64,000 nucleotides of DNA from Malacoraja senta (taxonomy: Eukaryota). The position numbers and the translations under genes were made by a program. Below, one piece after another: positions 1-64,000 of the stretch (position 1 is the stretch's first letter; each line of letters starts with the position of its first letter). The notes below the pieces were generated by a model. That model made no database searches, had not been told where the DNA came from, and worked only from the letters and a program-made list of their open reading frames with translations. The stretch lies in the NCBI GenBank assembly GCA_038087875.1, contig CM075993.1:4032001-4096000 (forward strand), in the 5' to 3' direction.

Positions 1-247
1 GTTTTCTCACACAGAGAGTGGTGAGTCTGTGGAATTCTCTGCCTCAGAGGGCGGTGGAGGCAGGTTCTCTGGATGCTTTCAAGAGAGAGCTGGATAGGGC
101 TCTTAAAGATAGCGGAGTCAGGGGATATGGGGAGAAGGCAGGAACGGGGTACTGATTGGGGATGATCAGCCATGATCACATTGAATGACGGTGCTGGCTC
201 GAAGGGCCGAATGGCCTACTCCTGCACCTATTGTCTATTGTCTATTG
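1..247 (+). mobile_element. CR1 LINE 3' end
   Basis: TQRVVSLWNSLPQRAVEAG... and (ATTGTCT)n tail. The same subfamily occurs at ~18760-18988 and ~35658-35960. Confidence 0.9.
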
Positions 248-425
248 AGCTCTTTACAACCTTATGGATCGCAAAGCCCATGGAGTAGTTCGGAGTACAC
301 AAGGAACTGCAGGTGCTGGTTTGCAGAAAATGGCACAGAGTGCTGGTGTAACTCAGAGGGGGTCTGACGGCATCACCGGAGAACACGGAAAGATGACGTC
401 TCGGGTCGGGACCCTTCTTCAGTCG

Positions 426-700
426 GGCGGCACAGTGGCGCAGCGGTAGAGTTGCTGCCTTACAGCACCAGGGACCCAGGTTCGATCCTGGCTACGGGTG
501 CTCTCTGCACGGAGTTTGTCCGTTCTCCCTGTGACCGCATAGGTTTTCTCCGGGTGCTCCGGTTTCCTCCCACACACCAAAGACGTACAGGTTTGTAGGT
601 TAATTGGTTTGGGTAAAAAAAATTGTAAATGTGAATATGTGCGTATGTGTGTAGGAGAGTGCGAGTGTAAGTGGGCGCGGACTCAGTAGGCTGAAGGGGG
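426..700 (+). mobile_element. V-SINE (HE1-like)
   Basis: Same head and V-domain as 49052-49337. Other + copies at ~1862-2148, ~10966-11262, ~25047-25345, ~32241-32560, ~34764-35084, ~42348-42638, ~59670-59917 and ~63868-64000. Confidence 0.85.
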
Positions 701-776
701 CAGTTTTGCCAATGAAATTCTAAAAGTCGCCTATACATGTCGTGCAGAGATGCTGCCTGACCCATCGAGTTACCAG

Positions 777-1205
777 AGGTACACAAAAATGCTGGAGAAA
801 CTCAGCGGGTGCAGCAGCATCTATGGAGCGAAGGAAATAGGCAACGTTTCGGGCCGAAACCCTTCCGGGTTTCGTCCCGAAACGTTGCCTATTTCCTTCA
901 GGGTTTCGGCCCGAAACGTTGCCTATTTCCTTCGCTCCATAGATGCTGCTGCACCCGCTGAGTTTCTCCAGCAGGTACACAAAAATGCTGGAGAAACTCA
1001 GCGGGTGCAGCAGCATCTATGGAGCGAAGGAAATAGGTAACGTTTCGGGCCGAAACCCTTCTTCAGACTGATAGGTGGTGGGGAGAAGAAAGGAAAAAAG
1101 GAAAAAGGCGGAGGAGGAGCCCGACGGCTGGGGGAGGGGAGGAGACAACCAGATGGCTGATGAAGGGGAGGGGACAGCAAGGGCTAGCAGAATTGGGAGA
1201 ATTCA
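777..1205 (-). mobile_element. Penelope-like element terminus (same young family as 33317-34030)
   Basis: Near-identical to ~33317-33746: inverted pLTR hairpin, tandem pLTR, purine-rich 3'UTR. Confidence 0.85.
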
Positions 1206-1289
1206 ATTGGGAGAGTTGCCAGAGGAGTAGTCACAGCTGGATATTGGGAACAAGGAGCCCTACTGCTTACAGCAGCTCCAACAAACTTC

Positions 1290-1793
1290 ATTCATTCATT
1301 CATCATCGTTGAGAACATCAGCGACGCAGTGGTGCTGGTTTCCGACTGGAACGGTGACGGATGCACCACACATCTCTGTTCTCCAGTTCCTGTGGACTTC
1401 CGCCGCAGGAAGTATAGGATTTTGGTGTGTGTGTGTGTGTGTGTGCTTTATCATCGTTCCTTACAATGCTACGTACGACAGTGATCGCAACTTCTACTGA
1501 AGTGTGTGGACGGCCGTTGGCTCGCTTGGAGCTCATCCGCCCTTTGACGGGTCTTGTTTTTTGGTCCTGCTGGGGGTCCACAGCCCCCCTCCTCACCTGG
1601 CAAACCAGGTGGGGGAGACGGTTGAGTCGCCGACTATCCGACCATGGAGCGGGTAGCGCGGGGTTACACGGCAATCCCAGCGGAAGTCCGCAGGAACTGG
1701 AGGACAGAGATGTGTGGCGCGTCCGTCACCGTTCCCGTCGGAAACCGGCACCACTGCATCGCTAATGTTTTCAACGATGAAGAATGAATGAAT
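1290..1793. repeat. Long inverted repeat (foldback): ~114-bp arms around a ~276-bp spacer
   Basis: 1290-1403 is the reverse complement of 1680-1793 with about ten mostly transition mismatches; both outer ends are (ATTC)n/(GAAT)n. Confidence 0.9.
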
Positions 1794-3524
1794 CTTCTGA
1801 GCCTGGTTAACAAATTCAAGGTGTCTTTTATCACAGGGAAATATAGCCAATTACAACTTTAGGACGGCACGGTGGCGCAGCGGTAGAGTTGCTGCCTTAC
1901 AGCGCTCTCAGCACCAGAGACGAGGGTTCGATCCCGACTACGGGTGCTGTCTGTACGGAGTTTGTACGTTCGCCCCGGGATCTTCGGTTTCCTCCAACAC
2001 TCCAAAGACGTACAGGGTTGTGGGTTAATTGGCTTTGGTATAAATATAAATTGTCCCTAGTGTGTGTGGGATAGTGTTAATGTGCGGGGATCGTGGACTC
2101 GGTGGGCAGAAGGGCCTGTTTCCGTGCTGTATCTCTTAAAATAAACTAAAATGTTGTCCTGAGCAACCTCTTTCTGATATTTGTACAATATACAACAAAA
2201 ATATATATATACAACTAATAGATCAAATTATAGGTTAATGTAATATCCTGTCAATTTTGCTTAATATCCCATGTGTTATCTCCGGCCTTTTACGCTGTTC
2301 ACTAACCACTCTAAGAGGGTTAAATGAACATAGTTCTCTATTAAAGAATCCCCTAAGTGCCTACTCAGCTATTAATTCCCATGATTGGCAATTAAATTAA
2401 GTTTACAACGATATTAATGAATTGAACTAATTAAGCCAATTCTCTGGGACAGAATGGAGATAAATCTTGTACCTCGTTTACTCTGGGAGAACGCGGTGGG
2501 TGAGGGTTCGACGTTTGCAGAGAGAGTGTGTCTTTCCCTCACAGTGTCAGGCTGCCTGGAGCTGCCCGCTGTAACAGGAGGAGATTTTAATGGGTCACAG
2601 TCGGGCTGTTTAGTTTAGTTTAGAGATGCAGTGGGAAAAAAAGGCCCTGCGGCCCACTGAGTCCGCACCGACCAGCGATCCCAACACTATCCTACACACC
2701 TTAGGGACAGTTCTACATTTATACCAAGCCAATTAACGTACAAACCCGTACGTCTATGGAGTGTGGGATGAAACCGAAGATCTCGGATGAAAACCCACGC
2801 GGTCACGGGGAGAACGTACAAACTCCGTGCAGACAAGCATCCGTCGTCGGAATCCTTGTCTCTGGCGCTGAAAGCACTGTAAGGCAGCAACTCCACCGCT
2901 GTGCCACCCTCTCACCATATATCTATGCCCTTTAATTCTTGAATCACCTACCTAGTGAAAGGTCCCTGTATTCACCCTATCTGTGCCCCTCTTGATTTTA
3001 TACACCTCCATAAAATCATCGAAGAGGGAGACAAAATGCTGGAGTAACTCAGCGGGACAGGCAGCATCTCAGGAGAGAAGGAATGGGTGACGTTTCGGGT
3101 CGAGACCCTTCTTCAGACTGCAGCGTTTTGCGTCTATCTTTGGTGTACACCCACATAGAAACATAGAAAATAGGCGCAGGAGTAGTCCATTCGGCCCTCC
3201 GAGCCAGCACCGCCATTCAATATGATCATGGCTGATCATCCAGAATCAGTACCCAGTTCCTGCTTCCTCCCCATATCCCTTGATTCCGTTAGATGTAAGA
3301 GCTATACCTAATTCTCTCTGCATCTGCAGTTCCTCCGTAAAGCCATCCCTCAGCATGCTACGTTCCATGGAATAAAATCCTAGCCCACCCAACCTCACCC
3401 TATAACTCAGTCCCTTGAGTACTGGAAGTATCTTGTGAACTTTTTTCTGCACTCTCTCCAGCTCAATGGTATCTTCCCTACAGAGGGGTGACCAAAGCCG
3501 AGTATCTGCCTAACGCACACTCAC

Positions 3525-3582
3525 CTGGCCTTCGTGGTGAACGACTTCATTGTTTTCAACATTGTCCTCAGTCATGGCCACT
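3525..3582 (-). CDS. CCDC33: Probable downstream CCDC33 exon (58 bp, phase 2->0)
   Basis: tcttgttctgcag|A GTG GCC ATG... VAMTEDNVENNEVVHHEGQ |gtgagt. The only open frame is the one in phase with 4636-4823. Confidence 0.6.
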
Positions 3583-3681
3583 CTGCAGAACAAGAAAGAG
3601 ATTCAAACCTCGGAACTGCTTTGAGTGAGGTCTGTAGCAACCCCTTCCTCCAATGGCAACATCACCAAGGACAGATGCAGC

Positions 3682-4231
3682 TAGGGTTGCCAACTTTCTC
3701 ACATCCCAAATAAGGGACAAAAGGTCAAAATACGGGACAAATTCCCGACGGCAATTCGTTGACCGACTCGGCCGTGGCTGGCTGGGTGAATGATGAGTTG
3801 GCCCGGGTGCTGGACTGCACACAAAGCCCAGCCGGCGGGCCAGCTGAGGAATTTTGGACCGGGCCGCGCGAGGTCGCGCGCAGAGTCCGGCAATCCATCA
3901 AACTCATGAACCGATGATCGGCCGTGAGAAGGAGGGGTGGTGGTGGTGTCGGCGGTAAGCGAAGGTCCGAAGGTCGGACGGATGGCCGGGCTGCCGACCG
4001 ATCGACGGGGCCACGGGCGAGGCGCTGCTGCTGCTGCTGCTGCTGCACTCCATGGGCTGCACTACGTCGGGACGGGTGAGGCGGGGGCCGGACGCGGAGC
4101 TCCGACCCGACAGTCCCCTCGACCCGAGTAGCCACAGTCAAATAAGGGACAACGGCGGTCCCGTACGTTCCAAACCGATTTAGCCCAATATACGGGTTGT
4201 CCCGGCTAATACGGGACAGTTGGCAACCCGA
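3682..4231. mobile_element. Non-autonomous hAT element (GC-rich interior)
   Basis: TIRs TAGGGTTGCCAAC / GTTGGCAACCCGA; 8-bp TSD GATGCAGC / GATGAAGC; subterminal (A/T)ACGGGAC repeats. Confidence 0.85.
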
Positions 4232-4635
4232 GATGAAGCAGATCCCACCACCAGGAGGAAGGAACTCAGGGAGAGGAACAGGAGCCTGCATTACACCGAT
4301 GAAGGCAACTCCCACTATGGCCAACTTATGATAAAATACTCTGGAAGATTCTTCACCAAACCTTGTAGGTGCTCAGACTACAAAGATGGAGCTTTTTTTT
4401 ATCACAGTGGTCAAATAACCTACAAACCTGCACTTCTTTGGGATGTTGGAAGAAACCGGAGCACCCGGAGGAAACCCACGCGGTCACACGGAGAACATGC
4501 AAACTCCACATAGACAGCACCCGTGGTCAGGATCGAACCCGGGTCTATGGCGCCGCGAGGCAGCAGCTCTACCAGCTGATCCACCGTGCCGCCATGGACC
4601 CGCACACACTGGAGAAGCGTTGAACAAAATCCCAC

Positions 4636-4823
4636 CTTTTCGGAGAGAACAAAACAGGGTCTTGGGTCTGAAGTGGTTCAGGAGCTCTGACTGGTGACTG
4701 CTGGCCCCTCTTTTCCATCTTCGGATTTCCCTTTGGACTGGTGGCACGGAAGAGGTAGTCATACTCTGGGAGTACTTGTGCCAGCGCATCATAAGGCGGA
4801 AGATTCACTCTCTCCTTCAGAAG
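4636..4823 (-). CDS. CCDC33: Probable downstream CCDC33 exon (188 bp, phase 0->2)
   Basis: tttcttttccag| LLKERVNLPPYDALAQVLPEYDYLFRATSPKG...DPVLFSPK(R) |gtggga. Strong acceptor, open frame, splices in phase to 3525-3582. Gene assignment rests on a recalled non-mammalian LP..DA.A..LPEY..LF motif and on synteny. Confidence 0.62.
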
Positions 4824-6065
4824 CTGGAAAAGAAATGGGAACGTTGGCCAGACAAAATGAAGCATTCACCTCTGTAAAGTAAACAGGTATCGGTATAGTG
4901 GGCATGAAATGACTCAATTGTTATAAAACCCCTTTAGTTTCCTTACAGTATGTCTTACCATCGGGAGGGATATGGACCAAACGCAGGCCGGTGGGACTAG
5001 TGTAACATAGAAAAATAGGTGGAGTAGGCCATTCGGCCCTTCACCGCCATTCAATATGATCATGGCTGATCGTCCAGAATCAGTACCCCGTTCCCGCTTG
5101 TTCCCCATATTGCTTGATCCTGTTAATCCAAAGAGCTATATCTAACTCTCTCTTGAATACATTACCTTCATAGGTTATTCATAATGAAGGACTATAATGA
5201 GTTGCTAATCATGGATGGTTTCTGGATAAGTTATCTCCAAGTTCACTGAAACATTTTGCAAGGCAATGGGAACCCGAGCCAAGGAGGACACAGTCCATGT
5301 GGACCCATATACTCACATTCGCTGTGTGGGGTCGATAGTAGGCAGCCATTTGACGCCTTCCGAGTCAAAACCAGCTTGCTCCTAAAGCTAAACGTCCATC
5401 GCCAACCGGTCACAGGGCCCTTCCCTCTTACGAAATGCACAGCAAACAATTGGTTTGTGTCCTCTTGTCTATTCCTCTGAAAGGTTGCCAAGTAGCTTTA
5501 ACGTGGTTACTACTGCGATCAAACACTGTGTTCCCAATAGCAACAGTCGGCATTCTGGAGTTGCCTGCACAAAGCAGAGAGCCCACTAACCCAACCGCAT
5601 CTCAAGGCCTCTATGCTTTTGGCAAATGTCGGTGTCGGAGAGTCGACGGCAAATTGTCTCCTCAGTGCACGGGGCTGCCTTGCCCAGCCGCGCTGTATCA
5701 GGCAGTCCGCTGCTCTGAAGAGAACTGGGCTGCCTTCCATGCTTATGGTGATCATCTCCCCCACAACAAAGCCTTTATTCACTTCACCTCATTCAGTCAC
5801 CACAACACAACCTCTCCTTAGCAACGCCTGATGCAACGCCAGTGGAGCAGAGCTCAATGCAGGACTGCAGCGGAAGCGAAGTTAACTGGGACCTTTACAA
5901 AAGTCAAGAGAGTCTAGTGTTTTATTATCATATGTCCCAGGTAGAACAATTAAATTCTTACTTGCAGCAGCACAACAGAATATGTAAACGTAATACACTG
6001 TAAACAATATGATAAATGAGAGAAAAAAGTTCAGTGTGTGTGTATATCCACATACTCACAAATAC

Positions 6066-6470
<405 letters not shown>

Positions 6471-6670
6471 TGAGTATGTATATACAGTATACACACTGTT
6501 TAAATATTTTTTTCTTAAATATGTGTATATATTCCTTGTATTTGAATACTTGGCCAATAAACGTACTTACTTACTTTACTTACTTATATATACACACAGG
6601 CACACATACGTACGTACACACACAAAAAACTATAATAATGCAATAATAACAATAATAGTCTATGTAGTTA

Positions 6671-7098
6671 CATAGAAACATAGAAAATAGGTGCAGGAGT
6701 AGGCCATTCGGCCCTTCGAGCCTGCACCGCCATTCAATATGATCATGGCTGATCATCCAACTCAGTATCCTGTACCTGCCTTCTCTCCATACCCTCTGAT
6801 CCCTTTAGCCACAAGGGCCACATCTAACTCCCTCTTAAATATAGCCAATGAACTGGCCTCAACTACCTTCTGTGGCAGAGAATTCCACAGATTCACCACT
6901 CTCTGTGTAAAAAATGATTTTCTCATCTCGGTCCTAAAAGACTTCCCCCTTATCCTTAAACTGTGACCCCTAGTTCTGGACTTCCCCAACATCGGGAACA
7001 ATCTTCCTGCATCTAGCCTGTCCAACCCCTTAAGAATTTTGTAAGTTTCTATAAGATCCCCCCTCAATCTTCTAAATTCTAGCGAGTACAAGCCAGTT
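6671..7098 (-). mobile_element. CR1 LINE 3' fragment
   Basis: Same family as 11524-12163. Further copies at ~27485-27860 (-), ~43229-43530 (+) and ~51759-51958 (-). Confidence 0.93.
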
Positions 7099-7437
7099 AA
7101 TGGGAACAAACATTCACCATGGGAACACACTTTCCACAGGCCACGTGGGCATCTCGTTTGATGAGGGCGTCTCGCTCCACACACCAGCAGGAATTTTAAA
7201 ACCTAATGAATGTTTAATTCAACAAGGGACAATTAATGTCAATAAAAACAAAAGGAGACATTGTTCTTACTGGACGCTTGAGTGAGTAATGCTGGGTTCT
7301 TGTTGGTCCGACTTGCAGGTGGAATAAGACTTTAAAGTTACGTTTTTAGTTTAGAGATACAGCGCGGAAACCGGCCCTCCGGCCCATTGTGTCCGCATCG
7401 ACCAGCGATCCATGCACACTAACACTATCCCACACAC

Positions 7438-7794
7438 AAGATTCAAGAGAGTTTATTGTCATGTGTCCCAGATAGGACAATGAAATTCTTGCTTTGCTTC
7501 AGCGCAACAGAATATGGACGGCATGAATACAGAACAGATCAATGTGTCCATATACCAATTAATATATATATATGTACACAAATAAATAAACAAATAAAGT
7601 GCAATGGGCTATTAATGTTCAGAGTTTTGTTTGAGTTGAGTTTAATAGCCTGATGGCTGTGGGGAAGCAGCTATTCCTGAACCTGGATGTTGCAGATTTC
7701 AGGCTCCTGTACCTTCTACCTGAAGGTAGCGGGGAGATGAGTGAGTGGCCAGGATGGTGTGGGTCCTTGATGATGCTGCCAGCCTTTTTGAGGC
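7438..7794 (-). mobile_element. Rex1/Babar-like LINE 3' end
   Basis: CLKKAGSIIKDPHHPGHSLISPLPSGRRYRSLKSATSRFRNSCFPTAIRLLN. Sister copies at ~33215-34385 (interrupted by the PLE) and ~57232-57731. Confidence 0.8.
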
Positions 7795-10270
7795 ACTAGG
7801 GACAGTGGGGATCGCTAGTCGTTGTGCTCAGTGGGCCTGTTTCCACGCTGTATCTCTAAACTAGCCATGATCATATTGAATGGCAGTGCTGGCTTGAAGC
7901 GCCGAATGACCTACTCCTGCACTGATTTTCTATGTTTCTAAATGAAACTAAAGAAAGTTAACATATCACTTCCAGAAGCACCCGTTGTGACTGCCAGACG
8001 TAACGGTGCAAGGAAATATAAGTTCTTTCTTTCCAACATTGAAAGGTGTAACCCTTCCGTCCCCTCTCTCCCCATCACTCCCCCACTCTAGTCGTCATAC
8101 TAGTTTAATTGTCGTCCTGTTGAACTTCACCGTCCCTATAACTCATTATCACCCAGCCCACAGCCAACAATGGACCATTGTGGGCTCCATCTTTCCTTGA
8201 TTATCCTTGCTCTTTGCATATCTTCCATCCATTTGTCCAATGTGCCATGTATATATCTCTCATTTTCCTTTCTCCCGACTCTCAATTTGCGCTGGGCCTC
8301 ACTCTGACAATGGAGGATCAAGACGAACTAATCTCTTCTGCCTGCGCCTGATCCATATCCATTTATCCCCATTGCGTTGCTGTTCAGAACCATTCGCTGC
8401 ATGGAAAGATTTTTCCTCCATCGTACAAAGTTTCTCACAGTATCCCAGACCACTTGATAATAATAACCCATTACCACTAATAGACACAAAATGCTGGAGT
8501 GACTGAGGCAGCATCTCTGGAGAGAAGGAATGGGTGATGTTTCGGGTCAAGACCATTACCAATAGCTCTTTTGCCCCAGATGTTAACCTGTGCCTCTGAC
8601 TCCTTGATCCATTCACTAATGGTAATGGACCCCCTCTGTATATCCTGTCTCTACCTGTCATGATTGTAATTAAAAGAATCTCATCAGGTTTATCGAAAAG
8701 CGTGGAAAGAATATTGCTCATTGCGACAGGGAGCAAAGTTCAGAAGTGGGGGAAACATTAAGACCAGGGTCTGGACTTGAACTCACGACCTTCCACGCCA
8801 AAGGTGAAAGTGCTGATAACAAGGCCACATCTCAGAGTGCTGCCCTGGTGGACTGAGTTGCATGTATCATTGCTGCAGCCTGGAGCTAGTGAAAGGAAGA
8901 TCAATCTTGCCTGTGTAGGAAGGAACTGCAGCTGCTGGTTCAAACCAAAGATAGACACAAAACGCTGAAGTAACTCATATTTCCGCTTGGGAAGCTTACA
9001 ATCGAGTGGTATGAATATTGATTACTCTCATTTCAAATAACCCCTGCATTCCCTCTCTCTCCATCCCTCCCCGTACCCAAGTCGCACCAGCTTCTCATTC
9101 TCACCTAGCAAACAGCTAACAATGGCAGTTTCCTTTATCATCATTACTTTTTTGCATATCTTTCATTCATTTGTTCTATATCTCCCTGCATTATCGTCTG
9201 TATCTCTCGTTTCCCTTTCCTGTGACTTTCAGTCTGAAGAAGGGTGTCGACCCCAAAACTAGGTGAGAATGAGAAGCTGGTTCCTTCTCTCCAGAGATGC
9301 TGCCTGTCCCGCTGAGTTACTCCAGCATTCTGTGCCTATGTCAGGTCATCCCTGCTGTTGGTATCATACTGACACTGGTTTCTATTCCCAGAGAAAGGCA
9401 TCTGCTACCTCCGGTCACTCAGCCTCACTCGCTGGCAGAACAAAAAAACGCGGCACAGCTACTTCATATGTTCATTCTCAAACCTGCCTGCTTGCTAAAT
9501 CGTGAAGAAACTGCAGTCATTTTGTTTTTGTTTTTAATCTTAAACAGGCCCTTCGACCCAACTTGCCCACACCGGCCACCATGTCCCAGCCACACTATGC
9601 TGACCTACCTATGACCTCGTGACAACCATGCTGCGAATACGAGTCAAGGGCAAACTCGGCAGAGGTCGTGAATTAGGTCGTGAAAGTGGGACAGGCCCTT
9701 TAGTATGTGGGGATCGCTGGTCGGTGAGGACTCGGTGGGCCTGTTTCCGCGCTGTATCTCTAAACTAAACGAAACAAAACATACAATGGAAGATTGCGGG
9801 AGGCTCTGTGTCCTTGGCATACAGGCGGTGAATTGTGGGTAATTCCCCTCCATACCGCTGACATAGTTTAATTAAGATCCAGCTTTGACCAGACGGTTCT
9901 CTTTGGGGAGTCTCGTGATTGTATTAGGATGAATCACCACATCGATGTTTTCTGGAGACACAAATTCATTTAAAAGGACTTGATTATATTTAAGCTTAAT
10001 TTAAACTTATGAACATTTCAATGCAGGCCGATTTGATGCAATTGCCATGAACCCGTGTAGTAAGATTTGTCATTCATAAAACCCTTCAGAAATAAGCTGA
10101 GAGATTGCAAGTGACAGACTGCGTATTAACAAAATTGGCAGGAACCCTGATCCCCCGTTTCCTCGCAAGCTTTTATTAAATGTCGGGCAAGGTTTCAAAT
10201 CACCAGAAAGACATTGAATTAAAGAACACCCTGCAAATACTGAACTCAAACATTGATTTGAGACATCAGT

Positions 10271-10298
10271 CTGAAGAAGGGTTTCGGCCCGAAACGTT
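10271..10298 (+). ncRNA. Minimal hammerhead-ribozyme-like core in a Penelope pLTR
   Basis: CTGAAGA-A-GGGT(TTCG)GCCC-GAAA-CG-TT: conserved CUGANGA/GAAA core, stem II hairpin, palindromic ACGT stem III. Confidence 0.55.
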
Positions 10299-11523
10299 GC
10301 CTATTTCCTTCGCTCCATAGATGCTGCTGCACCCGCTGAGTTTCTCCAGCATTTCTGTCTACTATTGATTCGTCTGGGATCGCTCACGCTGGTTGAAAAC
10401 GTATATGTTACTTTATTGTGAAGGTAGACAAAAATGCTGGAGAAACTCAGCGGGTGAGGCAGCATCTATGGAGCGAAGGAAATGGTGATGTTTCGGGTCG
10501 AGACCCTTCTTCATACTTTATTTTGATTTTTTTTCATTAATTTCTGGTAATTTTAAGATGTATATTCCTCTTAATATTTTGAGTTCCATTATTTAGGCCT
10601 ATGTAAAAACAGTTTTCGGCTTTTGCCACCTTGCCGCATTCTGGCATCTAGCATTGCAACTCTTGAGGTCCAGTAGCCATGTGACCTCTCGGGTGAGATC
10701 AGTTCGGTGGGGCCTCTATATCCACAAGAGTGTTGTACTGTAAAGGCAAGCACGGTCTGTGGCAGATCAGGCAGTATGTAAGGGCTAGCATGATCGGAAA
10801 GCACAAAGGGAGTCACGATCGCAGTGCCAGAGACCCGGATTCAATCCTGACCTCCGCTCTTGTCCGTAGGGATTTTGGGGTTAAAATTTAACCCCAAAAT
10901 GTTCTGGCTAAGATTTCTAGGGGACCAGTGAGGCAAGTTTTTCTACCAAGAGATTATGGTCAGTAGGGCAGCACAGTGGCACAGCAGTAAAGTTGCTGCC
11001 TCACAGCGCCAGTTCGATCCTGTCTACAGATGCTGTCCGTGTGGAGTTTGCACATTCTCCCTGTGACCACGTGGGTTTTCTCCGGGTGCTCCGGTTTCCT
11101 CCCACATTCCAAAGACGTGCAAGTCTGTAGGTTGATTGGCATCTGTAAAATTGCCCCCCCCCGTGTATAGGATGCCAATGTGGGATAACGTAGAACTAGT
11201 GTACGGTTGATCGATGGTCGGCGTGGAGTCGGTGGGCCGAAGGGCCTGCTCCCACACTGTATTTTAAACCCTGATCTCAGCTGCTATCCGTGTGGAGTTC
11301 GGCTAAATAGAAATTAGCTGCATAACTCTGCAGCATTTCAATAGAGAGATCATCGGGCTGTAAGGAAACGGAGTTTGCAAATGCGTGCATGATCTAACAG
11401 TTTTGTAGACCACAGGGGCAGTGTGGGGTTTATAACAGCACCTCCACTTCCAATAGCAATTAAAATGGACGCTGGTCTCGGAAGAAGCACAGAAACAAAC
11501 AACAATCATCTGGAGAAAACAAA

Positions 11524-12163
11524 ACATAGAAACATAGAAATTAGGTGCAGGAGTAGGCCATTCGGCCCTTCGAGCCTGCACCGCCATTCAATATGATCAT
11601 GGCTGATCATCCAACTCAGTATCCCGTACCTGCCTTCTCTCCATACCCTCTGATCCCTTTAGCCACAAGGGCCACATCTAACTCCCTCTTAAATATAGCC
11701 AATGAACTGGCCTCGACTACCCTCTGTGGCAGAGAGTTCCAGAGATTCACCACTCTCTGTGTGAAAAAAGTTCTTCTCATCTCGGTTTTAAAGGATTTCC
11801 CCCTTATCCTTAAGCTGTGACCCCTTGTCCTGGACTTCCCCAACATCGGGAGCAATCTTCCTGCATCTAGCCTGTCCAACCCCTTAAGAATTTTGTAAGT
11901 TTCTATAAGATCCCCTCTCAATCTCCTAAATTCTAGCGAGTATAAACCAAGTCTATCCAGTCTTTCTTCATAAGACAGTCCTGACATCCCAGGAATCAGT
12001 CTGGTGAACCTTCTCTGCACTCCCTCTATGGCAATAATGTCCTTCCTCAGATTTGGAGACCAAAACTGTACGCAATACTCCAGGTGTGGTCTCACCAAGA
12101 CCCTGTACAACTGCAGTAGAACCTCCCTGCTCCTATACTCAAATCCTTTTGCTATGAAAGCAA
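11524..12163 (-). mobile_element. CR1 LINE 3' fragment (young; open frame to terminal stop)
   Basis: LYRVLVRPHLEYCVQFWSP...RLRGDLIETYKI...TRGHSLRI...FFTQRVVNLWNSLP...RGYGEKAGTGY*, with a (CATAGAAA)n tail on +. Confidence 0.95.
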
Positions 12164-12917
12164 ACAAAAGTGTAATCTCTCTCCGACAGCAAAGACAAAG
12201 TGAAGTCCATCCCCTCCTCTCCCATCAGCTGCTAATAACTCACAACATGGGGTGGCTTTGAAAGGGATCGAGCAGGCCGCGTTTTCAGCCATTTCGGATA
12301 AACATTCCTGTTTCTCTTTGATCTCTTCAAAAAAGCTATTAGGAACACGATGAAAGAGGGTTGGACAGGATTTAAAACTGTGTTTGGGGGGGGGGGGGAG
12401 GAGGATTTCTACCTCGTTCTTGATGATGGAGAAAGAGGCATGGCTCAAGATGAGAACGTCAGCAGGGTTGAGAAAGGCTTTGGGACATCCAGCCTAGGAT
12501 CAATCACCAGGGCTCCACATGGAGAACTGTGCGAATGGAGAGATGAACCACCCTGCTGTGAGCTGTATGTTGTGACAGACCATCCAGTCTTAGCTTAGGT
12601 CAAAAGGTCATAAGTGATAGGAGCAGAATTAGGCCATTCGGCCCAGCAAGTCTACTCCGCCATTCAATCATGGCTGACCTATCTTTCCCTCCATACCTAG
12701 TCTCCTGTCTTCTCCCCATAACCCCTGACACCCGTACTAATCAAGAATCTATTTATCTCTGCCTCATCAATATCCATTGATGGCCTCCACAGCCTTGTAC
12801 GGCAAAGAATTCCACAGATTCCCCACCATCTGACTAAAGAAATTCCTCCTCATCACCTTCCTAAAGGAACATCCATTAATTCTCCCACTAGTGGAAACAT
12901 CTTTTCCAAATGATTCC

Positions 12918-13132
12918 AAGTGTTCCTAACCTGGGGTAAATTTCGCCTACCCAGGGGGTAAATTTGTTGATTCTGGATTTATACATATTTGTTCTCATTG
13001 ACTGACTGTGTTTGGTTCTGGTTTACCAGTATCTGTTCATCATTAGTTGTTCATAATTAAGTGAAATAGCATTGTTATGTGCTATTAAAGTTGCCAGGGG
13101 TAAACGGGACGAAAAAGGTTGGGCACCCCCTG
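12918..13132. mobile_element. Probable hAT-like MITE inside a CR1 fragment
   Basis: Imperfect TIRs (...GTGTTCCTAACC / GGTTGGGCACCCCCTG) with internal GGGGTAAA repeats; TSD not clear. Confidence 0.5.
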
Positions 13133-13577
13133 ATCTAAGCCTTTCACTGTTCGGTAAGTTTCAATGAGGTCCCCCCTCGTTCTTCTAAACTCCAGCGAGT
13201 TCCATTTTGTTTAGTTTATTATTGTCACTTTTACCAAGGTACAGTGAAAAGCTTTTATTTACCTCCTATCCAGTCAAAGAACAGGCTATACTTAATTACA
13301 ATCAAGCCATCCATAGGCCCAATTGCCCCGGCATTAATGTCAATTGTCCCTAGTGTGTGTAGGCTTGTGTTAATGTGCAGGTATCGATGGTCGGTGCGGA
13401 CTAGTTGGGCCGAAGGGCCTGTTTCCGTGCTGTATCTCTAAACTAAACTAAAGACCCTTCTTCGGTCTTGACCCGAAACGTTGCCTGTCATTCTCTCTAC
13501 AGATGTTGCCTGATCCATTGAGTTTCTCCGGCACTATGTGTTTTGCTCACAATTACAGCATCTGCAGCTCCTTGTTT

Positions 13578-13896
13578 AATTTAGTTCAGTTTAGAGATAC
13601 AGCGCGAAAACAGGCCCTTCGGCCCACCGAGTCCACGCCGACCAGCGATCCCCGCACATTAACACTATCCCACACACACCAGGGACAATTTTACACTTAT
13701 ACCAAGCCAATTAACCTACAAACCTGTACGTCTTTGGAGTGTGGGAGGAAACCGGAGCACCCGGGGAAAACCCACGCGGTCACGAGGAGAACGTGCAAAC
13801 TCTATACAGACAGGACCTGTAGTCAGGATTGAACCCGGGTCTCCGGTGCTGCAAGCGCCGTGAGGCAACAAGTCTACCGCTGCGCCACCGTGCCAC
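13578..13896 (-). mobile_element. V-SINE (HE1-like)
   Basis: Full-length reverse copy. Other - copies at ~2608-2909, ~4410-4591, ~28740-29656 (split by Vingi) and ~54355-54605. Confidence 0.87.
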
Positions 13897-14626
13897 CCTG
13901 TGGGTAATTGTGGGTGGAAGTTAGAGGGAGTGACACAGAGGCACAACTACTAAAGCTGCCGCCTCATAGCTCCAGCACGCCAGGTTCAAATCTCACCTGC
14001 ATCGTCCGTGTGGCATTTACATCAAGTCGAGTCAAGTTTGTTCGTCACATACACATACGAGATGTGCAGTCAAGTGAAAAGTGGCAATGCTCATGGACTT
14101 TGTGCATAAAACAAACAAACAAACCACAAACAGAATGGAACAGAATCACATATTCTTTTACATATTAAATATTGTGGGCAGAAGGAAAAAGGGGAAAAAA
14201 ACAGCAATTAAAAAAAAAGCAGTAGAATGGTTCAGTAAAGTACATGTACATGTTAACCCTGTGATGTTATGGGATTCCTCCCTCAACACAAAGACTTGAG
14301 TTACTCTGGCCGGACAGGGCAAAATATAGAGATTTCCTTCATCTCCGTGGATGTTGGTTTAAAAAGTGATTGTTGTGTTAGCAGCTCGTGGTATGAAAAT
14401 AGCAGTCGATAAAATACCCCCAGGAAAAAGGAAGATATATTTCCATCGCAAGGAGAGTAAACATTGAATAAATTGCACAGTTCTAGTGGGAGCGCTGGAA
14501 CGAATAAACCTTTGAGCGCAAATACATAAATATTTGCAAGTGGCATGATGTGCTGTAGAGCCATACTGCCCAACAAACAGGCCCTTTAGCCTAACTTGCC
14601 CATGTCCAGCAAACTAGCCCACTGTG

Positions 14627-14903
14627 AGAGGGATGGAGAGAGAGGGAATGCAGGGTTCACTTGAAGTTCGAGAAATCGAGAGTCGCACCGCTGGCTTGTA
14701 AGCTGCCCAAGCGAAAATATGAGATAGCTGTTCCTCCAATTTGCGATCAGCCCCACTCTGACAATGGAGGATGCCCAGCACAGAAAGGTCAGTGTGGGAG
14801 GGGGAGTTGAAGTGTTTGGCAACCGTTAGATCAGGTAGGTCCAGGCGGACTGAGCGAAGGTGTTCAGCGAAACGATCGGCCAGTCTACGATTAGTCTCGC
14901 CGA
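14627..14903 (-). mobile_element. Degenerate Penelope-like GIY-YIG fragment
   Basis: GETNRRLADRFAEHLRSVRLDLPDLTVAKHFNSPSHTDLSVLGILHCQS...RKLEEQ. Confidence 0.85.
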
Positions 14904-15035
14904 GGGCTTAGAGACCACATTCACCTGATCTCCCGGTTCGAAAATGTGGCAGAATCGAACGCTTACTTATCTCCTCTTTTAAACGTTTTGTACGAGCTAT
15001 ACATGAGATTGTCACGAATTATTAACTGATAGTTT

Positions 15036-15235
15036 NNNNNNNNNNNNNNNNNNNNNNNNNNNNNNNNNNNNNNNNNNNNNNNNNNNNNNNNNNNNNNNNN
15101 NNNNNNNNNNNNNNNNNNNNNNNNNNNNNNNNNNNNNNNNNNNNNNNNNNNNNNNNNNNNNNNNNNNNNNNNNNNNNNNNNNNNNNNNNNNNNNNNNNNN
15201 NNNNNNNNNNNNNNNNNNNNNNNNNNNNNNNNNNN
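15036..15235. other. Assembly gap (200 N, placeholder size)
   Basis: Run of exactly 200 N. Confidence 0.99.
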
Positions 15236-16035
15236 GTCTTCAGAGTGTGGGAGGAAACCGATTTGTTTAGATCAACTGTGGCGCCGTTGCCTCACAGCTT
15301 CAGAGACTCAGTTTTAATCCTGACCTCGGGTGCTGTCCGTGTGGAGTTTGCATGTTCTCCCTGTGAGCACTGGGGTTTCCTCTGGTTTTGAATTGAAAAA
15401 GCTTGTGATTGAATTGAATGATTGAAAGATAGGGCATGGAAATTGGCCCACCGAGTCCTCCGGTTCATCCCAAAGGCGCGCAGGTTTGTAGGATAACTGG
15501 CCTCCGTAAATTGCCCCTAGTGTGTAGGGAGTGGATGCGAAAGGGGAATTTCCTTAGCCAGAGGGTGGAGCTTTAGTGATTCATTGCCACAGGCGGTCGT
15601 GGAGGCCGTCTTTGGGTATTTTTAAAATGGAGATTCGTGGTCAGTGCGGGTGTCAAAGGTTATGGAGAAAAGACAAGAGAATGGGGTTTAAAGGGAAAGA
15701 TAGATCAGCCATAATTGAATTGCAGAATAGACTCGATGGGCTGAATGGCCTAATTCTGCTCCTATGTCTTATGAACATGAAAGTGGAACTGAGAGTGAAT
15801 GGGTGATGAATGGTCAACGTGGACTTGGTGGGCTGAAGGGCCTGTTCCCTTGCTGTATCTTTCAATCAATCAATTCAATCAAAAAACTTTTTCAATTCAG
15901 AACAGCGATGTTCATTGCTATTTTTCATTGTGGCTTGGAATGACTAACCGATGATCACCTTTAACCTCAAGACAAAATGAAGGCTTTTGGCACACTTCCC
16001 AATCCATTTGCATGTTTGGCTCTGGAAGGTTTGTT

Positions 16036-16410
16036 GGGTTCACGGGAGGTTGGTCTTGGAGGGGAGGATGCTCCTCAAACTGCGGAGCATCCTGGACAAT
16101 ACAGCTCACACCCCCTCCGTGACACACTGGTCAACCTGAGGAGCACCTTCAGCAACAGACTGGTTCCACCAAGATGCAGGACAGAACGCCACAGGAGATC
16201 CTTCTTCCCTGTGGCTATCAAACTGTACAACTCCTCCCCCTTCTGTCGTGAGACTGACTACCACCCCACCCCCCCCACCCCCACTAATCTTTGCACATCC
16301 CCAATCCTTTCCACTGATCACTTTAATTTCATGTATCTTGTGTTTTTATGACTGTCGGCAGATCAATTTCCCTCCTGGGATAAATAACGTTCTATCGTAT
16401 TGTATCGTAG
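16036..16410 (+). mobile_element. Rex1/Babar-type LINE 3' end
   Basis: SHPLRDTL...STFSNRLVPPRCRTERHRRSFFPVAIKLYN followed by a 3'UTR and short tandem tail. Confidence 0.8.
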
Positions 16411-16776
16411 AGGATAAATGGTGTAAATCATCCATTTACCCTGATTCCTGCCATCCTCACTGACTTTCCAACTGAGCAATGCTTCAGTCCCCAAGGATGC
16501 CCATTGGTAGCAGAGTGACTGTATCCAGGTCCCCTGCAGCTCAGGCAGAATTGGGACAACACCCAAATTTGGAGACGTTCCCTCTTAACAGCTTCAAACC
16601 GAGCCACAGATGAAACATTCCCTCTTCAATGGGAAATTCAGAACAAACAGGGATTTCACTCAAAGGACCTTCTGAGTCTCTGAACTCTTCTATATGTTAA
16701 TTTTTCAATTATTTATTCCACATTTTGCCTTTTTATCACACAATTTTATCTACAAAGACACCAGAAGGTTATGGGT

Positions 16777-17464
<688 letters not shown>

Positions 17465-17677
17465 GATGTACATATACACAAACAGAAGGCTGTGGAGGCA
17501 AAGTCAATGGATATTTTTAAAGCAGAGTTAGATTCTTGATTAGTCCGGGTGTCAGGGGTTATGGGGAGTAGGCAGGTGAATGGTGTTAAGAGGGAAAGAT
17601 AGATCAGCCATGATTGAATGGCGGAATAGACTTGATGGGCCAAATGGCCTAATTCTGCTCCAATCACTTAAGAACAT

Positions 17678-18086
17678 ATCATCAGCATCGGCGGTCTCTC
17701 AAAACGAGTATGACTGTCCTCTCCTTATTTGGAGGACGCCTGTGCGTGACTTTGTTTAACGTGGGGAGACTGGTGCACAGACAGCCACCACACGGTTCTT
17801 GACAGATCTGGGTCAGGATCCAGTGGCATGGAGTCCAAGACGACCGGAGACCCTTTTCTGCTGCAGCCTTCATCCGCCTTCCCAGCCGTTGTGACGCTCC
17901 ACTAAAGTCAGCCATCATCCTCCGCCTGTTCCACCTGTTGAGGTCTTGGTTGGATTGCTCTTTGTCAGGGACCTCCCCCTCGACCTTCCCGCCATGGGTG
18001 GCCCTACCAGGAGCATCGCTCCAGACGGCATCGCTCTCAGGATCTCGGGACCACACAAGCTTCTCCACCACGACAAGGTGACAATC
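17678..18086 (-). mobile_element. Non-autonomous RTE-derived (bipartite) retroelement
   Basis: Minus strand begins GTCACCTTGTCGTGGTGGAGAAGCTTGTGTGG...CCTGGTAGGGCCACCCATGGCG...CTGACAAAG, resembling RTE (Rex3/BovB-type) 5'UTRs. Only ~400 bp, no RT sequence, short (TGA)n tail. Confidence 0.6.
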
Positions 18087-19218
18087 CACACACACACAAA
18101 CCACGAACGATGAGATCACATACCACTTACAGCATCCAAAACATCTTTATTTTTATTTAATCTTCTAAATCCAATTACTATTTAAAAGCCATTCTGGACT
18201 CATAAGTTTAAACAAGGATACTGCATTTCCCTGTACAACCTGCTCTTGGGTGTTTCATGATGCCACTGTTAAATTTATACCATCTGCTTTCCATTTTCTG
18301 AACAGCAGGAACAATTTTTGAGGAGTCATCAAAACTCTAGGGCCTAAAATCTTATCAAGTGGCACACTGGTTTTGTGATGAAATTTCTTAAGAATTGATT
18401 GGGTACTTGTGGGCACCTACACATAATTACAGTGCAGGCTAAAGGTGCAGGGCTCACACAGCCTTAAACAACTGCTCACCGTTATTTAAAGGACTCAATT
18501 GTTCCCGAATCACCTCTAGGTGCAAATTGGAGGAACAGCATCTCATATTTTTGCTTGGGCAGCTTCCAACCCAGTGGTATGAATATTGATTTCCCAAACT
18601 TCAAGTAACCCCTGCATTCCCTCTCTCTCCGTCCCTCCCCCACCCAAGTCGCACCAGCTTCTCGTTCTCACCTAGCAAACAGCTAATAATGGCTTGTTAC
18701 CTTTTTTGCATATCTTTCATTCATTTGTTCTATATCTCTCTATATCGCCGTCTATATTTGTCTGTAGAATTCTCTGCCTCAGAGGGCGGTGGAGGCAGGT
18801 TCTCTGGATACTTTCAAGAGAGAGCTAGATAGTGCTCTTAAAGATAGCGGAGTCAGGGGATATGGGGAGAAGGCAGGAACGGGGTACTGATTGGGGATGA
18901 TCAGCCATGATCACATTGAATGGCCGTGCTGGCTCAAAGGGCCGAATGGCCTACTCCTGCACCTATTGTCTATTGTCTATTGTCTATTATATATCTCATT
19001 TCCCTTTTCGCTGACTGTCAGTCTGAAGAAGGGTCTGTATGGACAAGGTTTCCGCCCACATCCCAAAAACCGTGCAGGTTTGTAGGTGAATTGGCTTCTG
19101 TAAATTGTGCCCAGTGTCGAGGATAGTGTATGAGTGATTGTGGTCGGTGTGGACTGGGTGGGCCGAAGGGCCTGTTTCCGTGCTGAATGACTCTGATGAT
19201 GACTCTATCTCTCTGCAG

Positions 19219-19328
19219 TGGTGATCCTGAGCATTGCAGACAGCAGAAGCAAGGAGTTGTTGGCAAGCTACTGCCTCCCTGTCTCCTACCTGCAGATGTT
19301 TCACCATTACCACCTCGAGTTGATACAG
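19219..19328 (+). CDS. CCDC33: CCDC33 internal exon (110 bp, phase 1->0), C2-domain region
   Basis: ctctctgcag| VILSIADSRSKELLASYCLPVSYLQMFHHYHLELIQ |gtgagt. Resembles human [37 protein letters not shown]. Confidence 0.88.
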
Positions 19329-19841
19329 GTGAGTGAGGAGGAGCCACGGGGAGACCCGGCCAGGTACTAACCCCCAGACAGAATTAGTCAACACAGAAGA
19401 CCTGATCCTTCCCTAGCTCGCGACTCGTGGATCTTGCATGGTTTAGTGTAGAGATACTGGATCGAACCCGGCTCCCTGGCGTTGTAAGGCAGCAGCTCTA
19501 CCGCTGAGCCACTGTGCCAGCCCCGCTGAGTTACTCCAGCACTTTTGTAAACCAGCACCTGCAGTTCCTTTCATCCATATCTACAAAGTCTGCCTTTCCC
19601 CTTAAATGCATTCATGTGGATAATCCTCACGGTGATCCCAATGAAGACACGATGGTTTAAATTTCCTTTGAGACTCATCCATCCTGTATTGTCTCTGTGG
19701 GGCCGCCCTGTTATAGCCGGTGGAGGGATCAATTCCCCTGTTTATAGGCATGTGAACGATGTTGACCTTTCTGCCTGTGTTTGTCTCTTTCCTCCCTCTC
19801 CTCCCCACCCCCCCCCCATCCCCACCTCCCCCGACTCCCAG

Positions 19842-19943
19842 CCACACTCCAGCATCCCATCTGGCGTTCGATTATATGTCACCGTCGTTCGAAAGGGCAG
19901 CGTCATTCCGCGACAGGAAGGCTTCGCTTTCACCGGCTTCGAG
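19842..19943 (+). CDS. CCDC33: CCDC33 internal exon (102 bp, phase 0->0)
   Basis: ctcccag| PHSSIPSGVRLYVTVVRKGSVIPRQEGFAFTGFE |gtaggc. Resembles human QLYATVVRKSSFIPRY...ALE. Confidence 0.88.
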
Positions 19944-21803
19944 GTAGGCCGAGAAAAATGCGTGAAGAGAGGCAGGCATTGAACGAATTCTGATATCCAT
20001 CTCGGGGAACCCCCGCGGTTATGAACATTTCACCACTGCTGTATAATAGCACTCATGTTGAAAATCGACCTTACTTACAGATATAATGACCCTAAGTGTG
20101 TATTTGGAGGCTGAAAAGAGCACCTGCCACTCAAGGGGTATTAATATTAATGAATGCAAATGTTACGTTTTTCAATGCAACAAAAATTCCTAATTGCTCC
20201 GATTCTGAAAATACACTTTGGGTTATTGTAGCCTGGCCTTTACAATGTACTGGTTGTAAATCGTTCCTTTAGTTCAGCGATGGTTTTTATCCTGCTTCAG
20301 ACAAATACATTAACGTGTCTCCCCCCGCCATCTTCTTCCCCACCCCAGCTTGCCTGTTGCCATGGTATCCACAGCATTTGATGCATTATGGATTCAGCTG
20401 ATAACTGCACTCTCGCGGTGAACCAGAAGCAGCCCGCCTCACGTGGCATTGCTGGCTTGTCCCGACCAACGGTGATGGGAATCCGTCCTCAAGCTTTCTT
20501 CCTCTCCCCCCCACCCCCCACAACCCTTCAATCAGTCTGAACAAAGGTCCCGACCCGAAACGTCACTTATCCATGTTCTCCAGAATGCTGTCGGGAAGAC
20601 TAGTCCCTCGGGTTTGTTTCAGATCACATCACCTTGACCACTTTAACTTTCCCAAAATGGCCGACCTCGTGAAGAGAGTCAAGAGTGTTGAATGGTGATA
20701 GACACAAAATGCTGGAGTAACTCAGCGCGTCAGACTGCATCTCTGGGAAAAGTGGCAAGTGACGTTTTTCGGATCCAGACCCGTTTACGGATGAAGAAGG
20801 GTCTCGACCTAAAACGTCACCCATTGCTTCTCTCCAGAGATGCTGCCTGTCCCGCTGAGTTACTCCAACATTTTGTGTAAACCAGCATCTGCAGTTCCTT
20901 CCTACCCAGTATTTCCTGTTTTTAATTTCAGATTTCTACCACAGGAAATCTTTTGATTTCCAGCTCTGTGACTTTCCACCACGACGGCGGTCTCAGGGGC
21001 GAGCGCACATCTCCGCCAAAGATGGTCCTTAAGTACATTGTGATATGTACTGACAACAGAGCAATGACATTCTCACTTAACAGGCCCATAAATGAAATAA
21101 CACAAGGACTGTAAACCAACACGGTGGGGCAGTGGTAGAGTTACTGCCTTACAGCGCCAGGGTCCCGGGTTCGATCCTGACAACGGGTGCTGTCTGTACG
21201 GAGTTTGTACGTTCTCCCTGCGACTGAGTAGATGTTTTCAGGGTGCTCCTGTTTCAGCCCACATCCCCAAAACGTGCAGGTTTGTAGGTTAAGAAACATA
21301 GAAACATAAAAAATAGATGCAGGAGGAGGCCATTTGGTCCTTCGAGCCAGCACCGCCATTCATTGTGATCATGGCTGATCATCCACAATCAGTAACCCGT
21401 GCCTGCCTTCTCCCCATATCCCTTGATTCCGCTAGCCCCAGGAGCTCTATCTAACTCTCTTTTAAATTCATCCAGTGATTTGGCCTCCACTGCCCTCTGT
21501 GGCAGAGAATTCCACAAATTCACAACTCTCCGAGTGAAAAGTTTTTTCTCATCTCAGTTTTAAATGGCCTCCCCTTTATTCTTAGACTGTGGCCCCTGGT
21601 TCTGGACTTCTGTAAATTGTCCCCAGTGTCCAGTGTATGAGTGATTGTGGGAGGTGCGGACTCGGTGGGCGAAGGGCCTGTTTCCACGCTGTACCTCTAT
21701 TTTCTAAACTCTTGATGTATGAACGACTTCAGGCAGTGATGAGCGGACAGGGTTGTGGTGTCCTGGGGTGTAAGATGGGTCTGGGTAGAAGGAGTGCCTC
21801 CAC

Positions 21804-22342
21804 TAGGATTGCCAACTTTCTCACTCCCAAATAAGTGACAAAAGGTCAAAATACGGGACTAATTCCTGACGACAATTGGTTGACCGACCCGGCCGTGGCT
21901 GGGTGGGTGAATGATGAGTTGGCCCCGGGTGCTGGACTGCACACAAAGCCCAGCCGGCGGGCCAGCTGAGGAGTTTTGGCCCGGGCCGCGCGCAAAGTCC
22001 GGAACCCCATCCAACTCATGAACCGATGATTGGCCGTGAGAAGGAGGGGTGGTGGTGGTGTCGGCGGTAAGCGAAGGTCCGAAGGTCGGACGGATGGCCG
22101 GGCTGCCGACCGACCGACGGGGCCACGGGCGAGGCGCTGCTGCTGCTGCTGCTGCTGCACTGCATGGGCTGCACTACGTCGGGACGGGTGAGGCGGGGCC
22201 GGAGGCGGCGCTCCGACCCGACAGTCCCCTCGACCCGAATAGTAGCGGTCAAATACGGGACAAGGGCGGTCCCGTACGGGACAAACCAATTTAGCCCAAT
22301 ATACGGGATGTCCCGGCTAATACGGGACAGTTGGCGACCCTA
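21804..22342. mobile_element. Non-autonomous hAT element, second copy of the 3682-4231 family
   Basis: Same TIRs and interior; 8-bp TSD GCCTCCAC / GCCTCTAC. Confidence 0.87.
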
Positions 22343-22414
22343 GCCTCTACCTTTGTTTAACTTGGTGACATGAATCCACAGCCAATGACTAACCTGATCC
22401 ATGTTGCTCTCCAG

Positions 22415-22506
22415 GTTTTGCTTCGAGCTTTGGAGCACCCATTGCAGGACCCTTCAGGCCCGCTCCTAGCAGTAGCCAGGATAGTCCCTGACTATCAATC
22501 CTACAA
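22415..22506 (+). CDS. CCDC33: CCDC33 internal exon (92 bp, phase 0->2)
   Basis: gctctccag| VLLRALEHPLQDPSGPLLAVARIVPDYQSY(K) |gtaagt. Resembles human IFLRGVNEPL...IARVVPNYKEFK. Confidence 0.9.
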
Positions 22507-23272
22507 GTAAGTGGCTGGGCGACTACAATTGTTCAACGGATTAATAAATTAAATTGCCACTGGAGCCTTCTAGAAATTCACATAAACCACCACAGATCAA
22601 TCTGACCAACAATCAAATGTGAAGGTAGACAAAAATGCTGGAGAAACTCAGCGGGTGAGGCAGCATCTATGGAGCGAAGGAGATAGGCGACGTTTCAGGT
22701 CGATCCGCACCATGCGCGCATCACGTGCGTTGTGACGCGTAAATGATGTCACGTAAATGACGCACAAATGACACCCAAGTGGGACAGGCCCTTAACTCAG
22801 CGGGACAGGCAGTATCTCTGGAGAGAAGGAATGGGGAACGTTCTGAAGAAGAGTCGCGACCCAGCATTTTATGTCTGTCTTCGGTTTAAACCAGCATCTG
22901 CAGTTCCTTCCTACACATCTCTCTATCGCTGTGTATCTTGAAGGCTGTGCTTAGCTTGGGAGCCCTGCTGGGAGGTGAGGTCTGGGCGGGTGCACCGCCT
23001 GTTCCACTATTAATTATTAACACTGCCCCTTGTACTTTAGTACTCCCCACACCTTTGATGCCCTTCAGCGATCATCGCTTCCTCAATTAACATCAATGCA
23101 GGCATTGTAGCTTTGTTGGTGGAATGCCATTATACATTTATAACAAAGTCCTGAGGATTGCAGCCAATTAATTGGGGGAGGTTTGCTGAAGGGTCAGGGC
23201 TAATCCCCCCCAAGTGGCTGTGAGGTCATGGTTGAACGTGAGTTGAAGGGCAGGATACCTGAGTGGAACTTA

Positions 23273-23563
23273 TGGACCTGTCCCACTGAGGTGATTTTTT
23301 TTTAGGCAACTACAGGCGACCAGTTTGTTGCCACATGTTCGCCGTTGGTCGCTGGGAATAGTCTCCTCAGTCGCGCAAAAAGTCGTAGCGTCTTTCAACA
23401 TGTTCGAAATTTTTTTGCCGACAGTGGGTTTGACGCCTATGTGCGTAGCTTGACCTCCTGATGTAGGTGCTGTTGTAGGTTGTCGCCGGTTTTTCTACGA
23501 CCTGCTTTCGACTATGACAGTCGCCGGCAGTTGCCTAAAATATCGCCAAGTGGGACAGGCCCA
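23273..23563. mobile_element. PIF/Harbinger MITE
   Basis: TGGACCTGTCCCACT...AGTGGGACAGGCCCA; TSD TTA. Confidence 0.82.
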
Positions 23564-23882
23564 TTACAACCCAGCGGTGTGGAATATTGAGTAGGAAAGG
23601 AACTGCACATGCCGGTTTACACCAAAGATAGACACTAAATGCTGGACTATCGCAGCGGGACAGGCAGCCCCTCTGGAGAGAAGGAATGGGTGATGTTTCG
23701 GGTCGAGCCCCTTCTTCAGACTGCTACTTACATTATTTTTGGGGAGAAATGGGAGTCGATGGAGAAGCTGTTAAGAGTAAGGACCAGCTCTGCTAGGCGG
23801 AGGAGAGCGTTGGTCGGGGGAACTTGGCTGGTTCTGCAGTTGTTATTTGATTGTATTTGACTTTCCCTTTACCTGGTCCTTA

Positions 23883-24085
23883 AGAGCCTGTCCCTCTTGG
23901 CCGTCATCTGCGTGTCACGCAGGTGGCGCGCGAGGATTTTGTACATCACAACATCCTGGGGCACCGCGCGCTCACCGCGCGTCACTGCCTACGTCACCAC
24001 GTCTCACCACGCGCGCCTTAAGTCGTGACGCGTAAATGATGTCGCGTAAATGACGCGCAAATAACGCCCAAGTGGGACAGGCCCT
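23883..24085. mobile_element. PIF/Harbinger MITE
   Basis: AGAGCCTGTCCCTCTTGG...CCAAGTGGGACAGGCCCT; TSD TTA. Confidence 0.85.
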
Positions 24086-24810
24086 TTACTCTTAACGACT
24101 TCTCCTTTGACTCCTCCCACTTCCTCAAAACATTTTTTTAGCAGTCTGAAGAAGGGTCTCAACCCGAAACGTCACCCATCCCTTCTATCCAGAGATGCTG
24201 TCTGACCCGCTGAGTCACTCCAGCATTTTGTGTCTATCTTCCGTATAGATATTGACTTCTCTAACTTCAAGTAACCCTTGCTTTCCCTCTCTTTCCAACC
24301 CTCCCCCAACCTAGTTCTCCGACCAGTCTGACTGTCCCCCTAATTACATTTTATCTCTGTATGCTTCGTTGTCACCCTCCCCCAGCTAACGATGATCTAT
24401 TCTACACTTTCCTTGAGCTTCGTCCCCTTTGATGTCTGGGTTTCACACCTTCCCCTTCCATATCTCTGTTTCTCCCTCTCCCCTGAGTTTGAAGATGTGT
24501 CTCGACCCGAAATGTCACCCATTCCTTCGATCCAGAGATGCTTCCTGTCACGCTGAGTCACTCCAGCAGTTTGTGTCTATCTTTGGAAATAAGGACCGAT
24601 CTCCCCGCGTGTCACACGTCATCACGCCGCGTATTTTTCAGTGACCTGATACGTCAATCAACGATGCCGGCAGTTGCCGAAAAAAATATCGCCAAGTGGG
24701 ACAGGCCCTACTCCTTCGTGGGCGGTAGATTGGCCAGGGTACAGGGAGGATGCAACAGTGCTGGCACACGGTTACAGCTGCACGGGTATTGACGTATATT
24801 CTCCACACAG

Positions 24811-24931
24811 GTCCACAATGTTGATGAAAACCCCCAGACTGGCCGGCATTAATGTCACCACCGTGAGGTACCCAGGCCCACCGCCGTCTTCCTTCAATGC
24901 CCCCCATCACACCAGCCAAGGGCATCCACAG
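24811..24931 (+). CDS. CCDC33: CCDC33 internal exon (121 bp, phase 2->0)
   Basis: ctccacacag| STMLMKTPRLAGINVTTVRYPGPPPSSFNAPHHTSQGHPQ |gtaggt. Phase continues from the previous exon; ends G.PQ as in human. Confidence 0.85.
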
Positions 24932-25389
24932 GTAGGTTTCAAGAGTCACGAGTGTTTAATAGTCATATGTCCCTGACAAGGGAACAATGAACCAGCACAG
25001 ACAGCCCTGTAGACACAATACACATCGAACAAAATATCAAACTCAACGGCGGTCACGGAGGCACAGCGGTAGAGTTGCTGCCTTACAGCAAAATGCAGCT
25101 TCGATCCCGACTACGGGTGCTGTCTGTACCGAGTTTGTATGTTCTCCCCGTGACCTGCGTGGGTTTTCTCCGAGATCTTCTGTTTCCTCCCACACTCCAA
25201 AGACATACAGGTTTGGAGGCTAATTGGCTTGGTGTAAACGTAAAATTGTCCCTAGTGTGTGTCGGGTAGTGTTAATGTGCGGGGATCGCTGGTCGGTGCG
25301 GACTCGGTGGGCTGAAGGCCTGTTCCCGCGCTGTATCTCTAAACTAATCTAAACTAAACTAAACTCACTTTTATTGAATTCTTGACTTC

Positions 25390-25510
25390 TTTAATTACTT
25401 AAATTCAAATTCCACTGCTGCCAAGGTGCAATTTGAACTCTTCATCCAGATTAATGGCCTACTGTATATCTCTGGCTAATAATCCAGCAATTTAACCATC
25501 GTGCTACTTC
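25390..25510 (-). mobile_element. Old SacSINE1/DeuSINE-like tRNA head
   Basis: Minus strand GTAGCACGATGGTTAAATTGCTGGATTATTAGCCAGAG...GAGTTCAAATTGCACCTTGGCAGCAGTGGAATTTGAATTT resembles the recalled shark SacSINE1 5' part. Confidence 0.45.
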
Positions 25511-27217
25511 ACCATACACCTTATACACCAGTTGAGATCTTCATTTTATCAACATTACCCGGGGTTCCATTCGGTTCGCCTGACTTACAGCAAAATGCAG
25601 CTTCGATCCCGACTACGGGTGCTGTCTGTATGGAGTTTGTACGTTCTCCCCGTGATCTGGGTAGGTTTTCTCCGAAATCTTCGGTTTCCTCCCACACTCC
25701 AAAGACGTGCAGGTTTGTAGGCTAATTGGCTTGATTAATTGGCTTGATAAAAAATGTACATTTGTCCAAGTTGGCGATATGCAGAGTACTGCCCTGCCGA
25801 CTACAACAATCAGAAGGTTCAATAAATTAGTTGCCACAAATTCATGTGATAGGAGCAGAATTAGGCCATTCGGCCCGTCAAGTCTACTCCGCCGTTCAAT
25901 CATGGCTGATATATCTCTCCCTCCTAACCCCATTCTCCTGCCTTCTCCCCATAACCTCTGACACCCGTACTAATCAAGAATCTATCTTCTAGATAGATAG
26001 ATAGAATCTATCTATCTTTGCCTTATAAATATCCATTGATTTGGCCTCCACCGCCGTCTGTGGCAATGAATTCCACAGACTCACCACCCTCTGACTGACG
26101 AAATTCCTCCTCATCTCCTTCCTAAAGGAACATCATTTAATGCTAAGGCTATGACCTCTGGTTCTGGACTCTCCCAAGATTGGAAACATCCTCTCCACAT
26201 CCACTCTACCCAGGCTTTTCACCATCAGTCTGAAGAGAGGCCCCGATCCGAAACATCGCCCATCTATTCCCTTCCCAGATGCTGCCTGACCAGCTGAGGT
26301 TGTGTTTTGCTCACGTTCACCTTTATTCCCGGCTTTGTCGGGACAGGTCAGGAGAAAACAAATCTCTTGCCCAGAGTTGGTGAATCGAGGACCAGAGGAC
26401 ATAGGTTTAAGGTGAAGGAGAAAAGATTTAATAGGAATCTGACACCTTTTACACACAAAGGGTGTATGGAACAAGCTGCCAGAGGAGGTAGTTGAGGCTG
26501 GGACTGTCCCCACATTTAAGAAACAGTTAGACAGGTACATGGATAGGACAGGTTTGGAGGGATATGGACCAAACACAGGCAGATGGGACCAGTGTAGCTG
26601 GGACATGTTGGCTGGTGTGGGCAAGCCTGGTTCCACACTGTATCACTCTATGACTGTATGAAAAGTGGTTGGCGCACATGAACCAGTGCTATTATAGCTT
26701 TGGGAAGGCTTACAGTCCACCCTTTGCCTGGTCCTTAGACCAGAAGTCTTAATTAGTAAGAACTGCAGGCAGCGTCTCACCCCAGTTAGTTTTGGGGTTG
26801 CAGCTGCCTAATCTGAACACAGATGCTCCTGTTTATTCTCTCCCCTCTCTCCACTTGCGAGAGCCTTTTCCGTGCTGGTACCCGCTCAGTGTGCGCTGGG
26901 GATTAAAGTTTTATCCTGTCGCTCCCTGTTACTGTCCCGTGCGTCTTTCCCAAGGAGCAGAGTGATGGCAGGCGGCAGCAGACGCAGTGCCTACCACGTC
27001 CATTAGCAGCCTTCAGTGTTTCATCCGGAGCTCCTGGCCCTTTTACCTGCTGTCAATTCTGTGTGTAACACCCATATCGGATTAAAGAAATTCCTTCTCT
27101 GGAGAGAAGGAACGGGTGACGTTTCGGGTCGAGACTCCGAGAGGCAGTCAGTTATGGAAGGGTAAGGTGTGAAAACACAGATCAAAGGGAACGATGATCA
27201 AGGAAATGTGGAACGGT

Positions 27218-27462
27218 AGGTACACAAAAATGCTGGAGAAACTCAGCGGGTGCAGCTGCATCTATGGAGCGAAGGAAATAGGCAACGTTTCGGCCCGAAA
27301 CCCTTCCGGGTTTCGTCCCGAAACGTTGCCTATTTCCTTCAGGGTTTCGGCCCGAAACGTTGCCTATTTCCTTCGCTCCATAGATGCTGCTGCACCCGCT
27401 GAGTTTGTCCAGCATTTTTGTCTACCTTCGATTTTCCAGCATCTGCAGTTCCTTCTTAAACA
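27218..27462. mobile_element. Penelope pseudo-LTR hairpin insertion
   Basis: Same arms and 38-bp spacer as 777-972, sitting inside an older Penelope 3' region. Confidence 0.8.
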
Positions 27463-27861
27463 ATGTAGAATGGTAGATTGTTACATACATAGATACATAG
27501 AAAATAGGTGCAGGAGTAGGCCATTCGGCCCTTCGAGCCTGCACCGCCATTCAATACGATCATGGCTGATCATCCAACTCAGTATCCCGTACCTGCCTTC
27601 TCTCCATACCCCCTGATCCCTTTAGCCACAAGGGCCACATCTAATTCCCTCTTAAATATAGCCAATGAACTGGCCTCAACTACCCTCTGTGGCAGAGAGT
27701 TCCAGAGATTCACCACTCTCTGTGTGAAAAAGTTTTTCCTCATCTCGGTCTTAAAGGATTTCCCCCTTATCCTTAAGCTGTGACCCCTTGTCCTGGACTT
27801 CCCCAACATTGGGAACAATCTTCCTGCATCTAGCCTGTCCAACCCCATAAGAATTTTGTAC

Positions 27862-28227
27862 GTTAGCTGAGGGGAAGGTGACAACGAGGCATACAATCAG
27901 TAATATCTAATCAGGAGGACAGTGGAACTAATCGGAGAACTAGGGTGGGGGTGGGACGGAGAGAGAGGAAAGCAAGGGCTGCTTAAAGGTAGTGGAATTA
28001 TTATTCACACGGCTGGGGTGTAAGCTGCCCAGGCAAAATGTGAGGTGATATGCCGCCAATTCGAATTGGGCCTCCCTTTGACAGCGTTGGGGGCCCACGA
28101 CAGATAGGTCAGTATGAGACTGAGAGGGGGAGTTAAAGTGTTTAGCAACCGGGGGATCACGTAGGCTTAGGTGGACTAAGCGGAGGTGTTTAGTGAACCC
28201 TGCGCTTGGTACTGCCAATATACAGGA
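27862..28227 (-). mobile_element. Degenerate Penelope-like GIY-YIG fragment
   Basis: KHLRLVHLSLRDPPVAKHFNSPSQSHTDLSV motif. Confidence 0.8.
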
Positions 28228-29030
28228 GAATATATAGGAGGCTTGGATAGAGTGGATGTGGAGAGGATGTTTCCACTAGTGGGAGAGTCTAGGACCTAGA
28301 GGTCACAGCCTCAGAATTAAAGGATGTTTATTTAGGAAGGAGATGAGGAGGAATATCTTTAGTCAGGGGGTGGTGAATCTGTGGAATTCTTTGCCACAGA
28401 AGGCAAGTCATCGGATATTTTTAAGGCAGAGATAGATAGATTCTTGATTAGTACGGGTGTCAGGGGTAATGGGGAGAAGGCAGGAGAATGGGGTTAGGAG
28501 GGAGAGATAGATCAGCCATGATTGGATGGCGGAGTAGACTTGATGGGCTGAATGGCCTAATTCTGCTCCTATCGCTTATGACATATAACTAGAGGGGAAG
28601 TGTGGGAAAGGGATAGAGAGGGGGAAGGAGAAAGGGTTGGACATGGAGAGTGGGATAAAGGACACTGTTTGGAGTGAGAGGAGGAGATGAAGGAGGGAGG
28701 GAGAGGGAAGGAAGCCTTCACTCGCCATCTTCTAGCTGTGTTTAGTTTGGTTTAGGGATACAGCGCGGAAACAGGCCATTCGGCCCACGGGGGTCCAGGC
28801 CGACCAATCATCCCCGCCCATTTACACTATTCTGCACCCACTCGGGACAATTTTTACATTTACCAAACCTCAACGTCTTTGGAGTGTGGGAGGAAAGCGA
28901 AGATCTCGGAGAAAACCCACGCAGATCACTGGGGGAGAACGTACAAACTCCGTACAGACAGCACCCGTAGTCGGGATCGAACCCGGGGTCTCCGGCGCTG
29001 CATTCGCTGTAAGGCAGCAGCTCTACCGCT

Positions 29031-29628
29031 TCTGTCTTCTGTCGTGTGTCTTTTACACCTGCAGCTCCGTTGAGGCGAGCCAGGCCAACGTGTCATCGTC
29101 CAGGTCAATCAGACCTCATTCACCATTCGTTGGCCGGTGTTTGGGGCAACTGGTGACCATGTGCTCCACTGTCTGTGTTGGGTCCCCACACTCGCATGAG
29201 GCACTCGCTGTCCACGAGGCCCCACCTCTTCGTCGCCACTCCATAGCATCCGATGCCTAACCTCAAGCGGTTGAGGGTTGTCCACTGCTTTCGGGGCAGG
29301 TCCTGGCCAAGGACGTCCATGGAGTCATCGATGTACTGGTGTAGCCTAGATGGTTCCACTGGCCTCTCCATCTCGTCTTGACGCAGGCGGCCTTAGAAGC
29401 GTCAGCCGGTGTTGTGCAGAGCAGCTCTTGGGCTTGCGTGGCAAAGGGGTGCCGTGACTTGAGGCTCACTCGTCGTGGTATCTCTGTGACGATCTGATGG
29501 AGGAGGTGGGATTCACTGGTCTGTGCCTTTCGAGAGAGGGGACCAGCGTGGCTGCTTCTCGTCTGATGTTGGCTGGGGCGATACCAGCGAGGACGGGCAG
29601 TCGGTTTACGGGAGTGGCTCGTAGGCAT
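29031..29628 (-). mobile_element. Vingi/Ingi-like LINE 3' fragment inserted in a V-SINE
   Basis: CLRATPVNRLPVLAGIAPANIRREAA, LKSRHPF, GQDLPRKQWTTLNRLRLG...KRWGL and a C-terminal CxC..H..C remnant across frameshifts. TSD CTCTACCGCT at 29021-29030 and 29631-29640. Confidence 0.75.
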
Positions 29629-30363
29629 AACTCTACCGCTGCGCCACCGTGACCACCCTGGTCGTTCCGAGGACGAGCAGCTCCCTGCGGCCATGTTGGA
29701 CCTGTGCCCTCAGGATCGCCTCCAGTCACTGCAGGAGAGGTGATTAAAACAAACGGAAAGAAAAAGTCACGGGACACCCACAAACAAACCATTTATCAAA
29801 CGGACAACATGGTTAAGCCTTTTTTATTGGGAATGATTGCATCCCGAGTCAGCATTTATACTCCAGTGAAATACACCCGTTGCTCCAGAGGTCAACACCA
29901 CACAGTAATTATTTGGACAAGATTGATTTTCTGGTGCTTTAATCGTGCCTTTTCACTGTCGTTTCTCCGAAAGACTGACGATGCCTGATTTCTTTTCCGA
30001 AAAGATTTTATGCAGATTGTATTCATTAATCTGGGCTCCGCTCATTATTTACCAAATGTCATGAGATGAACGTGTTGGGCAGGGGAGCTGAGCCGCTCGA
30101 TAAATTGATTTGGCCGCACCACTGTTTATCCATCTGCTCGCTCCGGGAAATAGAGTCACAGTGTCAAGCAGCAGGGGAGCGGTCCCTTCAGCTCAATTCG
30201 TTCAGAGGTTTTAGTGTTTAGTGTAGAGATACAGCAGGGAAACAGGCAATTCGGCCCACCGAGTCCACACTGACCATTGGTCACCCTAGTTCACACTAGT
30301 TCTATGTTATCCCACTTTCTCATCTGGGTGGCACGGTGGTGCAGTGGTAGACTTGCTGCCTTA

Positions 30364-31014
30364 AGGGCCTGTCCCACTTGGCCGTCATTTACGCGACAGG
30401 CCGGTAGTGACGGTCCCGCGACGGTCGTGCGTCATCATGCGCCCGCACAGCCGTCTGGAGCGCGTGACGTCATTTGAAGATAGACACAAAATGCTGGAGT
30501 AACTCAGCGGGACCGGCAGCATCTGTGGAGAAAAGGAATGGATGATGTTTCGGGTCGAGACTCTTCTTCAGTCTGAAGAAGGGTCTCGACCCGAAACGTC
30601 ACCCATTGCTTCTCTCCAGAGATGCTGCTGGTCCCGCTGAGGTACTCCTGCATTTTGTGTCTATCTCCAATCGTCTTGGCCCCGCTCTGGGAGTAGGAGT
30701 GGGGGGCGGATCCGGATCCGCAACGGCCGTGAGCCCCAGGCCGAGCTCGGCGATCGCTTGCCTGCTTCTGCTGCTGTTGGAGGTGAGACGTCGCGCCGCG
30801 ACAGGGTGTCCCACTTTGGCCGTCAGTTACGCGACAGGCCGGTTTCGCGAAGATTTCGTGCAGAACGAAATCCTGGAGCGCTGCGCGATACTGCGCTCAA
30901 CTCCACATTCCTCCACGCCACTCCATGCACCCGTCCCGCGCTACCCACACGCTACCCACACGCTACCACATTGCGTAAATGCCGCGCAAATGACGGCCAA
31001 GTGGGGCAGGCCCT
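30364..31014. mobile_element. PIF/Harbinger non-autonomous element
   Basis: TIRs AGGGCCTGTCCCACTTGGCCGTCATTT / AAATGACGGCCAAGTGGGGCAGGCCCT; 3-bp TSD TTA; interrupts a V-SINE at GCTGCC-TTA-CAGCG. Confidence 0.88.
30573..30600 (+). ncRNA. Minimal hammerhead-ribozyme-like core in a Penelope pLTR palindrome
   Basis: CTGAAGA-A-GGGT(CTCG)ACCC-GAAA-CG-TC with a GUC triplet. Similar copies at 24146, 36577 and 52034 (+) and ~3089-3116 (-). Confidence 0.55.
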
Positions 31015-33316
31015 TTACAGCGCAGGAGACCCGGGTTCGATCCCGACTACAGGTGCTGTCTGTACAGAGTTTGTATGTTCTCCCTGTGACCTGCGTGGGT
31101 TTTCTCCGAGATCTTCGGTTTCCTCCCACACTCCAAAAACGTACAGGTTTGTAGGTTAATGAGCTTGGTATAAATGTAAAATTGTCCCTAGTGTGTGCAG
31201 AGTAGCTTTAATGTGCGGGGATCGCTGGTCGGAGTGGACTCGTCGGGCCAAAGGGCCTGTTTCTGCGCTGTATCTCTAAACTAAACTAAACTAAACTAAA
31301 CTAAACACTCCCTACACACTTCAGGCAATGCTAAGAAGCCAATGAACCTGTTCCCCACTCTCACACTTGTTCTATGTTATTCCACTTTCTCATCCACTCC
31401 CTACACTAAAGGCAATGTACACAAGCGACTTAACTTACAAACCCGCACGTCTTTGCAATGTGGGAGGAAACCGGAGCACCTGGAGGAAACCCACGTGGTC
31501 AAAGGGAGAACGCACAAACTCCGCACAGACTGCACACATGGTCAGCATCGAACCGGCGACTCTGGCGCTGTGAGGCTGCTTTCCTACTGGTCGGCATGGT
31601 GCTGAATGCCACAGAAGGCTGTGGAGGTCAAGTCAGTGGATATCTTTGAAGCAGAGATTGGCAGATTCTTGATTCGTACGGGTGTCAGAGGTTATGGGGA
31701 AAAGGCAGGGGAATGGGGTTAGGAGAGAGAGATAGATCAGCCGTGATTGAATGGCGGAGTAGACTTGACGGGCCGAATGGCCTAATTCTGCTCCTATCAA
31801 TTATGACCTTATGAATGCTGGCTATGCATGCCAACACACTCCTGGGGACTATGATAAAGACTCAAGCAAATTGACAAAACAAATTGACTTTGATGATGCT
31901 TCAGAGAGAAGCCGCACACATTCATCAGTGCAGCGTGTGTGATTTGTGCCCTGGGTGCAGTATAAGGATGACAAATGGAGCCACAGGGAAACACTGAGCA
32001 GATATCCCTGTCCTGGGGCTCGTTCTGGCTGAGTCAACTGACAGCTACTCATACACTAGTCTCCCCTCCGTCAGGCATCCCACTGGCCAGTGACAGAGCC
32101 TCCCCCTCTTTAAAGGACTGTTTCCCTCCCGCACTGCGTTTTAGTTTCAGTTTTCAGACACAGGGTGGAAACAGGCCCTTCGGCCCATCGAGTCCGTGCT
32201 GACCAGCGATAACCCGTACACTAGTTAATCCTACACACTAGGCGGTCACGGTGGCGCAGTTGTAGAGTCGCTGCCTTACAGCGAATGCAGCGCCGGAGAC
32301 CCGGGTTCGACCCCGACTACGGGTGCTGTCTGTACGGAGTTTGTACGTTCCCCCCGTAACCTGCGTGGGTTTTCTCCGAGATGTTCGGTTTCCTCCCACA
32401 CTCCAAAGACGTGCAGGTTTGTAGGTTAATTGGCTTGGTGTAAATGTAAATTGTCCCTAGTGGGTGTAGGATAGTGTTAATGTGCGGGGATCGCTGGTCG
32501 GCACGGACCCGGGGGGCCGAAGGGCCTGTTTCCGCGCTGTATCGCTATAAATAAACTAAACACTCGGGACAATTTACAAAAGGCAGTTAACCGACAAACC
32601 CGCATGTCTTTGGAGTGTGGGAGGAAACCGCAGCACCCAGAGAAACCCCACGCAGTCACAGGGGGCACGTGCAAACACCACACAGACAGCGCCCGCAGTC
32701 AGGATCGAACCCGGGTCTCGGGCACTGTGAGGCAGCAACTCTACCACTGCGCCTCCGTGCCGCCCTAAACTTAGTGACCAATCAGATGCTAATTGAATGA
32801 ACTAAATTCGAAAAATGGTAGAACCTTAAATTGAAACGTAATAATCTGGTATTTAAATTTTTCTTAGAGACACGGTGTGTAAACAGGCCCTTCGGCCCAC
32901 AGAGTCCACGCCAACCAACGATCACCCTTACACTAGTCCCATGTTATCCCAGTTTGCATCCCACACACTGGGGGCAATTAACAGAAGGCTATTAACCTAC
33001 AAACCTGCAGGTCGTTGGTATGTAGCAGTAAACTGGAGCAGGCATAAAAAGCCCGCTCGGTCACTGGGAGAACGTACAAGACCGCACTGATAGTCAGGAT
33101 CGAACACGGGTCTCTGGCGCTGTGAGGCAGCAACTCTCGCTGTGCCAGGCGGCCGTCACATTTCAACCCTTCTGTATAATAAACATAAGACATGTTGTGA
33201 CCAAAGGTTTCTGTCAAGTCAAGTCAAGAGAGTTCATTGTCATGTGTCCCAGATCGGACAATGAAATTCTTGCTTTGCTTCAAGCAGAACAGAATATAGT
33301 AGGCATAAATAAATAC

Positions 33317-34030
33317 AGGTACACAAAAATGCTGGAGAAACTCAGCAGGTGCAGCAGCATCTATGGAGCGAAGGAAATAGGCAACGTTTCGGGCCGAAAC
33401 CCTGAAGGAAATAGGCAACGTTTCGGGACGAAACCCGGAAGGGTTTCGGGCCGAAACGTTGCCTATTTCCTTCGCTCCATAGATGCTTCCTCACCCGCTG
33501 AGTTTCTCCAGCAGGTACACAAAAATGCTGGAGAAACTCAGCGGGTGCAGCAGCATCTATGGAGCGAAGGAAATATGCAATGTTTCGGGCCGAAACCCTT
33601 CTTCAGACTGATAGGGGGTGGGGAGAAGAAAGGAAAAAAGGAAAAAGGCGGAGGAGGAGCCTGAGAGCTGGGGGAGGGGAGGAGACAACCAGAGGGGCTG
33701 ATGAAGGGGGAGGGGACAGCAAGGGCTAGCAGAATTGGGAGAATTCAGTGTTCAAGCCCCCAGGATGTAGACTGCCCAAGCGGAATATGAGGTGCATTTC
33801 CTCCAATTTACGGTGTTGCTCGCTGTGGCCATGGAGGAGACCCAGGACAGAGAGGTCAGATACGGAATGGGAGGGGAGTTGAAGTGCTGAACCACCGGGA
33901 GGTCAGGTTGGTTAATGCGGACCGACCGGAGGTGTTCGGCGAAACGATCGCCAAGCCTCCGCTTGGTCTCACCGATGTAGATCAGCTGGCATCTAGAGCA
34001 GCGGATGCAATAGATGAGGTTGGAGGAGAT
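33317..34030 (-). mobile_element. Penelope-like element 3' end: GIY-YIG endonuclease remnant plus pseudo-LTRs (tandem and inverted)
   Basis: Minus strand 34030-33726 reads ISSNLIYCIRCSRCQLIYIGETKRRLGDRFAEHLRSV...HFNSP / SH...LEEMHLIFRLGSL...* with one frameshift, followed by a 3'UTR and pLTR hairpin. Flanked by a probable 14-bp TSD (ATAAATAAATACAG 33305-33318 / ATAAATAAAAACAG 34035-34048) inside a Rex1-type LINE tail. Confidence 0.88.
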
Positions 34031-35341
34031 GATGATAAATAAAAACAGAACAGATCAGTGTGACCATATACTATTGAATATATATATACACACACATAAA
34101 TAAGCAGATAAAGTGCAATGGGCTATTAATGTTCAGAGTTTTGTTTGAGTTGAGTTTAATAGCCTGATGGCTGTGGGGAAGCAGCTATTCCTGAACCTGG
34201 GATGTTGCAGATTTCAGGCTCCTGTACCTTCTACCTGAAGGTAGCGGGGAGATGAGTGTGTGGCCAGGATGGTGTGGGTCCTTGATGATGCTGCCAGCCT
34301 TTTTGAGGCAGCGACTGCGATAGATCCCCTCGATGGTGGGGAGGTCAGAGCCGATGATGGACTCGGCAGTGTTTACAACTTTTTGTTGCTTACAATCATC
34401 GCTTGCGGTGATTGAGTGGCCAGTTTAGGACTGAATATTATCATATCTCAGGCGGGCTGCGGGCGATGCAGGAAATAAGATAGCCTTTAATTGAAGGCAT
34501 TGCTGTGACATCTGCGTTTAATAATACCTTTGGCAGAGGAAGATGAAAATGAACAGGAATTATTCAACATTTAATTTTAAGCCACATTATTGTAACCAGC
34601 GCACAATGATGGGGCGGTGAAACGTCCAAGCCCTCGTCCAGAGGATAACTTGCCTGGATAGGGTGGATGTGGAGAGGATGTTTCCACTCGCGGGAGAGTC
34701 TAGGACCAGAGGCCGTAGCCTCAGAATAGAAGTTCAAAGGAGATGAGGAGGAATTTCTTCAGTCGGCACGGTGGCGCAGCGGTAGAGTTGTTGCCTTACA
34801 GCGCTTGCAGCGCCTGAGACGCGGCTTCGATCCTGACTACTGCTGCTGTCTGTGCGGAGTTTGCACGTTCACCCTGTGACCGCGTGGGTTTTCTCTGAGA
34901 TCTTTGGTTTCCTCCCACACCAGTAGGTATGCATGTATGTATGTAGGTAAATTGGCTTGGTACAAGTGTAAATTGTCCCTAGTGTGTGTAGGGCAGTGTT
35001 AATGTGCGGGGATCGCTGGTCGGCGCGGACTCGGTGGGTTGAAGGGCCTGTTTCCACGCTGAATCTCTAAACTAAACTAAACTAATGTACTCATGTGCAG
35101 TATGATTTGCCTGGATAGCACGCAAAAGGAAATGTTTTCACTGTAAAACATTTGCTGGTGTTTAGTTTGAGAAGCGTTTCATTGAAGCTCTTGTGTTGGA
35201 AGGAACTGCAGATGCTGGTTTAAATCGAAGATGCTGGAGCAACTCAGCGGGACAGGCAGCATCTCTGGAGCAAAGGGCTGGGTGACGTTTCGGGGCAAGA
35301 CCATCTATCTTCACTGAAGCTCTTGTTCCTCTCTCCCCTAG

Positions 35342-35476
<135 letters not shown>

Positions 35477-36788
35477 TGACCATGTCTCCCGGGCACAACA
35501 GGGACAAGACAGGAGATTGTACAGAGGTATTTCCAGCCAAGGACCTCAGGCAGTTCACATCCAGATAACGGTGACCTCTCTCTGTATCACCGGACCATAT
35601 CTCCCGTCTCCCCTAACTCTCAGCCTGAAGAAGCGTTCCGACCCCAAACGTCACCGATGTTGGGGGAGTCCAGAACCAGGGGCCACAGTTTAAGAATGAG
35701 GGGTAAGCCATTTAGAACAGGGAGGAAGAAAAACGTTTTCACACATAGGGTTGTGAATCTGTGGAATTCCCTGCCTCAGAAGGCAAGGGAGGCCGTCTCC
35801 GGATGCTTTCAAGAGAGAGTTAGATAGGGCTCTTAAAGATAGCGGAGTCAGGGGATATGGGGAGAAGGCAGGAACGGGGTACTGATTGGGGATGATCAGC
35901 CATGATCACATTGAATGGCGGTGCTGGCTCGAAGGGCCGAATGGCCTACTCCCATTGTCTAATCCTTTTCTCCTGAGATGCTGCATGACCCGCTGAGTTA
36001 CTGTAGCATTTTGTGACTATCTAATGGTGGCCAGGTTGTCTTATCACGCGCTGGGCTTTGTCCTTCCCTCCTCTCCCAGCCTTCTCCCCCACCTCTCCCC
36101 TCCTCACCACTGTCGGCCTGAAGAAGGGTCCCGAACTGAAACATCACCTGTCCACTTTCTCCAGAGATGCTGGCTGACAAAGAAGAGTGCGTCAGTCGAT
36201 CGTCTATCTCCTGTGACGAATGAAGGAGGGTCTCGACCCGAAACGTCACCCATTCCTTCTCTCCAGAGATGCTGCCTGTCCCTCTGAGTTACTCCACAAT
36301 TTTGTCCCTACATCCGATTTAAACCAGCATCTGCAGTTCTTTCCCACACATTTTGTCCGCTCCACGCAGCAAAATCTCCTCAAGGCGAGTCTACTTTGAG
36401 GAAGTCCTCCTCCTCTCTCCGTCGAGCAACATCCTCTCTCGCTGTTCCCCCTCTTGTGATTCCTCCTTCCCTCCGAACCTACGACCGTATTTTAACCCAG
36501 ACCCGCTGCCACAACCATGTGTGCTTCCTCGTTGCTTGCCTCCATCTCCATCTCCATCTCCACCTCCAAAATCAGTCTGAGGAAGGGTCTCGACCCGAAA
36601 CGTCACCCATTCCTTCTCTCCAGAGATGCTGCCCGTCCCGCTGAGTTACTCCAGCATTTTGTGCCTATCTTCTGTGGTGAATGTTGAATCAGACTCGAGG
36701 GTCTGAGGGGCCACATGCTGTGGTTTTACTCTGCCTCTACTCTTGAGGTGGTGACCAACACATCTCACCGCTCCACTCTCACCGGCAG

Positions 36789-36922
36789 TGATGAACACCG
36801 TCAGCTGGTTTGGCCGCAGTCCCGTGGGCTTCTCCGGAGTGCCCCTGAGCCAGGACGTCTACCACAAGCTGATGACGGAGAATGGTGGCCGTGGACTGAA
36901 GGTGGTCAGCCTACCTGTTCAG
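36789..36922 (+). CDS. CCDC33: CCDC33 internal exon (134 bp, phase 1->0)
   Basis: accggcag| (V)MNTVSWFGRSPVGFSGVPLSQDVYHKLMTENGGRGLKVVSLPVQ |gtgagc. Confidence 0.88.
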
Positions 36923-37877
36923 GTGAGCTCCCTCCCATCTTAAACCTGTCCTGCTCGCTTCCCAGACTCTCAGGTGTCTAAACTGTGCCATGTTAGACCC
37001 CAGAGCTACCGTCTATCTTCAGCATAAACCAGCATCTACGGTTCCTTCCCACACATTTCGTCTGCTCCAATGTGAAATCTCAAGGTGTGCCTACCGTGAA
37101 GAAGTTCCTCTCCTCTCTCCGACAAGATTTCTGCAACATCCTCTCTCGCTGCTCCCCCTCTGTGACCCCTCCTGCTCTCCGACTCTACGAACAATGGGCC
37201 TGAAGACGGGTCTCAACCTGAAACCTCCACTCTCACCCATTCCTTCTCCCCAGAGATGCTACCTGTCCCGCTGAGTTTCTCCAGCATTTGGTGTCTTTCT
37301 AAGAACAATGGCCCGTTTCCCTTATCATCGTAACTTTTTTTTGTATAGCTTTCATTCACTGTTCTTTATCTCTCCACATCATCGTCTATATCTTTCGTTT
37401 CCGTTCCCCTGACTAGTCTGAAGAAGGGCCTTGTCCTGAAACGTCACCCACCCCTCTCCAGAGACGCTGCCTGTCCCGCTGAGTTACTCCAGCATTTCGT
37501 GTCTATCTTCGGTTCAAACCAGCATCTACGGTTCCTCCCTGCACATTAGGGATAATCAGCATGGCTTCGAATGAATGAATGAATAAATGTATTAATACTT
37601 TTTTTGACCAAGTATTCACATACAAGGAATTTGCCTTGGTGCTCCGCCTGCAAGTGGCAACATGACATACAGTGACAGTTAGAATGACACATTAAACATT
37701 AAACATTAGTAATAAAACATTATTAATTAAACATGTCGGATGTCATCCACCACTGAGTAACTCCAGCTTTTTGCGTCTACCTTCCTTTTCGAAGATTTGC
37801 TGATGTATCTACTCTGTTTTGTTGGAATATCCTCTCTCACAGTCCAGGTAATCGTTGTCTATTTACTATCTCCGCAG

Positions 37878-37949
37878 GGGACCAGTCTGAGAACAACATC
37901 TGATACCACACCAACTGTGGGGCTTGTCCTCAGGCTCATCGGCTCCGAG
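37878..37949 (+). CDS. CCDC33: CCDC33 internal exon (72 bp, phase 0->0)
   Basis: tctccgcag| GTSLRTTSDTTPTVGLVLRLIGSE |gtaaga. Resembles human [24 protein letters not shown]. Confidence 0.9.
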
Positions 37950-38290
37950 GTAAGATCGGACGATGCTTGGTTGACAGAAGATTAGGTTTGGTTCCATCTC
38001 CAATTTCATTCACTCCAACATCGCTCATTCCTTCAGATGCCTGGACTCTAAGCCTTGCGACCCCATCCTGTCTTTAAGAATGTCTTCTTACAAGAGTTCC
38101 TTACAACCCACCTCTGGCAAAGGCGTAAATGTATATGGCTGAGAAAAACATAGAAAGTAGGTGCAGGAGTAGGCCATTTGACCCTTTGAGCCCAGCACCG
38201 CCATTCAATATGATTATCCAGAATCAATACCCTGTTCCTGCTTTTCCCCCCATATCCTTTGATTCCATTAGCCCTAAGAGCTAAATCTAA

Positions 38291-38503
38291 AGGGCCTGTC
38301 CCACTTGGACGTCATTTGCGCGTCACGCAGATGGCGCTCGAAGATTTTGTACATCCCAAATTCCTGGACCGCGCGTCACTGCCTACATCACCTTGCACCA
38401 TGCGCGCATTACGTGCGTGTCACGAGGCGCGCGTCGTGCGTCGTGACGCGTAAATGATGTCGCCTAAATGACGCGCAAATGATTCCCAAGTGGGACAGGC
38501 CCT
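38291..38503. mobile_element. PIF/Harbinger MITE inserted in a CR1 tail
   Basis: AGGGCCTGTCCCACTTGG...CCAAGTGGGACAGGCCCT; TSD TAA. Confidence 0.88.
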
Positions 38504-41500
38504 TAACTCTCTCTGGAGTACATCCAGTGAATCGGCCTCCACTACATTCTGTGGCACAGAATTCCACAGATTCACAACTCTCTGGCTGAAAAAGTTTTTC
38601 CTCATCTCAGTCCTAAATGGCCTACCCTTTATTCTCAAACTGTGACCCCTGCTTCTGGACTCCCCCAACACCGGAAGCATTTTCCCTGCAATTCTCATCC
38701 CCGTTCCAAATGTACGTCCTTTCATTCTGGAGCTGTGCCCTCTGGCCCGAGACTCTCTCACTCCTGGGAAACATCCTCTCCACATCCACTCTATCCAGGC
38801 CTTGGACTTGGTTGTTTTCTCTGGAATGCCAGAGATTTAAGGGGAGATCTGGTGGAGCTATATAAAATGATGCGAGGCATAGATAGGGTAGACAGTCAGA
38901 ACCTTTTTTCCCAAGATGGAAATATCTAATACTAGCGTGTATATCATTAAGGTGAGTGGGATTTCCACACAGAGGCTGGCGAGAGCCTGAAATGTGCTTC
39001 CAGGGATGGTGGTGGAGGCCAGATATGATAGTGGTGTTCAAGAGGCCTCTGGATGCCTCTGGAAAGGCAAATGGACATGCAGGGAATGGAGGGATATGGA
39101 TCACGAACCGGCAGAAGAGGAGCGTTTAGGAAAGAACCGCAGACGCTGGTTTAAACTGAAGGTAGACTCAAAATGCTGGAGTAACTCAGCGGGACAGGCA
39201 GCATCTCTGGAGAGAAGGAATGAAGATGAGGAGTGTTTAAGAAGGAACTGCAGATGCTGGAAAATCGAAGGTACACAAAAATGCTGGAGAAACTCGGCGG
39301 GTGAGGCAGCATCTATGGAGCGAAGGAAATAGGCGACGTTTCGGGTCGAAACCCTTCTTCAGAAGATGAAGGAGTCTATTTTGACATTATGTTCAGCATA
39401 GATGTGGGCCGAAGGGCCTGTTCCTATGCTGTACTGTTCTGTCTTCGATGGGCTATGATTATAGAACAGGCGGAGGCCACGAGGGTTGAGTCTCTGGTGG
39501 GGTTTGACAGCAAGGATGAGAATTTTAAAGCCAAGCTCTCGGAATAACCTAAGGGATGCAGTGGTCAATAATTGAATATTTTGGACACCTTGTGCCGGGA
39601 ATGATGCTGCAGGAAGGACCGATTGGAGCGACTATCCAAAATCCCCTCCCCATCTTTCTTGAGAGCAGTCTGTACGCAGGGTGGCTGCGGAAACGCTTTC
39701 GCATGAAGAACGCGATGTGTCACCGAGATCGCAGAGTCACTTCATTTTCCAATAAGGAACGCTATTCTTTGGCTGGAAACTCCCTTTCCATTTCAGGTTG
39801 CCCTTGTGGCAAGGTAAAAGGCTTGATATGAGCAGACTGAAGCATAATGATATGGAGATTTTATTGATATTCTGTGGGTGCCTAGAGGGTTGGTTGCTGA
39901 GGAGTCCACATTGTGGTACTTACGAGTAAATGCCCATGGGCCGAGTGAGAGACTGTGTGTATGTGTGTGATGTATTATTCACAAGGGCCCAACTTAGCCT
40001 TGAATTAATTCCTTTTATTACAGTTGCTTGCCAAACTAAATTAACAGCTTCAGCCAAGCACTAAACAAGCGCGGTATTTATTTTTGGATGATTGTGGTGA
40101 AGCTGTTTTGTCGGACAGCCATTTGTAACTTTTACGATCAGCTTCACGCGTGTAATTTGATGTTTCCAATGGGCAGTGTTGTTTTCAAATTCCTTATTAA
40201 ACCCTGAGCTGATCAACACGGCTGTCCCCTAGCAGGTCCTGCATAACATTAGGGTAATGTGCAAGAAGGAACTGCGGTTTCAACGGAAGATAGACACAAA
40301 AAGCTGGAGTAACTCAGCGGGTCGGGCAGCATCTCTGGAGAGAAGGAATGGGTGACGTTTCTGGTTCTTCAGTTCTAACCTGGCAGTTCCCAGCACCGCT
40401 CCTCAGGCACAATGTCCATGCAATAACATGTAAAGGACACCCAATTAGATAATAAAATACCCGTATCACACAGTGGAGGCATTGGAGAGGGTGCAGAAGA
40501 AGTTGACCAGAATATTGACTTCAAATCTAACTTCAAGTCACCCTTGCTTTCCCTCTCTCTCCATCCCTCCCCCTTCCTAGTCCTCCCACCAGTCTGACTG
40601 TTCCCCTGATTAAATGTTATCTTTGTAAGTGGAGGAAGGAACTGCAGATGCTGGTTTACACCGAAGATAGACACAAAATGCTGGAGTAACTCAGCGGGAC
40701 AGGCAGCATCTCTGGACAAAAGGAATAGGTGACATTTCGGGTCGAGACCCTTCTTCAGACTCAGACTGAGACTGTTTGCTTGCTGTCACCTCCTAACTAA
40801 CAATGATCTATTTCCACATTTTCCTTGAGCTCCGTTCCCTTTGATGGCCCGTGTTCACACCTTGCCCTTCCATATCTCTGTGTCTCCCTCTCCCCTGACT
40901 CTCGGTCCGAAGAAGGGTCTCGACCCGAAATGTGAACCATTCCTTCTATCCAGAGATGCTGCCTGTCCCGCTGAGTTACTCCAGCATTTTGTGTCTATCT
41001 ACAGTCTCTTCCCAGCTGTTGTCAGGCAACGGAATCATCCTACCACAACTAGAGAACAGTGCTGAACTACTATCTACCTCTTTGGTGACCCTTGGACTAT
41101 CCTTGATTGGACTTTGCTGGCTTTACCTTGCACTAAACGTTATTCCCTTATCGTGTATCTATACACTGTAAATGAATCGATTGTAACCGTGTATTGTCTT
41201 TCTGTTGACTGGTTAGCCCGCAACAAAGCTTTTCACTGTACCTCGGTACACGTGACAATAAACTAACATGAACTGGTTGCCTCCGTCCGGGAGCTCTGGT
41301 TCCCCAGCAACATCTCAAAGACGTGCGGATTTGTCGGTTAATCGGCCTCTGTAAATTGTTCCTAGTGTGTAGGGAGTGGGTGCGATAGTGAGATTACATA
41401 ATGTTAATTGGGGATCGATGGTCGGCGTGGGCTCGGTGGGCTGAAGGGCCTGTTTCCATGCTGTATCTCTAAGCTAAGCCACTCCCTGTTCTATCCCAGT

Positions 41501-43743
41501 TTGGGGCATCGGGGAGGGAAGGAGAGGGGGGGGGTCGGGCAGGGGGGGGTGCCTTCTTTGTCCCGAGCTGTTGGGCATCTCGTTAGAAGCCGGTTCCGAG
41601 AACGTTGCTTGAATAACAATCAAGGTCAAAGCTCAGGGAATGAGCGCGGCGGAACTTCAATAATAACACCCCAGGGTCATCTGTTTGGAGGCAGCGTTTC
41701 AAAGCGGTTCCCAGGGGGAAGGATCTGAGGTGCTAATGGTTAGGGATCCGTCCACATTTATCACTTTGAGCATTGATATGTGCGAGGGGAGTAGATGGGC
41801 AGAGTGCAGAGGGGGGGGGGGGGTGTTGTTATGCGGAGCCCTTGCTCCTGAGAAAGTCATCTCTCCCAGTGTCAGTGCAATCTCCTCCCAGAATTTCGTA
41901 AAGCTTGCAAAAGAAACAATTAGGCAGCAAGCTTACCTTTTCCCCTCAGACGCATAACAAATAAAGGTGGTCGCATGGTTGGTCTAAGCTAACGGTTTAC
42001 CCACAAGGTTAATTTGCAGGTTGGATCAGGAGATAAGGAAAGAAAATGCAATGTTCATATTCATTTTGAGAGGACTGGAGTATAAAAGCTTGGGATGTAA
42101 TGCTGAGGCTTTACAGGGCACAGGTTAGACCACATTTACAGTACTGTAAGTAGTTTTGGGCCCCATATCTGAGGAGGGATGTGTTGGTTTTGCAGACTTT
42201 CCAGAGGAGGTTTACGAGAATGATCCCAGGGATGGTTGGGTTTATTTACTGTGGGTTAATGTTTGACGGCTCTGGGCCTGTACTCGCTGGAGTTACGAGA
42301 ATGAGGAGAGATCTTCTAAACACTTACTGTATAACAAAAGTGTGGGAAAGTTGCTTCCTCACAGCGCCAGAGACTCTGGTTCGATCCTGACTACGGGTGC
42401 TTGTCTGTACGGAGTTTGTACGTTCTCCCCGTGACTGCGTAGGGTTTCCCCGGGATCTCCGGTTTCCTCCCACACTCCAAAGACGTACAGGTTTGTAGGT
42501 TAATTGGCTTTGATATATATGTAAATTGTCCCTAGTGGGTGTAGGGTAGTGTTAATGTGCGGGGATCGCTGGTCGGCGCGGACTCGGTGGGCCGAAGGGC
42601 CTGTTTCCACGCTGTTTCTCTAAACTAAACTAAACTAATTCCAAGCCCATGTTTGTTGTAGTCACGATGAACAGCGGAGCTGGTGCTTGCAGCATTTATC
42701 ATCACTACAAGCATTGCATTAGTGGGTACCGTAAGGTTACAGGGTTTGTGCAGTTGGTTAAACGTCTAATGAGTTGGATACATGGAGACATAGGGAAAAT
42801 TAATGTCTTTGTTGAACAGAATGTGTCAGCCATTCTCACGCGCACATTCCCACAGGAGCCCTCCTGGACAAGAGCTAATTGAATAAAAGTGTGCCGGGGA
42901 GGTTGGCGGCATGTGCAAGACAAAGACGGCAGAGAGACGGTGACAGGCAGAGGCGTTTGCAGTACCATGGACAGCAGCTGCAGTATCCGCCTGTCTAATC
43001 ACAGGCCGACGATAAAACTGTTGCATTTTACATGATCTGAGCTTCTGGGCGCAGTGGGCCGGCTCGGTTGCAATTGTACCCGGCCCAGCCACGATATGTG
43101 GTGAAGACAGACGCAAAACACTGGAGCAACTCAGCGGGACAGGCGGCAGCTCTGGAGAGACGGAATGGCCGACGGTTTCGGGTCGAGACCCTTCGTCAGA
43201 CCAGAGTCAGGAGAAAGAGAAAGAGAAAGGGTCACAAGTTTAAGGATAAGGGGGAAGTCTTTTAGGACCGAGATGAGAAAAACATTTTTCACACAGAGAG
43301 TGGTGAATCTCTGCAACTCTCTGCCACAGAAGGTAGTTAAGGCCAGTTCATTGGCTATATTTAAGAGGGAGTTAGATGTGGCCCTTGTGGCTAAAGTGAT
43401 CAGGGGGTATGGAGAGAAGGCAGGTACAGGATACTGAGTTGGATGATCAGCCATGATCATATTGAATGGCGGTGCAGGCTCGAAGGGCCGAATGGCCTAC
43501 TCCTGCACCTATTTTCTATGTCTATGTTTCTAAAGGGAAATGAGAGATATGGACGGTGACTTTGAGCGATATAGAACAAATGAATGAAAGATATGAAAAA
43601 GAATATGAATGTGAAAATGAATGAAAGATGATAAAGAAAACAGGCCATTGTTAGCTGTGGGCTAGGTGAGTTACTCCAGCATCTTGTGTCTATCTTCGGT
43701 TTAAACCAGCATCTGCAGTTCCTTCCTACACAATTCGTGAAGC

Positions 43744-43943
43744 NNNNNNNNNNNNNNNNNNNNNNNNNNNNNNNNNNNNNNNNNNNNNNNNNNNNNNNNN
43801 NNNNNNNNNNNNNNNNNNNNNNNNNNNNNNNNNNNNNNNNNNNNNNNNNNNNNNNNNNNNNNNNNNNNNNNNNNNNNNNNNNNNNNNNNNNNNNNNNNNN
43901 NNNNNNNNNNNNNNNNNNNNNNNNNNNNNNNNNNNNNNNNNNN
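43744..43943. other. Assembly gap (200 N, placeholder size); truncates ISLR2 CDS
   Basis: Run of exactly 200 N. Coding sequence (LRRCT 'PFSCDC') begins immediately after it. Confidence 0.99.
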
Positions 43944-45389
43944 CCCCTTCTCCTGCGACTGCCGGCTGGAGTGGCTGAAGGAATGGGTCCTCCAAGCGCT
44001 CATCTCCATTCCAGAGAAGCAGGACATCCAATGCTCCGAGCCGGCCGGGCTGAGGGGGACGGCGGTGGTGGACATTCCCCCGTTACAATGCGTCGCGCCT
44101 CAGGTCCACCTGAGCTACCAAGGCAGCAACGACACGGCCGGTTTCTTCCAGGGGCAAACGCTCACCGTCCACTGCAACTCCACGGGCAACCCGCGCCCCA
44201 GATCCGCTGGAAGGTGCGGACGTCCAACACGGAGGTCGACCTCAACGAGGCGAGGGCGAGGGCGGTGGAGAGAGGGGAAGGGAGGGTGTTGGCCAGCGGC
44301 AAGGAGGGGGAACAGGAGCGCTTGGTGGTCCTCAAGAACGGGACGTTGGTCATCCCCCGCCTGAGCAAGTACGAAGAGGGGGTGTACACTTGCCTCGCCA
44401 CTAACCTGATGGGAAGCAACGAGTCTTCCTTGGAAGTGGTGCTCAGTCCCAATCCGAAGCGGGAGCACGGCTACACCAAGGGCCGGGCGCCGAGCCCCAG
44501 CGCCTCCACCAAGCTCCGGGCGAAGGGTGGAGTCACCAGCGGGCCCGGTCTACAGGGGAAGGTCGGGCACCTGGAGCCCACGGCAGCCGGCAATCCCACC
44601 CCAAGCGCCCCGGACGCCCAGAGCTGCGCCAAGAGAGATCTAAGCCGCTTCATCTCCAACCATGCCTTCAACCTGAGCTCGGAGATGAAGCCACGAACCT
44701 TCGACTTCGGCGTCCTGGCCATGGAGGTGAGCGACAGCGACGCCAGGGTCCAGTTGACTCCTTTCCAGACGCCGCCGGGCGCCAGGAAGCCCCAGGTGTT
44801 GTTCCTGTGTTCGGGGCATGTGCCGGGAGAAGCGTCGGTGGTTCAGTGGTCCACGATCGAGAGCGGCGTCAACTCGTACCGCTTCCAGAAGCTGAAGCCG
44901 GGCTCCAACTACACGCTTTGCTTCACCCACACCGACTGCCACGACTGCCAAGTGCAAGTGGTGTTCACCACCAGGAGGAAGATCCCGTCCTTGTTCATCA
45001 TGATCGTGGTCAGCTGCATCCTCCTGAGCGTGGCCACCGTCCCCTTGCTGGGGGCCACCTGTTGCCACCTGATGTACAAGTACCAGGGCAAGACCTACAA
45101 GCTGATCATGAAGACCCAGGCCCCGGGCAGCGTGGGGAAGGAAGCGGGCAGCCCCTTCGAAGCTGCCGCCGCCGCCTCCTCCCTGCACGGCTCGGCTCAG
45201 GTGTACGAAGCCAGCGAGGCCGGGGAAGAAGGCAGCCTAGATGCCGAGGGCAGGCCCGGGTCTCAGGTCAAAGCCAACCCGGACGAGTTCGAGGTTTACT
45301 CCGAGTACAGCGACCGCCTGCCGCTCGGGGCAGAAGCCGTGAACATCGGCGAGGAGATCAACGGCAACTACAGGCGACCAGTGCGTTGA
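43944..45389 (+). CDS. ISLR2: ISLR2/Linx, 5'-truncated by the gap; single large coding exon with apparent 1-bp frameshift at ~44196-44200
   Basis: Frame from 43945 reads the LRRCT (N)PFSCDCRLEWLKEW...QCSEPAGLRG...LQCVAPQV and then the Ig start (TLTVHCNSTGNPRP). After the frameshift: QIRWKV...NGTLVIP...EEGVYTCLATN (rest of Ig), FISNHAFN, TM IPSLFIMIVVSCILLSVATVPLLGATCC, KYQGKTYKLIMK, and the ISLR2-type C-terminus SEYSDRLPLGAEAVNIGEEINGNY. Stop TGA 45387-45389. STRA6 is adjacent, as in other vertebrates. Confidence 0.93.
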   Translation, partial: PLLLRLPAGVAEGMGPPSAHLHSREAGHPMLRAGRAEGDGGGGHSPVTMRRASGPPELPRQQRHGRFLPGANAHRPLQLHGQPAPQIRWKVRTSNTEVDLNEARARAVERGEGRVLASGKEGEQERLVVLKNGTLVIPRLSKYEEGVYTCLATNLMGSNESSLEVVLSPNPKREHGYTKGRAPSPSASTKLRAKGGVTSGPGLQGKVGHLEPTAAGNPTPSAPDAQSCAKRDLSRFISNHAFNLSSEMKPRTFDFGVLAMEVSDSDARVQLTPFQTPPGARKPQVLFLCSGHVPGEASVVQWSTIESGVNSYRFQKLKPGSNYTLCFTHTDCHDCQVQVVFTTRRKIPSLFIMIVVSCILLSVATVPLLGATCCHLMYKYQGKTYKLIMKTQAPGSVGKEAGSPFEAAAAASSLHGSAQVYEASEAGEEGSLDAEGRPGSQVKANPDEFEVYSEYSDRLPLGAEAVNIGEEINGNYRRPVR

Positions 45390-45825
45390 GACCGATCGCC
45401 AAGGATCGCCAGCCACGACTAACTAACCCAACCGCAGATCACACAACAAGAAACCAAATCTCCGCTCTCCCGCCCAGGATTAAAAAAAAAAACCTCTAGG
45501 TATTCACACGGTGACAACGGCCGTGGTTTTTATTCAGTTTCAGAATTTTACCGTTGAATTGAATTACCGGTGCTGGCTCGAAGGGCCAAATGGCCAAATG
45601 GCCAAATGTCTATTGTCTATTGTCTATTGACAGAAGTAATACGGATTTGGGAATTGGCAGCCTTCCCCTTCGCGACGAAATGTCCCAAGTCAACCATCCG
45701 AGAGCGGTCGTTTTTTTGTGAACAGTCTTTATTGGAAACGTATGGTGCTTGGTTTGAAGAATTTTCAACCATTGTTGACCCTTGTAGACTTTCTTTGGGC
45801 GTCTGCGACCTTTCACTGCGATCCT

Positions 45826-46545
45826 CTCTCCCCTCCCTCTCTCCCCCACCCCCATCTCTTCCCCCCTTTCCCCCTCCCCCCTCTCTCACCCCCCACCCCA
45901 CCTCGCCACCTCCCCCCTCTCTCCCCCTTCTCTCACCCCACCCCACCTCGCCACCCCCTCTCTCCCCTCTCTCCTCCCTCTCTACCCCCCTCTCTCACCC
46001 CCACCCCAACTCGCCACCCCCCCTCTCTCCCCTCTCTCCCCCCCTCTCTCACCCCATACCACACCTCGCCACCTCCCCCCTCTACCCCCTCCTCTCCCCC
46101 CCTCCCCCCCTCCCCTCTCTCCCCCCCTCTCTCACCCCCACCCCACCTCGCCACCTCCCCCCCTCTCTCACCCCCCACCCCACCTCGCCACCCCCTCTCT
46201 CCCCTCTCTCCCCTCTCTCCCCCCCCTCTCACCCCCACCCCACCTCGCCACCTCCCCCCCTCTCTCACCCCCCACCCCACCTCGCCACCCCCTCTCTCCC
46301 CTCTCTCCCCCCCTCTCTCACCCCACACCACACCTCGCCACCTCCCCCTCTCTCCCCCCCTCTCTCACCCCACACCACACCTCGCCACCTCCCCCTCTCT
46401 CCCCCCCTCTCTCACCCCACACCACACCTCGCCACCGCCCCCTCTCTCCCCCCCCTCTCCACCCCCCTCCCCCCCTCCTCTCCCCCCTCTCTCCCCCCCC
46501 TCTCCCCCCTCTCTCCACCCCACCTTGCCACCTCCCCTTGCCCCC
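45826..46545. repeat. C/T-rich minisatellite downstream of the ISLR2 stop
   Basis: More than ten imperfect units of CTCTCTCACCCC(C)ACCCCACCTCGCCACC(T)CCCC(CTCTCTCCC). Confidence 0.95.
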
Positions 46546-46894
46546 AGTCAATGTGGTGAAACTAATATTGTCTGTGTATATCTCTCGATGTTTGCCGGTG
46601 ACACTGTTGTGCCCACTACCACCCCCCGCCCCCTGTCCCGCAGCTGATATCCCACTCCATACCAGCAGCCCATTGTATTGTATTTAAGAGACTAGTGCGT
46701 CTAAATGGAAGTAGTGTTACATGGCCCCGTCGCGTTAGTGTGGAGGAACTTCTCTTGAGAGAGTTATTGGCTGCCGCGGTCGACTTGCGGGGCCCAGGTG
46801 TGTGCGTTTTTGTAACTTCGACCAACCCACTCTCCTACCCGCCTCTCTCGCTCCCCACCAACCCTTGATATGCTTTATCTCTGTGTTTATAAAA

Positions 46895-46900
46895 ATTAAA
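46895..46900 (+). promoter_or_regulatory. Candidate ISLR2 polyadenylation signal (ATTAAA)
   Basis: ATTAAA at the end of unique 3'UTR-like sequence, just before repeats resume. An alternative ATTAAA lies at ~45479. Confidence 0.3.
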
Positions 46901-49051
46901 AGCGAAACATATCAAAATCCTATTTGAGACTTGAGTTTGGAAATCTTCCTTTGAGAGAACAATCTCGCGTCTGTCGCTGCGTCAATGGAAAACGGCAGAC
47001 ATAGGTTTAAGGTGAAGGTGGAAAAGATTTAATAGGAATCTGAGGGGTAACTTTTTCACACCAAGGGTGGTGGGTGTATGGAACGAGCTGCCAGAGGAGG
47101 TAGTTGGGGCAGGGACTATCCCAACGTTTAAGCAGCAGTTAGACAGGTACATGGATAGGACAGGTTTGGAGGGATATGGACCAAACGCAGGCAGGTGGGA
47201 CTAGTGTAGCTGGGACATGTTGGCCAAGTCAAGTCAAGTCAAGTCAAGTTTTATTCGTCACTTGCACATAAAGTGCAAGTGAAATGAATTTGCCAGCAGC
47301 GGTACAATAAAAAATGAACACACAATACACAATAAAAATTTAACACAAACAACCACCACAGCATTCATCATTGTGTTGGAAGACCAAAACTTGGCCAGTA
47401 TGGGCAAGTTGGGCCGAAGGGCCTGTTTTCACACTGTATCACTCTATATTGAATTGTCCCATTGTAGGTAACTAACCAACATTTCCCCTCCCTCCGCCGC
47501 CGTCTTTGCAGCCCTCTCTTCCCTGTAGCTCATCTCTCCCACTATCCCGCCCCACTCCCCCGTCTCCCTCCACCCATATCCCCCCTCCCCGCTTCACATA
47601 TCACGCCCCTGCTCTCCCCATCTCGCAGTCTTTTGACCGCTTTCCACCTGTAGCCTTTGTCCACCCATCTGCCAACCAACCCCCCCTCTCACCTGTATCC
47701 ACCCATCACTCGCCTGTCCTCCCCCCCACCTCTCTTTTCCAGCTTTCCGTCCCCTACCCCAATAAGTCTGAACAAATGTCCCGACCCGAAAAGTCACCTC
47801 TTCATGTTCTCCAGAGACGCTGCCTGACCCGCTGAGTTCCTCCAGCACATTGTGACTTCATTTTGTAAGCCTGCACCTGCAGTTCCTTGTTTCGTCACGA
47901 AATTTAAATTCCTCCCTTTACGCCCCGGCAGTGCTGTCTCCGGAGATGCTGCCCGACCCGCTGAGTTATTCAGGCACGTCTGTGTCTTATGTTGTGCAAA
48001 TGTTAAAACTGCACCCACGCTGCTATCGTGTTGCCTCCACCACCACCTTTCAATGTGTTTCTAATCCGCTTCAGTCCCAGTGAGCCTCGCCTGGCTTCAC
48101 GGCTTCTAGCCTTGCATTCGACACCAATATTTCCCCATCACCGAGCTCCCATTTAACTGAAGTGGGCACAAAAGGATCTTATAGAAACACATAAAAATCT
48201 TAAGGATTTGGACAGGCTAGATGCAGGAAAAATGTTCCCGATATTGGGGGAGTCCAGAACCAGGGGTCACAGTTTAAGAATAAGGGGTAGGCCATTTAGG
48301 ACTGAGATGAGAAAAACTTTTCCACCCAGAGTTGTGAATCTGTGGAATTCTCTGCCACAGAAGACAGTGGAGGCCGATTCACTGGATGTTTTCGAGATGT
48401 AACTCTTAGGGCTAATGGAATCAAGGGATATGGGGAGAAAGCAGGAACGGGGCACTGATTTTGGATGATCAGCCATGATCGTATTGAATGGCGGTGCTGG
48501 CTCGAAGGGCCGAATGGCCTACTCCGGCACCTATTTTCTATGTTTCTGTGTTTCTAAAATGCTGGAGTAATTCAGCGGGACAGGCAGCATCTCTGGGGGG
48601 CAGGGAATGGGTGAGGTTTCGGGTCGAGACCCTTCTCCAGTCTGAAGGAACGTCACCCATTCCTTCTCTCCAGAGATGCTGCCTGTCCCGCTGAGTTACT
48701 CCAGCATTTTCTGTCTGTCTTCGATGCAAACCAGCATCGGCAGTTCCTTTCCACACATTTAACTGAAGTACTTTCCTTCCTTTCCACAAAGCGCGTTTGC
48801 AGACCGAGTAACAAGCAGCGTGCGGTGACGCTACTTAAACGTCGGTCTCAGTCATTGACAGTTCTATCTCGATTGAATGGATAGCCCCGGATGGTCTGCA
48901 GAAGGGTCCCGACACGAAACACCCCCTGTCCATTCCCTCCCCAGATGCTGACCGACCCGCTGTGTTCCTCCAGCACATTGTGCTTTGCTCCAGATTCCAG
49001 CCTCTGCAGTTTCCTGTGACTCCAGCCTGTAGCAGCATAAATACAGCCATG

Positions 49052-49337
49052 GGTGGCAGCGGTGGAGTTGCTGCCTTACAGCGCCGGAGACCCGGGTTCG
49101 ATCCCGCCTACAGGTGCTGTCTGTACGGAGTTTGTACGTTCTCCCCGTGACCTGAGTGGGTTTTCTCCGAGATCATCGGTTTCCTCCCACACTCCAAAGA
49201 CGTGCAGGTTTGTAGGTTACTCGGCTTGGTGTAAATGTAAATTGTCCCTTGTGTGTGTGTGTGTGTGTAGGATAGTGTTAATGTGCGGGGGTCGCTGGTC
49301 GGCATGGACTCGGTGGGCCGAAGGGCCTGTTTCCGCG
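49052..49337 (+). mobile_element. tRNA-derived V-SINE (HE1-like)
   Basis: tRNA-like head (GGTTCGATCC B-box), V-domain GGAGTTTGTACGTTCTCCCCGTGACC...CGGTTTCCTCCCACA, LINE-derived tail ending (CTAAA)n. Dozens of copies in the window. Confidence 0.88.
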
Positions 49338-50600
49338 CTGTATCTCTAAACTAAACTGGGGAATTACCAGATTAAATCCAACGCAAATGATCAAAAATAC
49401 AGTGTTTCCGACCCGAAACGTCACCTATCCATGTTCTCCACAGATGCTGCCTGACCCGCTGAGTTACTCCAGCACTTTGTGTTTTATTTTTGCTGAAGAT
49501 TCGAGCATCTGCGGTTCCTTCCGTCAAATCAAAAATAATATTTGAGTATCAGAACAAAAAGACACTGTTTGGAAAGCAATTTTTTTTTAAATGCCAGCTA
49601 TCTTTCATCAATTAATTCTTCCTTCGAAAGTCTATTGCAGGGCCAATACGAGTCTGTAGATGGTGCAACATGGAGTAAACATCAAACAACTATGCTGGAA
49701 CTCAGCGGTGTGGGGAGGAACCGCAGATGCTGATTTACACTGAAGATAGACACAAAATGCTGGAGTAACTCAGCGGGACAGGCAGCATCTCTGGAGAGAA
49801 GGGATGGGTGACGTTTCGGGTCCAGACCTTCCTTCAGGCTGAGAGCCAGGGGAAAGGGAAACGAGAGATATGGACGGTGATATAGAACAAAGGAATGGAA
49901 GATATGCAAAAAAAAGTAACGATGATAAGGCGTGTTCTAGGCGAGAAGGAGCGCAGACAATGAGACTCGACAAGACGACTTTGAAGCTGGTACGACTTGG
50001 GTGGCGGAGGGATGGAGAGGGAGGGAATGCAGGGTTTACTTGAAGTTAGAGAAATCAAGGGTTATATAAGCTGCCCAAGCGGGTCAGTCCTGAATGAAGA
50101 AGGGTCCCGAGCCTGCTAATTCCCCGCCACAGACGCTGGCTGTCGCGTCGAGTTCCTCCAGCGCTTTCTTCTTTAATATAAGGGGAAGGCAGGTCAGGCA
50201 GCATCTCTGGAGGGGTGATCGATGGTCGGCTTAAAGGGCCTTCTTCCACACTCACTGTATGTCTAACGCGAACTGAATAAGAAACTGCAGATGCTGGTGA
50301 ATACACAGGACACAGAGTGATGGAGCAACTCAGCGCATCTCTGGAGAACATGGATAGGCGAGGTTTTGGGGCGAGGTGCTTCTTCAGACTGATTGGTTGT
50401 GGAGGGGGTGGGGGGGAGTGAAAGCTGGGAGGGGAGAGGTAGGAAAGAACATGGACACAGACTGCCCCGTGATGGCAGCTCACAGAATGTGCGCTAATAC
50501 AGGAGCACACACTGAGATCTATGGTCAGTGTGGCTGGATCTCTAGACTAAATAAATACATCGGGCGCAGACGTGTGTGGCAGCGGAGAGCTGTATAGTGT

Positions 50601-50733
50601 AGGGCCTGTCTCATTTGCGCGTAATGTACGCGACATCATTTACGCGTCACGACGCCCCAGGATTTTGGGATGTACAAAATCTTCGCGCGCCATCTGCGTG
50701 ACGCGCAAATGACGCCCAAGTGGGACAGGCCCT
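50601..50733. mobile_element. Deleted PIF/Harbinger MITE
   Basis: Same TIR family; left TIR partly deleted; TSD not matched. Confidence 0.7.
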
Positions 50734-53108
50734 TTACGCTTCACTTAAACTGCTGCAAGGGGGGGGGGGGTGTATCTCACAAGCTGACAGTGCCGCCTTT
50801 GATCCTTGCACTTGCACAAAATGCATTTAGAAAATCTTCATTACTCCACCCCAATTTCAGGATTGTTGCCTTAAGTCACAGGGCTGGCGTGACAAGAAAC
50901 GCGGTGCCATTTCCATATAAATGGCTTTGGGAAAATTCTCTCTGCGAGGATTTTTAAAATGCAGCAGGTCAGATCAATCAGAATTACATTATTCAGTAAG
51001 AAGGCGCAGGCTCAGGCTCAGGCTGCGCTGCAGAGACGGGCTGTGGATGAGAGGCAGGGGGCAGTGGGCAGGCCGAGAGGAGGAGGGTGGGGTGGGGAGA
51101 GACTGCCGCTGATAAAAAACATCCTCACACACACACAGCAGGTGCAGCGTTAAGCAGGTCTAACAGGGCCAGCTTTGGGCCAAGACAGACACAAAATGCC
51201 GGGGTAACTCAGCGGGACAGGCAGCATCTCTGGAGAGAAGGAATGGGTGACGTTTCGGGTCCAGACCCTTCCACCCAGAGATACTGCCGTTGGTCCCGTT
51301 GAGTTACTCCAGCATTTTGTGTCTCCCTTCGGTTTTAACCAGCATCTGCAGTCCCTTGGTAGACTCAATATGCTGGAGTAACTCAGCGGGACAGGCAGCG
51401 TCTCTGGAGAGAAGGAATGGGCGACGTTTCAGGTCCAGGTCCTTCTGCAGTCCCTTGCTACACAGATCGGGCCAAGTGTGTCTCTGCTCCCGTCCTGTAC
51501 TCAGTCTGATCCCATCCTGGATTATAAGGAGAGGTTGGACACATTTGGATTGTTTTGTCCGGAACGCTGAGGGAGGGGGGCTGTTGGATACAAAATTACG
51601 TGAAGCAGATAGTGTCGACCAAAGATCCTATAGCGGAGCTCGCTATAGGATCTTTGGTGTAGACAGAACCTCCCACCCCTCCTCCTGCTCCTCGTGGGAA
51701 TATCAAAGACTCAAGGGCATACCTTTAAAAGGTGAGAGGGGCAAATTCTTTAAAGGAGATAGAAACATAGAAAATAGGTGCAAGAGTAGGCCATTCGGCC
51801 CTTCTAGCCTGCACCGCCATTCAATATGATCGTCCAACTCAGTATCCTGTACCTGCCTTCTCTCCATACCCCCTGATCCCTTTAGCCACATCTAACTCCC
51901 TCTTAAATATAGCCAATGAACTGGCCTCAACTACTTTATGTGGCAGAGAATTCCACAGATGTGTGAGCCCATTTATTTATCTATCTATTTATTAAGTTAT
52001 TATATTTTGTTTGCATAGCCTGCGTTGGGGTGTCTGAAGAAGGGTCTCGACCCGAAACGTCACCCATTCTTTTACTCCAGGGATGCTGTCTGACCCGCTG
52101 AGTTACTCCAGTCTATCCTCGGTTTAAACCAGCATCTACAAGTCCTTCCTACACATGAAACATTCGAGGACATAGAGGGCATAGTTATAAGGTGAGAGGG
52201 ACAACGTTTAAAGGGAATGAACGGGACAATTTTTTTTTTAACGACAGAGTGGCGAGTACCTGGAACGGTGCTGCAGATACAAGTGTATAAGAAAGAACTG
52301 CAGATTCTGGCTTAAATCGAAGGTAGACACTAAATGTTGGCGTAACTCAGCGGGTGAGGCAGCATCTCTGGAGAGGAGTGCGGGATGTTTAGTGGGGAAT
52401 AGTAGTGAGATTGAAGAGTCGTTTGTATAGGCACATGTATATGTAGGGAACAGAGGGGTATGGGTTACGCGCATGTAAATAACAGATGGTCTTGGCATCA
52501 TATGTTAGAACTTAAAACAGGATGGCAAGGTAGCGCTGCTGCCTCACAGCGCCAGAGATCCAGGTTCCATCCCGACTTGGGGTGGTCTGTATGGAGTTTG
52601 TACTCTCTCCCTGTGGGTTTACTCGTTTCCTCCCACATTCCAAAGACATGCGGGTTTGTAGGTTAATTAGATTCTGTAAATTGCCCCTGGTGTGTAGGAT
52701 GGAATTAGTCTACCGGTGAGCACTGGTCGGTGTAGACTCGATGGGCTGAAGGGCCTGTTTCCACACTGATTTCTGAACTAAAAACTCAACTGCGGACAAG
52801 ACCACAGGAAATAAGCGCAATGCTTTAACCCTCGCATATTTATTCATATCTAGATATCGTCCCAGCATCGGAGCTTTACCTAGGATCACTCCCACATTCT
52901 TATAGTGATGGGCTCTAGTGCCCATTGTGCAGTGGTAAGCATTTAAAACAAACTCCCACCAAAAAAGAAAGAATACTTTCCAAATAATTAAAAGTCACCT
53001 TCGACAAGAAGCACAAATGTAGATAATTTGAGAACATCAGTTCCCATGAAAAAGATGCAGGTTGAAGTCTTGATTTTACCAGTCAAAAAGCTGTGTAGAT
53101 TAATATCA

Positions 53109-53114
53109 TTTATT
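53109..53114 (-). promoter_or_regulatory. Candidate STRA6 polyadenylation signal (AATAAA on -)
   Basis: tttatt on +, about 0.7 kb downstream of the STRA6 stop in AT-rich unique sequence. A second candidate is at 52839-52844. Confidence 0.35.
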
Positions 53115-53820
53115 CTTAACAATTACAGACTATGAACAGTGAGAAATTGGCACCAAGTTTTCCATAATTATTGGTATTTTAAAAGTACGTAATTTTTGTG
53201 CACTATCAAATTCAAAGTACGATATTTTTTAAAAATAACTATATCCTTTATAATGGGTAACACCACCATGTGTATATCATGGGTAATACTGGGACAATTT
53301 GCCATGTCTCTTGGTAGCGGTTATCAAAATCTTGTCTAAACATCTTCAAACTTCAGTATTATGTAACACCGAACAGCAGCAGAAAGCAAATCAACGTATC
53401 TACAGATGCTGGAAAATTAGCAATACAGGTCGCGTTTCTTCTCACAGATGTGAACTGACCTGCCGGGTATTTCCAGCATTTTCTGCTTTTCTGATTTCAA
53501 GCTGGGAAGGCACACTGGGAATATACTAGCACAGTACCCCAAATGTTGACATTTGGTTTGTTCAAGGAAATACCCTTCAAATAGTGAAGGCGGCAGATTT
53601 GAGTGTTTAAGAACTCAGCCCGCTGAGCTACCTAGTGGCCAAACCCTGCAATTTCAATCAACCATTGATGGGGGGGGGGGGGGGGGGGGGAGGGAAATGG
53701 GACCAGAAGTGACTTGTCCACAGAGAGGAAGTATGTAACCTGTACACAAGTTCGCTAAAATCGCTGTAGATTTTTGACCCACTTATCAGAATCATAAGGG
53801 TGTCGAATCAACATAGGGCC

Positions 53821-54050
53821 CTACTCCTTTTCGCAAAGTTCAGATTTAGTGAGATTATCATCTGTGGTGTGTTGGGAGGAAGAGTTCAATTCTCCGTTTG
53901 AAACTAGATCTGCGGCCGAGCAGACATCCGGCCTCCTGGAAGCGATCAATATTGGGTTGCGGAGGAGGGTGAAGGCCAAGTACCACCTCGCCCGCACGCG
54001 CTTGGACCTTGCAGTCTTGGCCGACGTCAGATTGGACATCAACTGGATCC
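53821..54050 (-). CDS. STRA6: STRA6 last coding exon
   Basis: ctccttgcag|GG ATC CAG TTG ATG... (G)IQLMSNLTSAKTARSKRVRARWYLAFTLLRNPILIASRR...CEKE; stop TAG at 53823-53821. R.RARW.L..TLL.NP is the calmodulin-binding helix. Confidence 0.94.
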
Positions 54051-54874
54051 CTGCAAGGAGCAGAACAAAAGCCATCACCTTACAATACGATGGAACTTTA
54101 TTCATCCCAGGAGGGAAATTGATCTGCCAACAGTCATAAAGACACAAGATGCACGAAACGTGAAATTAAAGTGACGAGTGGAAAGGATTGGGGATGTGCA
54201 AAGATTGGGTTGGATGTGGAAGCATAAAGTACAACTGCATTCCGTTGTCTCTGTACTGTACACTGCACAATGACAATAAAGTTGAATCGGAATCGGAATC
54301 GGAATGCAGTTAGGCAATTTTTGTGAAGAAAATACCCTATTAAAGTCCAGGATAGAGAGATAAGGCACGGAAACAGCCCCTTCAGCCCACTGAGTCTGCA
54401 CCGACCAGCGATCCCCGCACATTAGCACTATCCTACACACACCAGGGACAATTTACATTTATACCAAGCCAATTAACCTAAAAACCTGTACGTCTTTGGA
54501 GTGTGGGAGGAAACCGAAGATCTTGGAGAAAACTGATGCGGTCACGGGGAGAACGTACAAACTCCACACAGACAGCACCTGCAGCTGGGATCGAACCCAG
54601 GTCTCTAAACTAATGAACGATCACCATTGGTTTTGTAAACAGGTCCAGAATAATGAAAGGCAGCGACAGACATGAAGCATCACACAATTGGGAAATCAAG
54701 TTCTTCTTGGCCAGCATGGTCGGGTGGGCCGAAGGGCCTGTTTCTGTGCTGTACGACCATGGCTCCAATTTCAATTCGAAGATTTTCTCCCCAACACTAG
54801 TGTAGGTGGGTTATATTAGACAGCGCAGGTAAGTTGGGCTGAGGAGCCTGTTTCCTGGCTCCATGACTCTAGTA

Positions 54875-55376
54875 CAGGGGTGGGAAACCTTTTCATGTTG
54901 GAATGCCGCATTAAGTTAGCTGTAATCTAATAAGGCCGCATCGAAGAAACTTCAATTAGATATACTTCAAAATGTACATTATTTTGTAAAAATCTAACTA
55001 CTATGTACTAACTTCAAGAAAATGATTTTTTTTTAGTAAATTCTAAAAAACGAACCTTTTAATGAATTTGTTGTGCCTGCTTTCTGGAGTCTAGTGTAGC
55101 ATTAGAACTAAATCATGAGTGTTAACAGGTGTTAAAATAGCCCTCATGACTTACTAATGTTTTAATTGTGGCCGTCAGTCGGGGAGGATTATTTCGTTGA
55201 ATCTTCTCTTACTCTTTGGAATTTTAAATACGTTCATTTTAAGATTAAAATAAAAAAAATAATAAAAGACGAATAAAAACATATTAATAAAAATAAAAGG
55301 ATTTATTCTACAAAATTTGGATTCATTCAAAATGCCGCACTTAATGGCCTAGAAGGCCGCAGGCTCCCCACCCCTG
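54875..55376. mobile_element. hAT-Charlie-like MITE
   Basis: TIRs CAGGGGTGGG...CCCACCCCTG; perfect 8-bp TSD CTCTAGTA at 54867-54874 and 55377-55384. Confidence 0.9.
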
Positions 55377-55390
55377 CTCTAGTAGCTCAC

Positions 55391-55528
55391 CTTCCTCCTC
55401 ATTCTTGCATCTGTCGCCTCCACTCAACCCCAAGTCCTGGGAGCGGAGAAGGAGGAAGCAGAAAGCTTTCATCACTGGGTGTGAATGGCTGACTTCCACC
55501 AGCAGGAAGCCAACATAACACCGATAGG
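55391..55528 (-). CDS. STRA6: STRA6 penultimate coding exon (138 bp, phase 1->1)
   Basis: tctctggcag| ... (A)YRCYVGFLLVEVSHSHPVMKAFCFLLLRSQDLGLSGGDRCKNEEE(G) |gtgagc. EVS.SHP.M.AFC motif (calmodulin-binding region). Confidence 0.94.
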
Positions 55529-56655
55529 CTGCCAGAGAAACAAGATGGTTAGTTTACAATGGCCAGTTGGCGGAGCAATGCACGGGGACAGATACGAGGC
55601 ACATTCCTATCACAGAGGTGAAGACCCAGCAAGTGGCAGCGTCGGTATTCTCCACCTCCCCTCCCATCCCGCTACTCATTGCAACACTTTCCCTGTCATT
55701 GCCTCAGGAATTTTGCGACGTGCTGGTGAGCAACAACAAAAAAAAAATTCTACGCAGAACAAACTCACAAGGAAAAATAGGGGTCAAAAATTCTCAGCAA
55801 TTCAGAAACCAAGATGAATATTTCTACTTAAAGGACTATTTCCAGCACCTTTTTTTAACCTCTTTGAGAATCCCCAATTTGAGAACAATTTAGAGAAACA
55901 ACATTATTACAAACTGTCGGCAGGGTCTTGGCCCGAAACGTCGCCTATTCCTTTTCTCCAGAGATGCTGCTTGACCCACTGAGTTACTCAAGCTTTTTGT
56001 GTCTATCCGAAATTTCCTGCTGCTCTGATCAGCTGATACATCGATCTTGCATTTGGTGTCGAATTGCGGGAAAAAAATTTGCCTAATCAGGAGTTCGGCA
56101 AGAACATTTTGACCAAAAACTTGATTGTTGCAGACTTATATGAAATCAAAAAATTCAGTGAAACTCAGTTGCATGCAAACTCTGTCAAATGCTGTATGCT
56201 TACAGTTCCATGGAAGAGTCAAGGGCCTGTCCCACTTTATACTCCAACTAAACAAACTATTTTCCCTCCATTCACGTTCCTCCTATGTCCCATTTCCTTT
56301 GCTATGCCATGTGTCATCTCCCCAGCATGTATCTATTGAAGGTATTGAGGGAGTGTAGCGTAGGTTCACCAGGTTAAATCCTGGGGTGACGGGACTGACA
56401 TATGATGAAAGAATGGAATCGACTGGGCTTATATTCACTGGAATTTAGAAGGATGAGAGGGAATTTTATAGAACCATATAAATTTCTGAAGGGATTGGAC
56501 AGGCGAGATGCAGGAAAAATGTTCCCGATGTTGGGGGAGTCACAGGTTAAGAATAAGGGGTCGGCCATTTAGGACTGAGATGAGGAAAAAACGTTTTCAC
56601 CCAGAGAGTTGTGAATCTGTGGAATTCAATTCATTGGATGTTTTTGAGAGAGTTA

Positions 56656-56845
56656 AGGACCTGTCCCACTTTCACAACCTAATTCACGACCTTTTTTACT
56701 CGTGGACATTAATCAGGCTAGAAAAACGCCCCGACCTACTTGATGCCACGAGTACCTACGAGTAGCATTACGACCTGCTACGACCATGCTGCCAGTACGA
56801 GTCAAGGGCAAACTCGGCAGAGGTCGTGAAAGTGGGACAGGCCCT
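56656..56845. mobile_element. PIF/Harbinger MITE
   Basis: AGGACCTGTCCCACTTTCAC...GTGAAAGTGGGACAGGCCCT; TSD TTA; interior shared with a partial copy at ~9600-9699. Confidence 0.85.
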
Positions 56846-56904
56846 TTAAACTAAGAGACGCAATAGAACAAAAATTAACTGAGAAAGAAGAAAAAACAAG
56901 TTAC

Positions 56905-57068
56905 CCGGGTCAAAGCACTCCACCCCTCTGTGGAGAAGGCTCATGTCCAATCTACAGAAGTGAATGATGTTGTAGATCGCCGTAAGGACCACCCGCCACA
57001 CTCCAACGATGGAGCCGATCAAGACGTTGAACATAAAGAACAGGTATGTGAAGATGTAGAGGCCTCGT
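56905..57068 (-). CDS. STRA6: STRA6 internal coding exon (164 bp, phase 2->1)
   Basis: cttttgtag| ... RGLYIFTYLFFMFNVLIGSIVGVWRVVLTAIYNIIHFCRLDMSLLHRGVECFDP |gtaact. Confidence 0.94.
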
Positions 57069-57369
57069 CTACAAAAGAATGGCAAAGATGTTTCATTTTA
57101 TTTCGAAATGTCCTTCGAAATGTGGTCAACGTTAAAACTCCAGCCAGATTGCTGACCTGGCCCCAACTTCATGAATATCCAAAATCCCAACCACACAGTG
57201 GGCATTTCTGTACATTGTGCTTGGTTTAGTGTTCAAGAGATTCAAGATAATATATTGTCATGTGTCCCAGATAGGACAATGACAATTCTTGCTTTGCTTC
57301 AGCACAACAGAATATAGAAGGCATAAATAAATACAGAACAGATCAGTGTGACCATATACCATTGAATGA

Positions 57370-57660
<291 letters not shown>

Positions 57661-58113
57661 TAAAGATATAAAGGGCAATAGGCTATTAAAGTTCAGATTT
57701 TTGTTTGAGTTGAGTTTAATAGTCTGATGGCTTAGAGATACAACACAGAAACAGGCCCTTCAGCCCACAGAGTCTGCACTAACCAGCAACCCCCCGCACA
57801 CTTACACTATCCCACACACTAGGGGTTACAATGCTACCAAAGCCAATTAACCTACAACCCTAGCATGTGGGAGAGTCTCGGACCAGAGGTCACATCCTCA
57901 GAGTAAAAGGATGCTCTTTTAGGAAGGAAATGTGGAGGAATTTCTCGAGTCAGAGGGTGGCGAATCTGTGGAATTCATTGCCACAGACGGCCGTGGAGGC
58001 GAAGACAATGGATATGTTTTACTGGCACAGCAGCGATGCAGTTAGCTTCAATTAGCACAAGCCTACAGCCAGTTTGCGGAGCTCCCTCACAAGTGGTCAG
58101 GACCTGTACGTAC

Positions 58114-58215
58114 CTATTCGTAATACTCCGGGTTTTGCCGTCCTTGCGCAGGAAGAGGAACCGAGCCAGGACGTGTTGAATCAACAGGACCACAACCAGC
58201 GCCAGCCAGAAGGGC
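58114..58215 (-). CDS. STRA6: STRA6 internal coding exon (102 bp, phase 2->2)
   Basis: ttccttcgag| ... PFWLALVVVLLIQHVLARFLFLRKDGKTRSITN(R) |gtacgt. Uses an uncommon GAG acceptor, but the frame and WPFWL motif fit. Confidence 0.9.
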   Translation of the reverse strand, partial: ALLAGAGCGPVDSTRPGSVPLPAQGRQNPEYYE

Positions 58216-60026
58216 CTCGAAGGAAAGAAATCAACTACAAGTTAAAAAATATCATATGCAAACCACCGTCTTCACTAAATAAAGACCATCATTAACAAGA
58301 GAGGAACAATACAAGGAACCAGATCCAGGACAAAGGATGTGAAAAGCCAAATTTACCCCAGTAAAAATGCAACTCCCAAACCTGGCTCATTGTGTAATCT
58401 GGTCATTGTGTTTGTGGGGCTCCAATGTACGGAATTTAGCTACAAATTTTCCAACACTTTGCCGAACGTCAGGATGAAAAGCGGGAGGTGGCACACTTGA
58501 AGCAGAAGGTTGAGGAGCTCATCTCCAGGAGGGTCAACCCTGCAAGGGTTAATTGAAGGCTGTGGTCCCCAAAGATAGACACAAAATGCCGGAGTAACTC
58601 AGCGGGGACAGGCAGCATCTCTGGAGACAGGGAACAGGTGATGTTTCGGGTCAAGACCCTTCTGGTCAAGACCCATCTTCAGATTGAAGAAAGGTCTCGA
58701 CCTGAAACGTCACCCGTTCCTTCTCTCCAGAGATGCTGCCTGTCCCGCTGAGTTCTGGAGAGAAGGAATGGGCGACCCTTCTTCAGACCTTTCGGGTCAA
58801 GATCCTTCTTCAGACTGAAGAACGGTCTCGACCTGAAACGTCACCCATCCCTTCTCTCCAGAGATGCTGCCTGTCCCGCTGAGTTACTCCAGCATTTTGT
58901 GTCTATCTTCAGTGTAAACCAGCATCTGCAGTTCCTTCCTACACAAGACTGTGGTCCCTCCAGTTGAGGGAAGATGAGGAGATGATCTGATTAGACGTCA
59001 TAGCTATTACTAGTTGACAATTTCTTCGCCTGCGGTTGTATATCCTCAGGAGTGGCAGGTACAAAATAGGGAGCAACCTTAAGAGGCACATAATTTAGAA
59101 GTGGTACTTCAACCAATGAACTTTGCCCTTGGGATCAGGCAAGGGCTTAAGTCAATAGAATAATAGTTTCAAAGTGCTAACTTTGCCCATTACACAAGTC
59201 TATCAGGCAACAGAGAACAGAGGATTTAAGATACAAGTCAAATTCAATTGGGATAGGCTCAAGGGGCCAATGACAAGGTGCTAGTAACTCAGATGGCATC
59301 ACTGGAGAACATGGTTAGGTGATGTTTTGGGTCAGACCCTTCCTCATACTGATTGCAAGGTGGGGCAGGCGGGGAGCAAGAAGACAGATGGAACAGGAGA
59401 GGGGCAGGACAAACAATGCATGTCAGATAATAGATGAACACGGGCGGGTGGGTGGGGAGGGGGGTTGAGAGGCAGATGGTTAGACAAAAGCCAAAGATGA
59501 GTAAACAGAAGGTGTGAGGCAAAAGGATTGAAGTGCTGCGAATTGTGAAGCCAGAGGAAGGAATGGAGGTGGAAGGGGAGACATAGGTGAGAGTCCCAGA
59601 CTTTCATATCTTTGAGTTGTAAACTACCCAAGTGGAATAGGGAAAAGGATAAACGGACAGCATGGCGGCGCAGCGCCAGAGACCTAGGTTCGATCCTGAC
59701 TACGGGTGCTGTCTGTGCGGAGTTTGCACGTTCTCCCTGCGGGGGTTTTCTCCAGGAGCTCCGTTCCTCCCACACTTCAAAGTGGTACAGGTTAGTAGGC
59801 CAATTAGCTTGGTAAAGTTGTAAATTGTCCCTAGTTATGAAGACAGGTTAGTGTTAGTGCGCGGGGATCGCTGGGCCGAATGGCCTGTTTCCGCGCTGTA
59901 TCTATAAACGAAACTAATAGAGGCCAATATACGAATAATTTACTTTTGCCAGAGCCAGCAATAAAATATTTTGTCACAATCCTTTGAGAAGCAGGAAATT
60001 AAAAGGGTTCTGCGGAGTAGACTCAC

Positions 60027-60144
60027 CACATAGTTTCGAGTATCCTGAAGAGAAAGAGGTTTCGCCCGTGAAGAATGGGGATGACAATAAGAAAGGCAAA
60101 TAGGCCAAAACACATGAAGAATACCAGCAGCTGTATGGAGAGAC
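60027..60144 (-). CDS. STRA6: STRA6 internal coding exon (118 bp, phase 1->2)
   Basis: catgtag| ... LSIQLLVFFMCFGLFAFLIVIPILHGRNLFLFRILETM(W) |gtgagt. TM helix plus the P.LHGRNL motif. Confidence 0.93.
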
Positions 60145-60344
60145 CTACATGCAAGATAAAGAAGAGATTTGATTTAAATGGCACATAATGACAATAGCCA
60201 AGACCTCCTTAGGTGGGGTCAGTGAATCTGAAGTGACCAGTGTTGTAATAAACACAGGCATTCAATAATATGGCCATGTTTCACCACCACCTAAAAACAT
60301 CTCCCTCTGTTCAGGGTTCAATTGATCAGGAATTCTACTGGATT

Positions 60345-60530
60345 AGAGAGAGACACAGAGATGGAGACTGACAGAGAGAGAGACAGAGAGACAGAGAGCG
60401 AGACAGACACAGAGAGACAAAGAACGAGAAAGACAGAGAGACAGACAGCGAGACAGAGACACAGGGAGAGAGAGACACAAAGAGAGACAGAGAGACACAA
60501 AGAGAGAGAGAGAGACAGACAGAGAGACAC
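60345..60530. repeat. (GA)n/(GACA)n low-complexity repeat
   Basis: Seen directly in the sequence. Confidence 0.95.
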
Positions 60531-61114
60531 TAAGAATTATGGAACATTGCAATTCTCTTCCAATACTCCCACCAATGGGTGACACAGTAGCGCAGCTGGT
60601 AGAGCTGCTGCCTCACAGCGCCAGAGACCCAGTTTCGATCCTGACCTCGGGTGCTGACTGTGTGGAGTTTGACGTTCTCCACGTGGGTTTCCCCCAACAA
60701 GAATCAAGGGATATGGGGAGAAGGCAGGAACGGGGTACTGATTGGGGATGATCAGCCATGATCATATTGAATGGCGGTGCTGGCTCGAAGGGCTGAATGG
60801 CCTACCCCCGCACCTATTTTCTGTGTTTCCATGTATCTTAACACATCCCAAAGCCCTGGAGGTTTGTAGGTTCAGTTGAGCGAGGTGGTGTGCACAATTC
60901 TACACACGTAGCTAACATCTGGAGGAGAGCGGAAGTTCACATCTCACTTTAGAGTGAGACGTTACTCAACCGAGAGTTGAATGTCATTTTACTGAGCGAC
61001 ATCCAACGTGGATTTGCACTGGAATCTCTCCCGGATTCCTTTACAATTATCACTTGGAAAAAGTGCTAATTGTGAAACAGTTGATAGGTTTTAAAACAAC
61101 ACAACACTAGTTAC

Positions 61115-61248
61115 CCAAAGCGACGTGGGCAACTTGGTAGCTGGAGAAGCTCATCCAACCGACAATGGCAGACTGAGAGGGTCTGATACGCCTCTGGACG
61201 TTGAAGACTTTGCCCGTGTCTCCTCGATAGAGGCTCATCAGGTTCTCT
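61115..61248 (-). CDS. STRA6: STRA6 internal coding exon (134 bp, phase 2->1)
   Basis: ttcatag| ... ENLMSLYRGDTGKVFNVQRRIRPSQSAIVGWMSFSSYQVAHVAL(G) |gtaact. WMSFS.YQ motif of STRA6; phases fit both neighbours. Confidence 0.93.
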
Positions 61249-61344
61249 CTATGAACAGAGAAAGGTGGTGATTAAACTTGAACACAAATAGAGCGATTCA
61301 GTGGAGCCCAGATTAAGGTGGGGTGGGGGGGGGGGGGGGAAATT

Positions 61345-61890
61345 GTGAGCAATTTTGGGCACCATATCTGAGGAAGGATGTGCTGGCCCTTGGAGAGGGC
61401 CCAGAGGAAGTTTACAAGAATGATCTCGGGAATAAGTTGGTTAACCTATGATGAGCGTTTGACAGCGCTGGGCTTTAGACGAATGAGGGGGGGGGGGGGG
61501 GAGGACCTCATTGAAACGTACAGAGTAGTGAAAGGCTTGGATAGAGTGGATGTGGAGCGGATGTTTCCACTAGTGGGAGAGTCCAGGACTAGGGGGTCAT
61601 AGCCTCAGAATTAAAGGACGTTCCTTTAGGAAGGAGATGAGAAGGAATTTCTTTAGTCAAGGGGTGGTGAATCTGTGGAATTCATTGCCACAGAAAGCTG
61701 TGGAGGCCAAGCCAATGGATATTTTTCAAGGCAGAGATAGATAAGATTCTTGATTAGTACGGGTGTCAGGGGTTATGGGGAGAAGGCAGGAGAATGGGGT
61801 TAGGAGGGAGAGATAGATCAGCCATGATTGAATGGCAAAGTAGACTTGATGGGCTGAATGGCCTAATTCTGCAGCTATTACTTATATGAC
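61345..61890 (+). mobile_element. CR1 LINE 3' fragment in STRA6 intron
   Basis: LERAQRKFTRMI...DLIETYR...GLDRVDVERMFPLVGESRTRG. Related fragments at ~48170-48555, ~56330-56652 and ~28235-28585. Confidence 0.9.
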
Positions 61891-62377
61891 CTTAAAAATG
61901 AAGTTTAATAAGATGTGCAAGGCAAGTTTTAAAAACAGTGTTGGCTGGCTGAACTGTTCTGATCAGGGAGCTGATGGAAGCAGATTTTATAGCCATGTTC
62001 AAGAGACATTTAGACAGACTTTGCAGCCAAAGACGAGAGTGAGGTGGACCATGTGCCGGCAGGTGGGATTATCTACATTGACATCATAGCCAGCACAGAC
62101 ATGATGGTCTGAAGATCCTGCTCCTGTGGTATATTCCAATGTTCTTCTACAACTCCCCATCAGAAAGTTGGACGGCACAGTGGCACAGCAGTGGAGCTAG
62201 CTACTGCCTTACAGCGCCAGAGACCCGGGCTCGATCCCGACTATGGGTGCTTGCCTGCACGTTCCCCCCCCCCCCCCCGCCGTGACTTGCTGTGGGGTTT
62301 CTCCCAATATCTTCGGCTTCCTCCCACACGCCAGACGGACAGGTCGGTAGGTTCATCAGCTTGGTGTAAATGCCAAG

Positions 62378-62647
62378 ACCAACTCTTTGCCCGAGCCGGC
62401 TGCCTGCCCCTTTTCCAGGGTCACGTCCAAGCCGGGTGCGGGTTAGAAAGGGAATACGCCCTGTCCACGGGAACCCGGGGGGAGTTCCGGGACCGCTGGG
62501 TGTTGAATATGAGGATAGTAACATAGTTGTATTGTAGTTTATTAAGGATATATGTTTGTGTTGTATTATGGTGGTGGGTTCTGGTTTATTTTATTTTAAT
62601 GTATTATTATTTTTTAATAATTGAATAAATTTGTCGATTAAAAAAAC
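62378..62647 (+). mobile_element. Tx1-clade LINE 3' end
   Basis: GCLPLFQGHV...LEREYALSTGTRGEFRDRW, typical of Tx1 ORF2 ends; AATAAA and short poly-A. Confidence 0.7.
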
Positions 62648-62919
62648 AACTATTTGTGTGCCTACCCCGTAATCTACATCCCTCTGTAAGCAAAGATCAA
62701 CACAAAGAGCTGACAGGTCAGGCAGCATCTTTGGAGAAAAAATGATGGGTGACATTTCGGACTCTTCTTCAGACTGAAAGTGGACTTTCCAGAGATGCTG
62801 CCTGACCTGCTGAAGCCCTTTGCGTCTATCTTCAGTATAAACCAGTATCTACAGTTCCTTGTTCCTGCATTCCCTCCATATCCATATGCCTATCCAAAAG
62901 TCTCTTAAACACCACTATC

Positions 62920-63373
62920 TCAAAATGTGGATTGCAAGTATGTTGGATACCGCACATTTTGAGGAAATGCGATTCCTCCTAATAGATAAATTTGACCAAT
63001 TCATAACGAGTTGGTCTCCATTTGTCGTCTTTTGGAAACATATGGTGGAACACAGGTGTAAAAGCTAATCCGTGACTGGGTGAGGGATGGTCAAGTGTAT
63101 AAATACGATCTCCTTACTTCTCTTTTCTTTTTCTTCTCTTTTCTTCTTTTACTCCTTTTCTTCTATTTTCTATTTCTTAACTTTCTTCTTTCCCTCTCTA
63201 TTTTTCTTTTTCACACACTATATATCTCACATTTTTCTATTCTTCATTATCTAATTTCTTTTTCTTTTTTATTACAAAATTAAAAAAATAAGAAGCTGTA
63301 CATAAAATGTATTATGAAAATATGATTGTATACAATTGTACTTACTTCTAATAAAAATAAAAATAAATAAAAA
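62920..63373 (+). mobile_element. L1-type LINE 3' end with A-rich tail and TSD
   Basis: KMWIASMLDTAHFEEMRF...KFDQFITSWSPF (L1 ORF2 C-terminal pattern), T-rich 3'UTR, AATAAA/poly-A. TSD ACCACTATC at 62911-62919 and 63374-63382. Confidence 0.78.
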
Positions 63374-63727
63374 ACCACTATCATACTCGCCTCCACCACC
63401 ATCCCCAGCAAGGTAGTCACCACTCACTGTGTAAAAACAAAAATCGCCCTGCACATCCCCTTTAAATTTTGCCCCTCTCATCATAAAGCAATCCCTCCAG
63501 TCTTTGATACCGATTTATAACCCGAACATCCACGGATTACAATCACGGAGAAAAGGAATTAGTCCCAAAGTGGTGGGAAAAATCCCAGTATCACCACTAG
63601 TTAGTCACGGGAACACAAGGTGGTGAAAATTACTATTTAGCAGTTTTGTGGAGTATATCCGTGATGTATATTGTATTAAACAAACAATTCTTTGTTCACC
63701 GATTAGAAATATTTTTTAAAAGGTTAC

Positions 63728-63803
63728 CTGTGCAAAACCATCGACCTCATTAACATGGACAGGGTGAAACAGCAGGAGGTAGCGACGGCACAGATGTAAC
63801 AGA
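63728..63803 (-). CDS. STRA6: STRA6 internal coding exon (76 bp, phase 1->2)
   Basis: ttcctgcag|TC TGT TAC... encodes CYICAVATSCCFTLSMLMRSMVLH(R); donor gtaacc. Resembles human [26 protein letters not shown]. Confidence 0.92.
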
Positions 63804-64000
63804 CTGCAGGAAGAAAAATGAACAGTGATCTTTCATCACTAATATTATACCGATAAAGCACAGAACAGGGGTGGCATGTTGGCGCAACGGTAAGGTACTG
63901 CCTCACAGCGCCAGAGACCCGGGTTCCATCCTGGCTATCGGTGCTGCCTCTACGGAGTCTGCATGTTTTCCCCCCGTGACCTGTGTGGGTTTTCCCTGAG

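What the first reader, a model, noticed from the sequence alone, without database searches (positions are those of the whole stretch)
3525..43943. CCDC33 exons switch strand across a gap: middle contig probably inverted
Seven phase-consistent CCDC33 exons run left-to-right on + inside the contig bounded by the two N-gaps (19219-37949). Two exons that look like later CCDC33 exons lie on - in the left contig (4823-4636, 3582-3525). As assembled, one transcript cannot join them. Flipping 15236-43743 gives a single minus-strand gene in the correct order, with its missing 5' end facing ISLR2 head-to-head. Gaps on both sides favour a scaffolding orientation error over a real gene-breaking inversion.
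Basis: partly seen in the sequence, partly recalled or inferred. Interest (0 to 1): 0.7.

Follow-up and report, generated by a model that had tools for sequence, protein, structure and literature searches.

The report
Backwards contig splits skate CCDC33 gene
Exons of one skate gene, CCDC33, point in opposite directions on either side of a sequence gap, most likely because a 28-kb piece was placed backwards during genome assembly, so this is likely an assembly error and not biology.

Summary
Observation confirmed. Seven intact CCDC33 exons lie on + in the 28.5-kb contig between two 200-N gaps. Two later exons and a short-isoform first exon lie on - in the left contig. Relatives carry both sets in one protein: 22 of 64 fetched proteins match both, all 22 in that order. 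A thorny-skate model starts with sequence matching 42667-42729 (+), 1 kb from the middle contig's right end, and runs on into the minus-strand exons. That places the join where a flip predicts. Both gaps probably hide real sequence: a ~76-residue CCDC33 segment is absent from the window, and a run of the same organism extends ISLR2 662 nt past the second gap. Best reading: scaffold misorientation (~0.92). Correction: the right contig holds ISLR2 (+) and STRA6's last five exons (-). Pig gene order suggests it is also flipped, and that CCDC33's 5' neighbour is STRA6, not ISLR2. No read or contig bridges either gap, so a true recent inversion (~0.05) is not excluded. Useful for curation only.

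The parts
3525..3582 (-). CCDC33 exon L2 (about aa 790-808 of sawfish protein)
   Evidence: spliced to L1 in 3 of 4 laid runs (joint 3581/4635)
4636..4823 (-). CCDC33 exon L1 (aa 727-788)
   Evidence: 58/62 identical to thorny skate P0007
5317..5349 (-). coding part of the alternative first exon of the CCDC33 short isoform (11 codons; untranslated part runs to at least 5545 in a relative)
   Evidence: matches residues 1-11 of P0001/P0003/P0004; joint 5317/4823 with GT..AG ends on the minus strand in 3 of 4 runs
15036..15235 (.). gap 1, 200 N; in the corrected layout the missing ~76-codon CCDC33 segment would lie at this end of L
   Evidence: segment absent on both strands
15236..43743 (.). middle contig M (28,508 bp), likely placed in the wrong orientation
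19219..19328 (+). CCDC33 exon M1 (aa 402-437; overlaps the end of the C2 domain, which Pfam places at 331-421 in P0005)
19842..19943 (+). CCDC33 exon M2 (aa 438-471)
22415..22506 (+). CCDC33 exon M3 (aa 472-501)
24811..24931 (+). CCDC33 exon M4 (aa 503-542)
35342..35471 (+). CCDC33 exon M5 (aa 543-585)
36789..36922 (+). CCDC33 exon M6 (aa 587-630)
37878..37949 (+). CCDC33 exon M7 (aa 631-654)
42667..42729 (+). probably intronic stretch whose thorny-skate homologue forms the predicted first 21 residues of model P0007; orientation marker tying M's right end to L1
   Evidence: 17/21 identical, E 8e-9, no second copy in the window; score 93 against a maximum of 48 in 100 shuffles
43744..43943 (.). 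gap 2, 200 N; at least 662 nt of real DNA are missing on its ISLR2 side
43944..45389 (+). ISLR2 coding sequence from about residue 184 to the stop; one C missing near 44189
   Evidence: run X2 has the extra C
53821..54050 (-). STRA6 last exon
   Evidence: PF14752 profile positions 575-604; PDB 5sy1 STRA6, E 2.6e-6
55391..55528 (-). STRA6 exon
   Evidence: PF14752 516-559
56905..57068 (-). STRA6 exon
   Evidence: PF14752 462-514; 5sy1 E 3.8e-16
58114..58215 (-). STRA6 exon (GAG acceptor)
   Evidence: PF14752 427-459, E 1.9e-5
60027..60144 (-). STRA6 exon
   Evidence: PF14752 389-425

Best explanation
The window holds one ordinary CCDC33 gene of a skate whose exons switch strand at an assembly gap, most likely because the scaffolder placed the short middle contig (15236-43743) in the right slot but backwards. 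Shown: exon identities, strands, phases and gap positions; relatives join both exon sets in one protein; sequence is missing beside gap 2. Inferred: the true layout is L | reverse-complemented M | reverse-complemented R. That gives CCDC33 wholly on -, with a long isoform (missing 5' exons, M1-M7, a missing ~76-codon segment, L1, L2, further exons left of the window) and a short isoform starting at 5349. STRA6 would face CCDC33 5' to 5', with ISLR2 beyond it (about 0.8 for this second flip). Inferred mechanism: contigs broke in GC- and repeat-rich DNA, and proximity-ligation data order a 28-kb contig but barely orient it.
For: (1) 22 of 64 fetched CCDC33 proteins match both an M exon and L1/L2, and in 22 of 22 the M part comes first; 15 of the 16 cartilaginous-fish proteins with M segments are among them. 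(2) Little-skate model P0002 joins M3-M7, 76 aa, L1 and L2. (3) Thorny-skate model P0007 begins with a match to 42667-42729 (+), 1014 bp from gap 2, then the missing segment, L1 and L2. (4) The M exons show no decay: 7 of 7 open, 14 of 14 splice sites canonical, 85% identical to sawfish. (5) The window's only two gaps fall one at each required breakpoint and have the same round length; a YaHS-scaffolded skink assembly marks every gap with 200 Ns (PMC12134992, passages). (6) Gap 2 is longer than 200: one 1550-nt contig of run X2 covers 43944-44830 with its letters 663-1550, and its other 662 nt lie nowhere on 42500-45560; all 120 of 120 ISLR2 proteins match from the contig start, at median residue 184. 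(7) No long near-identical repeat or overlap at the contig ends. (8) Misoriented short contigs are a described Hi-C error (PMC7672694; bioRxiv 10.1101/261149; passages).
Against: No read or contig bridges either gap, so orientation in this individual is inferred from other species. Gap 1 was never laid with reads. Relatives' proteins are annotation models from other assemblies, and P0007's first 21 residues are probably a mispredicted exon. All skate models fetched are partial (328-490 aa), against about 930-1370 aa for most other cartilaginous-fish hits (whose length filter excluded proteins under 603 aa). The spliced contigs show only the short isoform. 42 of 64 proteins did not match both parts at my threshold (8 lack the M part, 34 have no L1/L2 match). 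That the assembly used Hi-C is inferred from gap length. The flip of R rests on a pig table whose order I take to be positional, a chicken list that omits CCDC33, and recalled human strands.
Confidence: 0.92

Rival explanations
1. A real, recent inversion of about 28 kb or more inside CCDC33 in this species or individual, with the assembly breaking at both breakpoints. The long isoform would be destroyed and the short isoform from the internal start at 5349 would survive.
For: Real inversion breakpoints often sit in repeats where assemblies break (general knowledge). The short isoform is self-contained in L and is spliced in relatives. No full-length skate CCDC33 model was seen.
Against: M exons are intact and conserved. 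Two other skates keep M and L co-oriented. No inverted repeat pair at M's ends. Gap 2 interrupts an ISLR2 exon that is continuous in a run of the same organism, so that gap at least is a loss of sequence. Restoring the expected gene order needs a second inversion ending at a gap too.
Confidence: 0.05
2. M and L belong to two CCDC33 copies (inverted duplication, or a second haplotype placed beside the first), each only partly visible.
For: Little skate has two annotated models, 'CCDC33' and 'CCDC33-like'.
Against: No exon occurs twice in the window; M covers aa 401-654 and L aa 726-808 without overlap. The two little-skate models are consecutive, non-overlapping parts of one protein. No long near-identical duplication between L and M. 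Non-repeat parts of M are at low, even depth in X2 (about 18-20; contig depth is no copy number).
Confidence: 0.015
3. The minus-strand exons belong to a different gene.
For: This region of CCDC33 is poorly conserved outside cartilaginous fish (34 of 64 proteins have M matches but no L1/L2 match).
Against: The L1 search returned 5 proteins: 4 named CCDC33, and one unnamed whose cluster members are named CCDC33. L1 follows M7 in 22 proteins.
Confidence: 0.005

Closest known systems
Misoriented short contigs in Hi-C scaffolds (HiC-Hiker, PMC7672694; SALSA2, bioRxiv 10.1101/261149; passages read)
   Same: A contig under 50 kb, in the right order but the wrong direction, bounded by fixed-length gaps and breaking a gene model.
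   Different: Here two neighbouring contigs appear flipped; the contact data and the scaffolder's identity were not available.
CCDC33 of cartilaginous fish (sawfish XP_051898693.1; little skate XP_055518762.1; thorny skate XP_032870709.1; Rhinoraja longicauda XP_078286177.1)
   Same: Same exon content and order; 85% identity to sawfish over M exons, 89-94% to skates over L1+L2; same short-isoform first exon.
   Different: As assembled the exons are on two strands; aa 1-400 and 655-725 are absent from the window.
ISLR2-ISLR-STRA6-CCDC33-CYP11A1-SEMA7A block (human 15q24; pig table in PMC10741191, chicken table in PMC12649552, passages read)
   Same: ISLR2, STRA6 and CCDC33 are neighbours; ISLR2 and STRA6 converge tail to tail (human strands recalled, not from a call).
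   Different: No ISLR between ISLR2 and STRA6 here; the assembled order and strands match the block only after flipping M and R.

Membership tests
Scaffold misorientation artefact | Strand switch coincides with contig boundaries | tested here: met
   The window's only gaps lie between 5349 and 19219 and just after 42729
Scaffold misorientation artefact | Gaps are placeholders of unknown true size | tested here: met
   Both 200 N; at least 662 nt missing at gap 2; ~76 codons absent from the window
Scaffold misorientation artefact | Close relatives are collinear in the flipped orientation | tested here: met
   P0002 and P0007, via protein models only
Scaffold misorientation artefact | Raw reads or Hi-C of the same individual contradict the assembled orientation | tested here: inconclusive
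True gene-breaking inversion | Reads span the breakpoints in the assembled orientation | tested here: inconclusive
   No bridging record listed at gap 2; contigs break in repeats at 43100-43743
True gene-breaking inversion | Decay of the orphaned exons (expected if old) | tested here: not met
   7 of 7 open, canonical sites, 213/251 identical to sawfish
True gene-breaking inversion | Inverted repeats at both ends (if by ectopic recombination) | tested here: not met
   Only dispersed repeat matches within 1 kb of the ends; repeats could lie inside the gaps
CCDC33 | Best hits are CCDC33, in exon order | tested here: met
CCDC33 | N-terminal region and C-terminal coiled coil | not testable with these tools
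   Outside the window or in gaps; no whole genome held
STRA6 | RBP_receptor (PF14752) match in order, likeness to solved STRA6 | tested here: met
   5 of 5 exons match in order, 4 of 5 above the curated cut-off alone; 5sy1
STRA6 | STRA6 rather than the paralogue STRA6-like | not tested
   No tree built; position beside ISLR2 favours STRA6
ISLR2 | LRR-CT, Ig domain and long tail; best hits named ISLR2 | tested here: met
   (LRR-CT weak, E 0.028; I-set E 1e-5)

The most novel reading that the evidence does not exclude
The orientation is real: this skate carries a recent intragenic inversion that cuts the C2-domain half of CCDC33 from its coiled-coil half, leaving the internally started short isoform as the only whole product, a natural knockout of the long isoform.
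Probability: 0.05. Interest if true: 0.45.

Novelty: not a real feature. Interest (0 to 1): 0.08.

Why it matters
As an artefact it matters for curation only. Left as is, annotation would split CCDC33, truncate and frameshift ISLR2, and report false inversions in synteny work. It gives curators a specific fix: flip M, test flipping R, fill both gaps, polish near 44189. It also shows that mispredicted exons in relatives' models can serve as orientation markers. If the inversion were real, it would be a natural test of what the long CCDC33 isoform does.

Tried and rejected
No whole genome is held, so the missing exons and R's far end could not be sought. Search for sawfish aa 655-727 and skate P0002 aa 190-266 / P0007 aa 42-118 on both strands: no credible hit (best E 0.011-0.048). 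CCDC33 aa 1-395 of 8 long proteins: no hit to 5' exons; one shorter protein hit M1/M2 only. Contig-end overlaps: none. Run search: no RNA holder listed on record; X9, X21 and X22 nonetheless gave spliced contigs, which showed only the short isoform; X24 gave no CCDC33 cover. These blanks are no evidence on long-isoform expression. One search was crowded by repeats and its loose-end table was cut; X1 has no cover over 43942-44868, which proves nothing. One search used an M4 start one base off, corrected. Paper searches for gene strands found none. PMC8684056, PMC2907565 and PMC2954843 (passages) give no strands, and PMC9542162 had no hit in the held part. Earlier-findings look-ups by place, words and sequence found nothing on this locus. 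Rejected: different gene, paralogue, trans-splicing (no need once the gaps are seen).

Full report
What was checked. The window has two N runs of exactly 200 bases, 15036-15235 and 43744-43943, giving contigs L, M (28,508 bp) and R. The minus-strand exon 4823-4636 found 5 relatives: four named CCDC33 (little skate, Rhinoraja longicauda twice, sawfish) and one unnamed protein whose cluster members are named CCDC33. The organism is therefore inferred to be a skate: L1+L2 are 89-94% identical to skates and 73% to sawfish. No whole genome is held.

Sawfish CCDC33 (1097 aa) hits seven + strand exons in M (aa 401-654) and two - strand exons in L (aa 726 to about 808). All 9 of 9 are open, have AG/GT borders and chain in phase. 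It is the start of a short isoform. Contigs from 3 of 4 laid runs (X9, X21, X22; organisms other than the best holder) splice 5317 to 4823 and 4635 to 3581.

One gene. Of 64 CCDC33 proteins fetched, 22 match both an M exon and L1/L2 at my score threshold, and in all 22 the M part comes first. Of the other 42, 8 are short skate-type proteins without the M part and 34 have no L1/L2 match, nearly all outside cartilaginous fish. Among cartilaginous fish, 15 of 16 proteins with M segments carry both. The spacer between M7 and L1 is 63-96 aa in 20 of 22, 0 in one horn-shark isoform and 169 in one sawshark model. In skates it is 76 aa (P0002). That spacer is found on neither strand of the window, nor are aa 1-400.

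Which ends join. The thorny-skate model P0007 begins with 21 residues that match window 42667-42729 on + (17/21, E 8e-9; score 93 against at most 48 in 100 shuffles; no second copy in the window). The stretch lies 4.7 kb after M7 and 1 kb before gap 2, and is probably intron mispredicted as an exon. The model continues into the missing spacer, L1 and L2. A gene model is built on one strand in order (general knowledge), so in thorny skate the DNA matching M's right end lies upstream of, and co-oriented with, L1. That is the join that flipping M produces. It is evidence from another species' assembly, not from this individual's reads.

The gaps are placeholders. R begins inside the ISLR2 coding sequence: 120 of 120 ISLR2 proteins match from the contig start, at median residue 184, so about 550 coding bases are missing. 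In run X2 (same organism label as the best holder, another sample) one 1550-nt contig covers 43944-44830 with its letters 663-1550. Its first 662 letters lie nowhere on 42500-45560. The same contig has a C put in behind 44189, which removes the frameshift seen in the window; a consensus error near a contig end is the likely cause, though a difference between individuals is possible. A YaHS-scaffolded skink assembly marks all its gaps with 200 Ns (PMC12134992, passages), so Hi-C scaffolding is a reasonable inference. Two papers describe misoriented short contigs as a typical Hi-C error, because contacts span the whole contig (PMC7672694 and bioRxiv 10.1101/261149, passages). High GC and repeats are reported to have fragmented the Hox C cluster in elasmobranch assemblies (PMC10620051, passages).

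R also holds the last five STRA6 exons on - (60144 to 53821), matching PF14752 positions 389-604 in order and solved STRA6. ISLR2 and STRA6 thus converge within one contig, and STRA6's 5' end points right, out of the window. A pig table lists SEMA7A, CYP11A1, CCDC33, STRA6, ISLR, ISLR2, PML (PMC10741191, passage). A chicken table lists SEMA7A, CYP11A1, STRA6, ISLR, ISLR2, without CCDC33 (PMC12649552, passage). I take these lists as positional; human strands (ISLR2 +, STRA6 -, CCDC33 +) are recalled and come from no call. Flipping M alone gives CCDC33-ISLR2-STRA6. Flipping M and R each in place gives CCDC33(-), STRA6(+), ISLR2(-), the expected block. I put the second flip at about 0.8.

Against my reading. 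The long isoform was not seen in the spliced contigs, and no RNA holder is on record. Every skate model fetched is partial, although P0002 and P0007 overlap and together span M3 to the C-terminus on one strand. A recent true inversion remains possible (about 0.05). The intact, conserved M exons (213/251 to sawfish), the lack of inverted repeats at M's ends and the need for a second gap-bounded inversion argue against it.

Verdict. The strand switch is real in the file and most likely not in the animal (0.92). It is a known class of assembly error at an ordinary locus. Seven paper searches listed nothing on this locus in skates; I read search listings and the passages named above, no whole texts and no supplements. 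Interest 0.08.

Noticed in passing
window 45389-53821: No ISLR paralogue in the 8.4 kb of unbroken sequence between ISLR2 and STRA6 (no other hit of 120 ISLR2 proteins at E<1e-4), whereas pig and chicken lists have ISLR there. It may lie elsewhere or be absent in skates.
   Followed up: partly
window 44189-44193: One-base frameshift in ISLR2, about 245 bp from the contig start; run X2 has the extra C, so likely a consensus error.
   Followed up: yes
window 5317-5614 (-): Internal first exon of a short CCDC33 isoform (384 aa in skates), spliced in relatives' contigs.
   Followed up: yes
window 58215: A STRA6 exon uses a GAG acceptor, which is rare; the phase fits. Could be real or a base error.
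   Followed up: no
proteins P0002, P0006, P0007, P0008: All skate RefSeq CCDC33 models seen are partial, broken at different places in each species, suggesting the locus is hard to assemble or annotate in skates.
   Followed up: partly
protein P0020: A horn-shark isoform joins M7 directly to L1, so the segment missing from the window can be skipped in frame.
   Followed up: no
window 3681-4232 and 21803-22343: Two 550-bp copies (91.5% identical) of a repeat with a short GCA run, both on + as assembled; related copies appear in relatives' contigs. Dispersed element, not identified.
   Followed up: no
window 6087-6465, 16791-17460, 45823-46537, 57406-57612: Long CA, C-rich and AT tandem arrays; none lies at a contig end.
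   Followed up: no
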